This document shows, in pieces, positions 1-64,000 of a stretch of DNA of 64,000 nucleotides. Numbering within the stretch: the first letter of the stretch is position 1; each line of letters opens with the position of its first letter. This stretch comes from Phycisphaerales bacterium (GTDB lineage Bacteria; Planctomycetota; Phycisphaerae; Phycisphaerales; UBA1924): NCBI GenBank assembly GCA_038225655.1, contig JBBRQY010000003.1:265323-329322 (forward strand), in the 5' to 3' direction. The notes under the pieces were generated by a model. That model made no database searches. It saw only the letters and a list, made by a program, of their open reading frames with translations, and was not told the origin of the DNA. The position numbers were made by a program, and so were the translations under genes.

Positions 1-449
1 GTGACACGCGCCACGCTGCTCGAAGGAACGTGCCCGGGCCACATCGGCTCGCGATTCGAGGCGAACTTTCCCTGCGACAGAAACATGATCTCATCCGCGC
101 GGCGCACCCGCGCCGATAGAACGTTCCGTTCGGCGGTCAGATACACGCCCTTCACCGCGTTGGGATTCGTCGGATCCTCGATGCGCTTCTCCCGGATCAC
201 CAGCGGCCCATCCCGCGTTGCCGCCGCAAGGTCCCGGCGAATCTGCCGCTCCAGCGACCCCGCCACCTCGCCGAAGTAGCTGATCTGCTTGCCGATCTTC
301 ACTGTCGCGCCCGTCGACGAGAACAGCTTGCCCAGCCCGACGGCGATCAGCGCCACCGCGCCCACGCAGATCAGCATTTCGATCAGCGTAAACGCCCGCA
401 TCAGCCGACCAGCGCTCACCATTCGACCTTGCACGTTTCTTGCGTTCAT
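1..449 (-). CDS. pseudopilin-like protein with prepilin-type N-terminal motif (3' end cut by window edge)
   Basis: Not in the ORF track because it runs off the window. Manual translation from ATG 449-447 gives MNARNVQGRMVSAGRLMRAFTLIEMLICVGAVALIAVGLGKLF... It has an 'FTLIEML' class-III signal plus a hydrophobic helix. ATGA start/stop overlap with the upstream gene at 446-449. Confidence 0.6.
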   Translation of the reverse strand, partial: MNARNVQGRMVSAGRLMRAFTLIEMLICVGAVALIAVGLGKLFSSTGATVKIGKQISYFGEVAGSLERQIRRDLAAATRDGPLVIREKRIEDPTNPNAVKGVYLTAERNVLSARVRRADEIMFLSQGKFASNREPMWPGHVPSSSVARV

Positions 450-1783
450 GGCTTGATCCCCTTGGCCACTTCCACCAGCGTGACCGACACCGGAATCTGC
501 GGCGTGAACGCCACCTGCCGGATCGCCCGTGTGGCGTATCCGCTGTTGTTCGAGTACACGTTGGTCTCACGACCGCCGGACGCCGCAGCGGAGCGTTCCT
601 GCGTCACGCTCTCCGGCACCGGCGGATCAATGCGGAGATAGTCCGCGCCCGCCACGCCGTCAAAGGTCTCGGAACCCGTCACGCCGGGCTCGTTTCCGTA
701 GCCCGTCACCGTGTACACGTTTCCCAGATTGTCCACGAGCTTCTGTCCCGGCTGCTTCATCTGCGCCCACATCAGGGCCAGCACATTCGCCGCGGGCTTC
801 TGCCCCGCCCACGCCGTGGAGACATACAAACGATCGCGCCGGCTCATCGCCGGGTTCGCGGGATTGAAGTAGAAGTCCACCTCGCAGGTTTTGATCCCGG
901 AATACCGCAGAGCGCCGAGGCCGTCCGTGCCATCAAGCGTCGGATTCCCGTTCATGTCCTCGCCCACGGGAAAGCGGCGGTCCGCCAAGATGACCGTACC
1001 GGAAACGTTCGTAATCGCATCAAGGATGGACGCGGCCGAACCCGCGGCGCGGAGCCGCTGATCGATCCGGCGCACAAACACCACCGCCCGAAGGTCATCC
1101 CAATCCGGCCGATGCGTGTGATCGAAGTCCGTCACGCGCTGCACCGCGAAGTCCCACACAAACTGCGGCTCCAACCCCCCGGTCGGAAACAGCCGCGCCG
1201 AGACCGGAAGGTCCACGCAGCCGAACACATCGACCGACGTGGGGTTCCCGTACTTCACCTTCGTCGCCGGTGAAACAGGCACCCCGTTGGTGATGTTCGG
1301 AAAGCCGATTTTCGCCGCCCCGGTCTGCAGATCGATCAGCGCGGTAAACCATTCACCCTGCCCGTATCGCTGGAAGCGATTGACGTTGCTCGAGTCGTAG
1401 CCGCGCCCCAATCCGTCCTGCGGCCGGATCGGCGGCACCAGCGTGTACCGCGAACCATCGCGCAGGACCGCCCACAACCATTCTGTTGGTGTCAACCCAT
1501 CAACCGTCACGGCCGATTGCAGCACCGGGTGCTTCGCCCCGCCGTTGCCCACCAGCCCGCTCCCCCACTCTGCTTCCGTCAGCATCGCCCGCGCGGAGTT
1601 GGATGCGGAGACGCCCGAAGTCGCATCCGCCCCCAGCCGCTGCTCACGGATGATCACCGGAAACAGCGCGCCCAGCCCCAGCACGCCGAGCGCAAGAATC
1701 AGAATGGAGATCAGGATCTCCACCAGCGTGAACGACGGAGCGGCCTTTGATCGTGGATTGATAGGAGCGGATTCCTGGCTCAT
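446..1783 (-). CDS. large pseudopilin-like protein (prepilin-type N-terminal cleavage/methylation domain)
   Basis: ORF track 445 aa. N-terminus '...SFTLVEILISILILALGVLGLGALF'. 4-nt overlaps with both neighbouring genes. Confidence 0.75.
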   Translation of the reverse strand: MSQESAPINPRSKAAPSFTLVEILISILILALGVLGLGALFPVIIREQRLGADATSGVSASNSARAMLTEAEWGSGLVGNGGAKHPVLQSAVTVDGLTPTEWLWAVLRDGSRYTLVPPIRPQDGLGRGYDSSNVNRFQRYGQGEWFTALIDLQTGAAKIGFPNITNGVPVSPATKVKYGNPTSVDVFGCVDLPVSARLFPTGGLEPQFVWDFAVQRVTDFDHTHRPDWDDLRAVVFVRRIDQRLRAAGSAASILDAITNVSGTVILADRRFPVGEDMNGNPTLDGTDGLGALRYSGIKTCEVDFYFNPANPAMSRRDRLYVSTAWAGQKPAANVLALMWAQMKQPGQKLVDNLGNVYTVTGYGNEPGVTGSETFDGVAGADYLRIDPPVPESVTQERSAAASGGRETNVYSNNSGYATRAIRQVAFTPQIPVSVTLVEVAKGIKP

Positions 1784-2967
1784 GGCTGCACCTCCATCGC
1801 GCGAAGCACGCCCGTCTGACGATCGATCGCGAACAGCTTCGCCTCCGGATGGTCCGGAGTGCCACCCGTGTCTGTCGCACTCCGCACTACCGAGTCGAGA
1901 TTCGTATCGCCCTCAATGTACCTATTGATGTTGAGCACAACCGTCTCCGCGGAAGACGGCGGCCCGACGTACGTCGGTGTGTAGCTTGTGTAGTCCGGCT
2001 GCCCCGCCCCGGTCAGCGGCGGCCCCTGATAGATGCTCCCAGTGTCGCGATCAATCGACATGCCCAAAACGCCCGCGAGCTTCTGCTCGTTGTACACCGC
2101 CAGTTGCATGACCGGCCGCGCCAGCACCATGTCCGAAGACAGCCGACCCAGAATCTTCCTCTTGTTGTCAGCGCCCCCGGTGGTCACCGGCTTGGAGAGC
2201 CACGTCCGCACGAACTTCACAGGATCTTCCATGCCGTCGCGGTTGGCCAGCGGTTCGATGTTGAACGGCGCAGAACCGCGCCCTTGTGCGCTGTTTCGTG
2301 GCGAGAGTACCAATGCGGGCTCCGTATTCGATCCCACCAGCGCACCCGTGCCCGCTTGGAATCGCACCATGAATGTCGAGCGCTGATACCCATCGTCGGC
2401 GGCATCCACACGGAAGAAACCAGTCTCAGGAAAGACCCAGTTTCGCTGCTGCACCGCCGTAGCGCTCGTATTTGTCGTATTGCCCAGCGAGTACCACACA
2501 TCGTTGAACGCATTCGCCGAGACATACGCCCGAACCATCCAGTTCCGCGGCAGCAGCACCGGCGAGTATCCCGGCGCGGCCGCGAAAATCTCCCGCCGAA
2601 CCGTGTCCGTCGTGCTTGCCGAAGTTGCCGCCCCGATATTCGCCCAATCCGTAATCTCCCCCACCTTCAAGCACGGCAGAATCGAAATCCGCCCGCCCGG
2701 TTCAAAGAAAAACACCGCCGCGCCATCCGCCCCGCCGTTGGAGCGCAGCGCCACATCCCGCGCCGCCCGCACCGCGTTCCGCACGTGCGTCTCGGCCATT
2801 CCCTCCTCGGAGGAGTAGATCATCGACTGAAAGCTCGGCACCGCGATCAGAACCAGAATCACGATCAGCGTGATCACCACCAGCAGTTCCGTCACCGTGA
2901 ACGCCGCCGCACGAGCCCACGCGTGATTCCTGACGCCACCCCGCGACAACACTTGGATGATGTTCAT
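1780..2967 (-). CDS. large pseudopilin-like protein (prepilin-type N-terminal domain)
   Basis: ORF track 395 aa. N-terminus '...AAAFTVTELLVVITLIVILVLIAVPSF'. ATGA overlap at 1780-1783. Confidence 0.75.
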   Translation of the reverse strand: MNIIQVLSRGGVRNHAWARAAAFTVTELLVVITLIVILVLIAVPSFQSMIYSSEEGMAETHVRNAVRAARDVALRSNGGADGAAVFFFEPGGRISILPCLKVGEITDWANIGAATSASTTDTVRREIFAAAPGYSPVLLPRNWMVRAYVSANAFNDVWYSLGNTTNTSATAVQQRNWVFPETGFFRVDAADDGYQRSTFMVRFQAGTGALVGSNTEPALVLSPRNSAQGRGSAPFNIEPLANRDGMEDPVKFVRTWLSKPVTTGGADNKRKILGRLSSDMVLARPVMQLAVYNEQKLAGVLGMSIDRDTGSIYQGPPLTGAGQPDYTSYTPTYVGPPSSAETVVLNINRYIEGDTNLDSVVRSATDTGGTPDHPEAKLFAIDRQTGVLRAMEVQP

Positions 2968-3797
2968 CGTCCCACCTCCATGATGTTGTCGTCAAGAGTC
3001 GAAAAGTTCTGATCCGGGCCGGGCGACACAATCGCATACTCCGCCGTCCGAAGCTCCGAGTTCAGCGGCGGGAGCGTGTTGTTTGCATTCCCGCCGATCT
3101 CTACGGGGATGTTCCAATAGTGAACCTGCCCCGCCTTCGGGTCGCCGACCGGGTAGTACTCCGGCTTCCACCGGTAATAGCGGATCGACACCGGATTTCC
3201 CAGGTCGCTCCACCGGTCCAGAATCACGCATTGCGTGCCCGGCGTGGTCGTGCCGAGCCCAGGAATAAGCAGGCGCGGCACACCGAGCCGCGTCTTTTGC
3301 TGAGTCAGATCCACCAGCGGATCAAACTTCCGCCCATGCTTCGTGAACTGCCCGCTGCGATCCGGCGCTGTGTACCCGAGCCCGTCGATCCCGTCGGACT
3401 TCTTGTCCAGCACACCGACAAGGTAGTACGTAAGCGACAACTCGCTCCATCGCAAACCGCCATGAACGGTCGACATGGAATCGGCGAGGTCCGTCGGGCT
3501 CCAGACTTGAATGAACCCTGTCGCGAGATCTACAGGTGCCCCCGGGCCATCAATCACCAGTGGCGGCAAAAACCCATTCTTCTGCTTGAAATCATCCACC
3601 GCTTTCTGCAGCGTCGTCACCAGTGCATGCTCGGCCGCAACATCCCCCTTTCGGCGAACCTTGCCGATCGCCAGCAGCAGAATCCCTGCGAGCAGCGCGA
3701 TGATCCCGATCACGATCGTCGCCTCGATGATCGTGAAGCCGCGTGCGATGCGACCCGGCTCTCCCGGCCGGGCACTGGTGGTTCTGGCTTTCCTCAC
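2964..3797 (-). CDS. pseudopilin-like protein (prepilin-type N-terminal domain), GTG start
   Basis: The track ORF 2964..4367 is over-extended into gspF. GTG at 3797-3795 overlaps the gspF TGA (GTGA) and gives VRKARTTSARPGEPGRIARGFTIIEATIVIGIIALLAGILLLAIG... Confidence 0.7.
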   Translation of the reverse strand: MRKARTTSARPGEPGRIARGFTIIEATIVIGIIALLAGILLLAIGKVRRKGDVAAEHALVTTLQKAVDDFKQKNGFLPPLVIDGPGAPVDLATGFIQVWSPTDLADSMSTVHGGLRWSELSLTYYLVGVLDKKSDGIDGLGYTAPDRSGQFTKHGRKFDPLVDLTQQKTRLGVPRLLIPGLGTTTPGTQCVILDRWSDLGNPVSIRYYRWKPEYYPVGDPKAGQVHYWNIPVEIGGNANNTLPPLNSELRTAEYAIVSPGPDQNFSTLDDNIMEVGR

Positions 3798-5089
3798 ACC
3801 GCACCTCCCTGCTGCAAGGACTCGATCATCGCCACCAGCGGCAGGAACATCGCCACAACGATCGTGCCGACCATGCCGCCCAGGAAGACGATCAGCAGCG
3901 GTTCGATCAGCTTGATCATCCCGCCGACGGCCACGTCCACCTCTTCGTCGTAGTTGTCCGCGATCTTCAGGAGCATCACGTCCATGTCGCCCGTCTCCTC
4001 GCCGACGTCGATCATGTTCACCACGATCGCGTCGCAGACCTTGCTCTCCCGCAACGGGCCGGCGAAACTTTCGCCCTCGCGGATGGAATCGTGCACCTTC
4101 GTCAGGGCCTTCTCGAAGACGTAGTTGCCCGCGGTGTCGCGGGTAATGAGGATCGCCTCCAGGATCGGCACGCCCGCCGAGATCAGCGTGCCCAGCGTGC
4201 GGCTGAACCGCGCCGTGATCGTCTTGCGCACCAACTGGCCGACGATCGGCATCCAGAAGATCAGCGTGTCCAGCGCGGCCCGGCCGGGAGGGGCCTTCCG
4301 CGCCAGCTTGAAGAATGCCCAGATAATCAGCGGCGAGAACACGATGAACACCCACCCGGGAATCCACTGCCCCACCTGGTTGCCCGCCACCCAGCGGCTG
4401 ACCGTGATCAGGAACCGTGTCAGCACCGGCAGCGCAACGCCGAAGTCCTTGAAGATTTCCTCAAACTTCGGAATGATGAACACCATGATGAACGTCAAGA
4501 TCGCCACCGCGATGATCACGACCGCCACGGGGTAGATCATCGCCGCGCGAATCTTCCGGCGCAGCGACTGCGCCTTCTCCATGAACTCGGCCAATCGCTG
4601 CAGGATGATGTCCAGCACGCCGCCGACCTCGCCCGCGGCCACCATCTTCGTGTACAACCGGTTGAACGCCTTGGGGTGCTTGGCCATCGCGTCGGACAAG
4701 CTCGTGCCGCCCTCCACGTCCTCGCAGACGCCCTGCAGCACCGTCTTCAACTTGCCCGGCTTGAGCTGCCCCTCGAGAATCTGCAGCGAGCGAAGCAGCG
4801 GCAGACCCGCGTCCTGCAGGGTCGAGAGCTGACGCGTGAACAGCGTCAGGTGCTTCGCCTTCACCCCGCCAATCGAGAAGCCGATTTCCTTCTTCTTCTT
4901 GGACTTCTTCTGGTCCTCGCCCGAAGTGGCCGCGGCCTTAGCCGCCTTGTTCTTCTGCTCGCGCACCGAAGTCGGGAAGTTTCCCTGGCTCTTGATGCGC
5001 TGGATCGCCTCTTCGGTGGACGCCGCCTCCACGGTCCCCTTCTGGGGCTTGCCCGCCGCGTTGAGCGCCTCGTACATGAACGTAGCCAT
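3794..5089 (-). CDS. gspF: type II secretion / type IV pilus platform protein GspF/PilC family
   Basis: 431 aa. Two T2SSF-like repeats and three TM segments. 'LSTLQDAGLPLLRSLQIL', 'FSRTLGTLISAGVPILEAI'. Confidence 0.9.
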   Translation of the reverse strand: MATFMYEALNAAGKPQKGTVEAASTEEAIQRIKSQGNFPTSVREQKNKAAKAAATSGEDQKKSKKKKEIGFSIGGVKAKHLTLFTRQLSTLQDAGLPLLRSLQILEGQLKPGKLKTVLQGVCEDVEGGTSLSDAMAKHPKAFNRLYTKMVAAGEVGGVLDIILQRLAEFMEKAQSLRRKIRAAMIYPVAVVIIAVAILTFIMVFIIPKFEEIFKDFGVALPVLTRFLITVSRWVAGNQVGQWIPGWVFIVFSPLIIWAFFKLARKAPPGRAALDTLIFWMPIVGQLVRKTITARFSRTLGTLISAGVPILEAILITRDTAGNYVFEKALTKVHDSIREGESFAGPLRESKVCDAIVVNMIDVGEETGDMDVMLLKIADNYDEEVDVAVGGMIKLIEPLLIVFLGGMVGTIVVAMFLPLVAMIESLQQGGAV

Positions 5090-5159
5090 CGTGCAATCTC
5101 CGCTAAGAGGAGCGTGTCAATCCAGTCATCCCCATCCGCCTCCCCACTCCGTCACCGCT

Positions 5160-6896
5160 TTATCCTTCTTCAGCAATCGTCTCGCGCACCACCTCGTCGA
5201 TGGTCGTCAACCCGTCGTAGATCGCCAGCAACCCGGACTCGCGCAGCGTCCGCATCCCGAACTTCCGCGACGTATCCCGCAGCACGTTCGTTGACGCCTT
5301 CTTCATGACTTGGTCACGCAGCGTGTCGTTCATCGGCATGATCTCGAAGATCGCCAGTCGACCCTTGTACCCCGACCCGTGGCAGTTCTCGCATCCCTTG
5401 CCGCGGAACAGTTTCCTCCCGCCGATGTCCTCGTGCGTCAGCCCAAGTTCCATCAACTCTTCTTCGCGCGGCTCGTACTGCTCCCGGCACTTCGGGCAGA
5501 TCGTCCGCACCAGCCGCTGCGCCACGATGCCCTCGATCGTCGCCGTCAGCAGGAAGCTCTCGAGCCCCAGGTCCAGCAATCGCAGGATCGAACTCGGCGC
5601 ATCGTTCGTGTGCAGCGTGCTCAGCACAAGGTGCCCCGTCAGCGATGCCTGCACCGCGATGTTCCCCGTCTCCAAGTCGCGGATCTCGCCCACCAGAATG
5701 ATGTCCGGGTCCTGACGCAGGAACGAGCGCAGCAGCCGCGCAAACGTCGTCTCCGTCTCCACATTCACCTGGCACTGGCAGAGCCCGTCGATGTCGTATT
5801 CAACCGGATCCTCCGCCGTGAGGATCTTGGTCTCCATGTCGTTCAGTTCGGCAAGCGCGGCGTACAACGTCGTGGTCTTGCCGCTACCCGTCGGCCCGGT
5901 CACGATCACGATCCCGTTGGGCCGGTTGATCAGCCGCCGGAAGTTCGCCAGCTCATCCTCGCGCAGACCGATCCGGTCCAGCTTCAACTGCACGTTCGAC
6001 CGGTCCAGCACACGCATCACCACGCTCTCGCCGTGCATCGTCGGCAGAACGCTCACACGCATGTCCACCGGAGACCCGCCCACGTTCAACTCGATGCGGC
6101 CGTCCTGCGGCAGGCGGCGCTCCGCAATGTCCAGATTCGCCATGACCTTCACGCGGCTTGTGATCGCCGGCCCCAGGTGCTTCGGCGGCGGCGTCATTTC
6201 GTACAGCACGCCGTCGATGCGATACCGCATCTTGAACTCGCGCTCGAACGGCTCGAAGTGGATATCCGATGCCCGGTCCTTGATCGCCTGCAGCAGCACC
6301 AGATTCAGCAGCTTGACAACCTTGTTGTCCTCCGCCGCCTCGCTCAGCGTGTCCAGATCGATCGATGCGTTGGACTTCCCGGCCAGCCCCTTGAACTTGT
6401 CGTCCGCCGCCAGGTCCTTCACCACGTCCTGAACGGACTCGCCCTTCGAGTAGTACTTCTTGATCAGGGCTTCAATCTGCCCCCCATCCGCCACCACCGC
6501 CTCAACCGTGAACCCCATCAGCAGCCGAAGGTCGTCCACCGCCCGGAAGTTGTCCGGAGACTTCATCGCGATCTTCAGCCGCTTCGAGCGCGGGTTGTAC
6601 TCAACCGGCACAACCTGGTACGACTGCGCCGTCTCCGCGGCGATCGAATCCCGAACCTCATCGGTCATGTTGAAGCCGGCCAGCTCGATGTACCCCATCC
6701 CCGCCTGACCAGCCAGCGCCTCGGAGACATCCCGCGCCGTGCAGTACCCCAGCTCGATCAGGATCTGCCCGATCTGCGCCTTGCGCGTCTTCTGTACGGC
6801 CAGCCCCTCGTGCACCTGCTCGCGCGTGGTCTTGCCAAGCTTCGTCAGCACGCGCCCAAGCTTCTTACCTTTAAGTTCAGCGGGATCGACTGCCAT
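5160..6896 (-). CDS. gspE: GspE/PilB-family secretion ATPase
   Basis: 578 aa. N-terminal MshEN/GspE_N-like domain, Walker A 'GPTGSGKTTTLYA', 'ILVGEIRD', and the C-terminal tetracysteine CPKC...CENC. Confidence 0.9.
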   Translation of the reverse strand: MAVDPAELKGKKLGRVLTKLGKTTREQVHEGLAVQKTRKAQIGQILIELGYCTARDVSEALAGQAGMGYIELAGFNMTDEVRDSIAAETAQSYQVVPVEYNPRSKRLKIAMKSPDNFRAVDDLRLLMGFTVEAVVADGGQIEALIKKYYSKGESVQDVVKDLAADDKFKGLAGKSNASIDLDTLSEAAEDNKVVKLLNLVLLQAIKDRASDIHFEPFEREFKMRYRIDGVLYEMTPPPKHLGPAITSRVKVMANLDIAERRLPQDGRIELNVGGSPVDMRVSVLPTMHGESVVMRVLDRSNVQLKLDRIGLREDELANFRRLINRPNGIVIVTGPTGSGKTTTLYAALAELNDMETKILTAEDPVEYDIDGLCQCQVNVETETTFARLLRSFLRQDPDIILVGEIRDLETGNIAVQASLTGHLVLSTLHTNDAPSSILRLLDLGLESFLLTATIEGIVAQRLVRTICPKCREQYEPREEELMELGLTHEDIGGRKLFRGKGCENCHGSGYKGRLAIFEIMPMNDTLRDQVMKKASTNVLRDTSRKFGMRTLRESGLLAIYDGLTTIDEVVRETIAEEG

Positions 6897-7008
6897 TCGT
6901 CCAAAGCCCTCCTACTGAACACTTCCGCAGCTCGCCCCACCCCATTCCAAACGCGCCCTATACCACGGTATACGAAGAGTTCGAGCGCAGCACAAGCACT
7001 GTTCCATG

Positions 7009-7031
7009 AAAACAGCCGCATAATGCGGCTG
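7009..7031 (-). terminator. rho-independent terminator candidate downstream of pilT
   Basis: Perfect 8-bp stem CAGCCGCA/TGCGGCTG (7013-7020 / 7024-7031) with a 3-nt loop, followed on the minus strand by TTTT (7012-7009). Confidence 0.5.
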
Positions 7032-7137
7032 TAGTCGTTTCGACATGTTGTTTTCGGAACATCTATCGGCCGGGGTCCCGACCTTTTTCTCGCCCGGGAG
7101 CGAGCCGATTCGGCTCAGTCTCCCTGGCCCATTCCAG

Positions 7138-8283
7138 TCAGGCCCCTGGCTTTGCCGGCTTGGTCTCCGCACCGTCGCTGTCATCGATGTCCCACTCCGC
7201 CCGCCCGATCGTTCGTCCCAGACGGTGGACCTTGTCCCGCAGGTCTCCCGGATTCTTGCTCTTGTCGATCATCTCCTCAGCAGCGATCATGCCGCGGGAG
7301 TAGAGCGACCAGAGGTGGTCGTCCAGCAACTGCATGCCGAACCGCTTGCCGGTCTGAATCGAAGAGTCAATTCGAAACGACTTATTGTCGCGGATCAGGT
7401 TGGCGATGGCAGGGGTAACCACGAGGAACTCATACCCGGCCACCATGCCAGGCTGATCGATCCTGGTGAGCAGCACCTGGGACAGAATGCAGATCAGGGC
7501 CGTGGACAACTGCACACGAATCTGGTTCTGCTGCTGTTGGGGGAAGGCGTCCACGATACGGTCAATGGTCTTAGCCGCACCCGTGGTGTGCAGCGTGCCG
7601 AAAACCAAGTGGCCGGTTTCGGCCGCACGAACCGCCGCCTCGATCGTCTCAAGGTCTCGCATTTCACCGACCAGGATCACGTCCGGGTCCGACCGGAGCA
7701 CACGCCGAAGGGCCTCGGCGAACGACGGCACGTCGCTCCCCACTTCACGCTGGTTCACGATCGACTTCTTGTGGAAGTGGTAATACTCGATCGGGTCTTC
7801 CATCGTCACGATGTGCCGCTCGAGATTCATGTTCACATAATCGATCATCGTCGCCAGCGAGGTCGTCTTGCCCGAGCCCGTGGGCCCGGTCACCAGGAAC
7901 ATCCCTCGGGGACGGCGGATCAGATCCTTGCACATGTCCGGCAGACCGATCTGCTCGAATGTCAGCAGCCGATTCGGAATCTGCCGGCACACAATCGCCA
8001 GATCACCACGCTGCCGGAAGACCGACACACGGAAGCGAGCCGCGTCCCCGTAAGCAAAGCCGAAGTCGCAGCCCCCCTCCTCCTGCAGCTCCTGTTGAGC
8101 TTTTTCGCTTGTGATCGCCTTCATCAGCGACACCATGTCGTCCGAGTCCAGCACCTTGGTCTGCAGATTGCGCAACCCGCCGTGCAATCGCAACGTCGGC
8201 GGCCGACCCACCGTCAGGTGCAAGTCCGAAGCGCCGAGCTTGATCACGGTGTCGAGCAGACGGTCGATCTGGATACTGGACAT
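7138..8283 (-). CDS. pilT: twitching-motility retraction ATPase PilT
   Basis: 381 aa. 'MSSIQIDRLLDTVIKLGASDLHL', Walker A 'GPTGSGKTTSLATMID', 'ILVGEMRD'. Confidence 0.9.
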   Translation of the reverse strand: MSSIQIDRLLDTVIKLGASDLHLTVGRPPTLRLHGGLRNLQTKVLDSDDMVSLMKAITSEKAQQELQEEGGCDFGFAYGDAARFRVSVFRQRGDLAIVCRQIPNRLLTFEQIGLPDMCKDLIRRPRGMFLVTGPTGSGKTTSLATMIDYVNMNLERHIVTMEDPIEYYHFHKKSIVNQREVGSDVPSFAEALRRVLRSDPDVILVGEMRDLETIEAAVRAAETGHLVFGTLHTTGAAKTIDRIVDAFPQQQQNQIRVQLSTALICILSQVLLTRIDQPGMVAGYEFLVVTPAIANLIRDNKSFRIDSSIQTGKRFGMQLLDDHLWSLYSRGMIAAEEMIDKSKNPGDLRDKVHRLGRTIGRAEWDIDDSDGAETKPAKPGA

Positions 8284-8340
8284 GTGTGCTTCCGAAAATC
8301 AGGGTCTGGTTCGTGTGGAATGTACTCGGTCGTGGAGCGG

Positions 8341-10143
8341 CTACTTGCCCTCGCCCTCCACCTGCGCCATGCGGGCGATCTCGCCGGGAGTCGTCGTGCC
8401 CTTCAGAATCTTCAACCTGCCGTCCGAAACCAGCGGGCGCATGCCGTTGGCCAGCGCCGCCTTGCGGATATGCTCGATCGGCGCCAGGTCGAACGCCATC
8501 TCGCGGATCTCGGAGTTCATTGACATCATCTCGAAGATCGCCTGCCGACCTCGATACCCCGTCCGCCCGCAGTTGGCGCACTCCTCGCCCCCCGCCTTCA
8601 CGCCCATCGCCTTGAGCACCTTGCCCCGCGACTCTTCCATCGTCATGCCGCAAAGCTGCAGGTACTTCGGGTCAGGCGCATCATCGATCGCCTTGCATTC
8701 TTTGCACAGCACGCGGATCAGCCGCTGCGCCATGATCGCCTGGATCGAGCTCGCCACGAGGAAGGGCTTGATCCCCATGTCGATCAAACGGGTGATCGCG
8801 CTGGGCGCGTCGTTCGTGTGGAGCGTCGAGAAAACCAGGTGCCCCGTCAGCGCGGCCTGAATGGCAATTTCGCCAACCTCACGGTCGCGGATTTCGCCCA
8901 CCAGAATCACATTCGGCGCCTGACGCAGCATCGTGCGAAGAACTATGCTGAACGTCAGGCCAATCTTCTCGTTGATCTGCACCTGGTTGATCCCCTCGAA
9001 GTTGTATTCGATGGGATCCTCGGCCGTAATGATCTTTTTATCCGGCCGATTCAGCACATCCAGCGCGGAATACAGCGTCGTCGTCTTCCCCGAACCGGTC
9101 GGCCCCGTCACCAGGAAAATCCCGTTTGGCCGCCGGATGATCCGGTTGAAGATCGCCAGATTGTCCTCTTCAAAGCCCAGATTCACCAGACCGATCTTCA
9201 CCGAGTCCGGCCGCAAAATACGCAGAACGACGCTCTCGCCGTGATACGCCGGACACGCCGATACGCGGAAGTCCACTTGCGTCTCGTCCACGCCGATCTT
9301 GATGCGTCCGTCCTGCGGCACGCGCTTCTCGGCAATGTTCATCCCCGCCATCAGCTTCATGCGGCTGAGAACGGAGTTCTGCATTCGTTTCGGCAGATTG
9401 TCGCGCTCGATGCATACACCGTCGATCCGGTACCGCAATCGCACGCGATCCGCCATCGGCTCGATATGAATGTCGCTCGCCCGCATCTTGCACGCCTCGA
9501 CCAGCATGCGCGAACACAGCTTCACGATCGGCGCATCATCCGCCGCCTGGTCGATCGACTTGTCCACCGACCGATCCACCGATCGGTCCACCGACCGATC
9601 GATGCTCCGATCGATCGATTCGCTCACCAGCGACTGCCCCGCGCCCACCATCTTGATGTCCGCCGTCAGACTCGCCTGCGGCTTGCCGTTGGCCCCCGCC
9701 GCCGGCTGCCCGTTCAGTCGATTCTCGATGTACCACTTGATCTGGCTCTTCGGCGCAAGCCGCGGCTCCAACTCCGTGTTCAGCCGAAACCGCAGCAGAT
9801 CCTGCGTCTCAATGTCCGTCGGATCGTGGATGACCAGTTGCAGCCGCCCCCCCACCTTCGACAGCGGCAGCACCAGATGCTTCTTGATTAACTCCTCGGG
9901 AATGAGCTTGGCGTCGACCTTTCCGGCCATGCTCGCCGCGGCCAGATCGACGTACTCCATCCCGTGCTGGTGCGCCAGCGCCTTGGCAATCTGATCATCC
10001 TTGGCAAAGCCAAGCTCTACGAGCGTCTCCCCCACCCGCTTCCCGCTCGCCTTGCTCTTACCCAATGCCTCATCAAGCTGCGCTTGCGTCACAAGCCCCC
10101 AGCCGACCAGTACTTCACCGATTTTCTTGCGAGATCGAGCCAT
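8341..10143 (-). CDS. second GspE/PilB-family ATPase with N-terminal GspE_N domain and (S-I/V-D-R) repeat linker
   Basis: Start moved to ATG 10143 (MARSRKKIGEVLVGWGLVTQAQLDEAL). Walker A 'GPTGSGKTTTLYS'. CKEC...CANC zinc motif. Confidence 0.85.
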   Translation of the reverse strand: MARSRKKIGEVLVGWGLVTQAQLDEALGKSKASGKRVGETLVELGFAKDDQIAKALAHQHGMEYVDLAAASMAGKVDAKLIPEELIKKHLVLPLSKVGGRLQLVIHDPTDIETQDLLRFRLNTELEPRLAPKSQIKWYIENRLNGQPAAGANGKPQASLTADIKMVGAGQSLVSESIDRSIDRSVDRSVDRSVDKSIDQAADDAPIVKLCSRMLVEACKMRASDIHIEPMADRVRLRYRIDGVCIERDNLPKRMQNSVLSRMKLMAGMNIAEKRVPQDGRIKIGVDETQVDFRVSACPAYHGESVVLRILRPDSVKIGLVNLGFEEDNLAIFNRIIRRPNGIFLVTGPTGSGKTTTLYSALDVLNRPDKKIITAEDPIEYNFEGINQVQINEKIGLTFSIVLRTMLRQAPNVILVGEIRDREVGEIAIQAALTGHLVFSTLHTNDAPSAITRLIDMGIKPFLVASSIQAIMAQRLIRVLCKECKAIDDAPDPKYLQLCGMTMEESRGKVLKAMGVKAGGEECANCGRTGYRGRQAIFEMMSMNSEIREMAFDLAPIEHIRKAALANGMRPLVSDGRLKILKGTTTPGEIARMAQVEGEGK

Positions 10144-10332
10144 ATTTGTGAGTGCGTTCCAACTGAAGCCGGAGTAAAGCCGGCGGCATCCTACCAAATG
10201 GTCCACACGCCCCCACGGACATGCTGGAACTCGATCCTAGCCCCCCACATTCCTTTCCCCAACCTCCGACCCCCGACCCCTCACTCCCGAGACCATACGA
10301 TCAGGCTTCTTGCACCTCTCGCCCGAAAAACT

Positions 10333-11052
10333 TTGCATCCACCAGAATCCATCTCCCGGCGCGAACCTATCCGACACCTTCTGATCACCGCAGGACCCAC
10401 GCACGAACCCATCGACGCAGTCCGGTTCATTGGGAACCGGTCTTCCGGGCGCCTTGGAGTCGCTTTGGCAGACAAGGCCGCGGCCCGCGACTGGCGGGTA
10501 ACGCTCCTGCTCGGGCCTACGTCCCTGACACCTTCCGATTCGCGGGTACAAGTCCTCCGGTTCCGAACGACAGCCGACCTTGAAGCCCTCCTCCGCGACC
10601 ACTTTCCCTCTGCCGACACCCTCATCATGGCCGCTGCCGTTGCTGATTATCGCCCCAAGCCCCTCCTCAATCGCCCCGACGCCCTCCAAGGCAAACTCAA
10701 ACGATCCGAAGGCGCCCTCACTCTCGAACTCGAACCCACCCCCGATCTCCTGGCCTGCTGCTCCAAGCTCCGCAGACCCGGTCAAACCCTCGTGGGCTTT
10801 GCCCTTGAGCCCCGCGACAGATTGATGGAATCCGCACAATCCAAGATCGTCCGAAAGGGGCTCGACCTCATCGTCGCCAACCCGCTGGAAACGATGGACG
10901 CGCCAACGATCGAGGCCACGCTGCTCGGTCCCTCGGGCATCGTCGCACAAACCGGCGGCTCCATGCCTAAGGACGCTTTCGCGGACTGGCTTCTGGATCG
11001 CATTGAGTCGGTTGGAAACAAAGTCCCCGCCCCGCCCGCTCGCTCTCCATGA
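10333..11052 (+). CDS. coaB: phosphopantothenate-cysteine ligase (CoaB / DFP domain only)
   Basis: 'LLITAGPTHEPIDAVRFIGNRSSGRLGVALA...IMAAAVADYRP' matches the DFP family. The track ORF from 9964 is over-extended. The TTG at 10333 is only the most plausible in-frame start, so the start is uncertain. Confidence 0.65.
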   Translation: MHPPESISRREPIRHLLITAGPTHEPIDAVRFIGNRSSGRLGVALADKAAARDWRVTLLLGPTSLTPSDSRVQVLRFRTTADLEALLRDHFPSADTLIMAAAVADYRPKPLLNRPDALQGKLKRSEGALTLELEPTPDLLACCSKLRRPGQTLVGFALEPRDRLMESAQSKIVRKGLDLIVANPLETMDAPTIEATLLGPSGIVAQTGGSMPKDAFADWLLDRIESVGNKVPAPPARSP

Positions 11053-12725
11053 AGCCACCTCCCAACCAACCCAAACCCGTCTTCATCGCCCGAAACGTCC
11101 GGCTCGTCTTTGAAGACGCCCATATCATCGTCGTGGACAAGCCCGCCGGGCTCGTCTCGGCCGACCCGGCCCGCGCCACCGGCTCCGAAGCCCGCACGGC
11201 CCGCCCGTCGGCACGAGAGGGCGAAACTCTCTTTGACTACGTCAAGTCCCACGTCCGCACCAGCGCGCCGGTCCGCCGCGTCCGGCGGAACGATGACTCC
11301 GGCCGCCGAAACGATCAACCCGGCAAGGCGTTCGTCATTCACCGCCTCGACAAGGAGGCATCCGGCCTGCTCGTCTTCGCCAAATCCCGTGAGGCCTTCG
11401 AGTCCCTCAAGCGTCAGTTCCAGGACAAACAAGCCGACCGCGTCTACTACGCACTCGCCGAGGGCGTCCTCGGCCCCCCCGGTTTCACCGGCACACGCGA
11501 GTCCTTCATCGCCGAAGACCGCGGCGGCACGCCCGCGCGCACCGGCCGCGGCCGCGATGGCGCCAAACAACTCGCCATCACTCACTACCGCGTCCTCGGC
11601 GCGGCCAACAACTTCTCCCTACTTCAGGTCAAACTCGAAACCGGCCGAAAAAACCAGATCCGCATCCACATGCAGGAACTCGGCCACTCTCTCGCGGGCG
11701 ATCGTCGTTTCGGCGCTACCACCGACCCCATCGAGCGTCTGGGCCTCCACGCCGCCGAACTCGGCTTCGCCCACCCCGCCACCGGCGCACACGTCCACTT
11801 CGACTCCACACCCCCGAAGCCGTTCTTCAGCGCCGTCGATATGAAATGGGCCCGCCCTGAGCTCGACATTTCCTCACCGCCCCCCCCCTCCGCCCCGTCC
11901 CCGGCATCCCCAAAACCTCCCGCCCCCAAGCCCCTCGCCGCCGAGACCAAGCCCCCTACCGATACGTCTTGGAACGACGTCGCCAACTGGTACGACACCC
12001 TTCTCGAAGACCGTGGCTCCGACCACTACGAGCAAGTCATCCTCCCCGGCGCGATCGACCTGCTCGCACCCAAGCCCAAGTCCAAAATCCTCGACGTCTG
12101 CTGTGGCCAAGGCATCCTCTGCCGCCGGCTCGCAGCGCTCGGCACATCCGTCACCGGCGTCGACGCCGCCCCCCGGCTGATCGAAGCCGCCCGCACCCGC
12201 TCCTCCGAAATCACCTACCACATCGCCGACGCCCGCGACCTCGGCGCACTCAAGCTCTCCGGCTTTGACAGCGCGTGCTGCATCATGGCCCTCTCCAACT
12301 TCGATCCTCTTGAGCCCGCCCTCGAAGCCATTGCCCATGCTCTTAAGCCCGGCGGCGCCTTCGTCGCGATCATTACACACCCCTGCTTCCGCGTCCCTGG
12401 CGAAAGCCATTGGGGCTGGGACGAAAGGTCCGCCCGCCAGTTCCGGCGCACGGACGCCTACCTCACGCCGTTCAAACGCGACATCCAGATGCACCCCGGC
12501 AAGGCCGCCCGGGGTAAACAAGGTGGCGATGTCTCCACGCCCACCTTCCACCGCCCCATCGGCGAATATGTCAGCGCCTGCTCCGCCGCCGGACTGCTGA
12601 TCACCGACCTGCGCGAGTGGCCCAGCCAGCGTGCCGCATCCTCCGGCCCCCGAGCCCCCGAAGAAAACCGGGCCCGCCTCGAAATCCCGCTCTTCCTCGG
12701 CCTCCGCGCCTTGCGCAGCAAATAG
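11049..12725 (+). CDS. RluA-family pseudouridine synthase fused to a class I SAM-dependent methyltransferase
   Basis: N-terminal half: 'IIVVDKPAGLVS', 'HRLDKEASGLLVFAK', 'GRKNQIRIHM'. Then a Pro-rich linker. C-terminal half: 'ILDVCCGQGILCRRLAALGTSVTGVDAAPRLIE'. ATGA overlap with the coaB stop. Confidence 0.8.
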   Translation: MKPPPNQPKPVFIARNVRLVFEDAHIIVVDKPAGLVSADPARATGSEARTARPSAREGETLFDYVKSHVRTSAPVRRVRRNDDSGRRNDQPGKAFVIHRLDKEASGLLVFAKSREAFESLKRQFQDKQADRVYYALAEGVLGPPGFTGTRESFIAEDRGGTPARTGRGRDGAKQLAITHYRVLGAANNFSLLQVKLETGRKNQIRIHMQELGHSLAGDRRFGATTDPIERLGLHAAELGFAHPATGAHVHFDSTPPKPFFSAVDMKWARPELDISSPPPPSAPSPASPKPPAPKPLAAETKPPTDTSWNDVANWYDTLLEDRGSDHYEQVILPGAIDLLAPKPKSKILDVCCGQGILCRRLAALGTSVTGVDAAPRLIEAARTRSSEITYHIADARDLGALKLSGFDSACCIMALSNFDPLEPALEAIAHALKPGGAFVAIITHPCFRVPGESHWGWDERSARQFRRTDAYLTPFKRDIQMHPGKAARGKQGGDVSTPTFHRPIGEYVSACSAAGLLITDLREWPSQRAASSGPRAPEENRARLEIPLFLGLRALRSK

Positions 12726-12744
12726 CGCAGACCCGGGATGAACG

Positions 12745-12769
12745 AGTCCGCGGGCGAATCCCGCGGACT
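12745..12769. terminator. bidirectional hairpin between convergent genes
   Basis: Perfect 10-bp inverted repeat AGTCCGCGGG / CCCGCGGACT with a 5-nt loop, between the stop codons at 12725 (+) and 12780 (-). Confidence 0.45.
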
Positions 12770-12779
12770 TCACCCGTGC

Positions 12780-14777
12780 TCAATACCCAGCGCAGTTGGC
12801 AAACCAGCACGTCAGGAAATCAAAGATGTCCTGCACCGTCGTCACGCCGTCGCCGTTGAAGTCCCCGTGCAGCGCGAACCAGTCCCCCAGGAAATCAAAG
12901 ATGTCCTGCACCTCCAGGTGCGTGTTGGCGTTCCAGTCGCACCGGCAGATCAGCGGAATCGTGGCATTGTCCATCGCCACCGGCTCGCTCCTGCCCCACA
13001 TCACCCACTGGTCGTAGGCCGTCTGCCCCTGTGTGGTGGTCGTATTCCCATCGCGCAGGAACTCCATGTATTCCTTGCTCGACGTCTGGTAGTACACCGT
13101 CACTTCCGCAGAGCGGGAGCCCGTCGGAATCGCAAACACGGTGTCATCCCAATACTGCCCGTCCGCGTACAGGTTCGCCGGCACGCTCCCGGCCTGCACA
13201 CTTGCGAACCCCGCGTTGGTGAACCCCATCGGCGGAATTCGATTGTCCTTGTAGAACAGGTTGCTGATCGCCAACCGGAACGCAGGCCCGGCAGATACGC
13301 CCAACTGCGCCCCCAGCGCGGCGTCCGGACCGATCGTCGCCTCGTATACCTTCGTGTCCCATTGCGACAGCGTCGCCGTCGCGCCGTCGTACGCCCCGCG
13401 CTGCGCGATCACCCCGCCGCCGGAGTCCTTGAACTTCACATTGATCCACATCCGCCGCCCCTCGTTGTACCCCGTCGGCAGCTTGTGTCCTGAATAGTTC
13501 ACAATCCGTACATTGATCCCGCTGTGTACCTGCGTCACCTGCACATCGCTTGCCTGCTGCAGCATCGTCGTCGCACGTCCGATCGACTCTTCGATCCCGT
13601 CTGGGTCCAAGTCCGTCGTTGTGTTCTGGTACAGGTCGTACACCGAGCGCAGCACCCACGTGTTGGCCCCGTTGAAGTTGTGCTGCGGCAGGCCCGTCCG
13701 CACCGGCGGCTCCAACGCGCACGCCTGCCCCGTCGTCGTCGGCATGTGGCAATCCTGGCAGCTCGAATACGATCCCGCCTGCCCGCCAAACCGTCCGCCC
13801 AGCGAAACCGGCCCGCTCGCGAACATGCTCTGCGACCACTCGCTGAACGTCCGCTGCTCCGGGAACTGGTCGTACTTGCTCGCCGCAGGCGATTGCCCCA
13901 CCGCGTTCAGCGTGTACGCCCCGTTCCCCTGCTTGGTAAAGTGCCCGCTCGAAACATCATGACATGTCGCGCACATCCGCGACGACAGATGAAACGGCGA
14001 CTGCAAGAACTGGTGATACCCCGGCCATCCCATCGTCGGCTGGTTCGCCCAATCCGCCGCCAGATCGAACGGCCCGCGTCGCCGATCCAACGGATCAATC
14101 ACCATCGCCGCGTTGTGCGCCGACGGCGGTACGCCAGTCGTCAGCCCGCTGAGCACCGACATGTCCACCCCCGGGCTCACGCCGGGCTGATAGATCGGGT
14201 CCACCATCCGGTGGCACACGTGGCACGCCACGCCAAGTTTCTGATCATCCGTCAGCGGCAGCAGTTTCCCATAGGTCGGCGACGCCGTGTTGTTGTCAAA
14301 CTTCACTTGGTTCTGCAGCCATGTCATCGGCGCGTGGCACCGCATGCAAGATTCAGCCACGTACGAGGCGTCCTGCTCTGCAATCGCCAGCGCGGCGTAA
14401 AACACCGGGTCCCGTGCGGCCTGCCCCATCATCGAGTGATTCCACTTGTAGTACGGCTCCGCCTCACGCTGGTCGTAGTTCGAGTGGCAGAATCCGCATT
14501 GCGTCGGCTCGATCAGCGGATCCGTGAGCGTGTTCGGCTGCGTCCCCGGAACAAAGAAGTTCTGCTTCACGCTCTGAATCGGAGGCACCGCCATCGCCAC
14601 GCCCACGATCGCGAGCGCAATCCCCCCCACCCATGCCCCCTCGATCCAACCAAAACGGCGGTTCCTTGGTCCGTGACCCACGCTCGCACTCCGTTCTTTT
14701 CCCGTGATCAGCCCACCCCCCCAAATCCACGCGGCGAACGCCGCCCACACAAATGTACCGCCCGATACGTTTCCCAC
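12780..14777 (-). CDS. multiheme (5x CXXCH) c-type cytochrome with C-terminal twin dockerin-like repeats
   Basis: 665 aa. CGFCH, CMRCH, CHVCH, CATCH and CQDCH motifs. N-terminal signal-anchor helix 'GAWVGGIALAIVGVAMAV'. C-terminus '...DFNGDGVTTVQDIFDFLTCWFANCAGY'. The start could be internal. Confidence 0.8.
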   Translation of the reverse strand: MGNVSGGTFVWAAFAAWIWGGGLITGKERSASVGHGPRNRRFGWIEGAWVGGIALAIVGVAMAVPPIQSVKQNFFVPGTQPNTLTDPLIEPTQCGFCHSNYDQREAEPYYKWNHSMMGQAARDPVFYAALAIAEQDASYVAESCMRCHAPMTWLQNQVKFDNNTASPTYGKLLPLTDDQKLGVACHVCHRMVDPIYQPGVSPGVDMSVLSGLTTGVPPSAHNAAMVIDPLDRRRGPFDLAADWANQPTMGWPGYHQFLQSPFHLSSRMCATCHDVSSGHFTKQGNGAYTLNAVGQSPAASKYDQFPEQRTFSEWSQSMFASGPVSLGGRFGGQAGSYSSCQDCHMPTTTGQACALEPPVRTGLPQHNFNGANTWVLRSVYDLYQNTTTDLDPDGIEESIGRATTMLQQASDVQVTQVHSGINVRIVNYSGHKLPTGYNEGRRMWINVKFKDSGGGVIAQRGAYDGATATLSQWDTKVYEATIGPDAALGAQLGVSAGPAFRLAISNLFYKDNRIPPMGFTNAGFASVQAGSVPANLYADGQYWDDTVFAIPTGSRSAEVTVYYQTSSKEYMEFLRDGNTTTTQGQTAYDQWVMWGRSEPVAMDNATIPLICRCDWNANTHLEVQDIFDFLGDWFALHGDFNGDGVTTVQDIFDFLTCWFANCAGY

Positions 14778-14912
14778 CTTCCATCGGATTCAACCGGGGG
14801 GCAGGTTTTGCGGATCGAATCATCCGCCAATCCAGACCCCTTTCCTGTTGAGGTCTACGACGCAATCCCACGCGAGGATCTGGCTTATCGGAGCCACTCT
14901 CATACCCCACCT

Positions 14913-15884
14913 TCACACCGGCCGCAGCATGTCCACCGCAACGCCAGCCGGGCACAACCCCAGGCGCGACCCCTCCTCCAGCAGTCGCTGCACCGCCCGC
15001 TCCCCCACTTCCCCCGCATCCACCGTCAAATCGTTCACATACATCTCGATGTACTTCTCCGCCTGCACCCGCGTGATCTCCGGCGCGAACGTCATGCAGT
15101 ACTCGATCGATCGCTCCCGCTCAGCCAGCGCATACCGAATCGACGCGTCCAGCAGCCGCGCCACCTCACGCGTCGTCCCCGCGCCAGATCGTTCATCGAG
15201 ATCCCGCCGCACCGCATTCCCCCCCAGCGGCAGGGGCAACCCCGTCTTCTGCAACCACCACGCCCCCACATCCGCCACCAGTTCCAAACCCATCTGCGCA
15301 AACGTCAACTGCGATTGATGGATCAGCAGTCCGTGCGTCACTCCATCCTTTCCAATCGTCTCCAGAATCCGGTCGAAGGGCATCTCGACAAACCGCACCC
15401 GATCCCGCGCCTCCCCCAGCATCATCGACAGCAGCAGGAACGCCGTCGTCTCCTTCCCCGGAATCGCGACCACCGAGCCCTCCGGAATCGCCAGTCGCTC
15501 TGCATAGCAGACCGGCGAAGCCACCCGCACCTCGCCGCTCGCCTTCGCCACCACTTTCGGCCCATAGCCAAACCCCATCGACGAACCGAAGCACGTCAGA
15601 CGGTACTTCCCCGCCACCCGCGCGTAGCAGTTCATGGAGATCGCCGTGATGTCCAGGTCTCCCCGCCCGATCGCCCGGCGATTCAGCGCAGCGATGTCCG
15701 CCGCGATCGGCACAAACTCAAACCGCCCGGTTTCCATCTCGGGCTCAGACATCCGCCGCGCCGGCGCACCCTGTTGCGCCTCTTCATGCGTCGGCGGCTC
15801 GATCATTCCCGTGATCGGCCACCACATGAAGACATCGTCCGGGTCGGGCGAGTGGGCGAGCGTTAACGCGAGTTCTTTCGCCAT
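14913..15884 (-). CDS. MqnA/MqnD-family (futalosine-pathway menaquinone biosynthesis / SBP-fold) protein
   Basis: 'LTLAHSPDPDDVFMWWPI' resembles the HSPD-x-DD-x-FMF signature of the VitK2-biosynthesis family. Start placed at ATG 15884. Confidence 0.55.
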   Translation of the reverse strand: MAKELALTLAHSPDPDDVFMWWPITGMIEPPTHEEAQQGAPARRMSEPEMETGRFEFVPIAADIAALNRRAIGRGDLDITAISMNCYARVAGKYRLTCFGSSMGFGYGPKVVAKASGEVRVASPVCYAERLAIPEGSVVAIPGKETTAFLLLSMMLGEARDRVRFVEMPFDRILETIGKDGVTHGLLIHQSQLTFAQMGLELVADVGAWWLQKTGLPLPLGGNAVRRDLDERSGAGTTREVARLLDASIRYALAERERSIEYCMTFAPEITRVQAEKYIEMYVNDLTVDAGEVGERAVQRLLEEGSRLGLCPAGVAVDMLRPV

Positions 15885-15940
15885 TCGTCGTCGCACTCGC
15901 GCAACACTGTGGCCTGTGCCCTGCGCGCTGTGCCCTCCCT

Positions 15941-17491
15941 CTAGAACATGCTCAACTGCCGCGTCGCCACCTCACTCGTCACCGGGTGCTCCGGATCCAG
16001 CCGGTACTCGCCCGTGTAGCACGCTGTACACCAGTGCTCCTTCCCCTGCTTCGTCACGCACGCCAGCATTCCCTCCAGCGTGAGGTAGTGCAGGGAATCA
16101 ACGCCAAGAAACACGCGGATTTCCTCCACGGTCTTCTGATGCGCGATCAACTGATCCCGACTCGCAAAGTCCACCCCGAAATAGCACGGATGCCGGATCG
16201 GCGGGCAACTGATCCGCAGGTGTATCTCCTTCGCTCCCGCCTCGCGAAGCTGATTCATCTTCACCTTCGTCGTCGTCCCGCGCACGATCGAATCATCCAC
16301 CACCACCAGTTTCTTCCCCGCCACGATCTCCTTGATCACATTCAGCTTCAGTTTCACCGCTCCCGTGCGCTCTGCCTGCGTCGGCTTGATGAACGTCCGC
16401 CCCACGTAGCGATTCGGAACGATCCCCTCGCGATACTGAATCCCGCTTGCCCGCGCGTACCCGCTCGCCGCGGATCGCCCCGAGTCCGGCATCGGCATCA
16501 CGTAATCTGCCGCCACCGGCGCTTCCATCGCCAGCTTTTCCCCCAATCGCTCTCGCACAATCTGCACATTTTCCCCGAAGACCACGCTCGACGGATTCGC
16601 AAAGTACACGTGCTCAAAGATGCAGTGCGCCCGCCTCGGCGCGGCGTCATCAAACCTTCGGCTCGACATCCCCGCATCCGACAACGTCACAATCTCCCCC
16701 GGCTCCACATCGCGCACGAACTCCGCCCCCACCACATCCAGCGCCACCGTCTCACTCGCCACCACATACCGCCCATCCGCCATCTTCCCGATCGATAGCG
16801 GCCGCCACCCCCACGGGTCCCGCGCCGCCTCAATCCGATCCGGAAACAGAAACACCAGCGAGTACGCCCCCTCCACATGCCGCAACGTCGCCGCCAGCGG
16901 ATCCACGGCCTTCTGTTGCTCCGGCGAAGCCAGCAGATGCACGATCACTTCCGTGTCGCTCGTCGTGTGGAACAGATGCCCCGCCTGCTCGAACCGCGCC
17001 CGCAGCGCATCAGCGTTGATCAGGTTCCCGTTGTGCGCCACCGCCACCTGCCCCCCGACATAACTCTCCAGCAGCGGCTGCGCGTTGCACACCAGCGAGC
17101 CGCCAGCAGTCGAATACCGATTGTGCCCGATCGCCCCGCAGCCGTGTGTGTACGCGCTCCCGTTCGTCCCCTTTCCCTCGCCCTTGGCATCCGCCGCGCC
17201 AGGCCGCGCCGCCCGTTCCAGTTTCTCCACCACCTCGCGCCCGAAAATCTCCGGCACCAGCCCCATCCCCGTCACCGCTTCCAACCGCTTCCCATTGCTC
17301 ACCGCAATCCCCGCCGATTCCTGCCCCCGATGCTGCTGCGCATACATCCCCAGATAACACGTCGTCGCGGACTCCGGCCCGCCCCAGATCCCGAACACCC
17401 CGCACTTCTCTTTCTTCTCGTACGACGCGTCCAACGCGCGCACACCATTCACAGTCGGAGTCAGCACGCGAAGCGGCAGGTGGATGGGCAT
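15941..17491 (-). CDS. purF: amidophosphoribosyltransferase
   Basis: 'CGVFGIWGG...QHRGQESAGIA', a PRPP-binding loop 'VVVDDSIVRGTT', and C-terminal cysteines. Start trimmed to ATG 17491. Confidence 0.9.
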   Translation of the reverse strand: MPIHLPLRVLTPTVNGVRALDASYEKKEKCGVFGIWGGPESATTCYLGMYAQQHRGQESAGIAVSNGKRLEAVTGMGLVPEIFGREVVEKLERAARPGAADAKGEGKGTNGSAYTHGCGAIGHNRYSTAGGSLVCNAQPLLESYVGGQVAVAHNGNLINADALRARFEQAGHLFHTTSDTEVIVHLLASPEQQKAVDPLAATLRHVEGAYSLVFLFPDRIEAARDPWGWRPLSIGKMADGRYVVASETVALDVVGAEFVRDVEPGEIVTLSDAGMSSRRFDDAAPRRAHCIFEHVYFANPSSVVFGENVQIVRERLGEKLAMEAPVAADYVMPMPDSGRSAASGYARASGIQYREGIVPNRYVGRTFIKPTQAERTGAVKLKLNVIKEIVAGKKLVVVDDSIVRGTTTKVKMNQLREAGAKEIHLRISCPPIRHPCYFGVDFASRDQLIAHQKTVEEIRVFLGVDSLHYLTLEGMLACVTKQGKEHWCTACYTGEYRLDPEHPVTSEVATRQLSMF

Positions 17492-17692
17492 TGCCCAAAC
17501 AATACGAGCCCACCACCCCCATCGCCCACCGATCCGACAACTTGACGCGAACAATGCGTGACGGCCTGCGCAACACACGCTGGCACGGGCGGCTCGTCCG
17601 CCAGTGGCAAGCACCGCCGATTCCAGCAACGTGATGGGCCCCTTCACTTCTCCCACCATTTTCCACTTAATGCAATTCATTTGCATCTACGC

Positions 17693-17721
17693 TTGACACC
17701 CCCATTTCCGCCGGGCATACT
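17693..17721 (+). promoter_or_regulatory. sigma-70-like promoter candidate (TTGACA-17 nt-CATACT) ending 6 nt before ATG 17728
   Basis: TTGACA at 17693-17698 and CATACT at 17716-17721. This would give an essentially leaderless mRNA. Confidence 0.3.
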
Positions 17722-17727
17722 CCCCAA

Positions 17728-18120
17728 ATGCGTTCCCGCGGCTTTCATTCCCATTCCGCCCCCCTCGCCGCCCTCCTTGCGCTCTTGGCCGCCATCCTTC
17801 TCCCGGGCCTCCACTCCCACAACCACTCCCACAACCACTCCCACCCCTCCCCCACGAACCCGTCCCACCATCACATCGCGGATTCCTGCTCTTCCTCCGC
17901 CGATCACGACCACCCCACCCCAACCGCCCCGCACGACGAGCACAACTGCCCAATCTGCGAGCTGATCCTCCTCGCACCCGCCCTACCCCGCCCCGATCCC
18001 GCCCCGTCACTGAATCTCATCGCCCCAGAGCAAATCGCGCACCTCCCCCTCGCCGCGCAACGCACCTGCGTGATCGCCCACCCACGATCCCTCCCCGCCC
18101 GCGGCCCGCCAGTCTCCTGA
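17728..18120 (+). CDS. small secreted histidine-rich protein (hypothetical)
   Basis: 130 aa. Signal-like 'APLAALLALLAAILLPGL', then HSHNHSHNHSH...SHHH...DHDH...HDEHNCPICE. Confidence 0.5.
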   Translation: MRSRGFHSHSAPLAALLALLAAILLPGLHSHNHSHNHSHPSPTNPSHHHIADSCSSSADHDHPTPTAPHDEHNCPICELILLAPALPRPDPAPSLNLIAPEQIAHLPLAAQRTCVIAHPRSLPARGPPVS

Positions 18121-18205
18121 ACGGCTTCACTCACCCTCAACCCGTTCCGTTGAACCACTCGCACGCCGCGCCGCGCACGTTCGCGATCGCCCTGAGACCA
18201 TTTCC

Positions 18206-18988
18206 ATGTCACCCAAGACCTTCCGCCCCTCCGGCCCGCGCCGGGGGTCCGTCATCGCGTTCACACTCATCGAACTCCTCGTCGTCATCGCCATCATCGC
18301 CCTCCTCGTCGGCCTCCTCCTCCCCGCGCTCGGGAAGGCACGCCTCGCCGGACGCCAAGCCGTCACCCTCGCACGCCTCCGCGACATGGGCATCGGTGCC
18401 GCCGCGTACGCACATGATTTCCGCGACCAGCTCCCCGCCCTCGAATCCCGCGAAGAAAAGGCCTTTATCGGTTTTGAGGTACTCGCCCAGAACAACAACA
18501 TCCCGTACCAGGCCTTCCTCAATCCCAACACCCGCGACACCCTCGCCACGCTCGAAACCGACGACCACCGGCCCGTCCTCGCCGACATATCCGGCACCGC
18601 CATCGAAAACGCTGTCACGGTCTCGCCCGCGGACGTCCCCAACATCGCCTGGCACTGCTCGTTCTCTTTCGACAACGACAAGCAACTCGACAAGGCCTGG
18701 AAGCCCGTCATCTACATGGGCGATCGCGCCGACTACACCACCGGAACCACCTTCTCCGCCAACTGGAACACCAAGGGCATGTGCGTTCTCTGGACCGATC
18801 AGCACGCCGCCTTCGCCAAGTCCCGCTCCATCAAAGATCAGAGCGACCCCAACATGTACCACCACAACGAGTTCAATGGCGAAGGCGCGGCCGAATCTCG
18901 CGACCTTATCAACGTTACCCAGAGCACTCTCGACACCCATCTCCGCTTCTTCAGCGAAGATGAGGACGACGCGCTCCTCCCCAACTGA
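18206..18988 (+). CDS. prepilin-type N-terminal cleavage/methylation domain protein (DUF1559-like)
   Basis: 'IAFTLIELLVVIAIIALLVGLLLPALGKAR' is the canonical planctomycete-type pseudopilin N-terminus. Confidence 0.8.
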   Translation: MSPKTFRPSGPRRGSVIAFTLIELLVVIAIIALLVGLLLPALGKARLAGRQAVTLARLRDMGIGAAAYAHDFRDQLPALESREEKAFIGFEVLAQNNNIPYQAFLNPNTRDTLATLETDDHRPVLADISGTAIENAVTVSPADVPNIAWHCSFSFDNDKQLDKAWKPVIYMGDRADYTTGTTFSANWNTKGMCVLWTDQHAAFAKSRSIKDQSDPNMYHHNEFNGEGAAESRDLINVTQSTLDTHLRFFSEDEDDALLPN

Positions 18989-19121
18989 ACCTGCAATCCC
19001 GAACAGCCTGGTCAAGCCACGCGTATATTAACTGGCAGCGTTGGAACCTCGGGAAGGGCGTTTCCACCGGCGCACCATCCCCCGAACCCGGTGTCCCCTT
19101 CATCACAGGAGCAAACAGTCC

Positions 19122-20240
19122 ATGGATCTGACTGTTTCATTTCGTGCGGCGCGTATGTTGATTGCGCCGGCTCTCCTCTTCGCCATTGCACTCCCCGCGC
19201 TCGCCCAATCCTGCGCCGACCATGGCGTACCGATCAACGGCTTCCCCAAATGGCAGGAGCGAGCTGCATTCGTTCTCACCAACGCCTGCCGCATCGCGCC
19301 CGTGCCCTATCGCACAACCTACCTCCCCTCCGCCTCCACGATTCTCCAGCCCACCGTGTACCCAGCTGTCGCGCCACTCCAGTGGTCCCTCGGCCTGAAC
19401 CAGTCTTCGCGTGCTCAATCGATCGATCTCGCCACCACTTCCCAATGCGGCTTTCAGCACGACTCCTGCAACGGCACCCCTTGGAACGTCCGCATCGCCT
19501 CGTATTATCCAGGCGCCGCCTCACTCGCGGAAAACATCGCCGCCGGGTACACCGATCCCCTTTCCACCATAAACGCCCTGCTCCTCGACTCCACCAACGG
19601 CGTTCCCGCTGCCGACGGCGCACCCTCCGACGGCCACCGACGCAACATCATGTCCTCCGCGCTCACCCAGCTTGGCTGCGGCTACGCAACCGGCCCCAAT
19701 GCCTACGTTCGCTACTGGACACAGGACTTTGCCCGCCCGCTCTCGGCCGCCCCCATCTGCTCTCCCGTCGCCGCCGGCTCGCACATTATCCAGAACGGCT
19801 CAGTCGTCTTCCTCGCCACCTTCTACGACGTCCAGAACACCGCACCCGCAAGCGCGAACATCATCATCAATACTGTGAGCTCTGCCCTCACTCTCCATCT
19901 CGGCACCCCCGCCCGCGGCACCTACCGCCTCACCTCCCCCTCCGGCCCCACTTGCCGCTCCTATCACTTCGAGTTCCGCGACGCCGCGGGGACGCTCTGG
20001 CGCTACCCCGCCCGCGGCGAACTCCGCACCTTCGGCGAAGGCCCCTGTGCCGAGGACTACCTCCCCGGCCCCACCTGCCCAGCGGATTTCGACGGGTCCG
20101 GAGCCCTCACCGTCAACGACATCTTCTCCTTCATCTCCGCCTGGTTCGCCGGCGACGCCCGCTCTGATTTCAACCACGCTGGCGGCATTAACACCGCCGA
20201 TGTGTTTGACTACCTTTCCGCGTGGTTCTCCGGCTGCTAG
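19122..20240 (+). CDS. CAP/SCP (PR-1-like) domain secreted protein with C-terminal twin dockerin-like repeats
   Basis: Start at ATG 19122 with signal peptide 'MLIAPALLFAIALPALAQS'. 'GHRRNIMSSALTQLGCGYA' is CAP-like. C-terminus 'DFDGSGALTVNDIFSFISAWFAGDARSDFNHAGGINTADVFDYLSAWFSGC'. Confidence 0.75.
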   Translation: MDLTVSFRAARMLIAPALLFAIALPALAQSCADHGVPINGFPKWQERAAFVLTNACRIAPVPYRTTYLPSASTILQPTVYPAVAPLQWSLGLNQSSRAQSIDLATTSQCGFQHDSCNGTPWNVRIASYYPGAASLAENIAAGYTDPLSTINALLLDSTNGVPAADGAPSDGHRRNIMSSALTQLGCGYATGPNAYVRYWTQDFARPLSAAPICSPVAAGSHIIQNGSVVFLATFYDVQNTAPASANIIINTVSSALTLHLGTPARGTYRLTSPSGPTCRSYHFEFRDAAGTLWRYPARGELRTFGEGPCAEDYLPGPTCPADFDGSGALTVNDIFSFISAWFAGDARSDFNHAGGINTADVFDYLSAWFSGC

Positions 20241-20468
20241 CCCCCAACAAACGCCTGAACCACCCCAGCCACCCCTTGACCCCGACCACTTCCCTGCCTT
20301 TACTCTCCCCCCTGTCATCTTGTTGATGCCCGGATCTCACCCAGCCGGACCGCAGCCGCGGCCCTCCGGCACAGATCGCTTGCCCCAATCCCCAATCGGC
20401 AAGCACGTCGGCCAGCCACGGACACGCCTGTCCCCCCGGCTCGGTCGAACGACGGAAGGATTCTCGCC

Positions 20469-21068
20469 ATGGCCCGTTACACAGGTCCCAAGCTCAAGTT
20501 GTCCCGACGCATCGGCACCCCGATCGAGGACATACCCAAGCACACGTCCAAGCGCTCCCTCACGCCCCCCGGCATGCACGGCTACCGCGGCCGCCGCCTG
20601 CGCGACTTCGGCGTCCGCCTGAACGAGAAGCAGAAGGTCCGCTTCCACTACCACGTCCTTGAGCGTCAGTTCCGTCGCTACATCGAAGAGGCCGGCCGTC
20701 TCCCCGGCAACACCGGCGAGATGCTCCTCCGCCTGCTCGAGCGCCGTCTTGATAACGTCGTCCGCCGCGCTGGCCTTGCCCGCACCATCTGGGCCGCCCG
20801 CCAGATCGTCGCCCACGGCCACATCCTGGTCAACGGCCACAAATGCGACCGCCCCAGCTATTCGGTGGACATCGGCGACTCGGTTACCGTCAAGACCAAG
20901 CTCCACAAGCTCGTTCGCGAGAACATGGAGTCCCTGTCCGGCCACGAGGTTCCCGGTTGGATCGACTTCAACCCCGGTGAGCTGACGATCAAGATCGTCT
21001 CCCTCCCCACCTCCGACCAGATCCCCTTCGACGTCAACCCCAACCTTATTATCGAATACTACCGGTAA
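20469..21068 (+). CDS. rpsD: 30S ribosomal protein S4
   Basis: 'MARYTGPKLKLSRRIG...', 199 aa, with an S4 RNA-binding domain. Confidence 0.95.
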   Translation: MARYTGPKLKLSRRIGTPIEDIPKHTSKRSLTPPGMHGYRGRRLRDFGVRLNEKQKVRFHYHVLERQFRRYIEEAGRLPGNTGEMLLRLLERRLDNVVRRAGLARTIWAARQIVAHGHILVNGHKCDRPSYSVDIGDSVTVKTKLHKLVRENMESLSGHEVPGWIDFNPGELTIKIVSLPTSDQIPFDVNPNLIIEYYR

Positions 21069-21090
21069 TCCGCAAAGTAACGGAGTACGA

Positions 21091-21151
21091 AGTGACGAAG
21101 TGACGGAGTACGAGAGTCCATCGACTCGCTCCCCCACTTCGTCACTTTTTT
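21091..21151 (+). terminator. rho-independent terminator candidate after rpsD
   Basis: 12-bp perfect stem AGTGACGAAGTG (21091-21102) / CACTTCGTCACT (21135-21146), followed directly by a T-run (21146-21151). Confidence 0.55.
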
Positions 21152-21185
21152 ACTTCGTGACTCCGTCACTTCTGGACCCCTCTCA

Positions 21186-23147
21186 ATGCTCAAGTTCCTT
21201 CGCAAGTACAACACCTACATTCTGGTCGTCGGCGGCTGCCTGCTCATGGTCGCCTTCCTCCTCCAGGGCGTCCTCAGCGATCTGTCCAAGCGCGGCCTCT
21301 TCGGCGGCACCGCTTTCAAGATCGGCTCCAAGAAGGTCACCCAGGAAGAGTTCGGTCTTTCCGCCCGTGAGTACGGCGCCGTCACGCTTGTCATTGATTC
21401 AGCTGGCATCTTCAGCGGCCGCGCCGGCGTCGCCGCGCTCGGTGGCGGCGAAAACGCCGAACACTGGTATCTCCTCACCCGCGAAGCCGAGCTTGCCGGC
21501 CTCGTCGGCGGCCCCCACGACGGCGACGACTATCTCGAAGAAATCTCCCGCGAGATGGCCCAACGCATCTCCCGCGACTCCACCCAGGTCGAAACCTATC
21601 GCGTCTTCATCCGCCTCCGGATGGATAGCGCTATGGATACCGCCATGGGTCAGGCCCACCTTACCCCCGACCAACTCAAAGGCGCGTTCGCCAAACTCCG
21701 CGGCGCAGTCCGCCTGCAGAACGCCTACATGGGCTCGGCCCGCTACTCCGCCCGCCGGCTCGCCTCCGTCGCCCGCTCCAAGGAAGACGCCGTCGCCATC
21801 GACTACTTCCTCGTCCCCGCCGACCGCGAACTCACCGGCATTCCCGATCCCGACGAGGCCGCGATCAAGGCCCACTACGAGAAGTTCAAGGAGACTCCCC
21901 GCGGCTCCGGCGACTTCGGCATCGGCTACAAGCTTCCCCCGCGCATTAAGCTCGAATGGCTCGAACTGAATCGTCAGCTCATCGCCGACGCCGTCACCGT
22001 TGACGGCGTCGAAGTCGAGAAGCGCTTCCTCGCCCTCTATCCCAACGGCCAGGTCCCCGACGGCAAAACCGTCGAGGGCGAACACTCCCGCATCGAGACC
22101 GATGTCCGCAAGGAACTCGCCGACAAGATCCTTAAAACCGCCGACCTCGTCATCCGCGGCGAGCTGGATCGCCCCTTGCGCAAACTCGACCGCGACGGCG
22201 ACTACGTCAAGCTCCCCGCCGACTGGGCGACCGTCAAGCCCGACTTCAATCGCATTCGCGACGCGGTTTCCGCCCGCCTCCTCGATCAGTACAAGATCGT
22301 GATCCCCGCTCCACGCGTCACCACGCGCGCCGCGAACTGGATCGAGCAGGGCGAAATCCGCAACCTCGAAGGCATCGGCGCTGCCTACGCCAAGCGCGGC
22401 CAATCCACCCGCATGGCGGACGCCATCTTCTTCGGCGTCCGCGAAATCGCCGATCCTGCCTCCGCCGAGCCCGGCTTCCAGGTCGGCGTGCCCTTCCCCG
22501 AAGCCATCGACAACGCCGCCGGCAACAAGTACTACTTCACCATCCTTGACGCCCGCAAGGAATCCCCCCCGGACTCCATGGAGGACGTCCGCCCCGAAAT
22601 CGTCAAGAACATCAAACGCCTCGCGGCCTACGAGAAGCTCAAGCTCGCTGAGCCGGGCCTCAAGAACCTTGCCGTCACGCAGGGATTGGATGCCATCGCC
22701 AAGGTCCCCGCCGGCTCCTCCGAAATTCCCCTCGGCGTCCGCCCGAACACCATCAGCCGCAGACAAGCCGCCGTCGGCATGGACGCCGGCTCGCAGGCCC
22801 TTGACACCCCTGTCTTCCGCGAGGGCGTCTTGGCCGCCACCGCTTCGCTGGATCCGATGGCCGATCTTACCAAGCTCGATCCCGCCCTTACCACCTTCTC
22901 CATGCCCTTGGACAAGGCCCTCTCCATCTGCGTCTACCGGGCCAAGAAAATTCTCCCCCTCACCGCTGAAAAGTTCCGCACCAACCAGAACTCGCTTGCA
23001 TTCCAGGCCTCCCGCGACGAGTTCGGCTCGGATCCGAACGATAACCCCTTCAGCTTCGAGGAAATGAAGCAACGCCTCGGCGTCACCGACCCCGATGGCC
23101 GCTCCCTAAAGAGCGACAAGGACAAGAAAGACGCGGCCAAGCAGTAA
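21186..23147 (+). CDS. membrane-anchored periplasmic protein, PpiD/SurA-N-like N-terminus (function uncertain)
   Basis: 653 aa. 'MLKFLRKYNTYILVVGGCLLMVAFLLQG' resembles the PpiD-type N-terminal anchor. No clear rotamase motif was recognised. Confidence 0.55.
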   Translation: MLKFLRKYNTYILVVGGCLLMVAFLLQGVLSDLSKRGLFGGTAFKIGSKKVTQEEFGLSAREYGAVTLVIDSAGIFSGRAGVAALGGGENAEHWYLLTREAELAGLVGGPHDGDDYLEEISREMAQRISRDSTQVETYRVFIRLRMDSAMDTAMGQAHLTPDQLKGAFAKLRGAVRLQNAYMGSARYSARRLASVARSKEDAVAIDYFLVPADRELTGIPDPDEAAIKAHYEKFKETPRGSGDFGIGYKLPPRIKLEWLELNRQLIADAVTVDGVEVEKRFLALYPNGQVPDGKTVEGEHSRIETDVRKELADKILKTADLVIRGELDRPLRKLDRDGDYVKLPADWATVKPDFNRIRDAVSARLLDQYKIVIPAPRVTTRAANWIEQGEIRNLEGIGAAYAKRGQSTRMADAIFFGVREIADPASAEPGFQVGVPFPEAIDNAAGNKYYFTILDARKESPPDSMEDVRPEIVKNIKRLAAYEKLKLAEPGLKNLAVTQGLDAIAKVPAGSSEIPLGVRPNTISRRQAAVGMDAGSQALDTPVFREGVLAATASLDPMADLTKLDPALTTFSMPLDKALSICVYRAKKILPLTAEKFRTNQNSLAFQASRDEFGSDPNDNPFSFEEMKQRLGVTDPDGRSLKSDKDKKDAAKQ

Positions 23148-23221
23148 CCGCATGACACGCCCGGGATGAGCGACGCCTTGGGAGCGAATCCCGCAGATGT
23201 TGCTCATTTCCCTCTTCCACG

Positions 23222-24220
23222 TCACTCCCCTTCATTCATCCCCTGCGTCATCGCTCCACCGATCGACCTCCGCGTCATTTGCGGCAGCGACGCCGGCAAG
23301 CCACCCGGCCAGAGCGATCGCACCCCTTCCCGCACAATCCGCAGCCCCCCCATCATCGCCAGCCCCAGCGACGGCCGCGGCTTCAACGCATTCCGCCGCA
23401 CCAGCAGCGCGGTTACATCATCGTTGAATACATCCCGCAGATCGTCCGCGGCCACATCCCCGCGCAACGCCGCGATCCGTGACAACAGTTCGCGCACGAA
23501 CGTCTCCGGCCGCGACGGGTCCCCCTCCGCGAGCACGCGCCGCAGCCCCTCGTGCCCCAGCAGCCGTCCATCCGCATCCGTCGCCTCGATCAGCGAATCC
23601 GTGTAGAACAACACCAGATCATCCGGCCGCAGATGCACGCTCGTCGCCGGATACATGGTCTCCTCGATAATCCCCAGCGGCAGATTCGTCGGCCCCGTAC
23701 CACCCTCCCCCGGCACGATCATCCCCCACTCTCCCCTCTTGGCATCAAAACGCATCGGCCGCGGATGCCCCGCGTTCGAGACCGCCAGTTCATCCGTCGG
23801 CGAGAAATACGTCGCCACCACCGCTGTGGCAAACAGCACCCCTGCGCCCGCGTTTTCCAGGCCCTCCTCCCCGATCACTCCAAACTCCCGGTTCACGCGC
23901 GCCACCAGATCGGCCTGATCGATCGAGTTCGTGTGCTTCCGCATGAGCCGCCGCAACGCATCGGCCGCCTTCGCCACCGGCGCGCCATGCCCCGAAACAT
24001 CCGCCACGATCAGCCGCGTGATCCGCCCCGTGGCGCAGTTCGTCACGTAATGGATGTCCCCCCCCGCTTCCCCCGAATCGTCCCCCGCCCGATACGGCAG
24101 CGAATACACCCAGGCATCCAGCCCCGGCATCACGACACCATTGTCAATGGCGCGATTGCCGCCCCATACCTCCATACAGGCCATGACGTGCTGCCCCGCC
24201 TCATTGCCTTGATGCCTCAT
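23222..24220 (-). CDS. PP2C/SpoIIE-family serine phosphatase
   Basis: 'GGDIHYV...LIVADVSGHGAPVAKAA...', 'LVLFYTDSLIEA' are typical SpoIIE/RsbU-type motifs. Confidence 0.8.
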   Translation of the reverse strand: MRHQGNEAGQHVMACMEVWGGNRAIDNGVVMPGLDAWVYSLPYRAGDDSGEAGGDIHYVTNCATGRITRLIVADVSGHGAPVAKAADALRRLMRKHTNSIDQADLVARVNREFGVIGEEGLENAGAGVLFATAVVATYFSPTDELAVSNAGHPRPMRFDAKRGEWGMIVPGEGGTGPTNLPLGIIEETMYPATSVHLRPDDLVLFYTDSLIEATDADGRLLGHEGLRRVLAEGDPSRPETFVRELLSRIAALRGDVAADDLRDVFNDDVTALLVRRNALKPRPSLGLAMMGGLRIVREGVRSLWPGGLPASLPQMTRRSIGGAMTQGMNEGE

Positions 24221-24236
24221 GCCTTGATGCCTTCCT

Positions 24237-24271
24237 CACATCCGACATACGACATCGCACATCCGACATTC
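24237..24271. repeat. degenerate heptamer array (SACATNN)x5, intergenic
   Basis: cacatcc gacatac gacatcg cacatcc gacattc. Near-copy of the array at 24631-24665. Confidence 0.8.
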
Positions 24272-24273
24272 CG

Positions 24274-25506
24274 CTACGCCAGCAGCACATCCAGCAACTC
24301 CGGCACCCCCTGCCCCCGCGTCGCCACAGTCTCGATCACCGGCCGCCGCCCCGCCACATCCCGCAGATCGCGCACCAACTCGTTCTCCCCCGGATGATCC
24401 GCCTTGTTGCAGACGAACACATCCGCGATCTCCAGAATCCCCGCCTTGTCCATCTGCACCGCATCGCCCATTCCCGGCGTCAGCACCACCGCCGTCCGAT
24501 CCACAAACGACCGAATCTTCGTCTCGTTCTGCCCCGCGCCAACGGTCTCAATAAACACAGTGTTGAACCCATGTGGGATGTGGGATGTGGGATGTGGGAC
24601 GTCCGCGCCAGATGTGCCTGACTTTGCCTTCACATCCGACATCCCACATCCGACATCCGACATTCCCCCTATCAGCTCCACAATCTCCGGCAGCGCGTGA
24701 TAATCCTCCCCGCTGATCGCGAGCGAGCGATAGAACACGCTCTGGTCCAGCGTGTTGAAGTCCACCCGCAGCCGATCCCCCAGCAGCGCGCCGCCTGTGA
24801 TCGGGCTCATGGGATCAAACGCCACAACGGCGCACCTTCCCATCTCGGGCTTCTCTTTCGCCCGCCGCGTGTACTCCCCCACCAACTGCGCCACCAGCGT
24901 GCTCTTGCCCGCCCCCGGCGATCCGGTAATTCCAATCACACGCGTCGGCCTCTTCCTCGCCGCACCATTCCGCATCGGCCGCCCCGCATGCATCAGCGAA
25001 ATGTCCCGCGCGAGCTGCGACTCGGCCGTCCCATTCTCCACCACCTGCCCGCGCGCCTTCGTCGCTCCGCGCACCGCCTCCACTATGTCAATCAGCCCCG
25101 TCGCCGTCGTGAAACACTTCGCCACGCCACCGGCGAGCAGCACCGCAATGTCCTCCTGCGGCAGAATCCCACCCATATACACCGGCATGTCCGGCCGACC
25201 CAACTCCCGCAGCGCCGTCACCAGCCGCGGCCCCAGCACCAAGTGCGAGTTGCTCATCATGCTCGCCGCGATCACATCGCAATCCTCATCCCGCGCCGAA
25301 ATCGCCAGCGACCGCGGCGTCTGCCACAGCCCCGAATAAATCACGTGCACCCCCGAATCCCGCAGAGCCCGCGCGATCACCTTTACACCCCGGTCATGCC
25401 CATCCAGCCCCATCTTCCCCAGCAACACCCGCGGCCGATGATCCAGATCCGCGCAGCGGTCCTTCTTCTCAAACTCGGTCGTCGCGGTGTGCAGTGTGGT
25501 GGTCAT
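24274..25506 (-). CDS. fusion of a methylmalonyl-CoA-mutase-type B12-binding domain with a MeaB/ArgK G-protein chaperone
   Basis: N-terminal: 'RVLLGKMGLDGHDRGVKVIARALRDSGVHVIYSG'. C-terminal: P-loop 'GITGSPGAGKSTLV', 'IETVGAGQ', 'NKAD'. Start placed at ATG 25506. Confidence 0.8.
   Translation of the reverse strand: MTTTLHTATTEFEKKDRCADLDHRPRVLLGKMGLDGHDRGVKVIARALRDSGVHVIYSGLWQTPRSLAISARDEDCDVIAASMMSNSHLVLGPRLVTALRELGRPDMPVYMGGILPQEDIAVLLAGGVAKCFTTATGLIDIVEAVRGATKARGQVVENGTAESQLARDISLMHAGRPMRNGAARKRPTRVIGITGSPGAGKSTLVAQLVGEYTRRAKEKPEMGRCAVVAFDPMSPITGGALLGDRLRVDFNTLDQSVFYRSLAISGEDYHALPEIVELIGGMSDVGCGMSDVKAKSGTSGADVPHPTSHIPHGFNTVFIETVGAGQNETKIRSFVDRTAVVLTPGMGDAVQMDKAGILEIADVFVCNKADHPGENELVRDLRDVAGRRPVIETVATRGQGVPELLDVLLA
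24571..24665. repeat. inverted heptamer-repeat element inside the MeaB coding region
   Basis: (ATGTGGG)x4 at 24571-24598, a 32-nt spacer, then (SACATCC)x5 at 24631-24665. Read in-frame as 'MSDVGCGMSDVKAKSGTSGADVPHPTSHIPH'. Confidence 0.85.
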
Positions 25507-25600
25507 GGGGTTCGTGCGGAGGGTATGCGCGCACCGGGGTGGCACGGGCGGCTTGCCCGCCCGTGGTGTGGCAGCCGAACCCCCGGCGAGTCAGGCCTGC

Positions 25601-26551
25601 TCACCGTACCCGAAACTCCCACTCCACCCCCGGCGTGTACCCGATCGCCTTGTACAACTGCTCTCGGGTCTGCATCTCCCCGAGCGACCCCTGAACGCTC
25701 CCGTCTTTCTTGAGCGTCTCCAGCGCTCGCCCCACCGCCCCCATCGCAACCCGCAGCATGCTCACTGGGTAGATCACGCACTGATACCCCATCGCCCCGA
25801 ACTTCGCCGCCGGAATCAGCGGCGTCTTCCCGAACTCCGTCATGTTGGCGAGCAGATAGAACCGCCGCGACGCTCCCGCCGACTGCCGAAGGTCCGACGC
25901 AAACCGCCCGAACTCCTCTTCGGTCGTCAGCCCCTCCGGAAAGATCATGTCCGCCCCAACTTCCAAATACGCCCTCGCCCGCGCCACCGCCGCATCAAAC
26001 CCCTCCACCCCCCGCGCATCCGTCCTTGCACAAATGATGAACCCCCGGGCATCCTCGGTCTTCCCACATCCCACATCCCACATCCCACATCCCACATCTC
26101 TTGCCGCATTCACCGCCGCTCGCACCTTCTCCACCGCATGCTCCAGCGGCACCAGTTTCTTCCCATCCAGATGCCCGCACCGCTTGGGAAACACCTGATC
26201 CTCGATGTGCAGCCCCGCCGCCCCCGCCCGGGCATACTCGATCACCGTCCGTCGCACCATCTCGCTCTCGCCGAACCCGGTATCCGCATCCGCGATGATC
26301 GGCAGCCCGCTCGCGTCGAACGCCTCCCGGATGCAGCGGCAGAAGTGCTCAAGCGTCAGGATTCCCACATCCGGCACCCCCGCCGCCACACTGGTAACCG
26401 CGCCCGACACATACGTCGCATTGAACCCGGCATCCGCGATCATCTTCGCGCACAGCGCATTGAACGCCCCCGGCATCATCACCGTTTTTTCGGGTCCGGG
26501 GGGGTTGTCCAGCAAGGCGCGAAGGCGGGCACCGGGAGTTGCGTTCGGCAT
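25601..26551 (-). CDS. isocitrate lyase/PEP mutase superfamily enzyme, methylisocitrate-lyase-like
   Basis: 'MMPGAFNALCAKMIADAGFNATYVSG', 'ADADTGFG', 'IEDQVFPKRCGHLDGK', 'ICARTDA'. Start trimmed to ATG 26551. Confidence 0.8.
   Translation of the reverse strand: MPNATPGARLRALLDNPPGPEKTVMMPGAFNALCAKMIADAGFNATYVSGAVTSVAAGVPDVGILTLEHFCRCIREAFDASGLPIIADADTGFGESEMVRRTVIEYARAGAAGLHIEDQVFPKRCGHLDGKKLVPLEHAVEKVRAAVNAARDVGCGMWDVGCGKTEDARGFIICARTDARGVEGFDAAVARARAYLEVGADMIFPEGLTTEEEFGRFASDLRQSAGASRRFYLLANMTEFGKTPLIPAAKFGAMGYQCVIYPVSMLRVAMGAVGRALETLKKDGSVQGSLGEMQTREQLYKAIGYTPGVEWEFRVR
26063..26097. repeat. perfect heptanucleotide tandem repeat (CCCACAT)x5 inside a coding region
   Basis: Read directly from the sequence. 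On the coding (minus) strand it is (ATGTGGG)x5, encoding 'DVGCGMWDVGCG'. Confidence 0.95.
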
Positions 26552-26753
26552 AGTCCATGGTACCAACCCCCATGCCCCGACCAATTCCGGCCCATCCAGA
26601 CACCCCCCGAATTCCGCCCGCATCCCCCCTCCCCGCCCCTCTGCACTCCATCCACGCCTTTGTTATGCTGGGCCCGCCCCGACCCAGTGGGCCGGTCGAT
26701 CCGTCCCGTGACCGTCGCTCGTTGCGCACCCCACCCTCTCAGGAGATCCCTTC

Positions 26754-27161
26754 ATGCACGCACTCCCGACGCTTCTCGCCCAGTCCTCCAACGCCGGCTC
26801 CGTCGGCGGAGCGATCGGCGGTCTCTTGTTCTGCGGCATCTACCTCCTCGTCACCGTCCTCGTCGTCGCGGGCTTCTGGAAAACCTTCGAGAAGGCCGGT
26901 CAGCCGGGATGGGCCGCAATCGTTCCGTTCTACAACCTCTGGGTCTTGTGCCAGGTCGCCGGACGTCCGGGCTGGTGGTTCATTCTGTTCTTCATTCCCA
27001 TCGTCGGCCTCGTCATCAGCATCATGGTCAGTCTGGACATGGCCAAGGCCTTCGGCAAGGGCGTCGGCTTTGCCATCGGCCTCATCTTGCTTGGGCCGAT
27101 CTTCTACTGCATTCTCGGCTTTGGCAGCGCGCAGTATCAGGGACCCGCCGCCGCGCGCTGA
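26754..27161 (+). CDS. small multi-pass membrane protein (DUF5684-like)
   Basis: 'FEKAGQPGWAAIVPFYNLWVLCQVAGRPGWWFILFFIPIVG' matches my recollection of the DUF5684 family signature. Confidence 0.65.
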   Translation: MHALPTLLAQSSNAGSVGGAIGGLLFCGIYLLVTVLVVAGFWKTFEKAGQPGWAAIVPFYNLWVLCQVAGRPGWWFILFFIPIVGLVISIMVSLDMAKAFGKGVGFAIGLILLGPIFYCILGFGSAQYQGPAAAR

Positions 27162-27194
27162 TCAGCGTCTGTCCGCCCCCCGGAGCCGCACCCC

Positions 27195-27884
27195 ATGCCG
27201 AGTCCGACACCGCTCCCCGATCCGCAATGGACCGAGGGACCGTTGGAATGCGTGGGGTGCGGCTATTCCCTCGACGGCCTCGCCATCCCCGGCCGCTGCC
27301 CCGAATGCGGCGCACCGTTCGATTCGCAGGTGATGGTGCTCCACGGCGTCGCCCGCTCCTCCTCGGGCACATCGCTCTGGCGCAGACTCGCGTGGATCGG
27401 GCTCGCCGTCGGCGCCATGATTGTCACCCAGGCGTGGCCCTTCCTGCTCATGTTCTCCTGGATGGTGCTCGTCGCCGCGCTCGTCGCGGTCCTCGCAGGC
27501 ATCATTTTCATGGTCGCCACCGGCCGGCGCGAACGCGCCGGCACCGAACGGTTCATGTTCACCAGCGCTGGCGTCGCACGCCTCCCCGCCAAGCGCGACG
27601 ACCGCGGCCCCGGCATGGACGCCGTCTTCATCCCCTATTCACCAACCGCCCGCTTGCGCGTCGATCCCATCAGCCCATTCTGGCGACGCGTCCGCATTGA
27701 GACCCCCGACACGCACGGCGTTCATCAGGTCGTCTTCGACGCGGGCTTCCGTTGCCCCTCACAACACGCCGACCGCGTCGAAGCGACCATCCGCGCGGCT
27801 ATGCAAGGCACTGCAATGCCCACCGATCACCCTACCGCGCCCCCCCTCCACCCGCCCGTCACGCCTCCTCCGCTCCCCCGCTGA
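27195..27884 (+). CDS. membrane protein with N-terminal zinc ribbon (C-x2-C-G-Y-x-L-x-G-L...C-P-E-C-G)
   Basis: 'CVGCGYSLDGLAIPGRCPECGAPF', followed by two TM helices. Confidence 0.6.
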   Translation: MPSPTPLPDPQWTEGPLECVGCGYSLDGLAIPGRCPECGAPFDSQVMVLHGVARSSSGTSLWRRLAWIGLAVGAMIVTQAWPFLLMFSWMVLVAALVAVLAGIIFMVATGRRERAGTERFMFTSAGVARLPAKRDDRGPGMDAVFIPYSPTARLRVDPISPFWRRVRIETPDTHGVHQVVFDAGFRCPSQHADRVEATIRAAMQGTAMPTDHPTAPPLHPPVTPPPLPR

Positions 27885-29114
27885 TCACCCATTCCACTTC
27901 CGCTCGGGCTCGCCCGTGTAGATACTCAGCGGCCGAATGATCCGGTTATCCGCGTGCTGCTCGATGATGTGGGCGCACCAGCCGGTGATGCGGGCGGCGA
28001 CGAAAATCGGCGTGTACTGCGGCACCGGAATCCCCATCACGAAGTACGTCATCCCGCACGGGAAATCCACGTTCGGGTGGATGTTCTTCTTCACGAGCAT
28101 GATCTTCTGCACCTGCTCGCCCAGCTCAAACCACTTCGGCGCAGGAATCCCGCCGAACGGCCCCTTGAGCGTCCCCGCCATCTTTTTCCCTAAACCGTGC
28201 AGAATCCCCGCGCGGTGATCCCCGTTCTTGTACACGCGATGCCCAAAGCCCATCAGTTTCCGCTTCGTGTCGAACGCCTTCTGCATCCAGTCGTCCACCG
28301 CCGGCGTTCCGATCCCCTTCTCTCCTACATCCTTCACGATCTCCTTCAGCATCTCCATCGCCATCTCGTTCGCCCCGCCATGCAGCGGCCCCTTGAGGGC
28401 AGCGATGCCGCCCGCCACCGCGCCGTGCATATCGCTGAACGTCCCTGCAATCACCCGCGTCGTGAACGTGCTCGCATTAAACTCATGCTCGGCGTACAGA
28501 ATCAGGGACACATCGATCACCTTCGCCTCATCCTGCGAAGGCCGCCGCCCAGTCATCATGTACAGCATGTTCGCCGCGTGGCCAAGCGTCGGATCGCCCC
28601 CCTCGCGCCGCCCGATGATGGCCCGCCCGTCGATGATGTTCTGCATGTGCCCGATCATTGTGGGAATCTTCGCTAGCAGCCGCTTGGCCTTGCGGAGGTT
28701 GGCATCCTTCGTCACCAACTGCGCATCCGGATCGGTGTGGGCAAGCAGACTCACAGCGCTCCGCAGCACGTCCATCGGCACCGCCCGTCCAGACGCAAGC
28801 CACCCAGCCGACGACTCAATGAACGACGTTACAAACGGATGGAGTGCCCGCTCCGCGATGATCTCCGCTTTGAACCGCGCCAACTCCTGCGCACTGGGCT
28901 TGTGCCCCTCGAGCAGCAAAAACGCAACCTCCTCAAACGTCGCGTGCTCCGCCAGATCATGGATCTCATACCCCCGATAGATCAGCTTGTCCTGCTCGAT
29001 CGAGCACACCGCCGTCTGCCCCCCGATCACCCCTTCCAATCCCTTCGCAAACGCGGCCTGTTTGTCGGACTTGGCAGTGGCAGCAGCATTCGCGGGAGCA
29101 GCAGCGGTCGACAT
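27885..29114 (-). CDS. citrate synthase / 2-methylcitrate synthase family
   Basis: 409 aa. 'GLEGVIGGQTAVCSIE...LIYRGYEIHDLA', 'GFGHRVYKNGDHRA'. The nearby methylisocitrate-lyase-like gene makes a PrpC role possible. Confidence 0.9.
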   Translation of the reverse strand: MSTAAAPANAAATAKSDKQAAFAKGLEGVIGGQTAVCSIEQDKLIYRGYEIHDLAEHATFEEVAFLLLEGHKPSAQELARFKAEIIAERALHPFVTSFIESSAGWLASGRAVPMDVLRSAVSLLAHTDPDAQLVTKDANLRKAKRLLAKIPTMIGHMQNIIDGRAIIGRREGGDPTLGHAANMLYMMTGRRPSQDEAKVIDVSLILYAEHEFNASTFTTRVIAGTFSDMHGAVAGGIAALKGPLHGGANEMAMEMLKEIVKDVGEKGIGTPAVDDWMQKAFDTKRKLMGFGHRVYKNGDHRAGILHGLGKKMAGTLKGPFGGIPAPKWFELGEQVQKIMLVKKNIHPNVDFPCGMTYFVMGIPVPQYTPIFVAARITGWCAHIIEQHADNRIIRPLSIYTGEPERKWNG

Positions 29115-29224
29115 GGTTCATCCTGTGCGGAGGGAAGTGCGGGAAACTCCACTCTAGGCGAGAAAACAAATCATCGCTCCCCGAGCATTCCATTCGGTCC
29201 GACCATTCTGCTAGAACGCCACGA

Positions 29225-29920
29225 TCAAGCCCCGCCGGCCCCCGGCCCTCGATGTCCACACTCTGGGCAGAACGCCCCAACCGGCAGCCCGCACAGGTCG
29301 TAACCGCAAATGTCGCACAGTCCATTCCGCCGCCTCATGTACTTTCGCAGCGCTCCCGGCCCTCGCACAATGCACACGCCCAAAAGTCCAAGTATGCCAA
29401 CATTCGCGGCGAAGCCGGGCCAGACAGGGCGCAGCGGCAATGAGATCATTCCTCCATCCAAGTCCGGAACCCCGATGGCTCCCTCCCAAAGACACTCCTT
29501 CCCGTCCTCCACAAGGGACATTCGAAGACTGCGCCAAGGCCTGCCGTACGAATAGATCCTCAGAACGCGCTCAAAACTCCTTGGGAAGTACCACCAGGCA
29601 CTGTCAGAATCTCGGAACCGCGTTTCCACATGCATCCAGCTTCCTGGCGGTGGTTCGTTCCGGGCCAACGACGCGAACGGCCAGGGCGTTTCCCGCCCGC
29701 TCGCACTGGTCTCAGGGCCAAGGCCTGGGTCCGCACCCCGGATCAACTCAGCCCACGTGAGCATGTAAGTCGCCCCCACCCCGATCATCATCCACAGGAT
29801 CATGGTCGCCGCACACGTCCGCCAACGATCTGGTCCACCGCAAGCAATTCGTCGACGACACGAGTGAAATTCGAGCCCGGACATGGGTGGTTTGACGCCC
29901 AGGTCTCTGCAATGTTCCAC
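29225..29920 (-). CDS. membrane protein with C-terminal zinc ribbon (family as 27195/54846/55325)
   Basis: C-terminus 'RRRNGLCDICGYDLCGLPVGAFCPECGH'. TM helices present. Confidence 0.55.
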   Translation of the reverse strand: MEHCRDLGVKPPMSGLEFHSCRRRIACGGPDRWRTCAATMILWMMIGVGATYMLTWAELIRGADPGLGPETSASGRETPWPFASLARNEPPPGSWMHVETRFRDSDSAWWYFPRSFERVLRIYSYGRPWRSLRMSLVEDGKECLWEGAIGVPDLDGGMISLPLRPVWPGFAANVGILGLLGVCIVRGPGALRKYMRRRNGLCDICGYDLCGLPVGAFCPECGHRGPGAGGA

Positions 29921-29953
29921 TGACCACGCGATCGGGTTGCCCTACCGTCGCCC

Positions 29954-30550
29954 ATGCCCCCTCCCCGCCCCCTCTCCCCCCTCTGCGTCTACTGCGGCGC
30001 ATCCTCCGGGGCACGCCCCGCCTACGCGCAGTCCGCCCGCGCCCTCGGTGCCGAAATGGTCCGCCGCAACATCTCCCTCGTCTACGGCGGCGGCCGCGCC
30101 GGGCTCATGGGCCACATCGCCGATTCCGTACTTGATTCCGGTGGCACAGTCACCGGCATTATCACCCAGCAGCTCATGGATAAGGAACTCGGCCACACCG
30201 GCATCCACGAACTCCGCGTTGTGGACACCATGCACGAACGCAAGAAGATGATGGCCGACATCGCTCGCGGCTACATCGCCCTCCCCGGCGGCGTGGGCAC
30301 GCTCGACGAGCTCTTCGAAATCCTCGCCTGGGCCCAGCTCTCCATCCACGACCACCCCATCGGCCTGCTCAACGTCGACAACTTCTACGACCCCCTCATC
30401 GCTCTCCTCCAGTACATGGAAAAAGAGCAGTTCCTCCGTATCTCACCCACCGACGCCCTCGTCATTGACGCCGACCCGGCCACACTCCTGGACCGCATGG
30501 CCGCACAACCCCCTCGCACGCCTCGAGCACACCTCGGCGAAACGCGCTAA
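29954..30550 (+). CDS. LOG-family cytokinin riboside 5'-monophosphate phosphoribohydrolase (TIGR00730-type)
   Basis: 'VYCGASSG', 'LVYGGGRAGLMG', 'MHERKKMM', 'ALPGGVGTLDELFE'. Confidence 0.85.
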   Translation: MPPPRPLSPLCVYCGASSGARPAYAQSARALGAEMVRRNISLVYGGGRAGLMGHIADSVLDSGGTVTGIITQQLMDKELGHTGIHELRVVDTMHERKKMMADIARGYIALPGGVGTLDELFEILAWAQLSIHDHPIGLLNVDNFYDPLIALLQYMEKEQFLRISPTDALVIDADPATLLDRMAAQPPRTPRAHLGETR

Positions 30551-30574
30551 GTCCAAATCAACGAGAACGCACAC

Positions 30575-30620
30575 ATTTCAAATCTGCAATTTCAGATTTG
30601 AAGTTTGCCCATTTAAACTT
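30575..30620. terminator. AT-rich double hairpin between convergent genes
   Basis: TTCAAATCTG (30577-30586) / CAGATTTGAA (30593-30602), perfect 10 bp. A second hairpin AAGTTT (30601-30606) / AAACTT (30615-30620). Confidence 0.5.
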
Positions 30621-30630
30621 TGAACTTCCC

Positions 30631-31656
30631 CTACCCCCGCGCCGGCCACGCCATCGCCTCCGGCCCCGGACCCGCCACCCCCAACCGCTTACACACGCTG
30701 CGCCCAAATCCGCGCAATCGCTCCCCAAACATTTCCGCCCGCACCGTGGCGTCCCAATAGGCCCTGCGCCCCCATCCCGCCGCTACGCGCACCGGCGTAT
30801 ACCCCGCTATACGCATCTCCCGACCTGCCATCCGCTGCACCGCATCGATCTGCCGATCCGTCAAACGCTCGCGATACCGCCCCACCGCGTGCGGCTCCAA
30901 CGCCTTGAGCGTCACCCCCGCCCACGCCGCCTCCGCCCGCTCCTGCCCTCCCCGTGCCTTCCGCGAAAAATCCAGCATCTCCGCGTGCATCTCTTCCCCT
31001 AGAAACCCACAGAGCCGCGTCAGCTCCTGCCCCGGATTCGTCACCAGCGACTCAAACGCCACAGACGTGTACCGATCAGCAGGGAGCACACGCTGCAACC
31101 GACGATGCTCCCGCGCAATCCCCGCCCAGCTCCGCGCACAAGCCGCAGCCGAACTCCGCGACCACGCCAACATCATTCGCGATGCCACCACATCCCGCGG
31201 ATCCCGCTGAATGTGTATGAACTTTGCCATCGGCAACTCGCGCGCGATCGCCTCCACATGCCGGCAATGGTGCGGGCTCTTCTCCTCCACCAGCGGCTTC
31301 TGCGCGACCCGCGCATGCTCGGCCATCATCGCCAGAAACACCGCCCCCCGCGTCCCCAATCTGCCGCTCGCCACGCCCTCCAGAAGCCGCCGTGTTCCGA
31401 TCTCCTGATTCTGAAACGGCACAGACCGCACATATCCCTCCACCTCTCGCAGCAACTCGATCCCCCGCACCGCCCGAACGCGCATGAAAAACTCCGACTC
31501 ATGCGGCACACAGATCTTCGGATGAGCACACAGCATCGTCCGCAGCAGCGTCGTCCCCGATCGCGGCGATCCCACGATAAAGAACACGCTCTGCGTAGTC
31601 GCCATTGGCTGTGTCGGAGGAGTGCTTCTGGGCTTCATATTCATCGGCCGCTCCAT
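30631..31656 (-). CDS. sulfotransferase family protein
   Basis: PAPS-binding 5'-PSB motif 'FFIVGSPRSGTTLLRTML'. 'HIQRDPRDVVAS'. Confidence 0.8.
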   Translation of the reverse strand: MERPMNMKPRSTPPTQPMATTQSVFFIVGSPRSGTTLLRTMLCAHPKICVPHESEFFMRVRAVRGIELLREVEGYVRSVPFQNQEIGTRRLLEGVASGRLGTRGAVFLAMMAEHARVAQKPLVEEKSPHHCRHVEAIARELPMAKFIHIQRDPRDVVASRMMLAWSRSSAAACARSWAGIAREHRRLQRVLPADRYTSVAFESLVTNPGQELTRLCGFLGEEMHAEMLDFSRKARGGQERAEAAWAGVTLKALEPHAVGRYRERLTDRQIDAVQRMAGREMRIAGYTPVRVAAGWGRRAYWDATVRAEMFGERLRGFGRSVCKRLGVAGPGPEAMAWPARG

Positions 31657-31895
31657 GACCTCCGAGACAGTTCAAACGCGGATGCCGCGTAGAGATTGCC
31701 CAGATCGAGCACGCATCTGAAAAACTCCCCTACTTGCCTACATCAATTGCCTTACTCTGGGTGAACGCGCAGTTGAGCCCCTCGCAATGCCGAGGGCTCA
31801 TCTCCGGCCCAGGCCGCATCTCCGGCGAGTCAAAAGCGAAAAACCCGGGCTCGTCCCCGGGGTTGGGTTATTTTTCACATTCAAAACACCTCACC

Positions 31896-32240
31896 TCACC
31901 ACCCGCCGCGCCCACCACCACCTCCGCCTCCCGAGTACCCACCTCCGCCCCCGCCCCCATACCCACCGCGCCCGCCACCCCCTCCACCACCACCGGCCTC
32001 ACGCGGCTTGGCTTCGTTCACCGTCAGGTTCCGCCCATCCATGTCCTTCTCATGCATCGCCTCAATCGCCTTCCTGGCCTCGGCTTCATTCGGCATCTCG
32101 ACGAACCCGAACCCGCGTGACCGACCCGTCTCTCGCTCCATCACCACCTGCGCGCTCGCCACTTGCCCGAACGGCGCAAACGCCGCACGCAGCGAGTCAT
32201 CCGTGGCCTTGAACGATAGATTTCCAACGTACAGCTTCAT
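31896..32240 (-). CDS. RRM-type RNA-binding protein with Gly-rich tail
   Basis: 'MKLYVGNLSF' (RNP2), 'RGFGFVEM' (RNP1), and a C-terminal GGGGRGGYGGG tail. The track ORF is over-extended. Confidence 0.9.
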   Translation of the reverse strand: MKLYVGNLSFKATDDSLRAAFAPFGQVASAQVVMERETGRSRGFGFVEMPNEAEARKAIEAMHEKDMDGRNLTVNEAKPREAGGGGGGGGRGGYGGGGGGGYSGGGGGGGRGGW

Positions 32241-32540
32241 GATCCAATGCACCCAATCTGCCCGAGAAATCCAATCGTGGTACCGCAGCCGCTGCCTCGG
32301 GCAAGTCCGCGCGTCGGTCGTGTGGGCAAGGCACGGAACCTCCGTGCCCTTGGAATGGGAGGGGGCGAACCCACATCTGCGCGAGTGTAGTCCCACACCA
32401 TGAAAATGGGCAAATCCGCCCCGCCCCCGGCAATTTGTCCGTGTGAAATCTCTCGAAGGCACAGGGAGTCGGGCGGAGGGCGTGTAGGTCGCGAAACAGA
32501 ACAACGTGTTGATGAAACCCCGTTGCCCTCTCTCACCGCC

Positions 32541-33614
32541 CTATCGCCCGGTTGACGGAATCGCATTCGTCCCAGTGGCGGCCGGCGCTCCCTCCCCTTG
32601 ATTCTCTTTCCGGATCGCATCCTCCACAATCTTTTCAAACACGCCCGCCAGCAGTCTCTGCCCCCGCGCATTCGCGTGCACATCATCCCCGGGCTCGAAC
32701 GGATCCCCCTTTCCGTCATCCATCGCACCCCGAAACGACGCCCCCGTATTCACCGACACTACCCCCGCACTCTTGATCCAACTCGAAATCACTCCGCACC
32801 CCGGCCGCGCCGTACCGGTCAGTTCCGCCTTCCGGAAGTACTGCACCACACGCACCTGCACGCCCTTCGATTTTGCCAGCTCCACCAACTCCATAAACGA
32901 AGCGCGGCACAACTCGATGTCCTGCTCGTGCGTCGCCGCGTGCCCCGGCGGGGGCGGTTCCGGCATTCGCCCGATCACCTTGCACAGCGCCTTCCATCCA
33001 TACACCCCGAGCAGTTCCTGCAATGCAAACGTCGGCTTGCTCTGCGGCCACGAACTCCCGATGTATTCCAGCCCGGGCGCATCATCAAAGTCGTCGCTGT
33101 TCAATACCAATATCAACATGTCCGCATCGAACAACCCGAACCGCTTCACATACGCCAGTTCATTCGGCGGCCCCCAACTCCCCGCGCTCATGTTCCCCAC
33201 CACCATCCGCTGCCGCGGCTCGCAGTCCTTCGGCAACCTCATCCCCGCCAAAATCGTCGTCGCAAGCTCGCTCTGATCGATCTTCGCCCCACCGTTCACG
33301 ATGCTGTCCCCAAGGACCATCACGCGATACTCCTCCGCCCCGGCCGCCCCTTCGGCCCGATGCTCGGAAATCTCTCCCGTCCGCATCGACCACTTGTTCA
33401 CCACATAGTCATGCCCGAATCTTCGGCACTTCTGGTTCGGCACGAGCAGATACTCAATCTCCGGATCCAGCTTGTACAAAGGCGGATCCCCCAATCCCAC
33501 GATGTACCGCGCCCCCAACTCCCCCGCCAACGCTCCCCCCACCAGCAGACACACACCCCATACCAGCGCCCGCTTGGCCGTCCATCGCCGCTTCCGTCTC
33601 ATTCCATATCCCAT
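32541..33614 (-). CDS. SGNH/GDSL-family hydrolase, membrane-anchored
   Basis: 'VMVLGDSIVNGG' (block I) and 'DDVHAN' (block V). N-terminal TM 'ALVWGVCLLVGGALAG'. The track ORF runs through the tRNA and was trimmed to ATG 33614. Confidence 0.65.
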   Translation of the reverse strand: MGYGMRRKRRWTAKRALVWGVCLLVGGALAGELGARYIVGLGDPPLYKLDPEIEYLLVPNQKCRRFGHDYVVNKWSMRTGEISEHRAEGAAGAEEYRVMVLGDSIVNGGAKIDQSELATTILAGMRLPKDCEPRQRMVVGNMSAGSWGPPNELAYVKRFGLFDADMLILVLNSDDFDDAPGLEYIGSSWPQSKPTFALQELLGVYGWKALCKVIGRMPEPPPPGHAATHEQDIELCRASFMELVELAKSKGVQVRVVQYFRKAELTGTARPGCGVISSWIKSAGVVSVNTGASFRGAMDDGKGDPFEPGDDVHANARGQRLLAGVFEKIVEDAIRKENQGEGAPAATGTNAIPSTGR

Positions 33615-33713
33615 CGGATTCGCCCTTCCTGCTTGAGTACCCAGACGCACCGCGGCGGGACTTTCAATCTGCGCTAGACCCGCCCCCACATCTCTGCGTA
33701 ACCTTCCGCTCCT

Positions 33714-33785
33714 GCGGGCGTAGCTCAATGGTAGAGCATCAGTTTTCCAAACTGAATGTTGCGCGTTCGAGTCGCGTCGCCCGCT
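33714..33785 (+). tRNA. trnW: tRNA-Trp (anticodon CCA)
   Basis: GCGGGCG...CGCCCGC acceptor stem, 'TAGCTCAATGGTAGAGC' D-arm, anticodon loop TTCCAAA, 'GTTCGAGTC' T-arm. No encoded CCA. Confidence 0.9.
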
Positions 33786-33787
33786 TT
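33744..33787 (+). repeat. attL (44-bp direct repeat, 3' part of tRNA-Trp)
   Basis: tttccaaactgaatgttgcgcgttcgagtcgcgtcgcccgcttt, identical to 49926-49969. Confidence 0.9.
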
Positions 33788-33894
33788 GGATAAGTTGCCG
33801 GATCGCAAGGATTTGCGAGGCCTCCCGAGTGTTCGGGAGTGCGGCCAAACCAGCGTCCGCCGTGGTTCATACCACGGCGTGCAGGAGCCGCACT

Positions 33895-35178
33895 ATGTCC
33901 GCGCCCACAACTCCATCGCCCCGCCTCCCTCAGATGCTCGTGTACGCCCCCGCCGGCCGCGTCACGAAAGACGGCCAACCCTACCGCCGATTCCGTGTAC
34001 GCGTGAAGGGGCAAGACATTCCTCTGGGTCCGTGGGGTCCGGACGACTCGCCCGAGCATCAGCGAGCCACGATGAAGTACCGCGGCATCTGCGCCGACCT
34101 TCTGCGCCACGGGAAGGTATGCAGCAAGCCGGATGTGCTCACCGTCGGATCGCTCATCGACTTGTACCTCAACGAACTCGCGAGGCGGGACGCGGCGATT
34201 GATCCGCCTGGACGCAGCGAACCGAACGGCCGATCGATTCTCAAGAAACTTCGTGCTGGTTTCGCGCCGGAACGAGCCGCGGACTTTTCCGTGCCCAAAC
34301 TTGTGCATTGGCGCCTCGCCCTCGCCGAGACGGTCGATGATCGCGGAGTCCGGCTCAGCCGCGGCTATCTCAACAGCAAGGTGATCCCGACAATCGTGCG
34401 CATGTTCCGGTGGGCTCAGGACAAAGGACTCATCGAAGGCGAGCGATGGAAGGGCAATCCGAAGGACGTGGTTACGCCGCTCGCGAAGGGCGAGACTTCA
34501 GCGCCGAACCTCGAAGCAAGGGAGATGGCGGAGGGGATTGTCGTCGATCAGGTGCTTCCGCACCTACTCCCCTATGTCCGCGACGTGGTACAACTCATCC
34601 GTTTGACCGGGGCTCGCCCATCGGAAATCTGCCGACTCACCTGTGCGATGATCGACACTTCGCGGGCCGACGTGTGGGTCGTGGATTTGAAGCAGAACAA
34701 GAACGCCCACAGAGGGAAGATGCGAGTGATCACGTTCGACGCATCGGCGCAGGAGATTCTTTGCCGCCACAGGGATCCCCACCGCCCCTATGCCTGCATC
34801 TTCACGGGCGGACGACTCAAAGAGGCCAGCGTTCGAGCGAAACACGCCGGCCGGAACAGCACGCCGACGCCGGCACAGCTTGCGGCGATGGCGAAGGCCA
34901 CTGAGGATCGACTTGCCGACGCCAAACCGCTCGACCCGTCCACCGTTCAGGACCACGTGCGCCTTGCGTGCGTGGAGCACGGAATCGCACCGTGGACGCT
35001 GTACCAGCTCCGACATGCGGCCATCACCGAGGCGGACGACTTGGTAGACGAAGGCGTAGCGCAGGACGTTGCCGGGCATTCCTCCGCGGCGATGACCAAA
35101 AAGTACAAGCACAATCAGATCAACCGGGCCGTGAAGGCACGCCGCGCCGTCACCGCTGCGAAGGCCGCGGCTCACTGA
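33895..35178 (+). CDS. int: tyrosine-type site-specific integrase
   Basis: 'GARPSEICRL', 'LYQLRHAAIT', 'GHSSAAMTKKYKH' (R...H-x-x-R...H...Y). Start placed at ATG 33895. Confidence 0.9.
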   Translation: MSAPTTPSPRLPQMLVYAPAGRVTKDGQPYRRFRVRVKGQDIPLGPWGPDDSPEHQRATMKYRGICADLLRHGKVCSKPDVLTVGSLIDLYLNELARRDAAIDPPGRSEPNGRSILKKLRAGFAPERAADFSVPKLVHWRLALAETVDDRGVRLSRGYLNSKVIPTIVRMFRWAQDKGLIEGERWKGNPKDVVTPLAKGETSAPNLEAREMAEGIVVDQVLPHLLPYVRDVVQLIRLTGARPSEICRLTCAMIDTSRADVWVVDLKQNKNAHRGKMRVITFDASAQEILCRHRDPHRPYACIFTGGRLKEASVRAKHAGRNSTPTPAQLAAMAKATEDRLADAKPLDPSTVQDHVRLACVEHGIAPWTLYQLRHAAITEADDLVDEGVAQDVAGHSSAAMTKKYKHNQINRAVKARRAVTAAKAAAH

Positions 35179-35333
35179 GACGCATTGCAAACCACAACTC
35201 TACACAATATAACATTGCGATTGGCCATCATGGACACTCAAGGACAGTCATTGACAATCACGGCCGAAAATGATGTGTTTTGGTGTGACTTGGTTGGGTT
35301 CGGTGTCGCGGATTGTCGCCATTTGACCCCATC

Positions 35334-35362
35334 TTGACTTATGTCTGGCATAGGGGCACAAT
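35334..35362 (+). promoter_or_regulatory. sigma-70-like promoter candidate TTGACT-17-CACAAT
   Basis: TTGACT at 35334-35339 and CACAAT at 35357-35362, within a visibly AT-richer intergenic stretch. Confidence 0.3.
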
Positions 35363-35402
35363 GGGACGTACTGGCGTCACCCAAAACACAAAGGAACCCA
35401 TT

Positions 35403-35714
35403 ATGCCGCTATCGCCAGCGTCCAAGCCCCCCGCAATCACACTCGAAACCCTCCGCGAAACGCGGCTCACGTTCAAGGCTGCCGCGAAACTCGCGGGCGT
35501 GGATCAGACATCCGTTTGGCGATGGGCCATGACCGGCCTCCGCGGCGTCAAGCTGCCGACCATCCACATCGGCAGGGGGCACTTCGTCACCGAGCCTGCC
35601 CTTCTCGACTTCCTCAACAAGATCAACGACAAGGGGCCCGCCGACGTGTCCCACCTTGTCGAAGCCCGTCAAGAAGCCCGTAAGCCCCGCCGATCGCGAC
35701 GCCGCGCGGCCTGA
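35403..35714 (+). CDS. small HTH DNA-binding protein (DUF1580-like)
   Basis: 'LTFKAAAKLAGVDQTSVWRWAMTGLRGVKLPTIHIGRGHFVTEPALLDFL'. Confidence 0.6.
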   Translation: MPLSPASKPPAITLETLRETRLTFKAAAKLAGVDQTSVWRWAMTGLRGVKLPTIHIGRGHFVTEPALLDFLNKINDKGPADVSHLVEARQEARKPRRSRRRAA

Positions 35715-35738
35715 TTCAGTTCGATCCCGATTTGATCT

Positions 35739-36188
35739 GTGAATGCTCGGGCTGCCGCATCACCAACGGCCCGGGCAGAAGTTGTCCCTCACATGAAACC
35801 TATCCGGTCGGACAAGGAACGTCCAGCCCCGGCCACGAATCCCTTGGCCCAGTGGCTCCGCGCCCAGGCCGCGGCGTTCGTCGCGCAGGCGGAAGCGATC
35901 GAGCGAGGCCATCAGAGCGAGACGATCACATGCCCCGGGCTGGATCGGATGGACGTGGCGATTCTTCGCGTGCTCGCCGCGCACCCTTTGCATCGTGTTC
36001 TCGCTGCCGATCTATCCGACGGTGGGCATCGCGACATCGGCCGTCCAAAGGCCGTGGGCATCCGCCTCCGTCAACTCCACAACAGCGGCTTTGTCGATTT
36101 CCCCGTCGGTAGCCATCGCGGCGCCCTCATCACCGGCCGGGGACTTGCTGCCGTGCGTGCAGATGACGTGCAAGTGACGCTCAAATGA
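35739..36188 (+). CDS. hypothetical winged-helix-like protein
   Basis: 'MDVAILRVLAAHPLHRVLAADL...GIRLRQLHNSGFVDF' is MarR/wHTH-like. The start may instead be at 35793 (MKPIRSD). Confidence 0.5.
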   Translation: MNARAAASPTARAEVVPHMKPIRSDKERPAPATNPLAQWLRAQAAAFVAQAEAIERGHQSETITCPGLDRMDVAILRVLAAHPLHRVLAADLSDGGHRDIGRPKAVGIRLRQLHNSGFVDFPVGSHRGALITGRGLAAVRADDVQVTLK

Positions 36189-36224
36189 CCGCTTCGCCAA
36201 AACCGCCCGGAGGATACTTCCCAC

Positions 36225-36776
36225 ATGTCCGAGCCACAACGACTTTTCAACGTCCGGCAACTCTCCCGACATCTCAGCGTGTCTCAAAAGTGGCTGCGAC
36301 TAGAGGTGGAGGAGAATCGACTCCCCTGCATTCGCATCCGCAAGAATGAAATGCTGTTCGACGCCGAGACAGTCGAAACGATTCTGGCTGAGCGAGCAAA
36401 GCTCGGCGATGGCCGTGTCGTCACGAACTACTTCACGCCAGCGGTTCCGGCGAGGCACGTTGGAGGCGTGCATCGGAAGGCGATTCAGCTCTTCGGGGAT
36501 CTGCTGGCTGTGACTTGGGATTGCAACCACCCCGCGCGAGCCGAGTCGGTGCGTGCCCTGCTCTCCGAAATCGGGATCGATGTGAACGTCACGATGTCTG
36601 GCGAGCTTTCCCAAAAGACGCTTGAATGGCTCGTTGCTCAGTGCCCCGCGTGGCCGGTCGATGCCCAATGGGCACCACCGTCGAGAACTCCGCGCCCCAC
36701 GCAGGAAGCGATAGACGCGGCCGCTCCCCTCAACGGAAAGGACTCCGATGCCCCGTCGTCCCCAATCGCATATTGA
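36225..36776 (+). CDS. HTH (excisionase/MerR-like) domain protein
   Basis: 'LFNVRQLSRHLSVSQKWLRLEVEENRLPCIRIRKNEMLFDAETVETIL'. Confidence 0.6.
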   Translation: MSEPQRLFNVRQLSRHLSVSQKWLRLEVEENRLPCIRIRKNEMLFDAETVETILAERAKLGDGRVVTNYFTPAVPARHVGGVHRKAIQLFGDLLAVTWDCNHPARAESVRALLSEIGIDVNVTMSGELSQKTLEWLVAQCPAWPVDAQWAPPSRTPRPTQEAIDAAAPLNGKDSDAPSSPIAY

Positions 36777-36999
36777 CCACCACGCCGCGGCCCGATGGCT
36801 GTGCGGCGGACCCGTGCGTGATATGCCGCTCGCGCAGCGGCTCATTCGTCACTTCGTGGCGACCGGCCACTGGCGCGAAGTCAGCCGGGATGGCGTCGTT
36901 GGCTTCGACCTCGCGGACCTGAATGCGTGGCTCGTGTGGTGGCACTCGCCATCGTCGGACCTGGCACAGCCGCCGTTCGCGTCTCGGAGGGCGGCATGA
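36748..36999 (+). CDS. hypothetical small protein
   Basis: ORF track 83 aa. Its TGA overlaps the next gene's ATG (ATGA at 36996-36999). Start uncertain. Confidence 0.4.
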   Translation: MPRRPQSHIDHHAAARWLCGGPVRDMPLAQRLIRHFVATGHWREVSRDGVVGFDLADLNAWLVWWHSPSSDLAQPPFASRRAA

Positions 37000-37916
37000 A
37001 GATCAACATTGCACTGATCCGGACCGATGGCCAGACGCAGCCGCGCGAGCGGTTGGATACGAATGTGGTCAGCGACTACGCCGAGATGCTCGACGCGCTC
37101 CCGCCGGTGACGGTCTTTCGCGAAGGGAACAATTACTGGCTGGCCGACGGCTTCCATCGACACGCCGCGCACGTCAAGGCAAAACTCGAACAGATAAGTG
37201 CCGACGTTCGGAACGGCACTGTTGACGATGCCCGTCTGTTCGCCGCTGGAGCCAATGCCGCCCACGGGCTTCGTCGAACGATCGCGGACAAGCGGCGCGC
37301 CGTGCGGATCGTCCTATGGCACCCGTTGGCCGAAGACTGGTCTGACCGCCAAATTGCGACTCACTGCGGGGTGTCTCACACGTTCGTTGCGCGGTCGCGG
37401 CTTGATCTCAATGGCGCAGTTGTGGCCCGCTCCGACACAAAGCCGAACCCGGAACCCGCGACCCTTCCCACCGATGCCGTGGCCGATCCGAGCTCGGGCC
37501 CGCCGGAGCGTCCAACCGCAAAGACCGAGTTGCCGAAAGGCCTGGACCCCGATGTAGCGATGAAGCTGCTTGCTGCGATCGCGCAGTCGGACGTGCTGCG
37601 ACGGCTCAAACTTGATCTGGACGCGATCGCGCGCCGAGTCGAACAGTGCAGAGAGAACACGGCAGCTCGCCAGTTTCCATTTCAGCAATTTGTGAGACCC
37701 TTCCGCGAGGTGACGCTCTATGTCTGGAACGCGGAGCCGTTCTGCACATGTCCTGAGCCCCACGCGGGCCAACCCGGATGCCGCCTTTGTGCTTCCACGG
37801 GTTGGCTCACTCGCGGCGCGTTCCACAACTCCGCAATTCCGAAAGACCACAAGCAAGCGTGCTGGTTCTTCCGCGACGGCGATTGGTTGACCGCTGAGCA
37901 AGCGGGAGAGCTGTGA
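36996..37916 (+). CDS. ParB-like N-terminal (ParB/Srx nuclease-like) domain protein with C-terminal Cys cluster
   Basis: 'MKINIALIRTDGQTQPRE...VTVFREGNNYWLADGFHRHAAH' is ParB N-terminal domain-like. C-terminus 'CTCPEPHAGQPGCRLCASTGW'. Confidence 0.7.
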   Translation: MKINIALIRTDGQTQPRERLDTNVVSDYAEMLDALPPVTVFREGNNYWLADGFHRHAAHVKAKLEQISADVRNGTVDDARLFAAGANAAHGLRRTIADKRRAVRIVLWHPLAEDWSDRQIATHCGVSHTFVARSRLDLNGAVVARSDTKPNPEPATLPTDAVADPSSGPPERPTAKTELPKGLDPDVAMKLLAAIAQSDVLRRLKLDLDAIARRVEQCRENTAARQFPFQQFVRPFREVTLYVWNAEPFCTCPEPHAGQPGCRLCASTGWLTRGAFHNSAIPKDHKQACWFFRDGDWLTAEQAGEL

Positions 37917-38527
37917 CGGCCGCCAAGCTCAACACGTCATGGCCGACGAATCTCCCCGCGGACGCTCAGGCGCTCTGGGAGAGTATCGTCGGCCTCGTGC
38001 TCGAGCAGCCCCAGCCGGACGAACGCTGGCGGCTGGTGGTCCTTGGCCTGGCTCGTGGAGTGAAGTTCTCACACTTCACCCGCGACTTCACGCAGCCCCA
38101 ACTAGACACGCTCGCCCGGTTCGCCTTTGACACGATCGACTATCTTCGCCGCGGACACGAGCGCGACGAGACGGTGGCGGCATTTCGCACGGCCCACGAA
38201 CGGGCAAAATTCCCGCTGCCGGGTTTCTTTGCGACCATCGCGTTTTCGCAGGCACGAACGGCGCCACTTCCTTCCGCCGCGAAGCGATACGAGGATGATT
38301 CGCTCCGCATGCTCGTGGCCGGGTGCCACGAGCTGCAGCGCATGGCCGGGGATAGCCCGTTCGTCCTCACGTGCCGGGATGCCGGCCGAGAGATCGGACG
38401 TCACCACGAGACCGCGCATGACTATCTCAAGATGCTGGTCCGCGACGGCGTTCTGGAGAAGGTTTTTGCGGGCAAAGCCGGATCAGGCTGGGGCTGCGCG
38501 GCTAAGTTTCGATTCGTCACTGTCTAA
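37913..38527 (+). CDS. hypothetical protein with C-terminal wHTH-like segment
   Basis: ORF track 204 aa, GTGA overlap with the previous gene. 'HETAHDYLKMLVRDGVLEKV'. Confidence 0.5.
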   Translation: MTAAKLNTSWPTNLPADAQALWESIVGLVLEQPQPDERWRLVVLGLARGVKFSHFTRDFTQPQLDTLARFAFDTIDYLRRGHERDETVAAFRTAHERAKFPLPGFFATIAFSQARTAPLPSAAKRYEDDSLRMLVAGCHELQRMAGDSPFVLTCRDAGREIGRHHETAHDYLKMLVRDGVLEKVFAGKAGSGWGCAAKFRFVTV

Positions 38528-38578
38528 CCTTCGCACCCCGCTCCGGAACATGCAACACCCACAGCAGAGGTATAGACC

Positions 38579-38899
38579 ATGAACGAGGAACAGCAGGCCA
38601 AGGTGAACGTGTGGCTCGCCAAGATGCAGGAAGTCGGCGGCACTGAATACCAGACCTATCGGCAGGCGATGGACTCTCTGTATGCAGAGCTCGATGAGGT
38701 AGTGTTGAACGAGGTGGTCCGCCTCAACGATCTGCAACTGCAGAAGGCGATTTTGACATGGAGCGGCCCACTGAGAGCATCGCTTTGCTCAAGCGGATTC
38801 AACAGGACGGGGACCATGCTCGACGAGTGGCGAGAGGTCGCGGCAAGCCGCCTTCTTCAACCTGACCGGCGCCAGCTCGGCACGTATTCGGGTGCGTGA
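38579..38899 (+). CDS. hypothetical protein (3' half doubtful)
   Basis: ORF track 106 aa. The first ~60 aa look protein-like. The tail overlaps the convergent gene 38857-39267. Confidence 0.35.
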   Translation: MNEEQQAKVNVWLAKMQEVGGTEYQTYRQAMDSLYAELDEVVLNEVVRLNDLQLQKAILTWSGPLRASLCSSGFNRTGTMLDEWREVAASRLLQPDRRQLGTYSGA

Positions 38900-39267
38900 A
38901 TGACGTGCTGATCGATGTACTGAAGCACGCTGGGCAACAGGAATAGCTTGGTGCCTCGTCGCACTCGGAAGCCGCAAAGTCCGTCGGCGCGGAGCTTGGC
39001 GATCTCGGTGCTGATCTGCGATTCGGCGCACTCGACCCGAAGAAACTCCAGCACTTCGCGGCTCGTCATCACGAACGGAGCGGGCCGACCGGACGGCATC
39101 CAATAGGCCTCGCGGACAGTGACGCCTCCCACGGGAACCTGGACGGGTTTGGTGGCGTCGCCGATGCGCTCGGCAAGTCTGGCCGGCTCGTTGCGTCCGC
39201 CGCCGGATCTGCGTTGGTACGGCACCTGTGGCGTAAGCGGTGACGGCTGGGGCTTGTCGTTCATCAT
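38857..39267 (-). CDS. HTH (excisionase-like) DNA-binding protein
   Basis: 'MTSREVLEFLRVECAESQISTEIAKLRADGLCGFRVRRGTKLFLLPSVLQYI'. Start at MMNDK. Confidence 0.5.
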   Translation of the reverse strand: MMNDKPQPSPLTPQVPYQRRSGGGRNEPARLAERIGDATKPVQVPVGGVTVREAYWMPSGRPAPFVMTSREVLEFLRVECAESQISTEIAKLRADGLCGFRVRRGTKLFLLPSVLQYIDQHVIHAPEYVPSWRRSG

Positions 39268-39374
39268 CCCAATATACACGCGCGTGTGTGTAGGTTTGTG
39301 CTGGTTTGTAAACGTCTGTCAATGACACGCTTGCAGTCCGGTCGTTCGCAAATGAGTCGCCGTAGACTGACCAC

Positions 39375-39500
39375 ATGAACCCCGCGCGCTGGATGATCGC
39401 GTATCGCGCCGTCGTCGTGGCCCTGCTCGCCGCCATCGCCCTGGGCGTATTGATGCTCGTGGCCAAAGTCTGCCACGGAACCCTTGACGTTTGGCGGTAG
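39375..39500 (+). CDS. 41-aa single-pass hydrophobic peptide (not in ORF track)
   Basis: Manual translation: MNPARWMIAYRAVVVALLAAIALGVLMLVAKVCHGTLDVWR*. Third codon positions are strongly G/C, as in the real genes here. Confidence 0.4.
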   Translation: MNPARWMIAYRAVVVALLAAIALGVLMLVAKVCHGTLDVWR

Positions 39501-39521
39501 CGAGGCCGACGGCGGAGGGGT

Positions 39522-39740
39522 CTATTTCGATCGTCGCCGGGTCTTCTTGTGGCCGCGGCCGACCGTGATGCCGGCCGCGAGCGCCGAGACCTCGGAAACG
39601 TCTACCAAAGTGGCCTGAAGGTTTCGCACCATCACCGTCTGCGATCGCTTCAGCCGATCCGTCGCGAGCCACCGCGCCACCGTCGCCCGGTCGATGCCCA
39701 CCTTTGACGCCGCATCCCGCATGGTCATCATGTCGCCCAT
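39522..39740 (-). CDS. small HTH repressor/Cro-like protein
   Basis: 'MRDAASKVGIDRATVARWLATDRLKRS'. Transcribed divergently from the 39893 gene. Confidence 0.7.
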   Translation of the reverse strand: MGDMMTMRDAASKVGIDRATVARWLATDRLKRSQTVMVRNLQATLVDVSEVSALAAGITVGRGHKKTRRRSK

Positions 39741-39747
39741 ATGGGGG

Positions 39748-39817
39748 ATTGTAGCACGTGCGATATTTGACGCAACTTGTCAAATCAGATTGACAGATAC
39801 AGCACGTGCGGTATTCT
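39748..39817. promoter_or_regulatory. divergent promoter/operator (genetic-switch-like) region
   Basis: AGCACGTGCG occurs twice (39753-39762, 39801-39810). Leftward -10 TACAAT (complement of 39748-39753). Rightward TTGACA (39790-39795)-16 nt-TATTCT (39812-39817). Inverted TTGAC/GTCAA at 39768-39783. Confidence 0.45.
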
Positions 39818-39892
39818 TTCCGATAGCAAGGGACCGCCGCGAGTGACGTTACCACTCGGACGGCCCCGCGAAACTGCATCGAAAGGAACTCC

Positions 39893-40123
39893 ATGAACTC
39901 TACCACCCCCAACAGCAGCCCAGCCCGCGAAGCCACATACCTCGCCCTGTTCTGTGCCGCCCTGTCCGGTGCCACCATCGCCGCGGGCCCCGATGCACAT
40001 GCCATCGACGTGGCCACCCGAGCCACTGACCTCGCCGACCTCGCCATGAGCGCCATCGACAAGGCCGGGTGCCCCGGTGTCGAGAAGCCGCAACGCTCCA
40101 GCCGACTCCGAATCGCAGTGTAA
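39893..40123 (+). CDS. hypothetical small protein
   Basis: ORF track 76 aa. AAGGAA-type RBS a few nt upstream of the ATG. Confidence 0.45.
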   Translation: MNSTTPNSSPAREATYLALFCAALSGATIAAGPDAHAIDVATRATDLADLAMSAIDKAGCPGVEKPQRSSRLRIAV

Positions 40124-40223
40124 ACCGGTCCCAAAGCTACTCGAAACTCTTGGAAGACGACCGCCCCTGGCACATGCTGGGGGCGTTGTCGTTCCATGCC
40201 TAGTCTCAGGACAGGCCCATACC

Positions 40224-40307
40224 GACAGAGAGACAGAGACACAGAGAATTTACACGACCCTTCCGTGTATCTCTGTCGCCCAAATCGGTACAAGTCTCTG
40301 TCGCCCA
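40224..40307. repeat. iteron-like repeat cluster
   Basis: Three tandem 8-mers ACAGAGAG/ACAGAGAC/ACAGAGAA (40225-40248). Two copies of CTCTGTCGCCCA (40271-40282, 40296-40307) in the inverse orientation. Confidence 0.7.
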
Positions 40308-40745
40308 TTCCACCCGGCAACGTTGCCACTCCGGCCGGTCCGCCGGCGTCTACGTCGGTGCGCGTGCGCGCTTCTGAAACATTTTGGTCCCACCTCCCCA
40401 CGCCGTTCCCGCCCTCGCCGTGGCACGTTGCCACCCATCGAGAACGCCGCCGGACGCTGTACCACGCACCTACACCACGATGCCCCGCCCTCGCTCGGCG
40501 GGCTTGGACCGTGTTTCAAGGTGGTTTCAACACGCCTTCAACGGCGCACGCTCAGCCAGTTCAGATGACACTCCACCCAACGAGGGGCGAATCGAGTGCC
40601 GCCCGCAGGCCGATGGGGTGGCACGGGGGAGCTGGGCGCGTAGAGATGGGTCGATCGACTCGCGCAGAACTCTGAGAAAAAATCTTCCAAGGGTCCAAAA
40701 CTTCTGAGCCGATACATAGATGGCGGTATATATTTACCGCGATCA

Positions 40746-41405
40746 ATGCAGTCGTCACGGCTGATGCCCGAGGGCAACCCGCGAACGAGTGCGAGGACCG
40801 ACCACGTGCACCACTTGCTTTCTGCTGACCAGCATCGCTTCTTGAGCCGCAACCGCTTGGTGATGCGGCATCGCTCTGTTGCCCCGACCGACGTGAGTGT
40901 CGATGTCCTGGGAAACATGAGCCACTCGCCGGCGCTCATCGAGCTCGACATCATCGACGATCACGATGCAGTGCTGGTCTGCGAGCGCGGCGACAGCGAA
41001 CCCGAGTTGATCGCGAAGCTCTTTTCTGAGGCCAATCGCGTTTTGCCGGTGTTCGCGGAGAGTCGCGCGAACGACCGTGAAGCTGCGATGGCGAAGCAGG
41101 CGAAGGAACATCGCCTGTGGCAGATACTCAACAACATCGTCGATCTTCGGCCGAACGAATCTTGGCCGCCAAACTGGGTCTCCACGCTCGACGATTTCTC
41201 CCGGCCGGGCGGCTTCCCCAACACTGTGGGGTGTCTGGCGCACAAAGAGATTCTTGCCGCCGTCGCGGTGCTTCGGCATTGGGTGTCTCTCCACCGACAG
41301 CTCGTCAATGCTGCTTCGGTCGAGCACGCCGACGTGCCGGCAGAGATCGTCAAGATCGAGGCATCGCTCCCCTGGCTCTTTAGTCTCGCGCGGGAGGCCC
41401 CATGA
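40746..41405 (+). CDS. hypothetical protein (start uncertain, possibly about 40917)
   Basis: ORF track 219 aa. The C-terminal two thirds look protein-like. No motif recognised. Confidence 0.45.
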   Translation: MQSSRLMPEGNPRTSARTDHVHHLLSADQHRFLSRNRLVMRHRSVAPTDVSVDVLGNMSHSPALIELDIIDDHDAVLVCERGDSEPELIAKLFSEANRVLPVFAESRANDREAAMAKQAKEHRLWQILNNIVDLRPNESWPPNWVSTLDDFSRPGGFPNTVGCLAHKEILAAVAVLRHWVSLHRQLVNAASVEHADVPAEIVKIEASLPWLFSLAREAP

Positions 41406-41427
41406 CTCATATTGGAGCTAAAGCATC

Positions 41428-41799
41428 ATGAGCGACACAGCCACCGCAAAAGTACCAGAAGGTTCGATTCCCGACGAACTCGCCACGCGGTCCGCCCTGC
41501 GGATCGTCGGCGGCCAGGACCAACTCGACGCCCTCAAACGCGACGCGGCGACGTTCATCCCGCCCGCTGAACTCGCCCAATACAACGAGTGGTTGAAAAA
41601 TCCGAACACGCGGGCCGACACCGTGAAGTTGCTGATGCAGGAGCGTGACAATCACGCCCGCGTCAAGGCCGTTGAAGCACCCACGAACGTCCGCGACTAC
41701 AAGACGCTCGAACGCCGCGCCATGAACGGCGACGCCAAGGCCCAGCAACTCATCGCCAACCTCGACGTGTCCACCATCACCGTCCACCCAAGCCGCTGA
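41428..41799 (+). CDS. hypothetical protein
   Basis: ORF track 123 aa, with a GGAG-like RBS upstream (attggagc). Confidence 0.55.
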   Translation: MSDTATAKVPEGSIPDELATRSALRIVGGQDQLDALKRDAATFIPPAELAQYNEWLKNPNTRADTVKLLMQERDNHARVKAVEAPTNVRDYKTLERRAMNGDAKAQQLIANLDVSTITVHPSR

Positions 41800-41808
41800 G
41801 AACCCCCC

Positions 41809-42384
41809 ATGTCCGTCGTTCGCTCCATCGTCGCAGATGCTCAACATCAAGCCCGTGTCGCACTTCTTGTCCGCACACGCGAGATCATCGCGTGCCTTTG
41901 TCGCGTGGCCCGCCTGAGTGCGGACCAGAAACCGGCTGCACAAGACGCCACGATGCTCGGCGAACTTATGCGGCCGGGCGCGTTGCCCGAGGATCTGCAA
42001 TATGTTCACGTGCAGGGAGCCCCCAATCCGAGCAAGCAGCGGAACTGCTGGACCGCCGAAGAACTGGAGGCGATCGTTGATCAGTTGTCGAACTGCGTGG
42101 GCAAACTCAATGACTTGGAGGCCGCCGAAGCGAAGCTGAAAGCCGGCGGCGACCTTGCCGCCGCCGATGCCGCGTACCGGGCCGTCGGCGATCGCAACCG
42201 TCCACTCATCAAGAAACTTAAGGACGAGATCAAGAAGCTGGAGGAGGAAATCAGTGTCGCCGGAGAAGACGGCAGCTATATCAGGAGACTTCAGGAAGAC
42301 GTGGAGAAGGTGAAGAAACTTCCGCGGCAGTCGTTGGAGCTGAACGCCCAGTATTTCGCCGAAGCGTTGGGAGTGCCGGAGTAG
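41809..42384 (+). CDS. hypothetical coiled-coil protein
   Basis: ORF track 191 aa. 'LKDEIKKLEEEISVAGEDGSYIRRLQEDVEKVKKL'. Confidence 0.55.
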   Translation: MSVVRSIVADAQHQARVALLVRTREIIACLCRVARLSADQKPAAQDATMLGELMRPGALPEDLQYVHVQGAPNPSKQRNCWTAEELEAIVDQLSNCVGKLNDLEAAEAKLKAGGDLAAADAAYRAVGDRNRPLIKKLKDEIKKLEEEISVAGEDGSYIRRLQEDVEKVKKLPRQSLELNAQYFAEALGVPE

Positions 42385-42397
42385 GAACCGATTGCGA

Positions 42398-42814
42398 ATG
42401 ACCGAAGCACCGCCACAGACCAGTTCCCAGGTGCCGCCAGCGCCAGCCCGCAAGGTGTCCGTGCCGCTCGGTCAGCGAGAACTACTGCGAGCGAGTGAAG
42501 TGATGGCGATTTTCGGGTGGAAGCGTTCGAAGTTCTACGAGCACCTTCGCGAGTACAGGATTCCGCAGCCCGTCGAAGTGGGAGAAACGAAATTCTGGCG
42601 AAGACGCGAGCTTGCGGATTGGGTGGACGCAGGAGCACCGAACGTCGGCATGCGGGGTGACCATTGGAAGTGGGAGCCGGGCGTTCGGATGAAGCTCTCG
42701 ATCGTGCATGCGCAAATGGCCAGGCAACTCTCCGAGATGCGCACCGAGTGGAACCTGTTGGATGAACTGCTGAAAAAGGGCGATCGGATCATCAACCTAC
42801 GGAGCACCCAATGA
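42398..42814 (+). CDS. AlpA/excisionase-like HTH protein
   Basis: 'LLRASEVMAIFGWKRSKFYEHLREYRIPQPVEVGETKFWRRRELADWV'. Confidence 0.6.
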   Translation: MTEAPPQTSSQVPPAPARKVSVPLGQRELLRASEVMAIFGWKRSKFYEHLREYRIPQPVEVGETKFWRRRELADWVDAGAPNVGMRGDHWKWEPGVRMKLSIVHAQMARQLSEMRTEWNLLDELLKKGDRIINLRSTQ

Positions 42815-43056
42815 ACACCTACACCCCCGACCATCTCGTCCTCATCGCCGCGGCCGATCGCCGTCGCGTCCGGTGCTCGCCCGATCGTTTCCGTGACATG
42901 CTCTCCATCATCCACACGCCGCGCAGGATCGGATTCGGAGACACACTCAGGCGCGTTAACGGCACTGCGCGGTATGTCTTCACGCCGCTCACGATCGCCA
43001 TCGCCCTCGCCTTCACTCACCACGCGCCGCGGCGTCGGAATTCTCAACATGTCTGA
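42811..43056 (+). CDS. hypothetical small protein
   Basis: ORF track 81 aa. ATGA overlap upstream, and an 8-nt overlap with the next gene. Confidence 0.4.
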   Translation: MNTYTPDHLVLIAAADRRRVRCSPDRFRDMLSIIHTPRRIGFGDTLRRVNGTARYVFTPLTIAIALAFTHHAPRRRNSQHV

Positions 43057-45301
43057 CGACTATTCCGCCCTCGAAAATGGCTCGCCCAACGGGCCGCGCC
43101 GCATCCCACGCATCGGCTCCACGCCAAACCTCCCGCAGAACGTCGGGCCGACGAGTCTCGAACTGCCTTTTACCCCAGCCTATCCCTCCAATGGCGAGCG
43201 GATGGCGGATCAGTTGAGCCAGGCACTTGGACTCGCGGGGCAGGCCGGTAACGAACTCAATCACATCGCCCGCCAGCAACTGGAGCGCGACGCCGCCTTT
43301 GTCACGCGGAACGCCACCGAGCAACGGCATATGGATGAGTTGCGGAAGGGTGCAGGTGCCAACGCGTTTGCCATCGATCATCCTCAGGTCGCGTCCGATT
43401 TTGCCAACGGCAAACTTCCCGTTCCCATCGATGATCCGACCGACACCGTGAAGACCCTCGTCGAGGGGAGGATTCAGAAGTTGGAGTTGGACTCGGTAGC
43501 GGCGGACGAATTTCGCCGGCACGCCTACCCCGCCTACACCGGTCTCGCCGTCGCCGCCCGCGACAAGAATCGCGAGACCGCGAAGGCAGATTCATTCTCC
43601 CTGTTCGGCGACCGCGCCGTGCAGGCATCATCGGCGGACGAACTCGCTGCACTCTCGGCCAAGGCGAAGGAGATGTTTCCTTCCGCCACCGCCGATGAAA
43701 TCGCCGTCGCGATCCCCCTTCGTGCGATGGCAGACGCCGCGCACGTGGGCGACCCGGAGAAGTTTGCTGCCGCTCAGCAGGAACTCGGCACACGATTCGG
43801 TGACAAACAAGACATTGCCAAAGTGCTCCTCAACGACTCCGTTCGACGCAACCAATCGGCCGTGGACATGCAGTTTGAGGATGCCGTGTCGTCGAAGTAC
43901 GGCCAGCCCGCCGCCATCATCCGGCAGACCATCAACAGTTGGCAGGGCAAGGCCAGCCCTGAACGCATCCGCACCGAACTCCGGTCGGTCGATTCCGAGG
44001 AACGTGCTGCAAACGCCAAGGCGTACAGCGAGGCCAAGGCCATAGATCTGGAAAACCAGAAGGCCGATTTGGTCGCGAGCACGATCGAACTGATGCGAAG
44101 CGCCCGCGCCACTGGGGGCGCATCGCAGATTCCCGATCGCGTGCCGATCCAAGACCTCGACGGAGCCACGCATTACGTCCCTCGATCCGAAATGGTCGGA
44201 CCGGCCACGGATGCGGAGATGTTCCGGCTTGCGAAGATGCCGCCCGAACGCGCACTACCCGCACAGGTGGAGTTTTTGTCGAACAACGGGGAAACCTACG
44301 ACGGATGGAAACGAGTGATGGAAGCGGGGCCGATGGTGAGCAGCATCGACATCGACAAGGCCGGCCCGAAGGACATCCCCTCGAATCTGAGCAAGGGCTA
44401 CGCGTTGTACAAGAGCATCGGGGCCATCAATCCCCGCACACGCGACCGGCACATTCCCGACGCCTCCACGGGCCGATTTTACGAATTGGCAGAGCTCGCC
44501 GAGAAATACGTCACGCCGGGCGATCCCAACGCCGCACTGCTGTATGCAATGCGAGCCGCCAAGCGAGAGCCGTTCGGCGACAACCCCGCGCTGCAGGTGC
44601 GATCACAGCTCATCAATGACGAGATTGATCGCCGCGCGAGCAGCGGCTTGCTGTGGTGGAAGCAAACCGTCAACAACCCCAACGAAGTTGGAGCCGAGAC
44701 CGCTCGCGTCGCGGACCTCTATGTTCACTCGCTGGGCATTAGCCCCCAGTTGGCCGTCGATGAAGCTTCCAAACGCATCGACGCCAACTGGACCGTCGTA
44801 AACGATTGGGCGGTGCCAACCCGCGGACGCAACGTCCCCAGCGTGCTCCCCGCGGCCGCGAAGGTCATCGCCGACGAATACGCGAGGGTGCATGGAGCCG
44901 ACGAGGGGCTCACCGCCCGCGACCTGGTACTCCAGCCCGCCGACGTGCCGGGCTTGTGGGTGCTGACGAACAAGGCCACGCTCTCGCCCGTGAAATACTG
45001 GGCGACCGAAGGCCGCTTTACCGACTCCGACTTCGGCAAGCTACTCACCGACCTGCAGCGCGGCAAGGAAGATGCCGCCGCCGCGGAGGTTTCCCACGGG
45101 ATGAATCTGCCCGGCGCGTTCAAGAACGATCGCGACATGTTCAATGAGGCCGTGCGTTCTCGCATCACCGGTGATCCCATGCTGGCCGACCTACTGCCCG
45201 CCCCGCGCGTCGATCCCAAGCCCACACCGAAGCCGGTGCCTCGACCAGCTCCCTCTTCCTTCATGCCTGACATCCCCGGATCCGCACTCTCTCTCCCCTG
45301 A
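43049..45301 (+). CDS. large ORFan protein (750 aa)
   Basis: Start at ATG 43049 (MSDDYSALENGS...). Long alpha-helical-looking sequence with a Pro-rich C-terminus. No motif recognised. Confidence 0.75.
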   Translation: MSDDYSALENGSPNGPRRIPRIGSTPNLPQNVGPTSLELPFTPAYPSNGERMADQLSQALGLAGQAGNELNHIARQQLERDAAFVTRNATEQRHMDELRKGAGANAFAIDHPQVASDFANGKLPVPIDDPTDTVKTLVEGRIQKLELDSVAADEFRRHAYPAYTGLAVAARDKNRETAKADSFSLFGDRAVQASSADELAALSAKAKEMFPSATADEIAVAIPLRAMADAAHVGDPEKFAAAQQELGTRFGDKQDIAKVLLNDSVRRNQSAVDMQFEDAVSSKYGQPAAIIRQTINSWQGKASPERIRTELRSVDSEERAANAKAYSEAKAIDLENQKADLVASTIELMRSARATGGASQIPDRVPIQDLDGATHYVPRSEMVGPATDAEMFRLAKMPPERALPAQVEFLSNNGETYDGWKRVMEAGPMVSSIDIDKAGPKDIPSNLSKGYALYKSIGAINPRTRDRHIPDASTGRFYELAELAEKYVTPGDPNAALLYAMRAAKREPFGDNPALQVRSQLINDEIDRRASSGLLWWKQTVNNPNEVGAETARVADLYVHSLGISPQLAVDEASKRIDANWTVVNDWAVPTRGRNVPSVLPAAAKVIADEYARVHGADEGLTARDLVLQPADVPGLWVLTNKATLSPVKYWATEGRFTDSDFGKLLTDLQRGKEDAAAAEVSHGMNLPGAFKNDRDMFNEAVRSRITGDPMLADLLPAPRVDPKPTPKPVPRPAPSSFMPDIPGSALSLP

Positions 45302-45307
45302 CCGCCC

Positions 45308-48300
45308 ATGCCTGACATCGCCGACCTTGTACCCTCGACCGACTTTGCGCCACCCGCTTCCTCGCCATCGTCCGCGCCGGTTCCGCCACCCGGACTGTGG
45401 CAGATCGGCAAGGATGCCGCGTCCTCGGAGTGGGTGTCATCGTGGGCCATCCGGCAGTTTGATCGCGCGGCCTACACCTACGACCCGTACTTCTCGCTGG
45501 ATGCCGACAAGGTGAAGTCGCTCGGCGATGGGCTCCCGGTGGAGTATTGGTCGAGATTCGGCGAAGCACAGAGTGACACAGAAGCGCAGGCCATCCGCCG
45601 GCAACTGCTGGACGTGTACGGTGCTCGCCAGCGGCTCGGACAAGCAGGGTGGACCGGCCGGGCGGCTCAGATCGGTGCGAGCATCATCGACCCCGCCGCG
45701 ATCGCCGTGACGCTCGGCACGGCCGGGCTCGGCGGGGAGGTTGCGTACGGGGGCAAGGCCGCCCGTCTGGGGATGTTGCTCCGTTCCGGTCTCGCCGTGG
45801 GTGGAGTCAATGCCGGATTGGAGGGATACCGCGCTACACAGGATCCAGAAGTAGGGACCGCCCAGGTACTCGGCGCAGGACTTGGCGGGTTCGGGTTCGG
45901 CGTCGGCTCCGCTGCGACTCGCGGGCTGGGCCGTGGTGCTCGCGTGCTGGGTGCAGGGCTGGGGCAAAGCATCCCGACCATGGCCGTTGACACCATCGAC
46001 GCCCTGACGGACGATCAGAAGACCGCCCGCGACGTGGTGTACGCCGGGGCGTTCTCGTTTGCGATGGGTGGTATCCTCAACGGGCTCCATCGCACCGACC
46101 CTGGCGAGCGCGACGCGGCCATCCGGGCTCGCAAGGCCATCGAACTCGAGGACGTGAAGACTTCCGGGGCGACAGTGACCCCGAAGGGCGAGGCTTACTT
46201 TCGCGACGTGAGTCCCGACGCCGAGGCCCAGACCGTCGCCCGGCTCACGGACAAGACTGAAGCCGCCCCAGGTGCCGTGGTGTCTCCGCTACCCGCCGAG
46301 GCCACTGCGCGACCGCTCACTGAACTTGAACGCATCGACGCCGAAGTCTCTGCCACGCTCAAGGGCCAACAACCCAAGGTACGGGCTGAAGCGTTCGCCC
46401 GCGAGATCATCACGTCGGGCTGGTTCGACCCGGCAACCCAGAAGGCCACGCTACGCGAGGAACTCGTAAACCGCTTCGGCGTTGGCGCCGGGGTGGCCGA
46501 CCGGATGATCACACGCATCAGCCCCGAGGCCCCCCCCACCCCCACCGCCGCCGGCGAGAAGCTCCGACAGCCCGCCCTATCCCTCGCCGAGCATGCTGAA
46601 CTTGATCGTCGCCTCGCCGAAGTGCCCACCGCGCCCGCCGATGACACCGGCATGCGAATCGGTGGGAACAAACTGGGCCAGGGCGTGCGTCCTGCCATTG
46701 CTGATCAGATTGCCGCCGACGCCGCGCCGGTTTTTGGCGAACGGCTCCAGATTCCCACCGGTGCCGTCCCCGAGTCTCTGCGCCCATCAACCCCGGGCGA
46801 GAAACTGCACCTCCCGGCCATGCTCAATGCCGAAGAGGCCGCCGCCCGCCGCTACGACTACTCAGAACTCGGTGGCCAGTCCGTCACGTTCTCCGACGCC
46901 TTCGCCCTGGCCAAGGCCCTCAACGAAGCCACGCCTGGCCGCGACTACGCCGTCGTGGAGACCGGCGACGGCTTCACCGTGGCGAGCCGCAAGGTGTCCG
47001 AACCCGTCGCCCCCAAGGGCAGGCCCCGCGACGTGGCGACGTATGTGCCGCCAGAGCCGATGAAGATGCCCAAGCTCGTGCGGGCGACTCCGGCCGAGAT
47101 CGCTCTCCGCTCCGAAATGCTGCGAACCGCCGTGCCGACGATGGACCGGGCCGACGCCGTGGACATCGCCGGGCGGGAGATCGCCCGCGAGCGTGCACAG
47201 CAAGTCGTCGAGCAGCTCCACCCTGCCCCTCGCGATCCCGACTCACCTGGTCCCCAGTTTGCCATCGGGGCCGCGTCTCAGTCCGCGATGGAGGCCGGGC
47301 TGTACGAACAGGCCACCCAGCGGGGCGAAAAACTCCCCGGCGACTTGAACCTCTCGAACACCACCGACGCGGGGGCGTACAACCCAAGCGTCGTGGGCGT
47401 CAATGTTCGCCAGAGCATTGCGGGGCTCAACGGGGTCAGCGAGTCCGGGGCCGTTCGCCGCCTCACTGCGATGCTCGTGGAAGACCCCACCGCCAAGGCC
47501 GACAACTCCCCCAGCCGCCAGTCTGCGAGCGAGTGGGGCCGCCTCAAGTTTGAGACAGATGTCAACCGCTTCCTCCGCTCGCACTTTGACGACTTCGTGG
47601 ACTGGGCGAACCGCAACGGCAAGCCCGTGTCGATGCTCCGCCCTTTCGCCCGTGCCAAGGCGTTTGCTGAGTTTTCCGAGATGGTGGGCCGGGCTGTGCG
47701 CCGCGAAGAGGGCGCATTCAGCGACGATCCCGCCGTCAACCGTGCCGCGAATAATGTCCGCGACGGTCTCGACAAACTCTGGATGCTCCAGAATCGGTAT
47801 CAGGTGCCCGGCTTCGACCAGGTGACGCCGGCGCACAACTACTTGACCAGAATCTGGAACCTCACGAAGCTGAACGCCCTGACCGAACGATTCGGGGCCG
47901 CCACCATCGAGAAGCTCGTCGCCCAGGCCATCGAGAACCGCACGCCGAATGTCGGCACGGAGCGGGCGACAATCTTCGCCAAGGGGATGCTCCGCACGAT
48001 TCGCGAGGCCAAGATGGGGTCGGAACTCGACCGGGGCCGCATCCTCGAGTTGCCCGACGTTGAAGTGCTCCGCAAGGCCATCCGCGACGCCGTGCCGGGC
48101 ATCAGCGATGCCACCGTCAATGACGTGCTCTATCACGTCGCCCCCGGCGAGGGCGACAACCTCCCGCCCCGGGCCCGCCGCCGCGTCATTCTAGACGAGA
48201 CCGCCAGCATCAACGCCATCGACCAGCGCACCGGCCAGCCCGCCCAACTGTCGATTGAAGACTTGCTGGAGAACAACGCCGCGAAGGTGTACGCCCGGTA

Positions 48301-49765
48301 CAGCCGTGATGCCTACGGCCGCTCCGCCGTCGCCGAAGTCATCCGGGCGAGCCGCACGAGCGACACCGACCCGCTCGACTCCGTGCAGGCCCTTCTCGAC
48401 CGGACCAGCCGCCAGGCGATGAGCGACTACGGCGTCACAAACCGCGATGCTGCAAAGAGTGTGGATGCCCAAATCGCTCGCCTCGAAGTCGCTTTCAAGT
48501 CCGTGCTTGGCCATCGACTTGGGGGGGACAGCCGACTTGCCGAAGGCGCTCGGTTGCTTCGCGCCTTCAACTACATGGCCGTCGGCGGTCGCGTCGGGCT
48601 CCACCACGCCCAGGACCTCGCCAGTGCCGTCGGGGAGGCGGGATTCGGCACCGTGCTCCGCTCCATCCCCTCTCTCGCCCGGCTCATCGCGTCGGCCGTG
48701 TCGGGCGAGATGAAGGATGAGACGATCCGCGAAGTCGAAGCCCTGTGGGCCGCGGGCACCGATCACTTCCGGGGCTCCATAGGGCACTACCTCGACCACG
48801 ACAGCCGTGTTCACTTCATGGGCGAGACCGCCGACGAGATGATCCGCGCCGGCGCCCGCACGATGAACGTCGTGAACTTCCTCGCACCCGTCGCCTCGTT
48901 CAACCAGCGGGCCGCCGCCATCTTCGCCGAACAGAAATGGCTCGACATTGCCAGGGCACGCAAGTCCATGAGCGTGGGCCGCCTCGCCGACATGGGGCTT
49001 ACTGTCCGCGAGGCCGACGACATCTCCGAGCAGATGCGACAGCACGCGACCACGCAGGCGGGGTTGTTCGGCCGCAAGATCGTCGCTGCCAACGTGAACC
49101 TCTGGGACGCTGACACCGCCGCCCGGTACATCGGGGCCGTGGATCGGTGGAGCCGCTCGGCCGTCGTTCGTGGGGACATCGGGCAACAGGCCAAATGGAT
49201 GACCAGCGACGCGGGCCAAATTTTGAGCCAGTTTCGGAACTTCACCATCGCCGCGCACGAGAAGAACCTCGTCCGCAACGGCCGCCGAATGGACGCCACC
49301 ACATTCAACAACTGGGCGATGACCACGCTCGCCGGTGCCATGGCCTACACCGTCAACGAGTACGTCAACTCTCTCGGCCGCAAGGATGCCGATAAGTACC
49401 GCCGCGAGAAACTCGACACGAAGGAAATCGCGAAGGCCGCATTTCAGCGCTCGTCCTGGTCGGCGTTCCTTCCCACCGCCATTGACACCGTGGCCACCGA
49501 CATCGGATACGACCCGCTGTTCGCGGGCGGACGATTCTCTGGGCTCTCGACCAACCTCGTCACCGGCAATCCGTCGTATTCGACGCTCGACTCGCTGTAT
49601 CACGCGCCGCACGCCCTCACCGCCCCGATGCACCGAGACTACCGCTTCTCACAGACCGATTTCCGCGTGCTCCGCAACCTGATCCCGTATCAGAACGCGT
49701 TCGGGATCAAGAACCTGCTGGACAGATTCGCCGAGGACTTGCCGCGGCGATCGAAGAACAATTGA
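45308..49765 (+). CDS. giant ORFan protein (1485 aa) with glycine-zipper hydrophobic region
   Basis: Starts 6 nt after the previous stop. Residues about 125-260 include 'IGASIIDPAAIAVTLGTAGLGG', 'AQVLGAGLGGFGFGVGSAA' and 'VVYAGAFSFAMGGILNGL'. Confidence 0.8.
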   Translation: MPDIADLVPSTDFAPPASSPSSAPVPPPGLWQIGKDAASSEWVSSWAIRQFDRAAYTYDPYFSLDADKVKSLGDGLPVEYWSRFGEAQSDTEAQAIRRQLLDVYGARQRLGQAGWTGRAAQIGASIIDPAAIAVTLGTAGLGGEVAYGGKAARLGMLLRSGLAVGGVNAGLEGYRATQDPEVGTAQVLGAGLGGFGFGVGSAATRGLGRGARVLGAGLGQSIPTMAVDTIDALTDDQKTARDVVYAGAFSFAMGGILNGLHRTDPGERDAAIRARKAIELEDVKTSGATVTPKGEAYFRDVSPDAEAQTVARLTDKTEAAPGAVVSPLPAEATARPLTELERIDAEVSATLKGQQPKVRAEAFAREIITSGWFDPATQKATLREELVNRFGVGAGVADRMITRISPEAPPTPTAAGEKLRQPALSLAEHAELDRRLAEVPTAPADDTGMRIGGNKLGQGVRPAIADQIAADAAPVFGERLQIPTGAVPESLRPSTPGEKLHLPAMLNAEEAAARRYDYSELGGQSVTFSDAFALAKALNEATPGRDYAVVETGDGFTVASRKVSEPVAPKGRPRDVATYVPPEPMKMPKLVRATPAEIALRSEMLRTAVPTMDRADAVDIAGREIARERAQQVVEQLHPAPRDPDSPGPQFAIGAASQSAMEAGLYEQATQRGEKLPGDLNLSNTTDAGAYNPSVVGVNVRQSIAGLNGVSESGAVRRLTAMLVEDPTAKADNSPSRQSASEWGRLKFETDVNRFLRSHFDDFVDWANRNGKPVSMLRPFARAKAFAEFSEMVGRAVRREEGAFSDDPAVNRAANNVRDGLDKLWMLQNRYQVPGFDQVTPAHNYLTRIWNLTKLNALTERFGAATIEKLVAQAIENRTPNVGTERATIFAKGMLRTIREAKMGSELDRGRILELPDVEVLRKAIRDAVPGISDATVNDVLYHVAPGEGDNLPPRARRRVILDETASINAIDQRTGQPAQLSIEDLLENNAAKVYARYSRDAYGRSAVAEVIRASRTSDTDPLDSVQALLDRTSRQAMSDYGVTNRDAAKSVDAQIARLEVAFKSVLGHRLGGDSRLAEGARLLRAFNYMAVGGRVGLHHAQDLASAVGEAGFGTVLRSIPSLARLIASAVSGEMKDETIREVEALWAAGTDHFRGSIGHYLDHDSRVHFMGETADEMIRAGARTMNVVNFLAPVASFNQRAAAIFAEQKWLDIARARKSMSVGRLADMGLTVREADDISEQMRQHATTQAGLFGRKIVAANVNLWDADTAARYIGAVDRWSRSAVVRGDIGQQAKWMTSDAGQILSQFRNFTIAAHEKNLVRNGRRMDATTFNNWAMTTLAGAMAYTVNEYVNSLGRKDADKYRREKLDTKEIAKAAFQRSSWSAFLPTAIDTVATDIGYDPLFAGGRFSGLSTNLVTGNPSYSTLDSLYHAPHALTAPMHRDYRFSQTDFRVLRNLIPYQNAFGIKNLLDRFAEDLPRRSKNN

Positions 49766-49925
49766 CGGCGTTCATCGCTGGTTCCGCACGTCTTGCCTCG
49801 TGGTATTCGTACCACAAGCCAACGCAATCACGTGAGATTTGCCTCGTTTTTGCACAGACTTGCACCAAGTGGCGATTAGTGCTATTCTTGCTGTGAATCC
49901 GCTGTTTTTGGCATCGGCACCCGTC

Positions 49926-49969
49926 TTTCCAAACTGAATGTTGCGCGTTCGAGTCGCGTCGCCCGCTTT
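49926..49969 (+). repeat. attR (44-bp direct repeat, tRNA-Trp 3' fragment)
   Basis: Identical to 33744-33787. Confidence 0.9.
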
Positions 49970-50020
49970 TCCTGTTCATTGGCACCCCACGCCGCACCAT
50001 CGAATCCACGGAGATTCCCC

Positions 50021-50560
50021 ATGAACGCCGCTACACGCACTGTTCTTTCCATGACGGCCTGCATCGCCCTCGGATTCTCCGCCGCCGTCATGCTCGGCTT
50101 CGGCGGTGCGCCCGGCGCAGAGCCCCACGAAGGCCAGCCCGTGTCTCTCGACGCCATTCCCGCCGCCGTCAAAGCCGCCGTCGAGGCACACGCGCCCGGC
50201 GCCACCCACGAGAAGGCCTGGAAGGTCGTTGAGAACGACACGACTTTCTACTCCCTCCGCGGCAAGGCGAAGGACGGCGACAAGGTCGAGTTCAAGGCCC
50301 TCGAAAGCGGGCGCCTCGTCGAAGTCATCCACGACATGACCCCCGACAAAGTCCCCGCCGACGTCGCCGATCAGATTAAGAAACTTCTCCCCACCGCCAC
50401 AATCACCGGTGGCGAACGCCACATGGGCATCCGCTGGCGCATCGAAGTGAAGGACGGCAGCAAGATGAAGGAAGTCATCCTCCGCGCCGACGGCAAGCAC
50501 GTTATCCGCGACGCCGAAGCCCCCGCCAAGCCCCTTGACGCCAAGCCGCCTACGAAGTAA
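50021..50560 (+). CDS. secreted hypothetical protein (PepSY-like repeats?)
   Basis: Signal peptide 'MNAATRTVLSMTACIALGFSAAVMLG'. Two 'K...E.....G....V' beta-hairpin-like modules. Confidence 0.55.
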   Translation: MNAATRTVLSMTACIALGFSAAVMLGFGGAPGAEPHEGQPVSLDAIPAAVKAAVEAHAPGATHEKAWKVVENDTTFYSLRGKAKDGDKVEFKALESGRLVEVIHDMTPDKVPADVADQIKKLLPTATITGGERHMGIRWRIEVKDGSKMKEVILRADGKHVIRDAEAPAKPLDAKPPTK

Positions 50561-50721
50561 TCATCGAGCCCTTCGCACGAACTTTGTACCCGTTTTCATC
50601 CCGATTCATGGGGTGGATTCGGGTGTTTCATGGCACATGTAAAAAGTTCGCTTGACACAACGCCCCACACAGGCGATTGTATAGCTGGGCGTGCATCTCG
50701 TGGCTCGCCGGGAGACCTCCC

Positions 50722-52257
50722 ATGAAACCGATCGCCGTGTCAAAAGTCGCCCTCTCCCACGCTGTCCCAGTGCTCAGCGTGCTTACTCTTTGCGCCGCCG
50801 CCGGCAGCGTACTCGCCCAAGCAACTCTGCAAACCGTCGGCGCTGCGGGCGCACAGGCCTCCGCCGTCAGCGGTGACGGATCCACCATTGTCGGCTACGC
50901 GCTCTCCGGATCCAACACCCGCCCCACCCGCTGGCTCGCGGCGACTCCCTCCATCGGCACCGACCTCGGCACCCTCAGCCCCGACGCATTGGGGAATGCC
51001 CACGCCGTCAGCGCCGATGGTTCGATCATCGTCGGCGAGAGCGGCGTCAGTTGGCTCGGCCCGCGTGCCTTCCGCCGCACCGACGCCGAAGGCATGATCC
51101 AGCTCACCGGAACCTTCTCCGCCCAGACCCTCGGCATCAGCCGCGATGGTGTCGTCTCTGTGGGAGCCCGCGGCAACCACGGCGCGATCTGGACTGGCTC
51201 CGGCCCCACCGGCACGCTCCAGGAGTTCAACGCTCAATCCGGCTACGACCTCGCCATCGCCCTGGGCATCTCCGACGACTACTCGACCGTCGTCGGCTAC
51301 AGCACCCTTTCCGGCGGTGACGGCTTCTCCCGCGCCTTCCTCTGGCACAGCAATACCGGCCTGCAGCCCCTTTCCTATCTCCCCTCCACAACTACTTCCT
51401 ACGCCCATGCCATCTCCGCCGACGGTTCCATCATCATCGGCTTTAGCGGCGTCTCCGATTTCGAGGGGGGCCAGGGCAACGCCGTCCGATGGACGAGCGG
51501 CGGCGCAGTTGTGCAATCCCTCGGCCACCTCTCCGGCACAATCGGCGCCTCCGCCAACGCCCTCTCCGCGAACGGTTCCATCATCGTGGGCCAGAGCTAC
51601 ACCGCCAGTTGGCGCACCGGCGGCAGCGCGTTTATCTGGACCGCACAAACCGGCATGATCAGTCTCGCCGCCTATCTCCAATCCATCGGCGTGACTCCCG
51701 CCATCGGGCTTACCTCCGCGACTGGCATCAGCGACGACGGCCGCGTCATTGTCGGCACCGGCACCGCAAGCCCGACCAGCGGTTCCGCCATCAGTTGGGT
51801 CGCCAAGATCCCCGCCCCCGGCTCCTTCTCCCTCTCCTCCCCCGACGACAACACCCTCGCCCTGCCCCTCCAGCCGACCCTCTCCTGGACCCCTTCCGCG
51901 GCCGCCGCCTCCTACTCCGTCACCATCACCCCCCAAGCCGGCGCGCCGACAACTCTTACGACCCCCAGCACGAGCATCCAGCTCCCCCCCGGCACTCTCC
52001 AATCCTGCCAAACCTACACCTGGTCCGTCCAGGCCAGCAACATCGTTGCCTCCACCACCGCCTCCTCCGCCCCGCGCTCTTTCCAAACCCTCCGCCCGGG
52101 CGATTTCAACCACGACGGCGCAGTCAGCGTCCCCGACATCTTCGCCTTCCTCACCGCGTGGTTCGCCAGCGACCCCGCCGCCGACATCAACGGCAACGGC
52201 CTCGGAGTTTCAGACATCTTCGACTTCCTAGCAGCCTGGTTCGCCGGCTGCCCTTGA
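50722..52257 (+). CDS. HAF-repeat extracellular protein with C-terminal twin dockerin-like repeats
   Basis: Signal peptide, then repeated 'A.A.S.DGS.IVG.S' units (AHAVSADGSIIVGES, AHAISADGSIIIGFS, ANALSANGSIIVGQS, ATGISDDGRVIVGTG). C-terminus 'GDFNHDGAVSVPDIFAFLTAWFASDPAADINGNGLGVSDIFDFLAAWFAGCP'. Confidence 0.8.
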   Translation: MKPIAVSKVALSHAVPVLSVLTLCAAAGSVLAQATLQTVGAAGAQASAVSGDGSTIVGYALSGSNTRPTRWLAATPSIGTDLGTLSPDALGNAHAVSADGSIIVGESGVSWLGPRAFRRTDAEGMIQLTGTFSAQTLGISRDGVVSVGARGNHGAIWTGSGPTGTLQEFNAQSGYDLAIALGISDDYSTVVGYSTLSGGDGFSRAFLWHSNTGLQPLSYLPSTTTSYAHAISADGSIIIGFSGVSDFEGGQGNAVRWTSGGAVVQSLGHLSGTIGASANALSANGSIIVGQSYTASWRTGGSAFIWTAQTGMISLAAYLQSIGVTPAIGLTSATGISDDGRVIVGTGTASPTSGSAISWVAKIPAPGSFSLSSPDDNTLALPLQPTLSWTPSAAAASYSVTITPQAGAPTTLTTPSTSIQLPPGTLQSCQTYTWSVQASNIVASTTASSAPRSFQTLRPGDFNHDGAVSVPDIFAFLTAWFASDPAADINGNGLGVSDIFDFLAAWFAGCP

Positions 52258-52396
52258 GCACCTGCAGGTTCCCTCTGAAGTCCGAACTTTCAGATTGCCG
52301 CTGCCTTCTCCGCCCCTGCGTATCACCCGTCGCGCGCTCCGCGGCCGACCTTGGCTGTTCGTCTTGGCCATGTGCCACGGAGCGACGTGCTCGGTG

Positions 52397-53707
52397 CTAT
52401 ATGGCTTTCCCCAGCAACCGCACCACTTCATCCACATCCTTATCTCCGCGGCCCGACAGATTCACCACCACGTTCTGATCCGCCCGCATCCCCGCCGCCA
52501 CCCGCACCGCCTCCGCGATCGCGTGCGAACTCTCCAACGCTGGGATGATTCCCTCCGTCCGCGCCAGCAACTGGAACGCCTCCAGCGCATCGGCGTCCGT
52601 TGCGGCCGTGTACAGCACGCGCCCCGCGTCCTTCCAGTACGAGTGCTCCGGCCCCACGCCCGGATAGTCCAGCCCCGCCGAGCATGAGTGCACATCCGCC
52701 GTCTGCCCATCCGCGCTCTGCAAGACGTAGCTCAGCGATCCATGCAGCACCCCCGGCGACCCGAACGACAACGGCGCGGCATGCTCGCCCGCCGTATTGG
52801 ACCGTCCCCCGGCCTCCACCCCAACCAACTTCACCGAAGAATCTTCCACGAACGGATAAAAAATACCCGCCGCGTTCGATCCCCCACCCACGCAGGCCAC
52901 CACCACATCCGGCAACTTCCCCATCCCCCAGCTCTCCGCGCCAGTCGCCAGACACTGCGCCCGGCACTCTCTGCCGATTACTGATTGAAAATCCCGCACG
53001 ATCATCGGAAACGGATGAGGCCCGACCACGCTCCCGATGATGTAGTGCGTCCCCTCCACGCTTCCCATCCAATCCCGCATCGCCTCGTTCGTCGCGTCTT
53101 TCAGCGTCCGCGACCCCGAATCCACCTCCACCACCCGCGCCCCCATCATCCGCATCCGCACCACGTTCAGCCGCTGCCGCCGCACATCCTCCGAGCCCAT
53201 GTACACATCGCACGCCAGCCCGAAGTGCGCCGCGGCCGTCGCGCTCGCCACCCCATGCTGCCCCGCCCCCGTTTCCGCGATGATCCGCTTCTTCCCCATC
53301 CGCACCGCCAGCAGCGCCTGCCCCAGAGTGTTGTTGATCTTGTGCGCCCCCGTGTGCGCCAGATCCTCGCGCTTCAGCCAGATCGTCGGCCCCAGACCTG
53401 TGCCACGGGTTCGTCCGCTGCTCTGAGCGGGCAACCCGTGCGGTCCACCCGCAATCTCCGTTCCCCCACTCCTCACCCACTCCGTCAACCGCTCCGCCCG
53501 AAACAGCGGCGTCGGCCTCCCTACATACGTCCGCTGCAACCCCTCAAGCTCCGCCCAGAACGATCGATCCTTCCGCACCGAGTCATACATCGCGCTCAAC
53601 TGATGCAACGCAGGCACCAGCGTCTCCGGAACATACGACCCCCCAAACGCCCCGAACCGCCCCGCCGCCGTGGGAACACCCGAGAGATTCGTCGTCGTCG
53701 TGCTCAT
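52397..53707 (-). CDS. trpB: tryptophan synthase beta chain
   Basis: '[15 protein letters not shown]', '[16 protein letters not shown]', '[13 protein letters not shown]'. Start placed at ATG 53707. Confidence 0.9.
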
Positions 53708-53811
53708 TGTGCCCAAGCGTAGAACGCCGGAATCCGATCGGCGTACCACTTCTGGTAGACTCCCAACACGTCACGGCCATTCGGCACGCACACGTCGCCC
53801 GGAGATTGCGC

Positions 53812-54834
53812 ATGCTCCTCCCCGTCCTCGCTTCCCTCCTTCTCAGCGCATCATCTCTCCGCGCCGATCCACCCGGCTCTCCTCCTCCGCCTCCCGCTCC
53901 TCTCCCCGACCCCTCGTCCCGCATCCAAACCCTCATCGCCAACCTTAAATCCGGCACGCCCGATCCTGCCCCGCGTGAAGCCATCCACCAACTCTGCGGC
54001 TTGGCCCCCCTCTCCATCAAGCCCCTATACGCCGCGCTGAACTCCCCCGACGAGCGCACGCGCCAACTCGCCGCCGAAACCCTCCGCCGCATCGACAACA
54101 TTGGCCGCGACAGCGACGAAACCCCCACCCCCCCGCTTCCTCCCAGCATCCGTCCCATCAAGATCGACCCCACTGAGCCCCTTCTCCGCGTCTGCATCGA
54201 AGGCCTCAAGAACGACAACCTCCCCGGCTCTCTCTTCACCGAGCGCGAATACGGCGAGAAGCCCATCGTCTTCAACGCCGCCAACGGCACCCGTTTCCTC
54301 ATCAAGCACGCTGCGGCCGCCGAGCCCCTCCTCGCCTAAGCCCTCAAATCCCCCGATCTTCAGCAGCGTTTCTGCGCCGCCGTCGCTCTCGGCTTCGGCG
54401 CACGCTCGCGCCACGCCGAGGCCGTCTGCAAGGTCCTCATCCCCCACCTCCGCGACAACTCCATCCCCGACGACGCCTTCTGGGCCGCCGCCGCCCTCTA
54501 CCGCCTCGGCCCCGCCGCCGATGTCCACCTCCAAGCCGCAGCCACCACCCCCGTCGACAAACAACAGCGCGAACTCCTCGCCCTCATCCTCCTGGACCTC
54601 CGCCACCCCCTCAAATCCATCGACGACTACGGCCCCCGCGCCGCCGGCAAGCTCACCACCCTCGACCTCGACGGCGCGTACGACCCCATCGTCGGCTACA
54701 CCCAGGACTCCCTCCTCATGGGCTGGGCCGACGCCATGACCGAAAAAAACCGCGACACCCCGCGCCCGCCAAAGCCCGCGCCGACGCCCCCCGCCAAGAG
54801 CAACATCTTCCTGAACCCGAAGAAGGCCGAGTAG
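53812..54834 (+). pseudogene. secreted HEAT-repeat-like protein interrupted by a single in-frame TAA (54337-54339)
   Basis: Signal peptide 'MLLPVLASLLLSASSLRA'. The frame stays codon-biased and HEAT-like ('LKSPDLQQRFCAAVALG') for 165 codons after the TAA, and the first 84 of those codons contain no ATG/GTG/TTG/CTG. Confidence 0.55.
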
Positions 54835-54845
54835 CCGTCGCCACT

Positions 54846-55328
54846 TCACGGACCAGCGCGAAGACGACCGCTCGCAATCGCCGCCCCGCACTCCGGACAC
54901 ACCACCCCCGCCACAAGCCCGGCCCGGTCGTAGTTGCACTTTGGGCACATGTTCAGCCGAGCGCGGCGAGCGAGCCTGTCGAGACGCCACGCCCCGGCGG
55001 TTCCAAACAGTGCGATCAGGGCGACCGGCCAAAGAGGGGCTCTGAGGTACCAGCCGCCAAAGGGCGAAGGCAGATTGCGGAACCAGAGATCAAACCAAAA
55101 CACCTTCGGCTTGAAATGCCACCCCGTCGTGCATAAACGAGGACTGTAGATACGTGTGTCATGGCATACAGAGACTCCACCAGAGCCCAGGTTGTAACAC
55201 ATGCTTGAGCCGGCCGATATCCATCCGAAGTCTGCCCATCCACTCCCAACCCACACCAACACCAGCAACACCGTCACCGCGGCCCCGCCCCATTTCACGG
55301 TCTTCCTGATTTTCGAGTGTGGCTTCAC
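54846..55328 (-). CDS. two-TM protein with C-terminal zinc ribbon (paralog of 55325-55801), GTG start
   Basis: 'VKPHSKIRKTVKWGGAAVTVLLVLVWV...RRARLNMCPKCNYDRAGLVAGVVCPECGA'. GTGA overlap with the upstream paralog's stop. Confidence 0.6.
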   Translation of the reverse strand: MKPHSKIRKTVKWGGAAVTVLLVLVWVGSGWADFGWISAGSSMCYNLGSGGVSVCHDTRIYSPRLCTTGWHFKPKVFWFDLWFRNLPSPFGGWYLRAPLWPVALIALFGTAGAWRLDRLARRARLNMCPKCNYDRAGLVAGVVCPECGAAIASGRLRAGP

Positions 55329-55801
55329 GGCGGCACCCCCCCACCTCCACCTCCACCCCCACCGCCCCCGCTCCCGCACTCCGGACACACCGCCCCGGGG
55401 GCGAGACCAGTGCGGTTGTAGTTGCACTTCGGGCAGCGGCCCGCGCGACCGCGGCGACGGTCTCTCGCATCGAGGAGCCACGCCACGGCCGCGGTCAACC
55501 CGACCACCAGCACGGCGAGAGCCCAGAGTGGAATGGAGGTACGTCCGAAGGTCGAGTTCCACTGAAACCCGAAGTCCCACGTCGGCCCGGGTGGCCGCCG
55601 GTGCCATTCCACGCCCTTGGGCCCGCCCATGATCGGCAAATGCTCCCAAAGCACCTGCCCGCGATCAATTCCGATCCGCCAACCAGAACCAAGCCACCAG
55701 ACTGCCCACCACCACCCGCTTGCCGCCCACGCCAAGAGGATGACGAGCACCGCCGCGCCGCCCAACTTCATCGTCTTGCGGATTCTCGGGGGCGGCTTCA
55801 C
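55325..55801 (-). CDS. two-TM protein with C-terminal zinc ribbon and poly-Gly tail
   Basis: 'MKPPPRIRKTMKLGGAAVLVILLAWA...RRRGRAGRCPKCNYNRTGLAPGAVCPECGSGGGGGGGGGGG'. Confidence 0.6.
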   Translation of the reverse strand: MKPPPRIRKTMKLGGAAVLVILLAWAASGWWWAVWWLGSGWRIGIDRGQVLWEHLPIMGGPKGVEWHRRPPGPTWDFGFQWNSTFGRTSIPLWALAVLVVGLTAAVAWLLDARDRRRGRAGRCPKCNYNRTGLAPGAVCPECGSGGGGGGGGGGGVPP

Positions 55802-56005
55802 GTCAACAGTCTACCGCGCCGCGATGAGCCGGTTCCTTCTGTATTCTTTCTGGGTGGATGGGTGCGGGAAGGCGGGCGGGCCGCCTTCCTGCATCCGCGA
55901 ACCAACCCCATCGCGCTCGCGGCCCCATTCCCCTCCGCGAACCCCTGCGTAGCCCCCCGCGCACCTCTGCGTGCCCTCCTCCGCCTTCACCTCCCACATC
56001 CCACA

Positions 56006-58036
56006 TCACCCCCGCCCAAACCGCTTCTCCAACTCCCTGATCGTCAACCGAATGCTCGTCGGCCTCCCATGCGGGCAACTCGCCGACCGCTCCACCATCT
56101 CGCGCAGCTTCAGCAAATCCCCCAGTTCCGTGTCGCTCATCCGATCCCCCGCTTTCACCGCGGCTTTGCACGCCATCATGTCGAGCACCTCGGAGAGAGT
56201 CTGCTCGCTCGCCGGCGCGAACCCCTCCGCTTCCGCCCGCTCGAAGAGTTCCGCGATGAACTCCCCGGGATCGACGCCGCGCTCGAAGAGAAACGACGGG
56301 AACGCCTGCACCCCCACCGCCTCCGGCGAGAGCAACTCCGCCTGAATCCCGATCTTCTCCAGAATCGGCCGCAGTTCTTCCAGCTTCATCGCCGCCGAGC
56401 GCGGCACGCGCACCTGCGCTGGCACCAGCATCGCCTGCGACTCCAAGGGCCGCCCCTCGGCCCCCTCACTCCCCACGATCCTCGCCATCAACACCTCAAA
56501 CATCACCCGCTCGTGCAGCGCATGCTGATCCACGATCAACAACCCCTGCTCATCCTGCGTCACCACGAACGAGTTGTGGACCTGTAGCAGACGGTCTTTG
56601 GGTTCGGGAAGGGGGATTCGGGTTTCGGGTGAATGCAGTGATGCATCGGATGTCGAACCAATCGCCTCACCCCCGGCCACGCCACCCGCACTCGCTTCCC
56701 CTCCAGAATCCGAAACCCGATCCCCGAGACCTGATTCCATGAACCCCGGCGCGACGCGCTCGATTGCTTCCCGCACCTGCTGGTACTCAAACCGATTCTG
56801 CACCCGCTCAGGAATCGCCCGCTTGAAGAAATCAACGAACGACCGCGAGCCACCGCGATCTCCCGCCGATGGCTCGGTTCCCCCGCTCCCAGCCCCAAAC
56901 ATCTCTCCCCCCCAACGTCCTTGCTCCTGCACACGCGGCGTCAAATCCGCTCCCTGCAAGGCCCCCTTTACCGCCCGCAGCACCGTCTGGTGCACCATCG
57001 ACTGATCCCGGAACCGCACCTCCGTCTTCGCCGGGTGCACGTTCACATCCACCGCGCCAGGATCCATCTCGATCATCAGCACCGCCGTCGGATACCGCCC
57101 CGGCTCGATCAGCCCGCGATACGCCTCGCGCAGCGCGTGCTGGATCGTCTTATCCCGGATCGGCCTTCCGTTCAGGAACACATGCTGTGCCTTCGCCGTC
57201 GCCCGCGCGATCCCCGGCATCCCGATGAGGCCCCACAGCGTCATCCCGCGCGCATCATCAAACCGATCCGCGCTCACTTCCAGCATCTCGTCGGCCAGCT
57301 CCGTCCCCAGCACCGCCAGCGCGCGATCCCTGGGTCCCTGCCCCGGCGGCACATCCAGAACCCGCTTCCCATCGGTCGCCACCACAAACCCCACGCTCGG
57401 GTGCGCGATCGCCAGCGTACACGCCGCATCCACGCAGTGCCCCTGCTCGGTCGTCGCCGTCCGCAAGAACTTCCGCCGCGCCGGCGTATTCCAAAACAGA
57501 TTCCGCACCGTCACACACGTCCCAACCGGCCCCGCCGCCGGCCGCACCGGCCGCACCTCGTCCCCCTCCACCTCAATCACAAACGCCCCTTCGCTTCCCG
57601 CCTTCTCCTTCCCACCGCCCACTCCCGACTGCCCACTCCCTCTTTCCCGACTTCGTATCCCCAACCTCGACACACTCGCAATCGAAGCGATCGCCTCCCC
57701 TCGAAATCCCATCGTCCCGATCCGGTCCAGATCCTCAGGCGTGCTGATCTTGCTCGTCGCATGCGGCGAGATCGCCAGTCCCAACTCCCCCTCCGGTATC
57801 CCCCCTCCATCATCCGTCACCCGCACGAGTTCAATTCCCCCCTGCTCGATCTCCACCGAAATCGCCGTGGCCCCTGCATCAAGCGCGTTTTCCACCAATT
57901 CCTTCACCACGCTCGCCGGCCGCTCCACCACCTCCCCCGCCGCAATCTGGTTCACCAGCAGCGGCGGCAGTTTCTTGATTGGCTTGCGGGAATTGACAAC
58001 AACTTCGGCCATGTCGCTCATTCTAGGAAACCGCAC
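56006..58036 (-). CDS. mutL: DNA mismatch repair protein MutL
   Basis: 'LVNQIAAGEVVERPASVVKELVENALDAGA' (GHKL ATPase). C-terminus 'CPHGRPT'. The start may be a few codons internal. Confidence 0.9.
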   Translation of the reverse strand: MRFPRMSDMAEVVVNSRKPIKKLPPLLVNQIAAGEVVERPASVVKELVENALDAGATAISVEIEQGGIELVRVTDDGGGIPEGELGLAISPHATSKISTPEDLDRIGTMGFRGEAIASIASVSRLGIRSRERGSGQSGVGGGKEKAGSEGAFVIEVEGDEVRPVRPAAGPVGTCVTVRNLFWNTPARRKFLRTATTEQGHCVDAACTLAIAHPSVGFVVATDGKRVLDVPPGQGPRDRALAVLGTELADEMLEVSADRFDDARGMTLWGLIGMPGIARATAKAQHVFLNGRPIRDKTIQHALREAYRGLIEPGRYPTAVLMIEMDPGAVDVNVHPAKTEVRFRDQSMVHQTVLRAVKGALQGADLTPRVQEQGRWGGEMFGAGSGGTEPSAGDRGGSRSFVDFFKRAIPERVQNRFEYQQVREAIERVAPGFMESGLGDRVSDSGGEASAGGVAGGEAIGSTSDASLHSPETRIPLPEPKDRLLQVHNSFVVTQDEQGLLIVDQHALHERVMFEVLMARIVGSEGAEGRPLESQAMLVPAQVRVPRSAAMKLEELRPILEKIGIQAELLSPEAVGVQAFPSFLFERGVDPGEFIAELFERAEAEGFAPASEQTLSEVLDMMACKAAVKAGDRMSDTELGDLLKLREMVERSASCPHGRPTSIRLTIRELEKRFGRG

Positions 58037-58201
58037 GCAGAGGTTCGCGAAGGCCGCGCAGAGGTCCGCAGAGAAAAAGCGAGAATCTGGTGCCGAAACA
58101 GGCCTGTCGGTTGCCTGCCATCCCTTCCCCCCATTCCTACTCAGCGCACCTCCGCGCGCCCGCAGCGCACCTCTGCCTGCTGCCTTTCATACGATGCCGA
58201 C

Positions 58202-58618
58202 ATGCCCACCCACACGATCTTCGACAAAATCCTCTCCGGCCAGATCCCCTGCCACAAGGTCTACGAGGACGCCCACATCCTCGCCTTCCTCGACATCAAC
58301 CCCCTTAGCCCCGGTCACACGCTTGTCATCCCAAAGGAAGCGAAGCCGACGCTCGACCAACTCTCCGACGAGTCGGCCGCCGCCATCGGGCGCGTGCTCC
58401 CACGCCTCTGCCGAGCCGTGATGAAGACCACAGGCGCGGCCGAGTACAATGTGCTTCAGAACAACGGGCCGAGCGCCAACCAGGTCGTGATGCACGTCCA
58501 CTTCCACATCATCCCCAAACTCCCCGACGGCCGCGGCTTAAACATCGGCTGGAAATCCCAACCCTTCGATCATGCTGCCGGCGCCACCCTCGCCAAATCA
58601 ATCGCCACTTGCCTCTGA
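58202..58618 (+). CDS. HIT-family (HinT-like) nucleotide hydrolase
   Basis: 'IFDKILSGQIPCHKVYEDAHILAFLDINP', histidine triad 'HVHFHIIP'. The track ORF from 56921 is over-extended. Confidence 0.85.
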   Translation: MPTHTIFDKILSGQIPCHKVYEDAHILAFLDINPLSPGHTLVIPKEAKPTLDQLSDESAAAIGRVLPRLCRAVMKTTGAAEYNVLQNNGPSANQVVMHVHFHIIPKLPDGRGLNIGWKSQPFDHAAGATLAKSIATCL

Positions 58619-59692
58619 CGACTCCTCAACCCGCTCCGGCGGCAGCGTGTTCTGTACATCCATCGAAAAGTCGAGGGACACCGCGTGGTGCGTCAGCCCC
58701 CCAACGCTGATTCGCTCCACACCCGTCTCTGCAATCCCCCGAATCGTCTCCAGCGTCACGCCCCCCGACGCCTCCAGCAGCACGCTGGATTTGTGCCGCG
58801 CCCGCATCGCTACGGCCTTCCGCAAATCCGCGACGCTCATGTTGTCCAGCAGCACGATGTCCACGCCCCCCTGCGTCCCCGGCGCACACACTCCCGCGGC
58901 CAGCAACAAATCCAGTTGCTCCAGCGACGTCACCTCCAACTCTACAAACCGCAACTCCTCCCCGGATATCTCCGCAGTCCGCCGCGCCTTGTCCACCGCC
59001 GCCGTCACCCATGCCGGCAACTCGCGCACCGTTACTCCAAAGATGTGATTGTCCTTGAACAACACCGCATCATGCAGCCCCACGCGATTGCAGTATCCGC
59101 CGCCGCACCGCACCGCATACTTTTCCAGCGCCCGCCACCCCGGCGTCGTCTTCCGCGTATCCAGCAGCCGCGCCCCCGTCCCCTCGATCGCCTTCACGAA
59201 CGCCGCCGTCCGAGTGGCGATCCCCGACATCCGGCCCAGGAGGTTCAGCATCGTTCGCTCGGCCCGCAGCACCTGATACATCGGTCCCGACAGCACCGCA
59301 ACCGTCTGCCCCGCGCGAATCCGATCCCCATCCTGCGCCCGGTACGCCACCTGGCACTCGTGCCCGAACACCATCATCGTCTGCGCCAGCGTGGCAACTC
59401 CGCTGAGCACCCCGGCCTCCCGCGCCACCATTAATCCATCCGCCCATCGCGTCGGCGGAATACAGCACTGCGTCGTCACATCTCCCGGCCGCGCCCCGGG
59501 CCCCAAGTCCTCCTCCCCCGCAATCGCCAATAGCTTGGTGAACGAATCGTTCACCTGCAGGGTGCGGAAGAGTTCCTCCAACGGCAATTGATTGATGTCT
59601 TGCACGGGCAATGCTATCTGGTAACCACATGGCACATGGCTACAGAGCACTTTCAAGCCAGGAGAGATTGCGTTGATGTGCCTTGTCGCCAT
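58598..59692 (-). CDS. nadC: nicotinate-nucleotide pyrophosphorylase (quinolinate phosphoribosyltransferase)
   Basis: 'LLDTRKTTPGWRALEKYAVRCGGG.NRVGL.DAVLFKDNHI', 'VLLDNM', 'LEASGGVT'. The N-terminus is probably shorter than the ORF. The 3' end overlaps the convergent HIT gene by 21 nt. Confidence 0.85.
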   Translation of the reverse strand: MATRHINAISPGLKVLCSHVPCGYQIALPVQDINQLPLEELFRTLQVNDSFTKLLAIAGEEDLGPGARPGDVTTQCCIPPTRWADGLMVAREAGVLSGVATLAQTMMVFGHECQVAYRAQDGDRIRAGQTVAVLSGPMYQVLRAERTMLNLLGRMSGIATRTAAFVKAIEGTGARLLDTRKTTPGWRALEKYAVRCGGGYCNRVGLHDAVLFKDNHIFGVTVRELPAWVTAAVDKARRTAEISGEELRFVELEVTSLEQLDLLLAAGVCAPGTQGGVDIVLLDNMSVADLRKAVAMRARHKSSVLLEASGGVTLETIRGIAETGVERISVGGLTHHAVSLDFSMDVQNTLPPERVEESSEASGD

Positions 59693-59752
59693 CTGCCATG
59701 TGCCATCTCTTACCTCCCCCCTACCCTTCCCTTCCCCTCAGGAGTTTCCCCC

Positions 59753-60541
59753 ATGGGCCTTCTCTCCAACCGCATCGGACTCATCGTCGGAATCGCCAAC
59801 GAGCGTTCCTACGCATTCCACATCGCCAAAGCCATCATCGAGCACGGCGGCCGCTGCGCCTTCACGCACCTGCCCGGCGAGAAGAACGAACGCCGCACGC
59901 GGCGGGCGATCGAGGAGCTCGGCGTCAAGGACCCTTGGGTCATGCCCTTCGACGCCGGCTCCGACGCCGACACCGACGCGGTCTTCGCCAAGTACGCCGA
60001 GTCCTTCGACCGCATGGATTATCTCGTCCACTCCATCGCCTTCGCCGAGCGCGAGTGGCTCGCCGAGGGAAAGTTCACCGCTACCCCCCGCGCCGCCTTC
60101 CTTCAGGCCATCGACATCTCCGCCTACACCCTCGTCGCCATGGCCCACCGCGCCCGCCCCATCATGGTCCGCTCCGGTCACGGTGGATGCATCATGGGCA
60201 TGTCCTACTACGGCGGCGAGAAAGTCGTCCCCGGCTACAACGTGATGGGCGTCGCTAAAGCCGCCCTTGAGTCTTCCGCCCGCTACCTCGCCAGCGAGCT
60301 CGGCCAGGACAAGATCCGCGTCAACATCATTTCCGGCGGCTTCCTCCGCACCCTCGCCAGTTCCGCCGTCGGCGGAACGGACAAGATGGGCGAAGAAGTC
60401 GAGAAACGCGCCCCCCTCCGCCGCAACGTCGAAGGCGCTGATGTTGGCAACACCGCCGTCTTCCTCGCCAGCGACCTCGGTGCCGGAGTCACCGGCGAAA
60501 CCATCTACGTCGACTGCGGCGTGAACATCCTGGGGGCCTAG
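59753..60541 (+). CDS. fabI: enoyl-ACP reductase (NADH), FabI
   Basis: 'GLIVGIANERSYAFHIAKA', 'SYYGGEKVVPGYNVMGVAKAALE'. AGGAG RBS at 59741-59745. Confidence 0.9.
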   Translation: MGLLSNRIGLIVGIANERSYAFHIAKAIIEHGGRCAFTHLPGEKNERRTRRAIEELGVKDPWVMPFDAGSDADTDAVFAKYAESFDRMDYLVHSIAFAEREWLAEGKFTATPRAAFLQAIDISAYTLVAMAHRARPIMVRSGHGGCIMGMSYYGGEKVVPGYNVMGVAKAALESSARYLASELGQDKIRVNIISGGFLRTLASSAVGGTDKMGEEVEKRAPLRRNVEGADVGNTAVFLASDLGAGVTGETIYVDCGVNILGA

Positions 60542-60726
60542 GGCGAAAGCAACCGGAAGTCACATAGATCGCAAAGCGGACATTGAGGTACGGATGAGGT
60601 CGCAAATGTGTCTTTGGTTCGATCCAAAGGCATCCCCTGAGTGCCCTCCGGGGTGCATGGCTGTTCCGAACCACCGCGATACCAGCCGAATTGCGGCCCA
60701 GCAGGGCTAGACGCCGATACCCCAAC

Positions 60727-61047
60727 ATGAGCACCTTCGGCTCATCCCCGATCTCCCCCATCCCACCCTCCGCCGCCCAGTCCCTAGCCGGACTGAATCA
60801 GGCCGAGCGTGCCAACAAATCCAACGCCGACGCTAAAAAAACCGTCAAGGCCGAAGGCCGCCGCCGCCAGGCGGACGCCGTCGAACTCGACGTCCAAAAC
60901 GCCCAGGCCGCCGACGCCATCCGCAACCTCAAATCCAACGGCGACGAAGAAACCACCGACGACCGCAAGGGCGAGCAAAAATACGAGCAAGAGGAAGACG
61001 AGCTCCCCACTCCGAAGCCGCGCCCCAAGCTCGACATTCAGGGGTAG
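60727..61047 (+). CDS. small highly charged, probably disordered hypothetical protein
   Basis: 106 aa starting MSTFGSSPISPIPPSAAQSLAGLNQ. No motif recognised. Confidence 0.45.
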   Translation: MSTFGSSPISPIPPSAAQSLAGLNQAERANKSNADAKKTVKAEGRRRQADAVELDVQNAQAADAIRNLKSNGDEETTDDRKGEQKYEQEEDELPTPKPRPKLDIQG

Positions 61048-61127
61048 CGCATCGGGTGTCATGGTGGACGCGTTTCAGACTCCACCACGCCGGAGGATGT
61101 TGCGCCCGAGCAGTCGAGTCGCCGACT

Positions 61128-62453
61128 TTAACTCTGCATTTTCATATTTGAAATCTCAGAGTGCTCCCGGCACATCGCCCCCAGCGCCCCACACGCAAAC
61201 TCCACATCCGCCCCCGTCAGGAACGGCCCTAGCGACAGCCGCACCGCGCCGCTCGCTCCAGCATTGCTCGAGGGGCTTGTGCCAAGCATTTCATGCACCA
61301 GCGGCGCACAGTGCAGCCCCGCCCGCGTCAATATCCCAAACGACGCCTCCAGCACCGCGGCCATCTCCTGCGACGACAGCGACTCGTGCGTGAACGAGAA
61401 GACCCCGACACGCTTCGCAAGATCGAGCGGCCCCAACATCCGCAGCCCCGACGCATTCGCGCACGCCCCGCTCGCCTCCACTCCCAGCAGCTCCAGCATG
61501 AGCCGCATGAGTTCCAGTTCGTGCTCGCGCACCCCACCCACTTTCTCTACTCCCCGCTCCAACAACCACGCCACCCCCTCCGACAGCCCGACAATTCCCA
61601 CCGTGTTGTGCGAACCCGGCTCGTACTTCTCCGGCATCATCTGCGGCTGCGACGGCAGCTCCGAAGTGCTCCCCGTCCCTCCCTCACGAATCGTCTCCAT
61701 CCGCAGCTCCACCCCAGGCCGAATGCACAACCCGCCAGTCCCCGTCGGCCCCATCAATCCTTTGTGCCCCGGAAATGCCAGCAGATCCACACGCATCGCC
61801 CGCATGTCCACGGCGCAATGCCCAAGTGACTGCGCCGCATCCAGCAAAAGCAAAGCCCCATCCGGATCATCGCTCCCCGCCCCAAACTCCGCGCACACGG
61901 CCCCAATCCGCTCCATATCCTGCACCGTCCCCATCACGTTGCTGGCATGATTGATGCACACCAGCACCGTCTCCCCGCGTCGTATCGCCCGCCGTACATC
62001 CTCGGCGTCCACGAGCCCGCTCTTCGGTTCCGCCGCAACAATCGTCCACTCGATCTGCGCATCGCGCTCCTTCATCGCATGCAGCGGCCGCAAAATCGAG
62101 TTGTGCTCCATCATCGTCGTCACCACATGCAGCACCTTGCCCGCTCCCCAGCGTCGCCGCGCTGCCCCCAGCACCCCCTTCACCCCCAGGTTCAACGCAT
62201 CAGTCGTGTTGTACCCAAACACCACCTGATTCCCCGCCGCATTCCCCCGCGAGTCCATCAGATTCACCAGCTTCGCTATCCGCGCCCGACACTGATTGAC
62301 CAGCCGCGCCGACTCCCTCGCCCCCGCATACGTCCCCCGAGCCGGGGCCCCGCTCTCCAGCAAATGCCGACGCATCGCCTCCGCCACCGCCGCCGGCTTG
62401 GGAAAGCTCGTTGCGGCGTTGTCGAAGTATCGAGTTTGAATCTGACCTGTCAT
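61128..62453 (-). CDS. class V aminotransferase / cysteine desulfurase-like protein
   Basis: 'YFDNAATSFPKP', 'HASNVMGTV', 'LLAFPGHKGLMGPTGTGGL' (PLP-lysine region). Start at ATG 62453. Confidence 0.8.
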   Translation of the reverse strand: MTGQIQTRYFDNAATSFPKPAAVAEAMRRHLLESGAPARGTYAGARESARLVNQCRARIAKLVNLMDSRGNAAGNQVVFGYNTTDALNLGVKGVLGAARRRWGAGKVLHVVTTMMEHNSILRPLHAMKERDAQIEWTIVAAEPKSGLVDAEDVRRAIRRGETVLVCINHASNVMGTVQDMERIGAVCAEFGAGSDDPDGALLLLDAAQSLGHCAVDMRAMRVDLLAFPGHKGLMGPTGTGGLCIRPGVELRMETIREGGTGSTSELPSQPQMMPEKYEPGSHNTVGIVGLSEGVAWLLERGVEKVGGVREHELELMRLMLELLGVEASGACANASGLRMLGPLDLAKRVGVFSFTHESLSSQEMAAVLEASFGILTRAGLHCAPLVHEMLGTSPSSNAGASGAVRLSLGPFLTGADVEFACGALGAMCREHSEISNMKMQS

Positions 62454-62805
62454 CAACGAATCGTAGGGGGAGATGGCCCGCAGGAGCCGCTTCACCTTCT
62501 CCAACCGCACCACCGCCAACCTCGCCGCCTGCACCCTCATACTCGGGCAATACATCGATACCGCCAACAACTGCCTGCTCGGCCACAGCCACTGCGACAA
62601 TCACGCCCCAAAAAAACGAGAAACCCCAACCCCCCGCCCTCAAGGCATGCAGATTCATCCAATACATCCACAGGTACAGCACCCTGCTGCCCGCGCGGGT
62701 GACAGGGGCAGCGCGCCTGCCCAACGGGCTCGCCGCGCCCTTCTCCTGTCTTCAAATCCTGAGCAGGCCGCCCCACGCGCGCAACCCCAACCCTCCCAGC
62801 ATCTT

Positions 62806-63741
62806 TCATGCCACCGCAGAAAGTTGCCGGTGGCGGCGAACGCTGATCACTAGATCCGGCGCTGCCGCCGGCGCCGGTGCCGCCGCACGCCCATCCGTGA
62901 ACTTCGCGTTCAGCTTCAACAGCGCACCATCCGCGATCTGCCGGACGCGCTCCCGCGAAACCCCCACCTCCGCGGCAATCTGCTTCAGCGTTAGCGGCTG
63001 CTGTCCCTCCAGCCCGAACCGCAGCCGCAATATCCGCGCTTCGCGCTGGTCAATGGTGTCCAGCAGCCGGTGGATGATTCGAATCTGCTCCGCGTGCAGC
63101 ATCGCATCTTCCGGTGCAACCGTCCGATTATCCGGCAGTAGTTCGCTGAAGTTCATCACCTCGCCATGCTTATCCAGCGGAGCCTGAGACGGTGCAACGA
63201 ACGCATGAACGGCCTTCTTGATGAACCGGGCCTTACGAACGGGAAAACCCATCTCATAAGCAAGCTCATGGATGTGCGGCTCGCGTCCCAGCTCTTTTTC
63301 AAGCTCACGATGCACAAGCTTCCATCGCGTCACGAGGGCCATCATGTACGGCGGAACGTGGATCGGCTGCACCGCATTCACCAGCGCGCGAGAGATCGAC
63401 TGCTTGATCCACCACGAGGCATAGGTCGAGAACCGTGTTCCCTGCGCAGGATCAAACCGATCCACCGCGCGAAGCAGCCCGATGTTCCCTTCCTCCACCA
63501 GGTCCTGAAGCACCAGCCCGCGTCCGCTGTAATGCTTCGCAATCGAGATCACCAGGCGCAGATTCGCCCGAATCATCTGCTCCCGAGCCGCCGCGCAGCG
63601 TTCGTTCACGATCGCCCAACCCAGCGACTGCTCCTCCTCGGCAGTCCGCAGCGGCGCGCCGCGGGTCTGCTTGAAGTACAACTCCAAATCGGAGCACACA
63701 CGCTCTCGCGCGGGTATCCGCTTTATGCGACATTCGATCAT
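62806..63741 (-). CDS. sigma-70 family RNA polymerase sigma factor (RpoD/RpoS-like regions 2-4)
   Basis: '[12 protein letters not shown]', '[18 protein letters not shown]', '[17 protein letters not shown]', '[20 protein letters not shown]'. Start at ATG 63741. Confidence 0.85.
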
Positions 63742-63863
63742 GATCGGAAATCCTCCAGGCGGACAGGCAAGGTGTGGTCTGGCGGGCTGAGCGCGAAAGA
63801 CACCGGCCCGACGCGCGTGCAAAGCGCCGGGCCGATGCGGTTAGAAATGGTGAGAAATGGGAA

Positions 63864-64000
63864 TCAATCAAGACGCCGAGTGGTAAGGATGGTTCCGTCT
63901 GAATCGGCGACGACCCGGTAGAAATGGCCGTTCTTCATGACCTTGCAGGAGTACGCCTGCTTCCCATCCCACACGGTGCGGCCGACTTCGGCCAGAGGCG
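63864..64000 (-). CDS. C-terminal fragment of a hypothetical (PepSY-like?) protein, 5' end outside the window
   Basis: Manual translation: ...PLAEVGRTVWDGKQAYSCKVMKNGHFYRVVADSDGTILTTRRLD*. Stop codon at 63866-63864. Confidence 0.4.
   Translation of the reverse strand, partial: PLAEVGRTVWDGKQAYSCKVMKNGHFYRVVADSDGTILTTRRLD

Follow-up and report, generated by a model that had tools for sequence, protein, structure and literature searches.

The analysed stretch of DNA, hereafter the window, is 64,000 nucleotides long, and the element described here lies within a minus-strand gene encoding a B12-binding domain fused to a MeaB-type G domain, which resembles IcmF in its N-terminal half. A mechanical ORF call placed this gene at 24274-25545 (-); its start is probably M14 (base 25506), because homologues begin at MTTTLHT. 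The ORF matched the Pfam families MeaB (PF03308, 6e-43) and B12-binding (PF02310, 5e-18), the P-loop GSPGAGKST, ETVGAGQ and NKAD were invariant in a homologue alignment, and a Foldseek search with the structural model returned IcmF as the top match (E 3e-19), with MeaB structures lower in the list. Pfam domain, motifs and fold thus identify a MeaB/IcmF G domain. The host gene, the parts of the element and the other copies of its repeat in the window are as follows.

24274-25506, minus strand: host gene, B12-binding domain and MeaB-type G domain fusion
24631-24665, minus strand: 5' arm in gene orientation, (ATGTCGG ATGTCGG ATGTGGG ATGTCGG) followed by ATGTGAA, encoding MSDVGCGMSDVK; same register in the relatives L001 and L002
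24599-24630, minus strand: hairpin spacer (loop), encoding roughly AKSGTSGADV; non-homologous to the spacers of other copies
24571-24598, minus strand: 3' arm (gene orientation), CCCACAT four times without mismatch, translated as PHPTSHIPH; missing in L001 and L002
24236-24272, minus strand: copy of the 5' arm between genes (89% identity), beginning 1 nt past the MeaB stop codon
26062-26099, minus strand: second in-frame copy, (ATGTGGG)x5.3, 100% perfect, in a PEP-mutase / methylisocitrate-lyase-like (PrpB-like) gene (25601-26623, minus strand) adjacent to the MeaB gene
55988-56008, minus strand: short copy of 2.9 units plus GGTGAAGGC, overlapping the mutL stop (mutL at 56006-58036, minus strand), with the G-rich strand as sense

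The element in the MeaB gene is a hairpin of 7-base repeats with a length of 95 bases. Tandem Repeats Finder detected period-7 arrays at 24571-24599 (4.1 copies, 100% matches), 24632-24663 (4.6 copies, 92% matches) and 24238-24269 (4.6 copies, 76% matches). In a repeat search, 24571-24602 and 24632-24663 were paired as 32-nt inverted-repeat arms, 88% complementary and separated by 29 nt, and a direct copy of 37 nt was found between 24236-24272 and 24630-24666 (89% identity). The mRNA strand was predicted to fold into a hairpin of -55.9 kcal/mol (z -5.22), with none of 200 shuffles being as stable, and the plus strand folded as DNA gave -28.5 kcal/mol (z -4.37). These three analyses confirmed the imperfect inverted repeat of (ATGTGGG)x4 at 24571-24598 and (SACATCC)x5 at 24631-24665 that a preliminary description had proposed from the letters of the sequence. 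The G-rich strand of the 24571-24598 arm, (ATGTGGG)x4, is the plus strand and hence the template strand, and the G-tract differs between unit types, being GGG in ATGTGGG and only GG in ATGTCGG. The hairpin contains a C-C mismatch in three of its four heptamer units. As three of the four units have unequal bases at the S position in the two arms, the CCCACAT arm is unlikely to be a fold-back copy of the other. At the hairpin, Rfam returned no family above threshold, and the sub-threshold matches were all to eukaryotic miRNA precursors; a known RNA family was rejected as the identity of the element, the sole Rfam match above threshold being a tRNA elsewhere.

The element is read in-frame by the ORF as MSDVGCGMSDVKAKSGTSGADVPHPTSHIPH, directly before IETVGAGQ, as had been noted. 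In most of 25 aligned homologues (75-95% identical), about 5 residues lie between the invariant ELIGG and F..(F/V)ETVGAGQ, in agreement with the earlier statement that MeaB proteins have no such segment at this site. By this alignment, the segment is an insertion restricted to certain lineages, in-frame and built of nucleotide repeats, rather than a conserved part inherited from an ancestor; the preliminary description had set its reading against that of a widely conserved ancestral segment without nucleotide repeats, and the homologues show the opposite of the latter. Structural modelling had been proposed as a check for a surface loop. In the AlphaFold2 model, the encoded 31 residues form a disordered loop, residues 298-323 being coil with pLDDT below 50 between a helix (279-293) and a strand (329-332). 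The loop connects the helix to the beta-strand entering the Walker-B/switch-II motif ETVGAGQ, and a PDB sequence alignment positioned the insert between two aligned blocks. The insert site is a permissive, hypervariable surface loop.

Among the homologues, P0001 and P0002 have shorter versions of the insert, and P0050, P0066, P0073 and P0119 have unrelated inserts at this position. Unrelated repeat or palindrome inserts were found in the same MeaB loop in three other lineages, namely (GCACAGG)5(GGTCAGG)4 in L224, a 117-nt palindrome of -74.8 kcal/mol in L225, and 102 nt with a stem in L226. The two closest relatives, L001 and L002, have (ATGTSGG)4 followed by ATGTGAAGGC in common with the window, in identical register. 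At the same codon, this 5' arm is present in an NCBI assembly (GCA_038238455.1) and, independently, in a JGI metagenome, and the flanking DNA of the window and L001 is 79-89% identical. Both relatives have the 5' arm alone, the CCCACAT arm being missing, and the 5' arm of L002 has decayed to ATGTTGG ATGGGGG ATGTGGG ATGCCGG; thus, the complete hairpin is not the conserved unit at the MeaB locus. A 37-nt tail in L001 was considered as a decayed second arm and dropped, as alignment gave no convincing similarity. The insertion in MeaB is older than the split of the three lineages and has been remodelled since. The window's two flawless arrays (100% matches; 28 nt and 37 nt long) sit in inserts predating the split of the window and L001, and perfect arrays in such old inserts must therefore be held uniform by ongoing slippage, conversion, or selection. 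A metagenome scan for the MeaB flank common to the window, L001 and L002 yielded no further insert-bearing relatives.

The repeat is not confined to the MeaB gene. A SACATCC x2 pattern with at most one mismatch had 16 matches in the window versus 0.22 expected, and none of 100 dinucleotide shuffles reached 16. There are five heptamer sites in the 64-kb window (24571, 24632, 24238, 26062, and 55988). The MeaB stop codon is 24274-24276, so the downstream copy begins 1 nt beyond it, which bears out the near-copy of the right arm reported just 3' of the gene; the spacer between MeaB and the next gene is 53 nt in the window versus 9 nt in L003. In the PrpB-like gene, the array adds a net 15 aa, RDVGCGMWDVGCGKTEDAR, in place of the KSCH of L003, and the insert is also present, decayed, in L001. 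A G-quadruplex was predicted in the minimum-energy fold of the PrpB-like mRNA array (ViennaRNA). Three of the five window copies lie within 2 kb, a clustering that falls outside every explanation offered below.

Beyond the window, a scan of genome contigs gave at least 120 loci, with about 30 Phycisphaerae or Planctomycetota among the matches listed; sampled loci were required to have at least 3 perfect units, so the sample is biased. Additional independent arrays were found in several 8-kb related loci, and a metagenome scan added 25 further hairpins. Of 135 G-rich arrays, 16 had a downstream C-rich partner (convergent) and none had an upstream partner (divergent). The hairpins clearly arise as units, and not by chance juxtaposition of two arrays. 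The heptamer arms alone recur, their spacers being unrelated among copies even within one genome. ATGTSGG did not prove to be a specially favoured heptamer across bacteria, as viral contigs had 9 loci with it versus 27, 24, and 14 for three permuted heptamers.

In the Planctomycetota loci, 11 of 39 arrays or hairpins (28%, by hand curation of this biased sample) lie in-frame inside recognisable proteins. In-frame copies were located within the Pfam-recognised proteins Aldedh, NAD_synthase, GT87, GH15, and Pkinase, while others fall in the stretch separating two CCG domains, at the C-terminal tail of an FtsW, and within a prepilin leader. The gene calls of this census were crude and GC3-based, with a Pfam check on 10 spanning ORFs from related loci. 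Longest-ORF calls overcounted intragenic copies, and L027, L040, L076b, L092, and L124 were reassigned to positions 5' of a start codon by translations and Pfam coordinates. None of the six frames of the heptamer contains a stop codon, so that any copy whose length is a multiple of three gets read through. The resulting peptides are stereotyped (MSDVGCG..., HPTSDIP...), and the same ones turn up in numerous unrelated proteins. Searched against a protein database, a synthetic repeat peptide of 48 aa gave 17 candidates, none of them informative.

These properties place the family in a class already described by Rehm et al. 2015 (PMC4692102), the G-rich heptanucleotide repeats GGGNATC and GGGGAYT of Xanthomonas and Nostoc. 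Those repeats show a four-unit mode, convergent inverted pairs, and placement after stop codons. Like them, the present family has a 7-nt unit with a G-tract, arranged in tandem, dispersed above chance, and forming stem-loop-capable convergent pairs in a large share of cases. In a sample preselected at 3 or more perfect units, four is the commonest unit count of Planctomycetota arrays and hairpin arms. Copies tend to adjoin stop codons with the G-rich strand as sense, or to precede start codons, in which case the G-rich strand is antisense, the same bias as reported for Xanthomonas and Nostoc. In both, intragenic copies are a minority, and the host genes lack a shared function. The present repeats differ in the heptamer itself (ATGTSGG, with many units having GG only) and in the phylum, Planctomycetota (Phycisphaerales). 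They also differ in the in-frame share inside proteins, which is 28% here in a biased sample, compared to 7-11% of Xanthomonas and Nostoc repeats that at least partly overlap an ORF. Heptanucleotide long simple-sequence repeats were also treated by Mrazek et al. 2007, according to the summary in PMC4679880. In Geobacter metallireducens, four tandem GGACCGG heptamers occur at 49 loci between and within genes (PMC2700814). That element resembles ours in being a multicopy set of four tandem heptamers in both settings, and differs in its heptamer; the part of that source consulted does not describe inverted pairs or in-frame read-through. The TAACTGA repeats of Beggiatoaceae and cyanobacteria and the cyanobacterial STRR are likewise dispersed heptamer arrays, mostly at gene boundaries with occasional ORF read-through. 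However, TAACTGA contains stop codons in forward orientation, forms almost only direct repeats, and lies mainly directly before start codons (PMC4679880).

The preliminary description had drawn an analogy to the Rickettsia palindromic elements (RPE), as a sequence-unrelated case. The outcome is alike, in that palindromic repeats of about 100 nt lie in-frame in unrelated metabolic genes and add a stereotyped peptide, with the host protein apparently functional still (PMC10969869). RPE form sequence families of about 150 bp in which both the core and the encoded peptide are conserved (PMC10969869), whereas here no core is common to the copies, and the heptamer arms alone recur. The hosts here are free-living, GC-rich bacteria and most copies are intergenic, which also sets them apart from RPE. 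The analogy holds for the outcome, a palindromic repeat read as extra peptide, and for the apparent lack of a sequence relationship. The element is no isolated novelty, since it belongs to a dispersed family whose class is already described in Xanthomonas and Nostoc (PMC4692102), with heptamers within genes also described in Geobacter (PMC2700814). What we see is a real RPE-like outcome from a known class of heptanucleotide repeat.

We consider it probable that the element is a fixed, in-frame copy of a dispersed heptanucleotide repeat hairpin in a permissive loop of the MeaB fusion, subject to slippage turnover and encoding a passenger peptide. The hairpin would have the form 5'-(ATGTSGG)~4, variable spacer, (CCSACAT)~4-3', and replication slippage along with point mutation may account for the turnover of its arrays. 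Intragenic copies would be collateral, namely those that survived purifying selection by having the right length and falling in tolerant loops. The peptide would be a passenger with no role in MeaB function; most likely, the element adds a harmless passenger peptide only.

The hairpin could instead be mobile but non-autonomous, like a MITE or REPIN, with the heptamer arms as terminal inverted repeats, single arrays as decayed half-elements, and a transposase elsewhere in the genome as the mover, for example RAYT or an IS200/IS605-type Y1 enzyme acting on single-stranded hairpins. We consider this unlikely, though several features are consistent with it. REP/REPIN and MITEs are likewise dispersed, short elements near 100 nt in length, either imperfect palindromes or inverted doublets, with fixed polarity and single-arm copies (PMC3733652, PMC3184786, PMC10969869), and the size of about 95 nt, the 16:0 convergent polarity and the single arm of L001 and L002, as expected of decayed singlets, match this description. 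Copies in the window and its close relatives also have common ends, GGAATGTCGG... and ...GGATGTGA(A/G)G..GGC. However, the arms, which resemble terminal inverted repeats, have no GTAG/CGTC tag and are unequal in unit number and at the S position, no conserved core lies between them, and many copies are intragenic. Filled-versus-empty site comparisons gave no target-site duplication, with a few original bases replaced, and the 41 ORFs called across the 64-kb window yielded neither a Y1/RAYT transposase nor a reverse transcriptase; the sole recombinase there is a phage-type integrase beside a tRNA gene. The permuted heptamers of viral contigs, which form arrays just as often, point to a general simple-sequence-repeat process.

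A further reading concerns the origin of the hairpins and is, in our estimate, improbable. In Phycisphaerales genomes, a distinct insertion process might seed heptamer hairpins of convergent form, along with other palindromes, where DNA has broken; one candidate would add G-rich heptamers to both 3' ends of a double-strand break in a telomere-like manner before the ends are joined. Such seeding would explain the convergent topology, the unrelated filler spacers, the lack of target-site duplications, the replaced bases at insertion sites, and the repeated colonisation of coding loops.

It also seems improbable that the hairpin, or a G-quadruplex in its G-rich arm, is a functional cis-element whose intragenic position was selected for effects on mRNA stability or processing, on transcription or translation pausing, or on uncoupled expression of operon halves. 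The high predicted stability, the quadruplex predicted in the PrpB-like mRNA, the strand bias at stop and start codons that is shared with PMC4692102, and the perfection of the window arrays in old inserts could be read in this way. Against it, the closest relatives keep an intact gene without the second arm, L002 even with a decayed first arm, and other lineages have unrelated inserts in the same loop. The C-C mismatches interrupt the stem, and no Rfam family matched it. The G-rich arm of the MeaB mRNA contains a single GGG run, making a three-tetrad RNA quadruplex impossible there.

Phase variation, in which gain or loss of one 7-nt unit would toggle MeaB and the PrpB-like enzyme, is very improbable. 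In its favour, seven nucleotides are no multiple of three, the arrays lie in two adjacent genes of propionate/methylmalonyl metabolism, and perfect arrays imply active slippage. However, contingency repeats would show frame-shifting copy-number polymorphism among close relatives, and the window, L001 and L002 all have the same count, four units plus a partial one, in-frame, in proteins that differ by 5-7%. Moreover, the arrays are short (4-5 units), the hosts here are housekeeping enzymes and those elsewhere are functionally unrelated, mutL is present in the window, and the same explanation was rejected for the analogous repeats of Xanthomonas and Nostoc (PMC4692102). An assembly or sequencing artefact, suggested by the frequent position of such repeats at contig ends in metagenome-assembled genomes, or an ancestral part of the MeaB subfamily, is hardly credible, since the same arm occupies the same codon in independent assemblies with the reading frame kept, and most of the aligned homologues lack the segment.

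Repeat and palindromic DNA that is read through in conserved enzymes is best known from Rickettsia, and here it has happened repeatedly in free-living, GC-rich Planctomycetota; in the examined loci, it affects MeaB and a methylisocitrate-lyase-like enzyme as well as an aldehyde dehydrogenase, NAD synthetase, a GH15 glycosidase, and a protein kinase. Existing knowledge of MeaB function is unchanged by the insert. In practical terms, inserts of this kind make proteins longer, fragment metagenome assemblies, and can lead annotation astray. One MeaB loop has taken up at least 4 unrelated inserts, which makes the inserts a natural record of where these folds tolerate insertion, and the strictly convergent hairpin topology limits how such repeats can arise. 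If seeding at DNA breaks were true, these bacteria would have undergone an RPE-like wave of protein-coding palindromes by way of a repair pathway and not a transposon.

The heptamer-repeat hairpin in the B12-binding/MeaB fusion gene is a real feature, and the preliminary description of it was correct. Tandem Repeats Finder reported period-7 arrays at both arms, and a third one downstream of the gene:

24571-24599, 4.1 copies, 100% matches
24632-24663, 4.6 copies, 92%
24238-24269, degenerate, 4.6 copies, 76%

The imperfect inverted repeat claimed earlier corresponds to 32-nt arms (24571-24602 and 24632-24663) that are 88% complementary and 29 nt apart. The near-copy reported just past the stop codon was found at 24236-24272, which is a direct copy of 24630-24666 (89%) and begins 1 base after the stop codon of the fusion gene. 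Read-through in frame also held, with ORF 24274..25545 (-) giving MSDVGCGMSDVKAKSGTSGADVPHPTSHIPH. A two-unit pattern with 1 mismatch permitted had 16 matches in the window against 0.22 expected, a number reached in 0 of 100 shuffles. The hairpin folds with -55.9 kcal/mol (z -5.2) on the mRNA strand and -28.5 kcal/mol (z -4.4) on the DNA strand. Its arms are unlike, one being mainly ATGTCGG and the other the complement of ATGTGGG, and 3 of the 4 units of the stem have a C-C mismatch.

Pfam recognises two domains in the host ORF, B12-binding (PF02310) and, behind it, MeaB (PF03308), and the protein at 24274-25506 has no further domain. The AlphaFold2 model most resembles the N-terminal half of IcmF, and next MeaB structures. 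The closest homologues, where the source database names them, are from Phycisphaerales or Planctomycetota; since they begin at MTTTLHT, M14 is probably the true start codon. Downstream lies a SpoIIE/PP2C-type phosphatase gene, and upstream lie a PEP-mutase/methylisocitrate-lyase-like (PrpB-like) gene and a citrate synthase gene, with no gene for a mutase substrate-binding (TIM-barrel) subunit among the ORFs called in the window.

Across 25 aligned homologues (75-95% identical), ELIGG on one side and F..(F/V)ETVGAGQ on the other were invariant, and most sequences had about 5 residues between them, in agreement with the earlier statement that MeaB proteins in general have no such segment. The alignment also spoke against an ancestral, conserved segment, the insert being common to the window and only its two closest relatives (L001 and L002). 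In the AlphaFold2 model the insert (residues 298-323) has pLDDT below 50 and no secondary structure, and sits between helix 279-293 and strand 329-332, which runs into the Walker-B/switch-II motif; the surface-loop placement raised in the preliminary description is supported by this disordered segment between helix and strand. From general P-loop NTPase architecture, the strand presumably starts on the face opposite the nucleotide.

In gene orientation, the window reads (ATGTCGG ATGTCGG ATGTGGG ATGTCGG) ATGTGAAGGC, a 27-nt spacer and (CCCACAT)x4. L001 has the same first arm and ATGTGAAGGC, then an unrelated 37 nt, and L002 has a decayed arm (ATGTTGG ATGGGGG ATGTGGG ATGCCGG) with ATGTGAAGGC, then GGGA. 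These three lineages share the first arm, which is therefore older than their split; L003, another relative, has no insert in its fusion gene. Its unit number and reading frame were kept in all three, with decay by point mutation, while the second arm was either gained late in the window's lineage or lost twice. The loop is hypervariable, and three further Phycisphaerales orthologues have in-frame inserts unrelated to the window's at exactly this position:

L224:501-1730, 81 nt of direct heptamer arrays, (GCACAGG)5(GGTCAGG)4
L225:501-1757, 117-nt near-perfect palindrome, -74.8 kcal/mol, z -6.6
L226:501-1739, 102-nt insert with a long stem, -46.4 kcal/mol

The B12/G-domain linker is a second hypervariable site of the protein. 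There L001 (1248-2528) has an 81-nt in-frame insert built from two direct repeats (about 27 nt, each with a small palindrome), and P0015, P0044 and P0108 have other inserts in the linker. The simplest reading is that the MeaB-fusion protein tolerates extra residues at very few places and that selection retains only insertions there; the inserted peptide itself would be a passenger.

Further copies occur in the window, two of which (at the PrpB-like gene and at mutL) were absent from the preliminary description. A perfect (ATGTGGG)x5.3 array (26062-26099, 100%) lies in frame in the adjacent PrpB-like gene (25601..26623 -), yielding RDVGCGMWDVGCGKTEDAR in place of KSCH in the L003 orthologue (net +15 aa). 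L001 has a decayed, longer version at the same position; thus this insert is also old. A 2.9-unit copy at 55988-56008 overlaps the mutL stop codon, and the MeaB-SpoIIE spacer, 53 nt long in the window, measures 9 nt in L003. The G-rich strand is the sense strand at both intergenic copies, at the PrpB copy and also in the first arm of the MeaB hairpin. Structural variation between relatives falls between the two repeat-bearing genes, where the window has a 55-nt gap (25546-25600), L001 a 98-aa ORF in about 590 nt (660-1247), and L003 five genes in about 5 kb (4852-10000). The following were also observed in the window:

24198-24233, 8-mer/15-mer repeat (TGCCTTGA) overlapping the SpoIIE-like gene start, with about 5 residues more at the N-terminus than in L003
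59626-59706, hairpin of another heptamer (CACATGG x2, spacer of about 36 nt, inverted CCATGTG units) between a quinolinate phosphoribosyltransferase gene (58598..59692 -) and an enoyl-ACP-reductase-like gene (59588.. +)
10257-10280, (CCCCGAC)x3.4
15907-15936, (CTGTGCC)x4.3
3794-10206, type II secretion/type IV pilus cluster, one T2SS-F and three T2SS-E ATPases in a row
33714-33785, tRNA gene, directly followed by a phage-type integrase (33829-35178 +)
36.7-49.8 kb, seven further called ORFs without Pfam match across about 13 kb, one of 1485 aa (45308-49765)
31.6-42.9 kb, few genes found by GC3-based gene calls

The region from the tRNA and integrase (33829-50000) is probably an integrated island or prophage.

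As read directly from its sequence, the ATGTSGG heptamer is free of stop codons in all six frames, and since the period is 7, all three frames of a strand give one and the same cyclic peptide: MSDVGC(G/R) for one strand, HPTSDI(P/R) for its complement. Of the 39 arrays or hairpins that we curated at Planctomycetota loci, 11 were in frame inside proteins, including about 6 of 11 hairpins, in what is a biased sample with crude gene calls. Hosts were assigned by Pfam where the repeat fell within a single domain match or between parts of one protein.

Hosts of in-frame arrays or hairpins (Pfam)
L008, aldehyde dehydrogenase
L063, NAD synthase
L065, GT87 glycosyltransferase
L081, GH15 glycosidase
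L083, probable GT2-type glycosyltransferase
L101, between two CCG domains
L053, FtsW C-terminal tail
L112, prepilin leader
L120 (578-3571), Ser/Thr protein kinase domain, hairpin between the catalytic-loop HRDLKPSN and DFG; a kinase-TPR protein of a Phycisphaeraceae metagenome-assembled genome

Of the curated arrays or hairpins that were not in frame inside proteins, at least 8 were no more than 10 nt from a stop codon, and several immediately preceded a start codon; 25 metagenome hairpins of unknown taxonomy were almost all intergenic, typically between a stop and the next start codon. Intragenic copies are probably survivors of selection on length and location.

Three ATGTSGG units, looked for in one genome per species, occurred at 120 loci at least, where by our own estimate about two are expected at random. 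About 30 among the matches listed were from Phycisphaerae or Planctomycetota, and the others were mostly from Bacteroidota, with some from Gemmatimonadota, Verrucomicrobiota, Acidobacteriota and Gammaproteobacteria. This breadth is not special to ATGTSGG, because three permuted heptamers gave more loci on viral contigs (27, 24 and 14, versus 9). It fits the finding, as cited in PMC4679880, that among long simple-sequence repeats, heptanucleotides are the commonest type in most of the bacterial genomes that were surveyed (Mrazek et al. 2007). Long ATGTCGG or ATGTGGG arrays of up to 16 or more units were seen at contig ends in several phyla (L017, L019, L020, L044, L064, L107, L109, L116), including the cultured isolates Gilvimarinus gilvus and Thalassolituus marinus; arrays of this kind are evidently points where short-read assemblies break. 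In Bacteroidota, long arrays are intermixed with the related units ATTTCGG, AAGTCGG and ATTGCGG.

Hairpins of the window's design (G-rich arm, 15-45-nt spacer, C-rich arm) occur at many Planctomycetota loci, with unrelated spacers even for two hairpins of one genome. A C-rich partner lay within 90 nt downstream of 16 of 135 G-rich arrays and upstream of none (0/135). If independent arrays came together by chance, convergent and divergent pairs would be equally frequent, so the hairpins arise as units. New loci may be seeded by a hairpin-specific transposase or by a repair process that extends both ends of a break with G-rich heptamers, each of which would give convergent pairs only. None of the window's genes codes for a Y1 transposase or a reverse transcriptase. 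Once present, arrays would turn over by slippage. Two arrays of the window are perfect and lie inside old inserts, with only 79-89% identity to L001 in the flanks; they must therefore have been kept uniform, by slippage or conversion and less likely by selection. Phase variation through the arrays is unlikely, because the first arm has the same unit number in three lineages and the host genes encode housekeeping enzymes.

The nearest description is that of GGGNATC-type heptamer repeats in Xanthomonas and Nostoc (Rehm et al. 2015, PMC4692102), which are dispersed, most commonly have four units, form convergent pairs in 70 of 186 cases, and lie close behind stop codons (sense) or upstream of ORFs (antisense). 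7-11% of them overlap ORFs at least partly, and they form G-quadruplexes in vitro, with no function assigned (PMC4692102). Geobacter metallireducens has 49 four-heptamer elements, some inside genes and others in intergenic DNA (PMC2700814). MITE and REPIN models fit the element poorly with regard to conserved core, target-site duplication and extragenic location, and no Rfam family matches the element. Of the analogy drawn earlier with Rickettsia palindromic elements (RPEs), the outcome stands, namely a palindrome that is inserted in frame and adds a peptide (PMC10969869). RPEs form sequence families that share a conserved core, unlike the window's element. The element belongs to an already known class of heptanucleotide repeats, with an RPE-like consequence for proteins, and is noteworthy mainly for the high frequency of in-frame copies in Phycisphaerales and the strict polarity of the hairpins.

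Follow-up and report, generated by a model that had tools for sequence, protein, structure and literature searches.

An in-frame heptanucleotide array in a PrpB-like gene of a Phycisphaerae bacterium, probably a recent copy of a known class of G-rich heptamer repeats

Heptamer repeats and comparable elements in bacteria

Where heptamer repeats in bacteria come from, and what they do, has been an open question since 1990 (STRR). Heptanucleotide repeats also occur at the hmw loci of Haemophilus influenzae, which are phase-variable contingency loci.

Among the described systems, the closest is the class of G-rich heptamers reported by Rehm et al. (2015), represented by GGGAATC in Xanthomonas and by GGGGAYT in Nostoc, with hundreds of dispersed copies (PMC4692102). 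These heptamers preferentially form arrays of four units, fold into G-quadruplexes (G4s) in vitro and are found either singly or as convergent inverted pairs; they lie near stop codons on the sense strand, are under-represented in ORFs and change length rapidly between relatives, and no functional role was found for them (PMC4692102). They belong to the "long SSRs", among which an excess of heptamers was reported by Mrazek et al. (2007); Rehm et al. cite this excess as well as the idea of polymerase slippage (PMC4692102). Polymerase slippage with a 7-nt preference is a published hypothesis for the generation of such arrays. A second class, the TAACTGA heptamers of Beggiatoaceae, Cyanobacteria and Bacteroidetes, was described by MacGregor (2015) and occurs in ORFs only at gene ends (PMC4679880), a confinement that results from its stop codons in all forward frames. 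Finally, in-frame insertion into genes is described for the Rickettsia palindromic elements (RPEs), which are conserved and about 150 bp long (PMC10969869).

The locus described here is a perfect array of the heptamer ATGTGGG within a PrpB-like (2-methylisocitrate-lyase-like) gene of a metagenome-assembled genome from the Phycisphaerae (Planctomycetota), with 63.8% G+C; it lies in a 64-kb window, by which we mean the whole stretch of DNA that was analysed. Like the Xanthomonas and Nostoc heptamers, it belongs to a family with a G3-bearing 7-nt unit, dispersed single or inverted arrays, four-unit arms, positions next to stop codons, fast gain and loss and no tie to gene function. It departs from them in its unit (ATGTGGG/ATGTCGG), in its planctomycetal host (Phycisphaerae) and in the fact that the copies in the PrpB-like gene and in a MeaB-type gene are translated in frame, mid-domain, in conserved enzymes. 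With the cyanobacterial STRR sequences and TAACTGA it shares tandem heptamers, a scattered phylogeny, mostly intergenic positions and occasional copies in ORFs; unlike TAACTGA, ATGTGGG is stop-free in six frames and can sit in the middle of a domain. The likeness to RPEs and intragenic MITEs lies in hairpin-forming repeats inserted in frame in unrelated metabolic genes at structurally tolerant positions, but RPEs encode a conserved peptide, whereas only the 7-nt unit is common to the copies described here, their spacers are unique and most of them are one-armed. A literature search found no description of heptamer repeats in Planctomycetes, and the presence of the class in Phycisphaerae goes beyond the literature found.

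The array in the PrpB-like gene and its host enzyme

The features of the host locus are as follows.

25601–26623, minus strand: host gene, PEP-mutase/2-methylisocitrate-lyase type (PrpB-like), from Pfam, PDB and orthologues
26063–26097, minus strand: perfect heptamer array, (ATGTGGG)x5 on the coding minus strand, equal to (CCCACAT)x5 on the plus strand
26057–26098, minus strand: extra stretch of 42 nt (14 codons) relative to the congener L117, from DNA alignment; it consists of the array and about 7 flanking nt, and its borders are ambiguous

The ORF at 25601–26623 matches the Pfam family PEP_mutase (PF13714) at 8.5e-42 and, among PDB entries, 4iqd (2e-64) and E. coli PrpB, 1mum (2.4e-53); judging from orthologue N-termini, translation probably begins at the ATG at 26554. 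About 1.3 kb away, beyond a DUF5684 ORF (26754–27161, plus strand) and an unassigned ORF (27195–27884, plus strand), lies a citrate-synthase (PrpC-like) gene at 27885–29114, and the synteny around the PrpB-like gene is seen in the related genomes L117, L118 and L119. The match to the PEP-mutase/ICL superfamily, the KRCGH loop and the nearby citrate-synthase gene together point to a PrpB-type enzyme. KRCGH is invariant and all of the motifs KRCGH, ARTDA, DTGFG and EDQ are intact in this protein, so that it is probably a working enzyme. A look-up of the exact protein sequence returned no record.

The initial annotation had described a perfect (CCCACAT)x5 at 26063–26097, in frame in a methylisocitrate-lyase-like gene and just before the conserved ICARTDA strand; the repeat is exact in sequence, and the Pfam and PDB matches agree with the gene assignment. 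The coding strand across the array reads GGGATGTGGG... and is translated as RDVGCGMWDVGCGK, which directly precedes GFIICARTDA; the residues encoded by 26063–26097 are D176–G187, DVGCGMWDVGCG. The period-7 run without mismatch extends from 26062 to 26098, that is, over 5.3 copies head-to-tail. Such repetition is far above expectation for this DNA: the two-unit pattern, with at most one mismatch, has 10 matches in the 64-kb window against 0.09 expected, a count matched by none of 100 dinucleotide shuffles of the window, and there are three perfect period-7 arrays with 2.5 copies or more, where dinucleotide shuffles lead one to expect 0.16. An Rfam scan at the array locus gave no RNA family, its sole match in the window being a tRNA.

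A much shorter linker had been expected at this position in PrpB/ICL homologues, and the alignments agree. The linker is 14 residues longer than in the nearest orthologues (78–86% identity), all of which are without the insert; HMMER alignment to solved homologues opens a gap of 14–16 residues exactly at the array; and the spacing from KRCGH to ARTD is 47 residues here, compared with a mode of 31 found in 65 of 79 metagenome homologues. In an AlphaFold2 model of the protein (mean pLDDT 77.7), residues 179–192 have a pLDDT below 50, and this stretch sits between a helix (160–178) and a strand (196–202). The insert is thus predicted to be a disordered loop that connects helix 4 to strand 5 of the TIM barrel. 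In (beta/alpha)8 barrels, the loops that lead from a helix to the next strand are found opposite the catalytic face, so that the insert would lie on the side of the barrel away from the active site.

The seven-nucleotide unit has a direct consequence for the reading frame. The unit can be read in all six frames without meeting a stop codon, and when copy number was varied in silico a full-length PrpB-like protein was obtained only at n = 2, 5 or 8, all other copy numbers leading to truncation at residues 197–230; the frameshift predicted initially for the gain or loss of one unit is therefore confirmed in silico. This raises the question as to whether the gene could be a contingency locus, in which slippage of the heptamer turns methylisocitrate lyase production on or off in a form of programmed phase variation. 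Loops of 7 nt exceed the size handled by bacterial mismatch repair, the unit of 7 nt is not divisible by 3, the five copies are perfect and each step of one or two units in either direction truncates the protein, so that slippage would change expression as it does in hmw-type loci. The array, however, differs from those loci in the class of its gene, in its place within that gene, in its low number of copies and in its lack of conservation among relatives: it sits at codon 176 of 340, in the middle of a housekeeping gene of metabolism, and not in or before the 5' portion of a gene for surface, restriction-modification or virulence functions, and the tract is not retained in the nearest congener, L117, in L118 or in other orthologues. 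The same family also occurs in unrelated enzymes and mostly between genes, and in the study of the analogous repeats phase variation was considered unlikely on these same grounds (PMC4692102). A protein scan of the JGI metagenome collection for alleles with other copy numbers found no same-species contig, the best match having 68% identity. Programmed switching is quite improbable, and the phase-variation or regulatory site proposed in the initial annotation is left without support from its context, being mid-gene, absent in L117 and part of a dispersed, mostly intergenic family. The array would instead constitute a built-in frameshift hotspot of the PrpB-like gene, as a by-product and not a designed switch.

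The one independent assembly found, the same-strain Logan contig SRR19962015_205691, is 100% identical over 7,704 nt. It ends inside the PrpB array after four copies and so gives no copy count; the 28 nt at its end are common to the PrpB and MeaB arrays. Repeats do break assemblies, as they have done here, and one may ask whether the array is itself an assembly artefact of the metagenome-assembled genome. That an array is nonetheless present in this independent assembly of run SRR19962015, that the frame is kept through arrays in two separate genes, that similar structures occur in many unrelated assemblies and that the 35-nt array is shorter than the read length make an artefact scarcely credible.

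Further arrays in the window and across genomes

The family ATGTSGG (S = G or C) has five loci in the 64-kb window, and a hairpin of a related heptamer is present as well.

24274–25545, minus strand: fusion of a B12-binding domain and a MeaB GTPase, the second host gene, from Pfam and alignment to L117
24568–24666, minus strand: heptamer hairpin in frame in the MeaB-fusion gene, with arms of 32 nt that are 88% complementary
24235–24272, minus strand: degenerate ATGTCGG-type array that starts 2 nt past the MeaB stop codon
55987–56011, minus strand: (ATGTGGG)x2.3, overlapping the mutL stop codon (ORF 56006–58036)
59626–59708, no strand assigned: hairpin of a related heptamer (CACATGG x2 ... ATGTGCC-like x4) in the divergent nadC-fabI spacer, -40.9 kcal/mol

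The initial count of three further loci is right, if slightly understated: 24569–24603, 24630–24666 and 55987–56011 are joined by the degenerate array at 24235–24272. The first two are the arms of the MeaB hairpin, 24569–24603 (x4) having the opposite orientation to the PrpB array and 24630–24666 consisting of ACATCCG/ACATCCC x4.6. Read on the sense strand, the hairpin runs ATGTCGG, ATGTCGG, ATGTGGG, ATGTCGG, followed by a 29-nt spacer and (CCCACAT)x4; it adds a net 78 nt (26 codons) relative to L117, encodes the peptide GMSDVGCGMSDVKAKSGTSGADVPHPTSHIPHG and has a computed RNA fold energy of -55.9 kcal/mol. The MeaB fusion itself probably starts at 25506. The degenerate array occupies the spacer before a SpoIIE-phosphatase gene, and this spacer is 22 nt longer than in L117.

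L117 is a syntenic congener with about 85% nucleotide identity and a MeaB protein that is about 95% identical. It is without the PrpB array, the MeaB hairpin and the array 3' of MeaB, and these three arrays are therefore recent gains, which fall within 2.4 kb; the PrpB array is also absent from L118 and from other orthologues at 78–86% identity. At the PrpB site, alignment yields no clean ancestral sequence. The empty MeaB site in L117 reads CGGATGTGCC, and the unexpanded orthologue L225 reads CGGGACGTCGG (R-D-V-G) at the position of the PrpB array; going by these sequences, pre-existing near-matches to the unit may nucleate arrays.

The PrpB loop has been expanded more than once. Among the best 120 homologues, the length of the helix-4/strand-5 loop lies anywhere between 30 and 68 residues. 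In one orthologue (P0049, 67% identical; DNA L224) the same codon carries (ATGTSGG)x4, 27 nt and (ACATCCC)x4, as verified in the DNA; the peptides of P0053 and P0108 suggest the same heptamer family at this loop, and further homologues, for example P0004, have different palindromic or heptamer inserts there. The loop of the PrpB-like enzyme thus repeatedly acquires heptamer-type inserts across the Phycisphaerae, an observation that goes beyond the literature found.

The family is not restricted to this lineage. Exact (ATGTGGG)x3 occurs in at least 116 stretches of species-representative genomes, compared with about 0.3 expected by chance. The matches listed come from Phycisphaerae, other Planctomycetota, Bacteroidota, Gemmatimonadota and Chloroflexota, and also from Lentisphaerota, Chlorobiaceae, Clostridia, Streptomyces, Zymobacter and one archaeon; among them, several genomes hold three or four such loci each. 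The arrays are mosaics of one-mismatch variants, and unrelated heptamer arrays often adjoin them. In 782 kb of (ATGTGGG)x3 loci there are 191 perfect period-7 arrays built from 46 different units and at most 19 arrays for any other period from 4 to 11, while 259 kb of loci not selected for repeats contain three period-7 arrays. In viral contigs, the composition-matched controls AGTTGGG and AGTGTGG gave 8 and 10 matches, against 3 for ATGTGGG. Since the controls are at least as common and so many units are used, the phenomenon is specific to the period and not to the ATGTGGG sequence. On the same grounds, the idea that ATGTGGG itself is special, which would point to horizontal transfer or a sequence-specific enzyme, was rejected; horizontal transfer is not needed to account for the heptamer arrays.

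The majority of arrays are situated immediately before start codons or past stop codons. When coding arrays were called by GC3 and Pfam checks, 5 of the 122 arrays among the matches listed (about 4%) were verified as in frame inside Pfam domains: in an aldehyde dehydrogenase (L001), in NadE (NAD synthase; L015, of the hairpin type), in HypF (L090), in a CobB/CobQ-type GATase (L064) and in a Nuo51/RnfC-like protein (L078). The repeat peptide (DVGCGMW)n, compared with 5.8 billion proteins, matched only domain-less ORFs of 27–70 aa; these are miscalled intergenic arrays, and long arrays are confined to such spurious short ORFs.

These coding copies are also informative as to a possible functional G4, in mRNA or DNA, that would tune translation or transcription of the PrpB-like enzyme. 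The G4-type pattern noted initially on the coding strand is indeed satisfied, with five G3 tracts separated by 4-nt loops (G3N4 x5; G4Hunter 1.43), and the G4 is the predicted minimum-energy local fold of the mRNA when G-quadruplex energies are included in ViennaRNA (-21.5 versus -14.2 kcal/mol); oligonucleotides of the analogous heptamers fold into G4s in vitro (PMC4692102). The window, however, contains 25 canonical motifs on the minus strand and 167 G4Hunter regions with an absolute score of at least 1.5, which makes a G4 motif unexceptional here. The sense strand is moreover the C-rich strand in all five of the Pfam-domain arrays, so that the potential to form a G4 in the mRNA is not shared by such copies. 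Taken together with the lack of conservation of the array in the closest relative, L117, and with the absence of any regulatory role in the dedicated study of the class (PMC4692102), this makes a regulatory G4 very improbable.

The arrays also obey a rule of polarity. Within 150 nt of an array, a CCCACAT-type arm is found downstream in nine cases and upstream in none (122 arrays, among the matches listed), and with the two coding hairpins (MeaB and L224) included the order G-arm then C-arm prevails by 11 to 0; this rule holds across phyla and goes beyond the literature found. Hairpins of this kind could be taken for mobile palindromes of the MITE, RPE or REPIN type, which would enter genes in frame by transposition. 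The hairpins of 4+4 units in frame in the MeaB gene of the window and in the PrpB gene of the distant orthologue L224, the three recent gains in 2.4 kb and the recurrence of arrays in the same protein loop in several lineages would all be accounted for in this way, and the RPEs are a precedent for in-frame palindromic insertion into metabolic genes (PMC10969869). What argues against transposition is the structure of the copies. The spacers between the arms share no sequence among copies (the MeaB and L224 hairpins and those in L015, L023, L101 and L108), neither terminal inverted repeats other than the units themselves nor a target-site duplication can be clearly made out (the TCTT on either side of the PrpB array is weak and has no counterpart at the MeaB site), and 113 of the 122 arrays among the matches listed are single-armed. 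The 46 different units likewise fit growth in situ better than copy-and-paste, and a mobile element is thus unlikely.

Origin of the array and its significance

The family of the window displays tandem 7-nt units, dispersed loci, inverted pairs and a mostly intergenic placement, all of which characterize the G-rich heptameric SSR class, the PrpB copy being an exception to the last. Heptamer arrays arise and change length in 7-nt steps, and they exist singly or as hairpins of a G-arm, a spacer and a C-arm. The reading that we favour, with a probability of roughly 70%, is that the PrpB array is a recent in-frame copy of this known class, tolerated in a disordered loop. The array would have arisen recently inside the gene; its probable point of nucleation is the native R-D-V-G sequence (codons CGG GAY GTS GG), which already resembles 1.4 repeat units. 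Its survival under selection may be owed to a unit that is stop-free in six frames, to a net length (42 nt) that is a multiple of 3 and to a loop between helix 4 and strand 5 that lies off the catalytic face and would tolerate extra disordered residues.

Some observations weigh against this reading. Simple slippage from two to five copies must pass through frameshifted intermediates; the strict arm polarity (11 versus 0) and the four-unit arms are unaccounted for by simple slippage; and two of the five loci in the window are coding, compared with about 4% in the cross-phylum sample, although the numbers are small. A tentative and rather improbable proposal is that an active, directed process, and not passive slippage, makes the arrays from GGATGTS seeds, at about four units per step and with inverted arms in a fixed polarity; candidates for it, put forward just as tentatively, would be the extension of 3' ends along a template or synthesis by fold-back, at breaks or stalled forks.

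For annotation, the implication is that odd peptides of the DVGCGMW or PTSHIPH type in conserved enzymes of Phycisphaerae and of other phyla are translated heptamer repeats, and not domains, sequencing errors or inteins; the same arrays break short-read assemblies. As a single locus, the PrpB array is an ordinary member of a known repeat class and does not count as a proven genetic switch. Any mechanism of array formation is usefully constrained by the occurrence of both filled and empty sites among close relatives, by a loop that has gained such inserts independently many times and by the strict polarity of the arms. If the directed process were true, repeats would be generated, and protein loops would evolve, by a new mechanism that repeatedly remodels tolerant loops in Phycisphaerae, and the helix-4/strand-5 loop of PrpB would be its natural reporter.

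Strand composition and a putative element at tRNA-Gly

GC skew on the plus strand is negative and unusually strong (-0.15 to -0.33 across most of positions 1-64000). Over the same 64,000 nt, the minus strand carries 25 canonical G3N1-7 quadruplex motifs and the plus strand 3. The skew is far weaker within positions 33714-49969 than outside them; this segment is likely an integrated element of ~16 kb, with the following components:

33714-33785, tRNA-Gly(TCC)
33829-35178, tyrosine integrase ORF (Pfam Phage_integrase, 6.5e-13)
42893-45301, large ORF, 802 aa
45308-49765, large ORF, 1485 aa

The 3' half of the tRNA gene (44 nt, 33744-33787) recurs as an exact direct repeat at 49926-49969. Neither of the two large ORFs has a Pfam match.

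Repeats at the SpoIIE-phosphatase and mutL genes

Next to the degenerate, ATGTCGG-type heptamer array (24235-24272) that follows the MeaB stop codon lies a second short tandem repeat:

24198-24233, unit of 8/15 nt (GCCTCATTGCCTTGAT / TGCCTTGA)

This repeat directly adjoins the degenerate array and is located at the start of the SpoIIE-phosphatase ORF; it is also found in L117, the syntenic congener. Another copy of the heptamer array (55987-56011) extends over the stop codon of mutL, a mismatch-repair gene (ORF 56006-58036) with the Pfam domains DNA_mis_repair and MutL_C, and this overlap is probably coincidental.

Heptamer arrays and contig breaks in other genomes

Many assemblies have contigs that end within long heptamer arrays (contig ends in the genome stretches L016, L029, L071, L072, L116, and L223), and the heptamer repeats are therefore a systematic cause of contig breaks; the true lengths of the arrays are likely underestimated in MAGs. 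In the Zymobacter sp. chromosome NZ_CP179930.1 (L080:5971-6236), ATGTGGG arrays of 14 and 23 units are separated by one variant unit, giving 38 in total; an array of another heptamer, (GGCTTGT)n, comes before them, and the locus has a G+C content of 29%. In a Promineifilaceae MAG (L094:4157-7642), two consecutive arrays of different heptamers, one of them (CCCACAT)x5, connect two CydD/CydC-like ABC-transporter halves, both of which are thereby placed in a single stop-free frame. This joint frame may represent a gene fusion made by the repeats, or the arrays may be an untranslated spacer that is stop-free by chance.

Follow-up and report, generated by a model that had tools for sequence, protein, structure and literature searches.

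What kind of mobile element occupies a tRNA gene in the chromosome of this Phycisphaerales bacterium (Planctomycetota), and can it propagate by itself? Across the 64 kb of DNA analysed here (the window), two copies of a 44-nt direct repeat bracket 16.18 kb (Table 1). They are identical, as the first-pass annotation stated, and the identity extends not one base further at either end; no other copy occurs in the 64-kb window at up to 3 mismatches (two matches against 0 expected by chance). The attL copy takes in the 3′ 42 nt of a gene previously called tRNA-Trp. ARAGORN identifies this gene as tRNA-Gly, and Rfam also scores it as a tRNA; the anticodon loop reads TTTCCAA, so that positions 34-36 are TCC, not CCA. 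At the left repeat the GC skew rises abruptly from about -0.29 to near 0, and past the right repeat it falls back to between -0.17 and -0.35, which supports the boundaries independently. A 16,198-bp Logan contig was considered as a circular form and rejected, as it is a k=31 unitig whose ends are set by the 44-bp repeat (16,138 + 2x30). The chromosomal flanks encode citrate synthase, MutL, quinolinate phosphoribosyltransferase, a PLP enzyme and a sulfotransferase, and no phage-like genes were found elsewhere in the 64-kb window. The integrase beside the tRNA gene, reported earlier, was confirmed by profile searches, and inspection by eye located its motifs (ARPSE...LRH...GHSSxxMTxxY). With intact att repeats and an intact integrase, the proposal of a discrete integrative element stands: the segment is a phage-derived integrative element placed by its own tyrosine integrase in the 3′ half of tRNA-Gly(UCC).

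Table 1. Features of the integrative element and its target gene (positions in the window).
Feature	Position	Strand	Evidence and remarks
tRNA-Gly (anticodon UCC)	33714..33785	+	integration target; ARAGORN; Rfam RF00005, 71.8 bits
attL core	33744..33787	+	one copy of the 44-nt perfect direct repeat
Tyrosine integrase	33829..35178	+	PF00589, 6.5e-13; phrog_1, 4.7e-22; start codon uncertain
133-aa HTH protein, candidate excisionase/regulator	35313..35714	+	weak DUF1580 and HTH_17 matches (E 5e-4 to 3e-3, under Pfam cut-offs)
149-aa ORF	35739..36188	+	no family matches; start without public gene-call support
183-aa protein	36225..36776	+	weak HTH_17-like N-terminal region, E 0.027; gene call agrees
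83-aa ORF	36748..36999	+	gene call agrees; no family matches
ParB-like N-terminal domain + HTH protein	36927..37916	+	phrog_1033, 9.1e-15
204-aa ORF	37913..38527	+	gene call; no family matches; all-helical prediction of low confidence (AF2 pLDDT 40)
106-aa ORF	38579..38899	+	gene call; no significant matches
140-aa leftward ORF	38857..39279	-	GC3 0.75; no family matches; codirectional with repressor-like gene
72-aa HTH protein, repressor-like (cI/MerR/Xis-type) candidate	39522..39740	-	multiple weak HTH matches; phrog_66/2907/5301; gene call
Divergent switch region	39741..39892		sigma-70-like promoter between direct repeats
76-aa ORF, first rightward gene	39893..40123	+	gene call; one hydrophobic segment
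Non-coding region, ~620 bp	40124..40745		repeats and AT-rich block
219-aa ORF, first gene of rightward operon	40746..41405	+	gene call; no family matches
123-aa protein	41428..41799	+	BLASTP to L008:1398-1835, 1e-10; weak match to head-scaffolding PHROG phrog_1018, 1e-3
191-aa helical protein	41809..42384	+	BLASTP to L008:2098-2649, 4e-7
AlpA-like HTH regulator/excisionase	42392..42814	+	PF05930, 4e-6; phrog_66, 3.9e-7
81-aa ORF	42811..43056	+	gene call
gp15-type internal virion/ejectosome protein, 750 aa	43046..45301	+	tblastn, BLASTP; gene call at 750 aa
gp16-type internal virion/ejectosome protein, 1485 aa, intact	45308..49765	+	phrog_342, E=7.5e-119
attR core	49926..49969	+	second 44-nt repeat copy; 160 nt past gp16 stop codon

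The regulatory genes noted in the first pass were largely borne out: profile searches recovered the ParB-like N-terminal domain, several weak HTH matches among the small proteins (the 133-, 183- and 72-aa ORFs) and the AlpA-like regulator. The divergent switch was likewise found, with a promoter (TTGACA-16-TATTCT, 39790-39817, + strand) that has direct repeats AGCACGTGCG[AG]TATT on either side (39753 and 39801), which are candidate operators. A terminator-like hairpin (40162-40185) lies 3′ of the 76-aa ORF. The supposed iteron-like array that follows shrank to two copies of TCTCTGTCGCCCA and one inverted partial copy (40223-40307). An AT-rich block (40651-40740) is shared with a second contig, L008 (78% over 50 nt), and is a candidate promoter or control region of the operon that ends in gp16.

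The two giant ORFs do occupy about 6.7 kb, as first reported, and their homologies overturn the statement that nothing in the island resembles a virion gene: both encode internal virion proteins, of the gp16 type (1485 aa) and the gp15 type (750 aa, or 802 aa from the upstream GTG start chosen earlier). Residues 13-1483 of the gp16-type protein align with positions 208-1230 of the 1235-position phrog_342 profile. tblastn matched it to 345 podovirus genomes and HMMER gave 2062 hits, and all 50 invariant columns of a 12-sequence alignment are retained. No lytic domain was detected in this protein, for which Pfam was blank and the phrog_342 match begins at profile position 208, nor in the five closest relatives tested. 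The gp15-type ORF matched by tblastn a protein that sits between T7_gp14 and gp16 on contig L093 (1.5e-49 over 692 aa), the gp15 of L009 (1.6e-43) and L094 (3.6e-27), and by BLASTP the gp15-position protein of Rhizobium phage TRX32-1 (2e-10). The near full-length gp16 match and the gp15-gp16 tandem resemble those of the T7 group (PHROG 342, 'internal virion protein with endolysin domain'; Autographiviridae and related podoviruses), and homologs occur in pelagiphages (HTVC134P), Rhizobium phages (TRX32-1, RHEph01) and T7-like phages of Klebsiella, Pseudomonas and Escherichia. The island differs from this group in that its gp16 has no detected N-terminal lytic transglycosylase and that gp15 and gp16 lie outside any tube-nozzle-gp14...terminase block.

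Gene order places the element more precisely. The canonical order Tube-Nozzle-T7_gp14-gp15-gp16-terS-TerL is present in L009, L093 and TRX32-1, and the island keeps gp15 and gp16 only. In L094, a temperate T7-like contig, the order is int...ParB-like...small HTH-gp15-gp16-terS-TerL...int, with which the island (int...ParB-like...HTH-gp15-gp16-att) is collinear minus the replication, head, tail and terminase blocks; the two ParB-like early-region proteins are 45% identical over 153 aa (tblastn, 3e-32). Temperate T7-like phages and prophages (Rhizobium phage vB_RleA_TRX32-1, Paadamvirus; L094; cf. LUZ100, PMC10134795) share with the island a tyrosine integrase, tRNA-associated integration, the ParB-like early protein (L094), a small HTH gene directly 5′ of gp15, the gp15-gp16 pair and this collinearity. 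They measure about 40-43 kb against 16.2 kb, and their polymerase, primase-helicase, head, tail, terS and TerL genes are missing from the island. Since gp15 and gp16 homologs make up 42% of the element and its order is collinear with temperate T7-like phages, we regard it as a reduced member of a known phage lineage and not, as had been suggested, as a new kind of compact mobile element or virus.

Pfam, PHROG and custom HMM searches of the island found no Tube, Nozzle, T7_gp14, terS or TerL, and no RNA/DNA polymerase, primase-helicase, portal, scaffold, capsid or tail fibre was found among its ORFs; nor did we recognise in it a small terminase, pac/cos signal, capsid-size-redirection gene or replication initiator. 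The profile searches thus agree with the first pass in finding no capsid/terminase/portal set that would make this an ordinary small prophage. The P-loop motif [AG]xxxxGK[ST] is absent from all six frames, as earlier reading by eye had indicated, so a terminase, a packaging ATPase, a relaxase-coupling protein and a helicase are all missing. Leaving aside int, gp15 and gp16, no ORF is longer than 329 aa, and genes for portal, terminase, nozzle and polymerase are absent since no further ORF is 330-749 aa long. Without capsid, portal, tail, terminase and polymerase genes, a P-loop or mid-size ORFs, a virion of its own is beyond the element's means.

In place of tube, nozzle and gp14 stand the 219-, 123- and 191-aa genes and AlpA. 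The 191-aa protein was considered as a gp14 and rejected, as T7_gp14 was not detected by Pfam, pairwise comparison or a custom HMM. Contig L008 encodes the nearest gp16 (P0009, 52% identity, sister taxon in an NJ tree) and, upstream of it, the conserved non-coding block followed by homologs of the 123-aa, 191-aa and AlpA-like (BLASTP, 4e-14) proteins in the same order. L008 has no gp15, and its 3′ side, unlike the island's, carries host-like genes, namely a DDE transposase, tRNA-Met and YajQ. No tube, nozzle, gp14 or terminase was found on L008, which ends 3.5 kb upstream of gp16, so that its reduced state is read from collinearity. Since the same arrangement recurs in a diverged element at another locus, the reduced gene arrangement is probably older than the ~50% protein divergence and has probably moved between loci. 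The reduced family comprises these two members. Searches of 185k species genomes, IMG/VR and JGI metagenomes returned no close relative, and all island proteins are singletons at 90% identity.

Our leading reading, held tentatively and with a little less than even confidence, is that the element derives from temperate T7-like podoviruses by reduction, probably depends on a helper in the manner of a satellite, and brings its own ejection proteins. The satellite proposed in the first pass survives in that the element builds no virion of its own, and fails in that, with gp15 and gp16, it is not devoid of virion genes. Integrative satellites (P4-like, PICI/SaPI, cfPICI, PLE, PICMI) are, like the island, 10-20 kb long and carry a tyrosine integrase with short att repeats, a regulator of the AlpA type, a switch under repressor control and an incomplete virion set; the ratio of element to phage genome size is about 0.4 in either case. 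At 16.2 kb, against 41-43 kb in the related phages that match best, the island has a ratio of ~0.38, as is usual for satellites that shrink the capsid (P4/P2, SaPI/80alpha). Unlike these satellites, the island has no primase/replicase, terS or recognised capsid-size-redirection gene, and its only virion genes encode ejectosome proteins. We know of no satellite described in Planctomycetota. The Streptomyces satellite phages Mulch and MiniFlayer (PMC10690885) retain some structural genes but miss other essential modules, a precedent for a partial structural gene set; they encode encapsidation machinery without replication genes, whereas the island is missing that machinery and has only internal core proteins left.

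Alternatively, the element may be a cryptic, defective prophage: a temperate T7-like phage that entered tRNA-Gly and later suffered two deletions (replication/head/tail; terS-TerL), whose int, regulators and gp15-gp16 have no current transfer function and have not yet decayed. We consider this a serious possibility, if not a probable one. Deletional decay is the commonest fate of prophages, the gene order is the exact product of two deletions from an L094-like genome, and the absence of near relatives fits a one-off event; nor was any gene for packaging, replication or helper exploitation recognised. The E. coli cryptic prophages CP4-57 (after which the PF05930 family is named), e14 and Rac also share an integrase by a tRNA/att site, an AlpA-type regulator and a partial phage set. 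The perfect att repeats, offered in the first pass as an argument against a decayed remnant, are indeed intact, but the argument is weak because a 44-bp stretch offers too little sequence for decay or age to leave a trace. Better arguments that the element is not decayed are its coding density of ~91%, the intact 750- and 1485-aa ORFs, the gp16 invariants and the diverged L008. Except for the integrase and the 133-, 149- and 140-aa ORFs, the listed ORFs agree with public gene calls (the ParB-like and AlpA starts differ), so frameshifted fragments are absent. Cryptic prophages typically have pseudogenes, IS insertions and lower coding density, none of which the island shows; the island also has a diverged sister with the same reduced operon elsewhere. 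The second deletion, moreover, must have stopped within 160 nt of attR and left it undamaged. The early region is not simply L094-like either, since the island's int is unrelated to that of L094 and its ParB operon is codirectional with int and upstream of the switch. Finally, the genes replacing tube, nozzle and gp14 keep their order in L008 at a different locus, which makes independent decay towards a common architecture unlikely.

Satellites and prophages often carry anti-phage functions. A domesticated, defensive island, in which the gp15/gp16 homologs or further island genes hinder infection by T7-like phages and transfer is not selected, would fit the frequency of such functions (cf. PMC13586616) and the selection implied by the large intact ORFs; core assembly could be poisoned or the ejection channel blocked, and the repressor-type switch and AlpA-type regulator could respond to infection. 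We consider this improbable: PADLOC matched none of the ten island proteins scanned (the gp16-like protein, integrase, 123-aa protein and AlpA were among those left out), and the intact int and att and the two members at different loci point to mobility, not fixation. We know of no precedent for gp15/gp16 homologs in defence. An autonomous element, whether a new kind of virus or a self-transmissible one, whose capsid or transfer genes would lie unrecognised among the roughly nine ORFs without detectable homologs is very improbable, given the ORF sizes, the missing P-loop ATPase and the descent of every recognisable part from tailed phages, whose lineages require portal, MCP and TerL.

If the element is a reduced, helper-dependent derivative, we infer that it is excised, that a related helper exists and packages it, and that its ejectosome proteins act in transfer, as follows. 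Descending from temperate T7-like (Autographiviridae-type) podoviruses, it would have kept an integration module, a repressor/promoter switch with the HTH regulators surrounding it, a ParB-like early protein and a rightward operon ending in gp15-gp16; alone, it would make no capsids, tails or packaging motor and would not replicate by a polymerase of its own. The 72-aa HTH protein may hold it repressed until a related T7-like helper infects or is induced, whereupon the switch would open and Int, with the AlpA/Xis-type HTH protein, would excise a 16.2-kb circle. No helper lies within the 64-kb window, and to our knowledge none is known. Helper terminase would package the element into helper-made capsids, and its own gp15 and gp16 would be loaded onto the portal as the internal core and, at the next infection, form a trans-envelope channel delivering its DNA. 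A limited keyword search of the literature found no satellite with an internal virion protein, and we know of no described satellite family that carries ejectosome genes, so this role would be without precedent. Rarity also counts against the satellite reading, since one would expect a mobile family that does well to be commoner than two members. What occupies the tRNA gene is a new type of helper-dependent satellite, or else a prophage gutted only recently.

The 16.2-kb island is a stripped-down relative of temperate T7-like phages that keeps genes for integration, regulation, and the ejectosome. The first-pass annotation, which had described it as a satellite or a new kind of mobile element or virus lacking recognizable virion genes, was right that the element is real and partly wrong in its headline, since the element is a T7-like phage derivative with ejectosome genes. 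As reported there, it is bounded by a perfect 44-nt direct repeat whose identity ends exactly at both edges; a search of the window allowing ≤3 mismatches found no third copy (0 expected by chance). The window contains one tRNA gene, which was called as tRNA-Gly with anticodon TCC by ARAGORN and confirmed by Rfam at 71.8 bits, the Rfam search returning no other match. This gene had been taken for tRNA-Trp because CCA was read one base off register: the anticodon loop is TTTCCAA, in which positions 34–36 are TCC. The tyrosine integrase gene does adjoin the tRNA gene whose 3′ part recurs at the far end of the element.

The flanks are chromosomal, with genes for a sulfotransferase, citrate synthase, PEP mutase, and an MeaB-type GTPase on the left and for a PepSY-like protein, a PLP enzyme, MutL, and quinolinate phosphoribosyltransferase on the right; the citrate synthase is 90–94% identical to its counterparts in Phycisphaerales MAGs, which places the host among the Phycisphaerales planctomycetes. 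G+C content is equal inside and outside the island (63.4% vs 63.6–64.8%). At the left repeat, GC skew rises from −0.29 to about 0, and past the right repeat it falls back to −0.17 to −0.35, which backs the boundary indirectly. The chromosomal flanks and the skew step support the view that the repeats delimit a foreign insertion. Among 80 Phycisphaerales citrate-synthase loci, synteny never reached the tRNA-Gly gene, and the closest locus (L013, 92% citrate synthase identity) stopped inside the left-flank gene; the att core was not found in IMG/VR.

Several further features of these edges were observed. In the flanks (window positions 1–33700 and 50000–64000), GC skew is unusually strong and negative, at −0.15 to −0.39 per kb, and genes lie mostly on the minus strand. 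The island (34000–50000) has a skew of about 0, not mirror-positive, despite its plus-strand genes, so the strong G-over-C bias of the host is missing from the island's coding strands at equal total G+C. The longest ORF of the left-flank gene (32541–33848, minus strand; 435 aa with a TTG start) crosses tRNA-Gly into the island, so the true start must be further downstream; its L013 homolog is only 54% identical, and neighboring genes are 89–92% identical. The island's own Logan contig (L001, from SRR19962015) is 16,198 bp long, that is, the 16,138-bp interior plus 2 × 30 nt. We rejected this contig as a circular form, its size being what a k=31 assembler yields on breaking at the 44-bp repeat; it illustrates how k=31 unitigs between att repeats can mimic excised circles.

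Features of the island in order along the window
Feature	Window coordinates (strand)	Place	Match or content
tRNA-Gly gene	33714–33785 (+)		
attL core	33744–33787		identical to attR core
Tyrosine integrase		after tRNA-Gly	PF00589, 6.5e-13; phrog_1, 4.7e-22
133-aa and 183-aa ORFs		after integrase	weak HTH
149-aa and 83-aa ORFs		interleaved with the 133- and 183-aa ORFs	no detectable homologs
ParB-like protein	36927–37916 (+)		phrog_1033, 9e-15
204-aa and 106-aa ORFs		after the ParB-like gene	
140-aa ORF and 72-aa HTH repressor-like gene		leftward	
Divergent switch, 150 bp			TTGACA-16-TATTCT promoter between two AGCACGTGCG[AG]TATT repeats
76-aa ORF		past the switch, then a terminator-like hairpin	
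Non-coding DNA, ~620 bp		before the rightward operon	
Rightward operon		ends 160 nt short of attR	219 aa, 123 aa, 191 aa, AlpA-like, 81 aa, 750 aa, 1485 aa
AlpA-like protein	42392–42814 (+)	rightward operon	PF05930, 4e-6
gp15-like, 750 aa	43046–45301 (+)	stops 6 nt upstream of the gp16-like ORF	
gp16-like, 1485 aa	45308–49765 (+)	rightward operon	
attR core	49926–49969		identical to attL core

The island has a coding density of about 91% and no broken genes. Public gene calls match the ORFs of 183, 83, 204, 106, 72, 76, 219, 123, 191, 81, 750, and 1485 aa, and the island proteins with such calls are all singletons at 90% identity among about 15 billion proteins. Two earlier observations were borne out: several HTH proteins and a ParB-like protein were recovered in phrog and Pfam searches (some matches being weak), and no P-loop motif ([AG]xxxxGK[ST]) occurs in any of the six frames. 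The 123-aa ORF gave a weak scaffold-PHROG match (1e-3), which does not establish it as a scaffold. Single-sequence AlphaFold2 models of the 204-aa and 191-aa ORFs had pLDDT values of 40 and 45, too low for use.

The assertion that the island holds nothing virion-like was refuted by PHROGs and tblastn, which identified the two giant ORFs as gp15 and gp16 homologs. Pfam and NCBIfam gave no match in either ORF; PHROGs detected the homology, aligning residues 13–1483 of the 1485-aa ORF with positions 208–1230 of the 1235-position profile phrog_342 (E=7.5e-119), which is labeled 'internal virion protein with endolysin domain'. This gp16-like protein had tblastn matches in 345 phage genomes; all of the matches listed, and likewise all of the named genera in the summary, were T7-like podoviruses or their relatives, including pelagiphages, the Rhizobium phages vB_RleA_TRX32-1 (TRX32-1) and RHEph01, and T7-like phages of Klebsiella, Pseudomonas, and Escherichia. 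In a 12-sequence alignment, it carries the family residue at all 50 of the 50 invariant columns. An N-terminal peptidoglycan-lytic domain (SLT or other) was not detected in it by Pfam or NCBIfam, the profile match beginning at position 208, and such a domain was likewise undetected in the five closest relatives tested (P0009, P0010, P0013, P0020, and P0021). The 750-aa ORF aligned over 692 aa (1.5e-49) with the protein encoded between T7_gp14 and the gp16 homolog on L093, a contig of a canonical T7-like relative, and also with the equivalent proteins of L009 (a second such contig), L094 (a temperate T7-like contig), and TRX32-1. By homology, then, the 750-aa ORF is a gp15 homolog and the 1485-aa ORF a gp16-type ejectosome protein with a predicted role in the virion. 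In T7, gp14, gp15, and gp16 form the internal core and are ejected to build a trans-envelope DNA channel; with these assignments, 42% of the island would code for ejectosome proteins.

Among the protein searches, it took an exhaustive HMMER search to bring up relatives of the gp16-like protein, its C-terminal 926 aa giving 2062 hits; word-indexed protein searches with the gp16-like protein, the gp15-like protein, and a three-sequence profile returned the query alone. A PDB sequence search with both proteins gave nothing significant, and a contig scan of 185k species genomes found no relative of the gp16 clade. IMG/VR scans with gp16, P0009, a two-sequence profile, the ParB-like protein, and the integrase returned nothing or merely spurious short matches, and a JGI metagenome scan returned one distant gp16 relative (24% identity). 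As a caution for annotation, 'giant ORFans' beside att sites often turn out to be internal virion proteins so divergent that PHROGs detects them where Pfam does not.

P0020, which is 34% identical to the window gp16, occurs on three ENA metagenome contigs of up to 99 kb (L095, L096, and L097), where a gp15–gp16 pair sits at one margin of a stretch of bacterial chromosome. Past it are only ORFs of 212, 75, and 299/128 aa, two leftward ORFs (161 and 74 aa), a tRNA-Tyr gene, and host genes for a sigma-54 regulator, a histidine kinase, and an aminoacyl-tRNA synthetase; terminase is absent, and each of the three assemblies is interrupted immediately upstream of gp16. Here gp15–gp16 may have another integrated setting that departs from the canonical one.

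In L009, the gene order is Tube, Phage_nozzle, T7_gp14, gp15, gp16, an 85-aa gene taken by its position as the terS equivalent, and TerL; L093 carries nozzle, T7_gp14, gp15, and gp16, and TRX32-1 has the full T7 order. Searches of the island with Pfam, PHROG, and NCBIfam detected no portal, major capsid, tail tube (gp11), nozzle (gp12), gp14, or large terminase, and no phage DNA polymerase, primase-helicase, or single-subunit RNA polymerase. Custom gp14 and terS HMMs were negative, and no helper-hijacking gene or site (terS, cpm/sid-like, pac/cos) was recognized, the weak scaffold-PHROG match of the 123-aa ORF being the one lead. The 191-aa ORF was considered as gp14 and found unsupported, with Pfam T7_gp14, pairwise BLASTP, and the custom HMMs all negative. 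Since the largest island ORF besides int, gp15, and gp16 encodes 329 aa, a gene for a portal, nozzle, TerL, or polymerase cannot be accommodated. Thus, the island lacks a complete virion gene set, retains its integration and regulation modules, and is neither an autonomous virus nor an ordinary small prophage; the capsid/terminase/portal set that would have marked the latter was absent from sensitive profile searches.

We compared the island with 16.3 kb of the 34.5-kb contig L094. The order there is a small HTH gene, gp15, gp16, a 92-aa gene (terS by position), TerL, a few small genes, and the integrase, followed by a leftward 267-aa gene, early genes, and a ParB-like protein that is 45% identical to that of the island over 153 aa. 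Drawn as a circle (int...ParB-like...HTH–gp15–gp16–att–int), the island is collinear with L094 and lacks the terS–TerL block and whatever the remaining 18 kb of L094 encodes, presumably the replication, head, and tail block. This collinearity indicates that the island is a reduced derivative of such a temperate T7-like phage. The small HTH ORF of L094 (149–350), directly upstream of gp15, resembles the HTH of the ParB-like protein (52% over 40 aa) encoded 15 kb away at 15732–16301; its placement just before gp15 suggests that a regulator gene at this spot may be an ancestral trait of these phages.

The nearest gp16 relative, P0009, is 52% identical in the C-terminal part and 46% identical overall, and is the sister of the window gp16 in a neighbor-joining tree of 62 family members. 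Its gene is on L008, a Logan contig of 14.4 kb, where the order upstream of gp16 is that of the window: an AT-rich block, homologs of the 123-aa (1e-10), 191-aa (4e-7), and AlpA-like (4e-14) proteins, a 148-aa ORF, and the 1684-aa gp16-like gene. Over the stretch that the contig covers, which is cut 3.5 kb upstream of gp16, L008 carries no gp15, tube, nozzle, gp14, or terminase. Downstream are leftward small genes, a DDE transposase, tRNA-Met, and YajQ, unlike the right flank in the window, and no tRNA-derived attR was found downstream of gp16. P0009 itself (L008 3537–8591) has an insertion in its variable middle region (residues ~710–792) with a sub-threshold match to GNAT acetyltransferases (PF00583, 20.6 bits vs a cut-off of 20.7; PF13508, 2e-4), possibly an enzymatic domain carried as cargo and delivered along with the ejectosome.

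The AT-rich non-coding block of L008 is 78% identical over 50 nt to window 40651–40700, and the two copies (window 40651–40740 and L008 648–740) share the pattern TCGATCGAC...GAAAAATCTTC...CTGAG..ATAC.T...GTATA.AT. It is conserved between elements whose surrounding proteins are only 30% identical and lies just upstream of the gp16-terminated operon, making it a candidate promoter, regulator site, origin, or packaging signal. A repeated motif of the phage-promoter type was rejected, as each element has a single copy.

How the island persists can be read in several ways. We lean, at slightly below an even chance, toward a satellite-like, helper-dependent element derived from temperate T7-like podoviruses and equipped with ejectosome proteins of its own, because the integration and switch modules are intact, the giant ORFs are intact and conserved, a sister element exists, and the size is about 0.38 of the 41–43-kb genomes of the best-matching related phages. 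Against this reading, no helper was found, no terS, pac, capsid-size, or replication gene was recognizable, and the family is rare, with no third member in 185k species genomes, IMG/VR, or JGI metagenomes; a literature search turned up no earlier example of a satellite carrying ejectosome genes.

A prophage made defective by two deletions is less probable but still a serious contender. The island is not a simple deletion product of a phage like L094, since its integrase is unrelated to that of L094, its ParB operon is co-directional with int and upstream of the switch, and the 219-, 123-, and 191-aa genes together with AlpA fill the place of tube, nozzle, and gp14. Moreover, the L008 comparison is most economically explained by a single origin of the reduced operon, which would then have lasted through about 50% protein divergence and shifted from one chromosomal site to another; a functional mobile element would behave in this way, and a dead remnant would not. 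A domesticated or defensive island is improbable, PADLOC having matched no defense gene among the ten island proteins scanned, and readings outside those named here together carry a similarly small, marginally lower probability. Least probable by far is an autonomous new virus or element, which the ORF sizes and the lack of a P-loop effectively exclude.

Were the island mobile and dependent on a helper, the range of phage satellites would widen to take in T7-like podovirus helpers and the Planctomycetota, with a new division of labor in which the parasite supplies the ejectosome and the helper everything else. It is conceivable, although on balance doubtful, that the island and L008 make up the first satellite family found to parasitize T7-like podoviruses and the first satellites in Planctomycetota, with their own DNA-ejection machinery as the hallmark, namely gp16 with or without gp15 in place of capsid, packaging, and replication genes. 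T7 couples the entry of its genome to gp16 and to transcription. With an ejectosome of its own, the element's DNA may get into a new cell independently of the helper's transcription-coupled genome internalization; alternatively, its internal core could suit a smaller capsid. For a mobile, helper-dependent island, whether and how gp15 and gp16 decide which DNA is delivered would become testable. If the island is instead a gutted prophage, it would be ordinary, yet a useful marker of temperate T7-like phages infecting Phycisphaerales.
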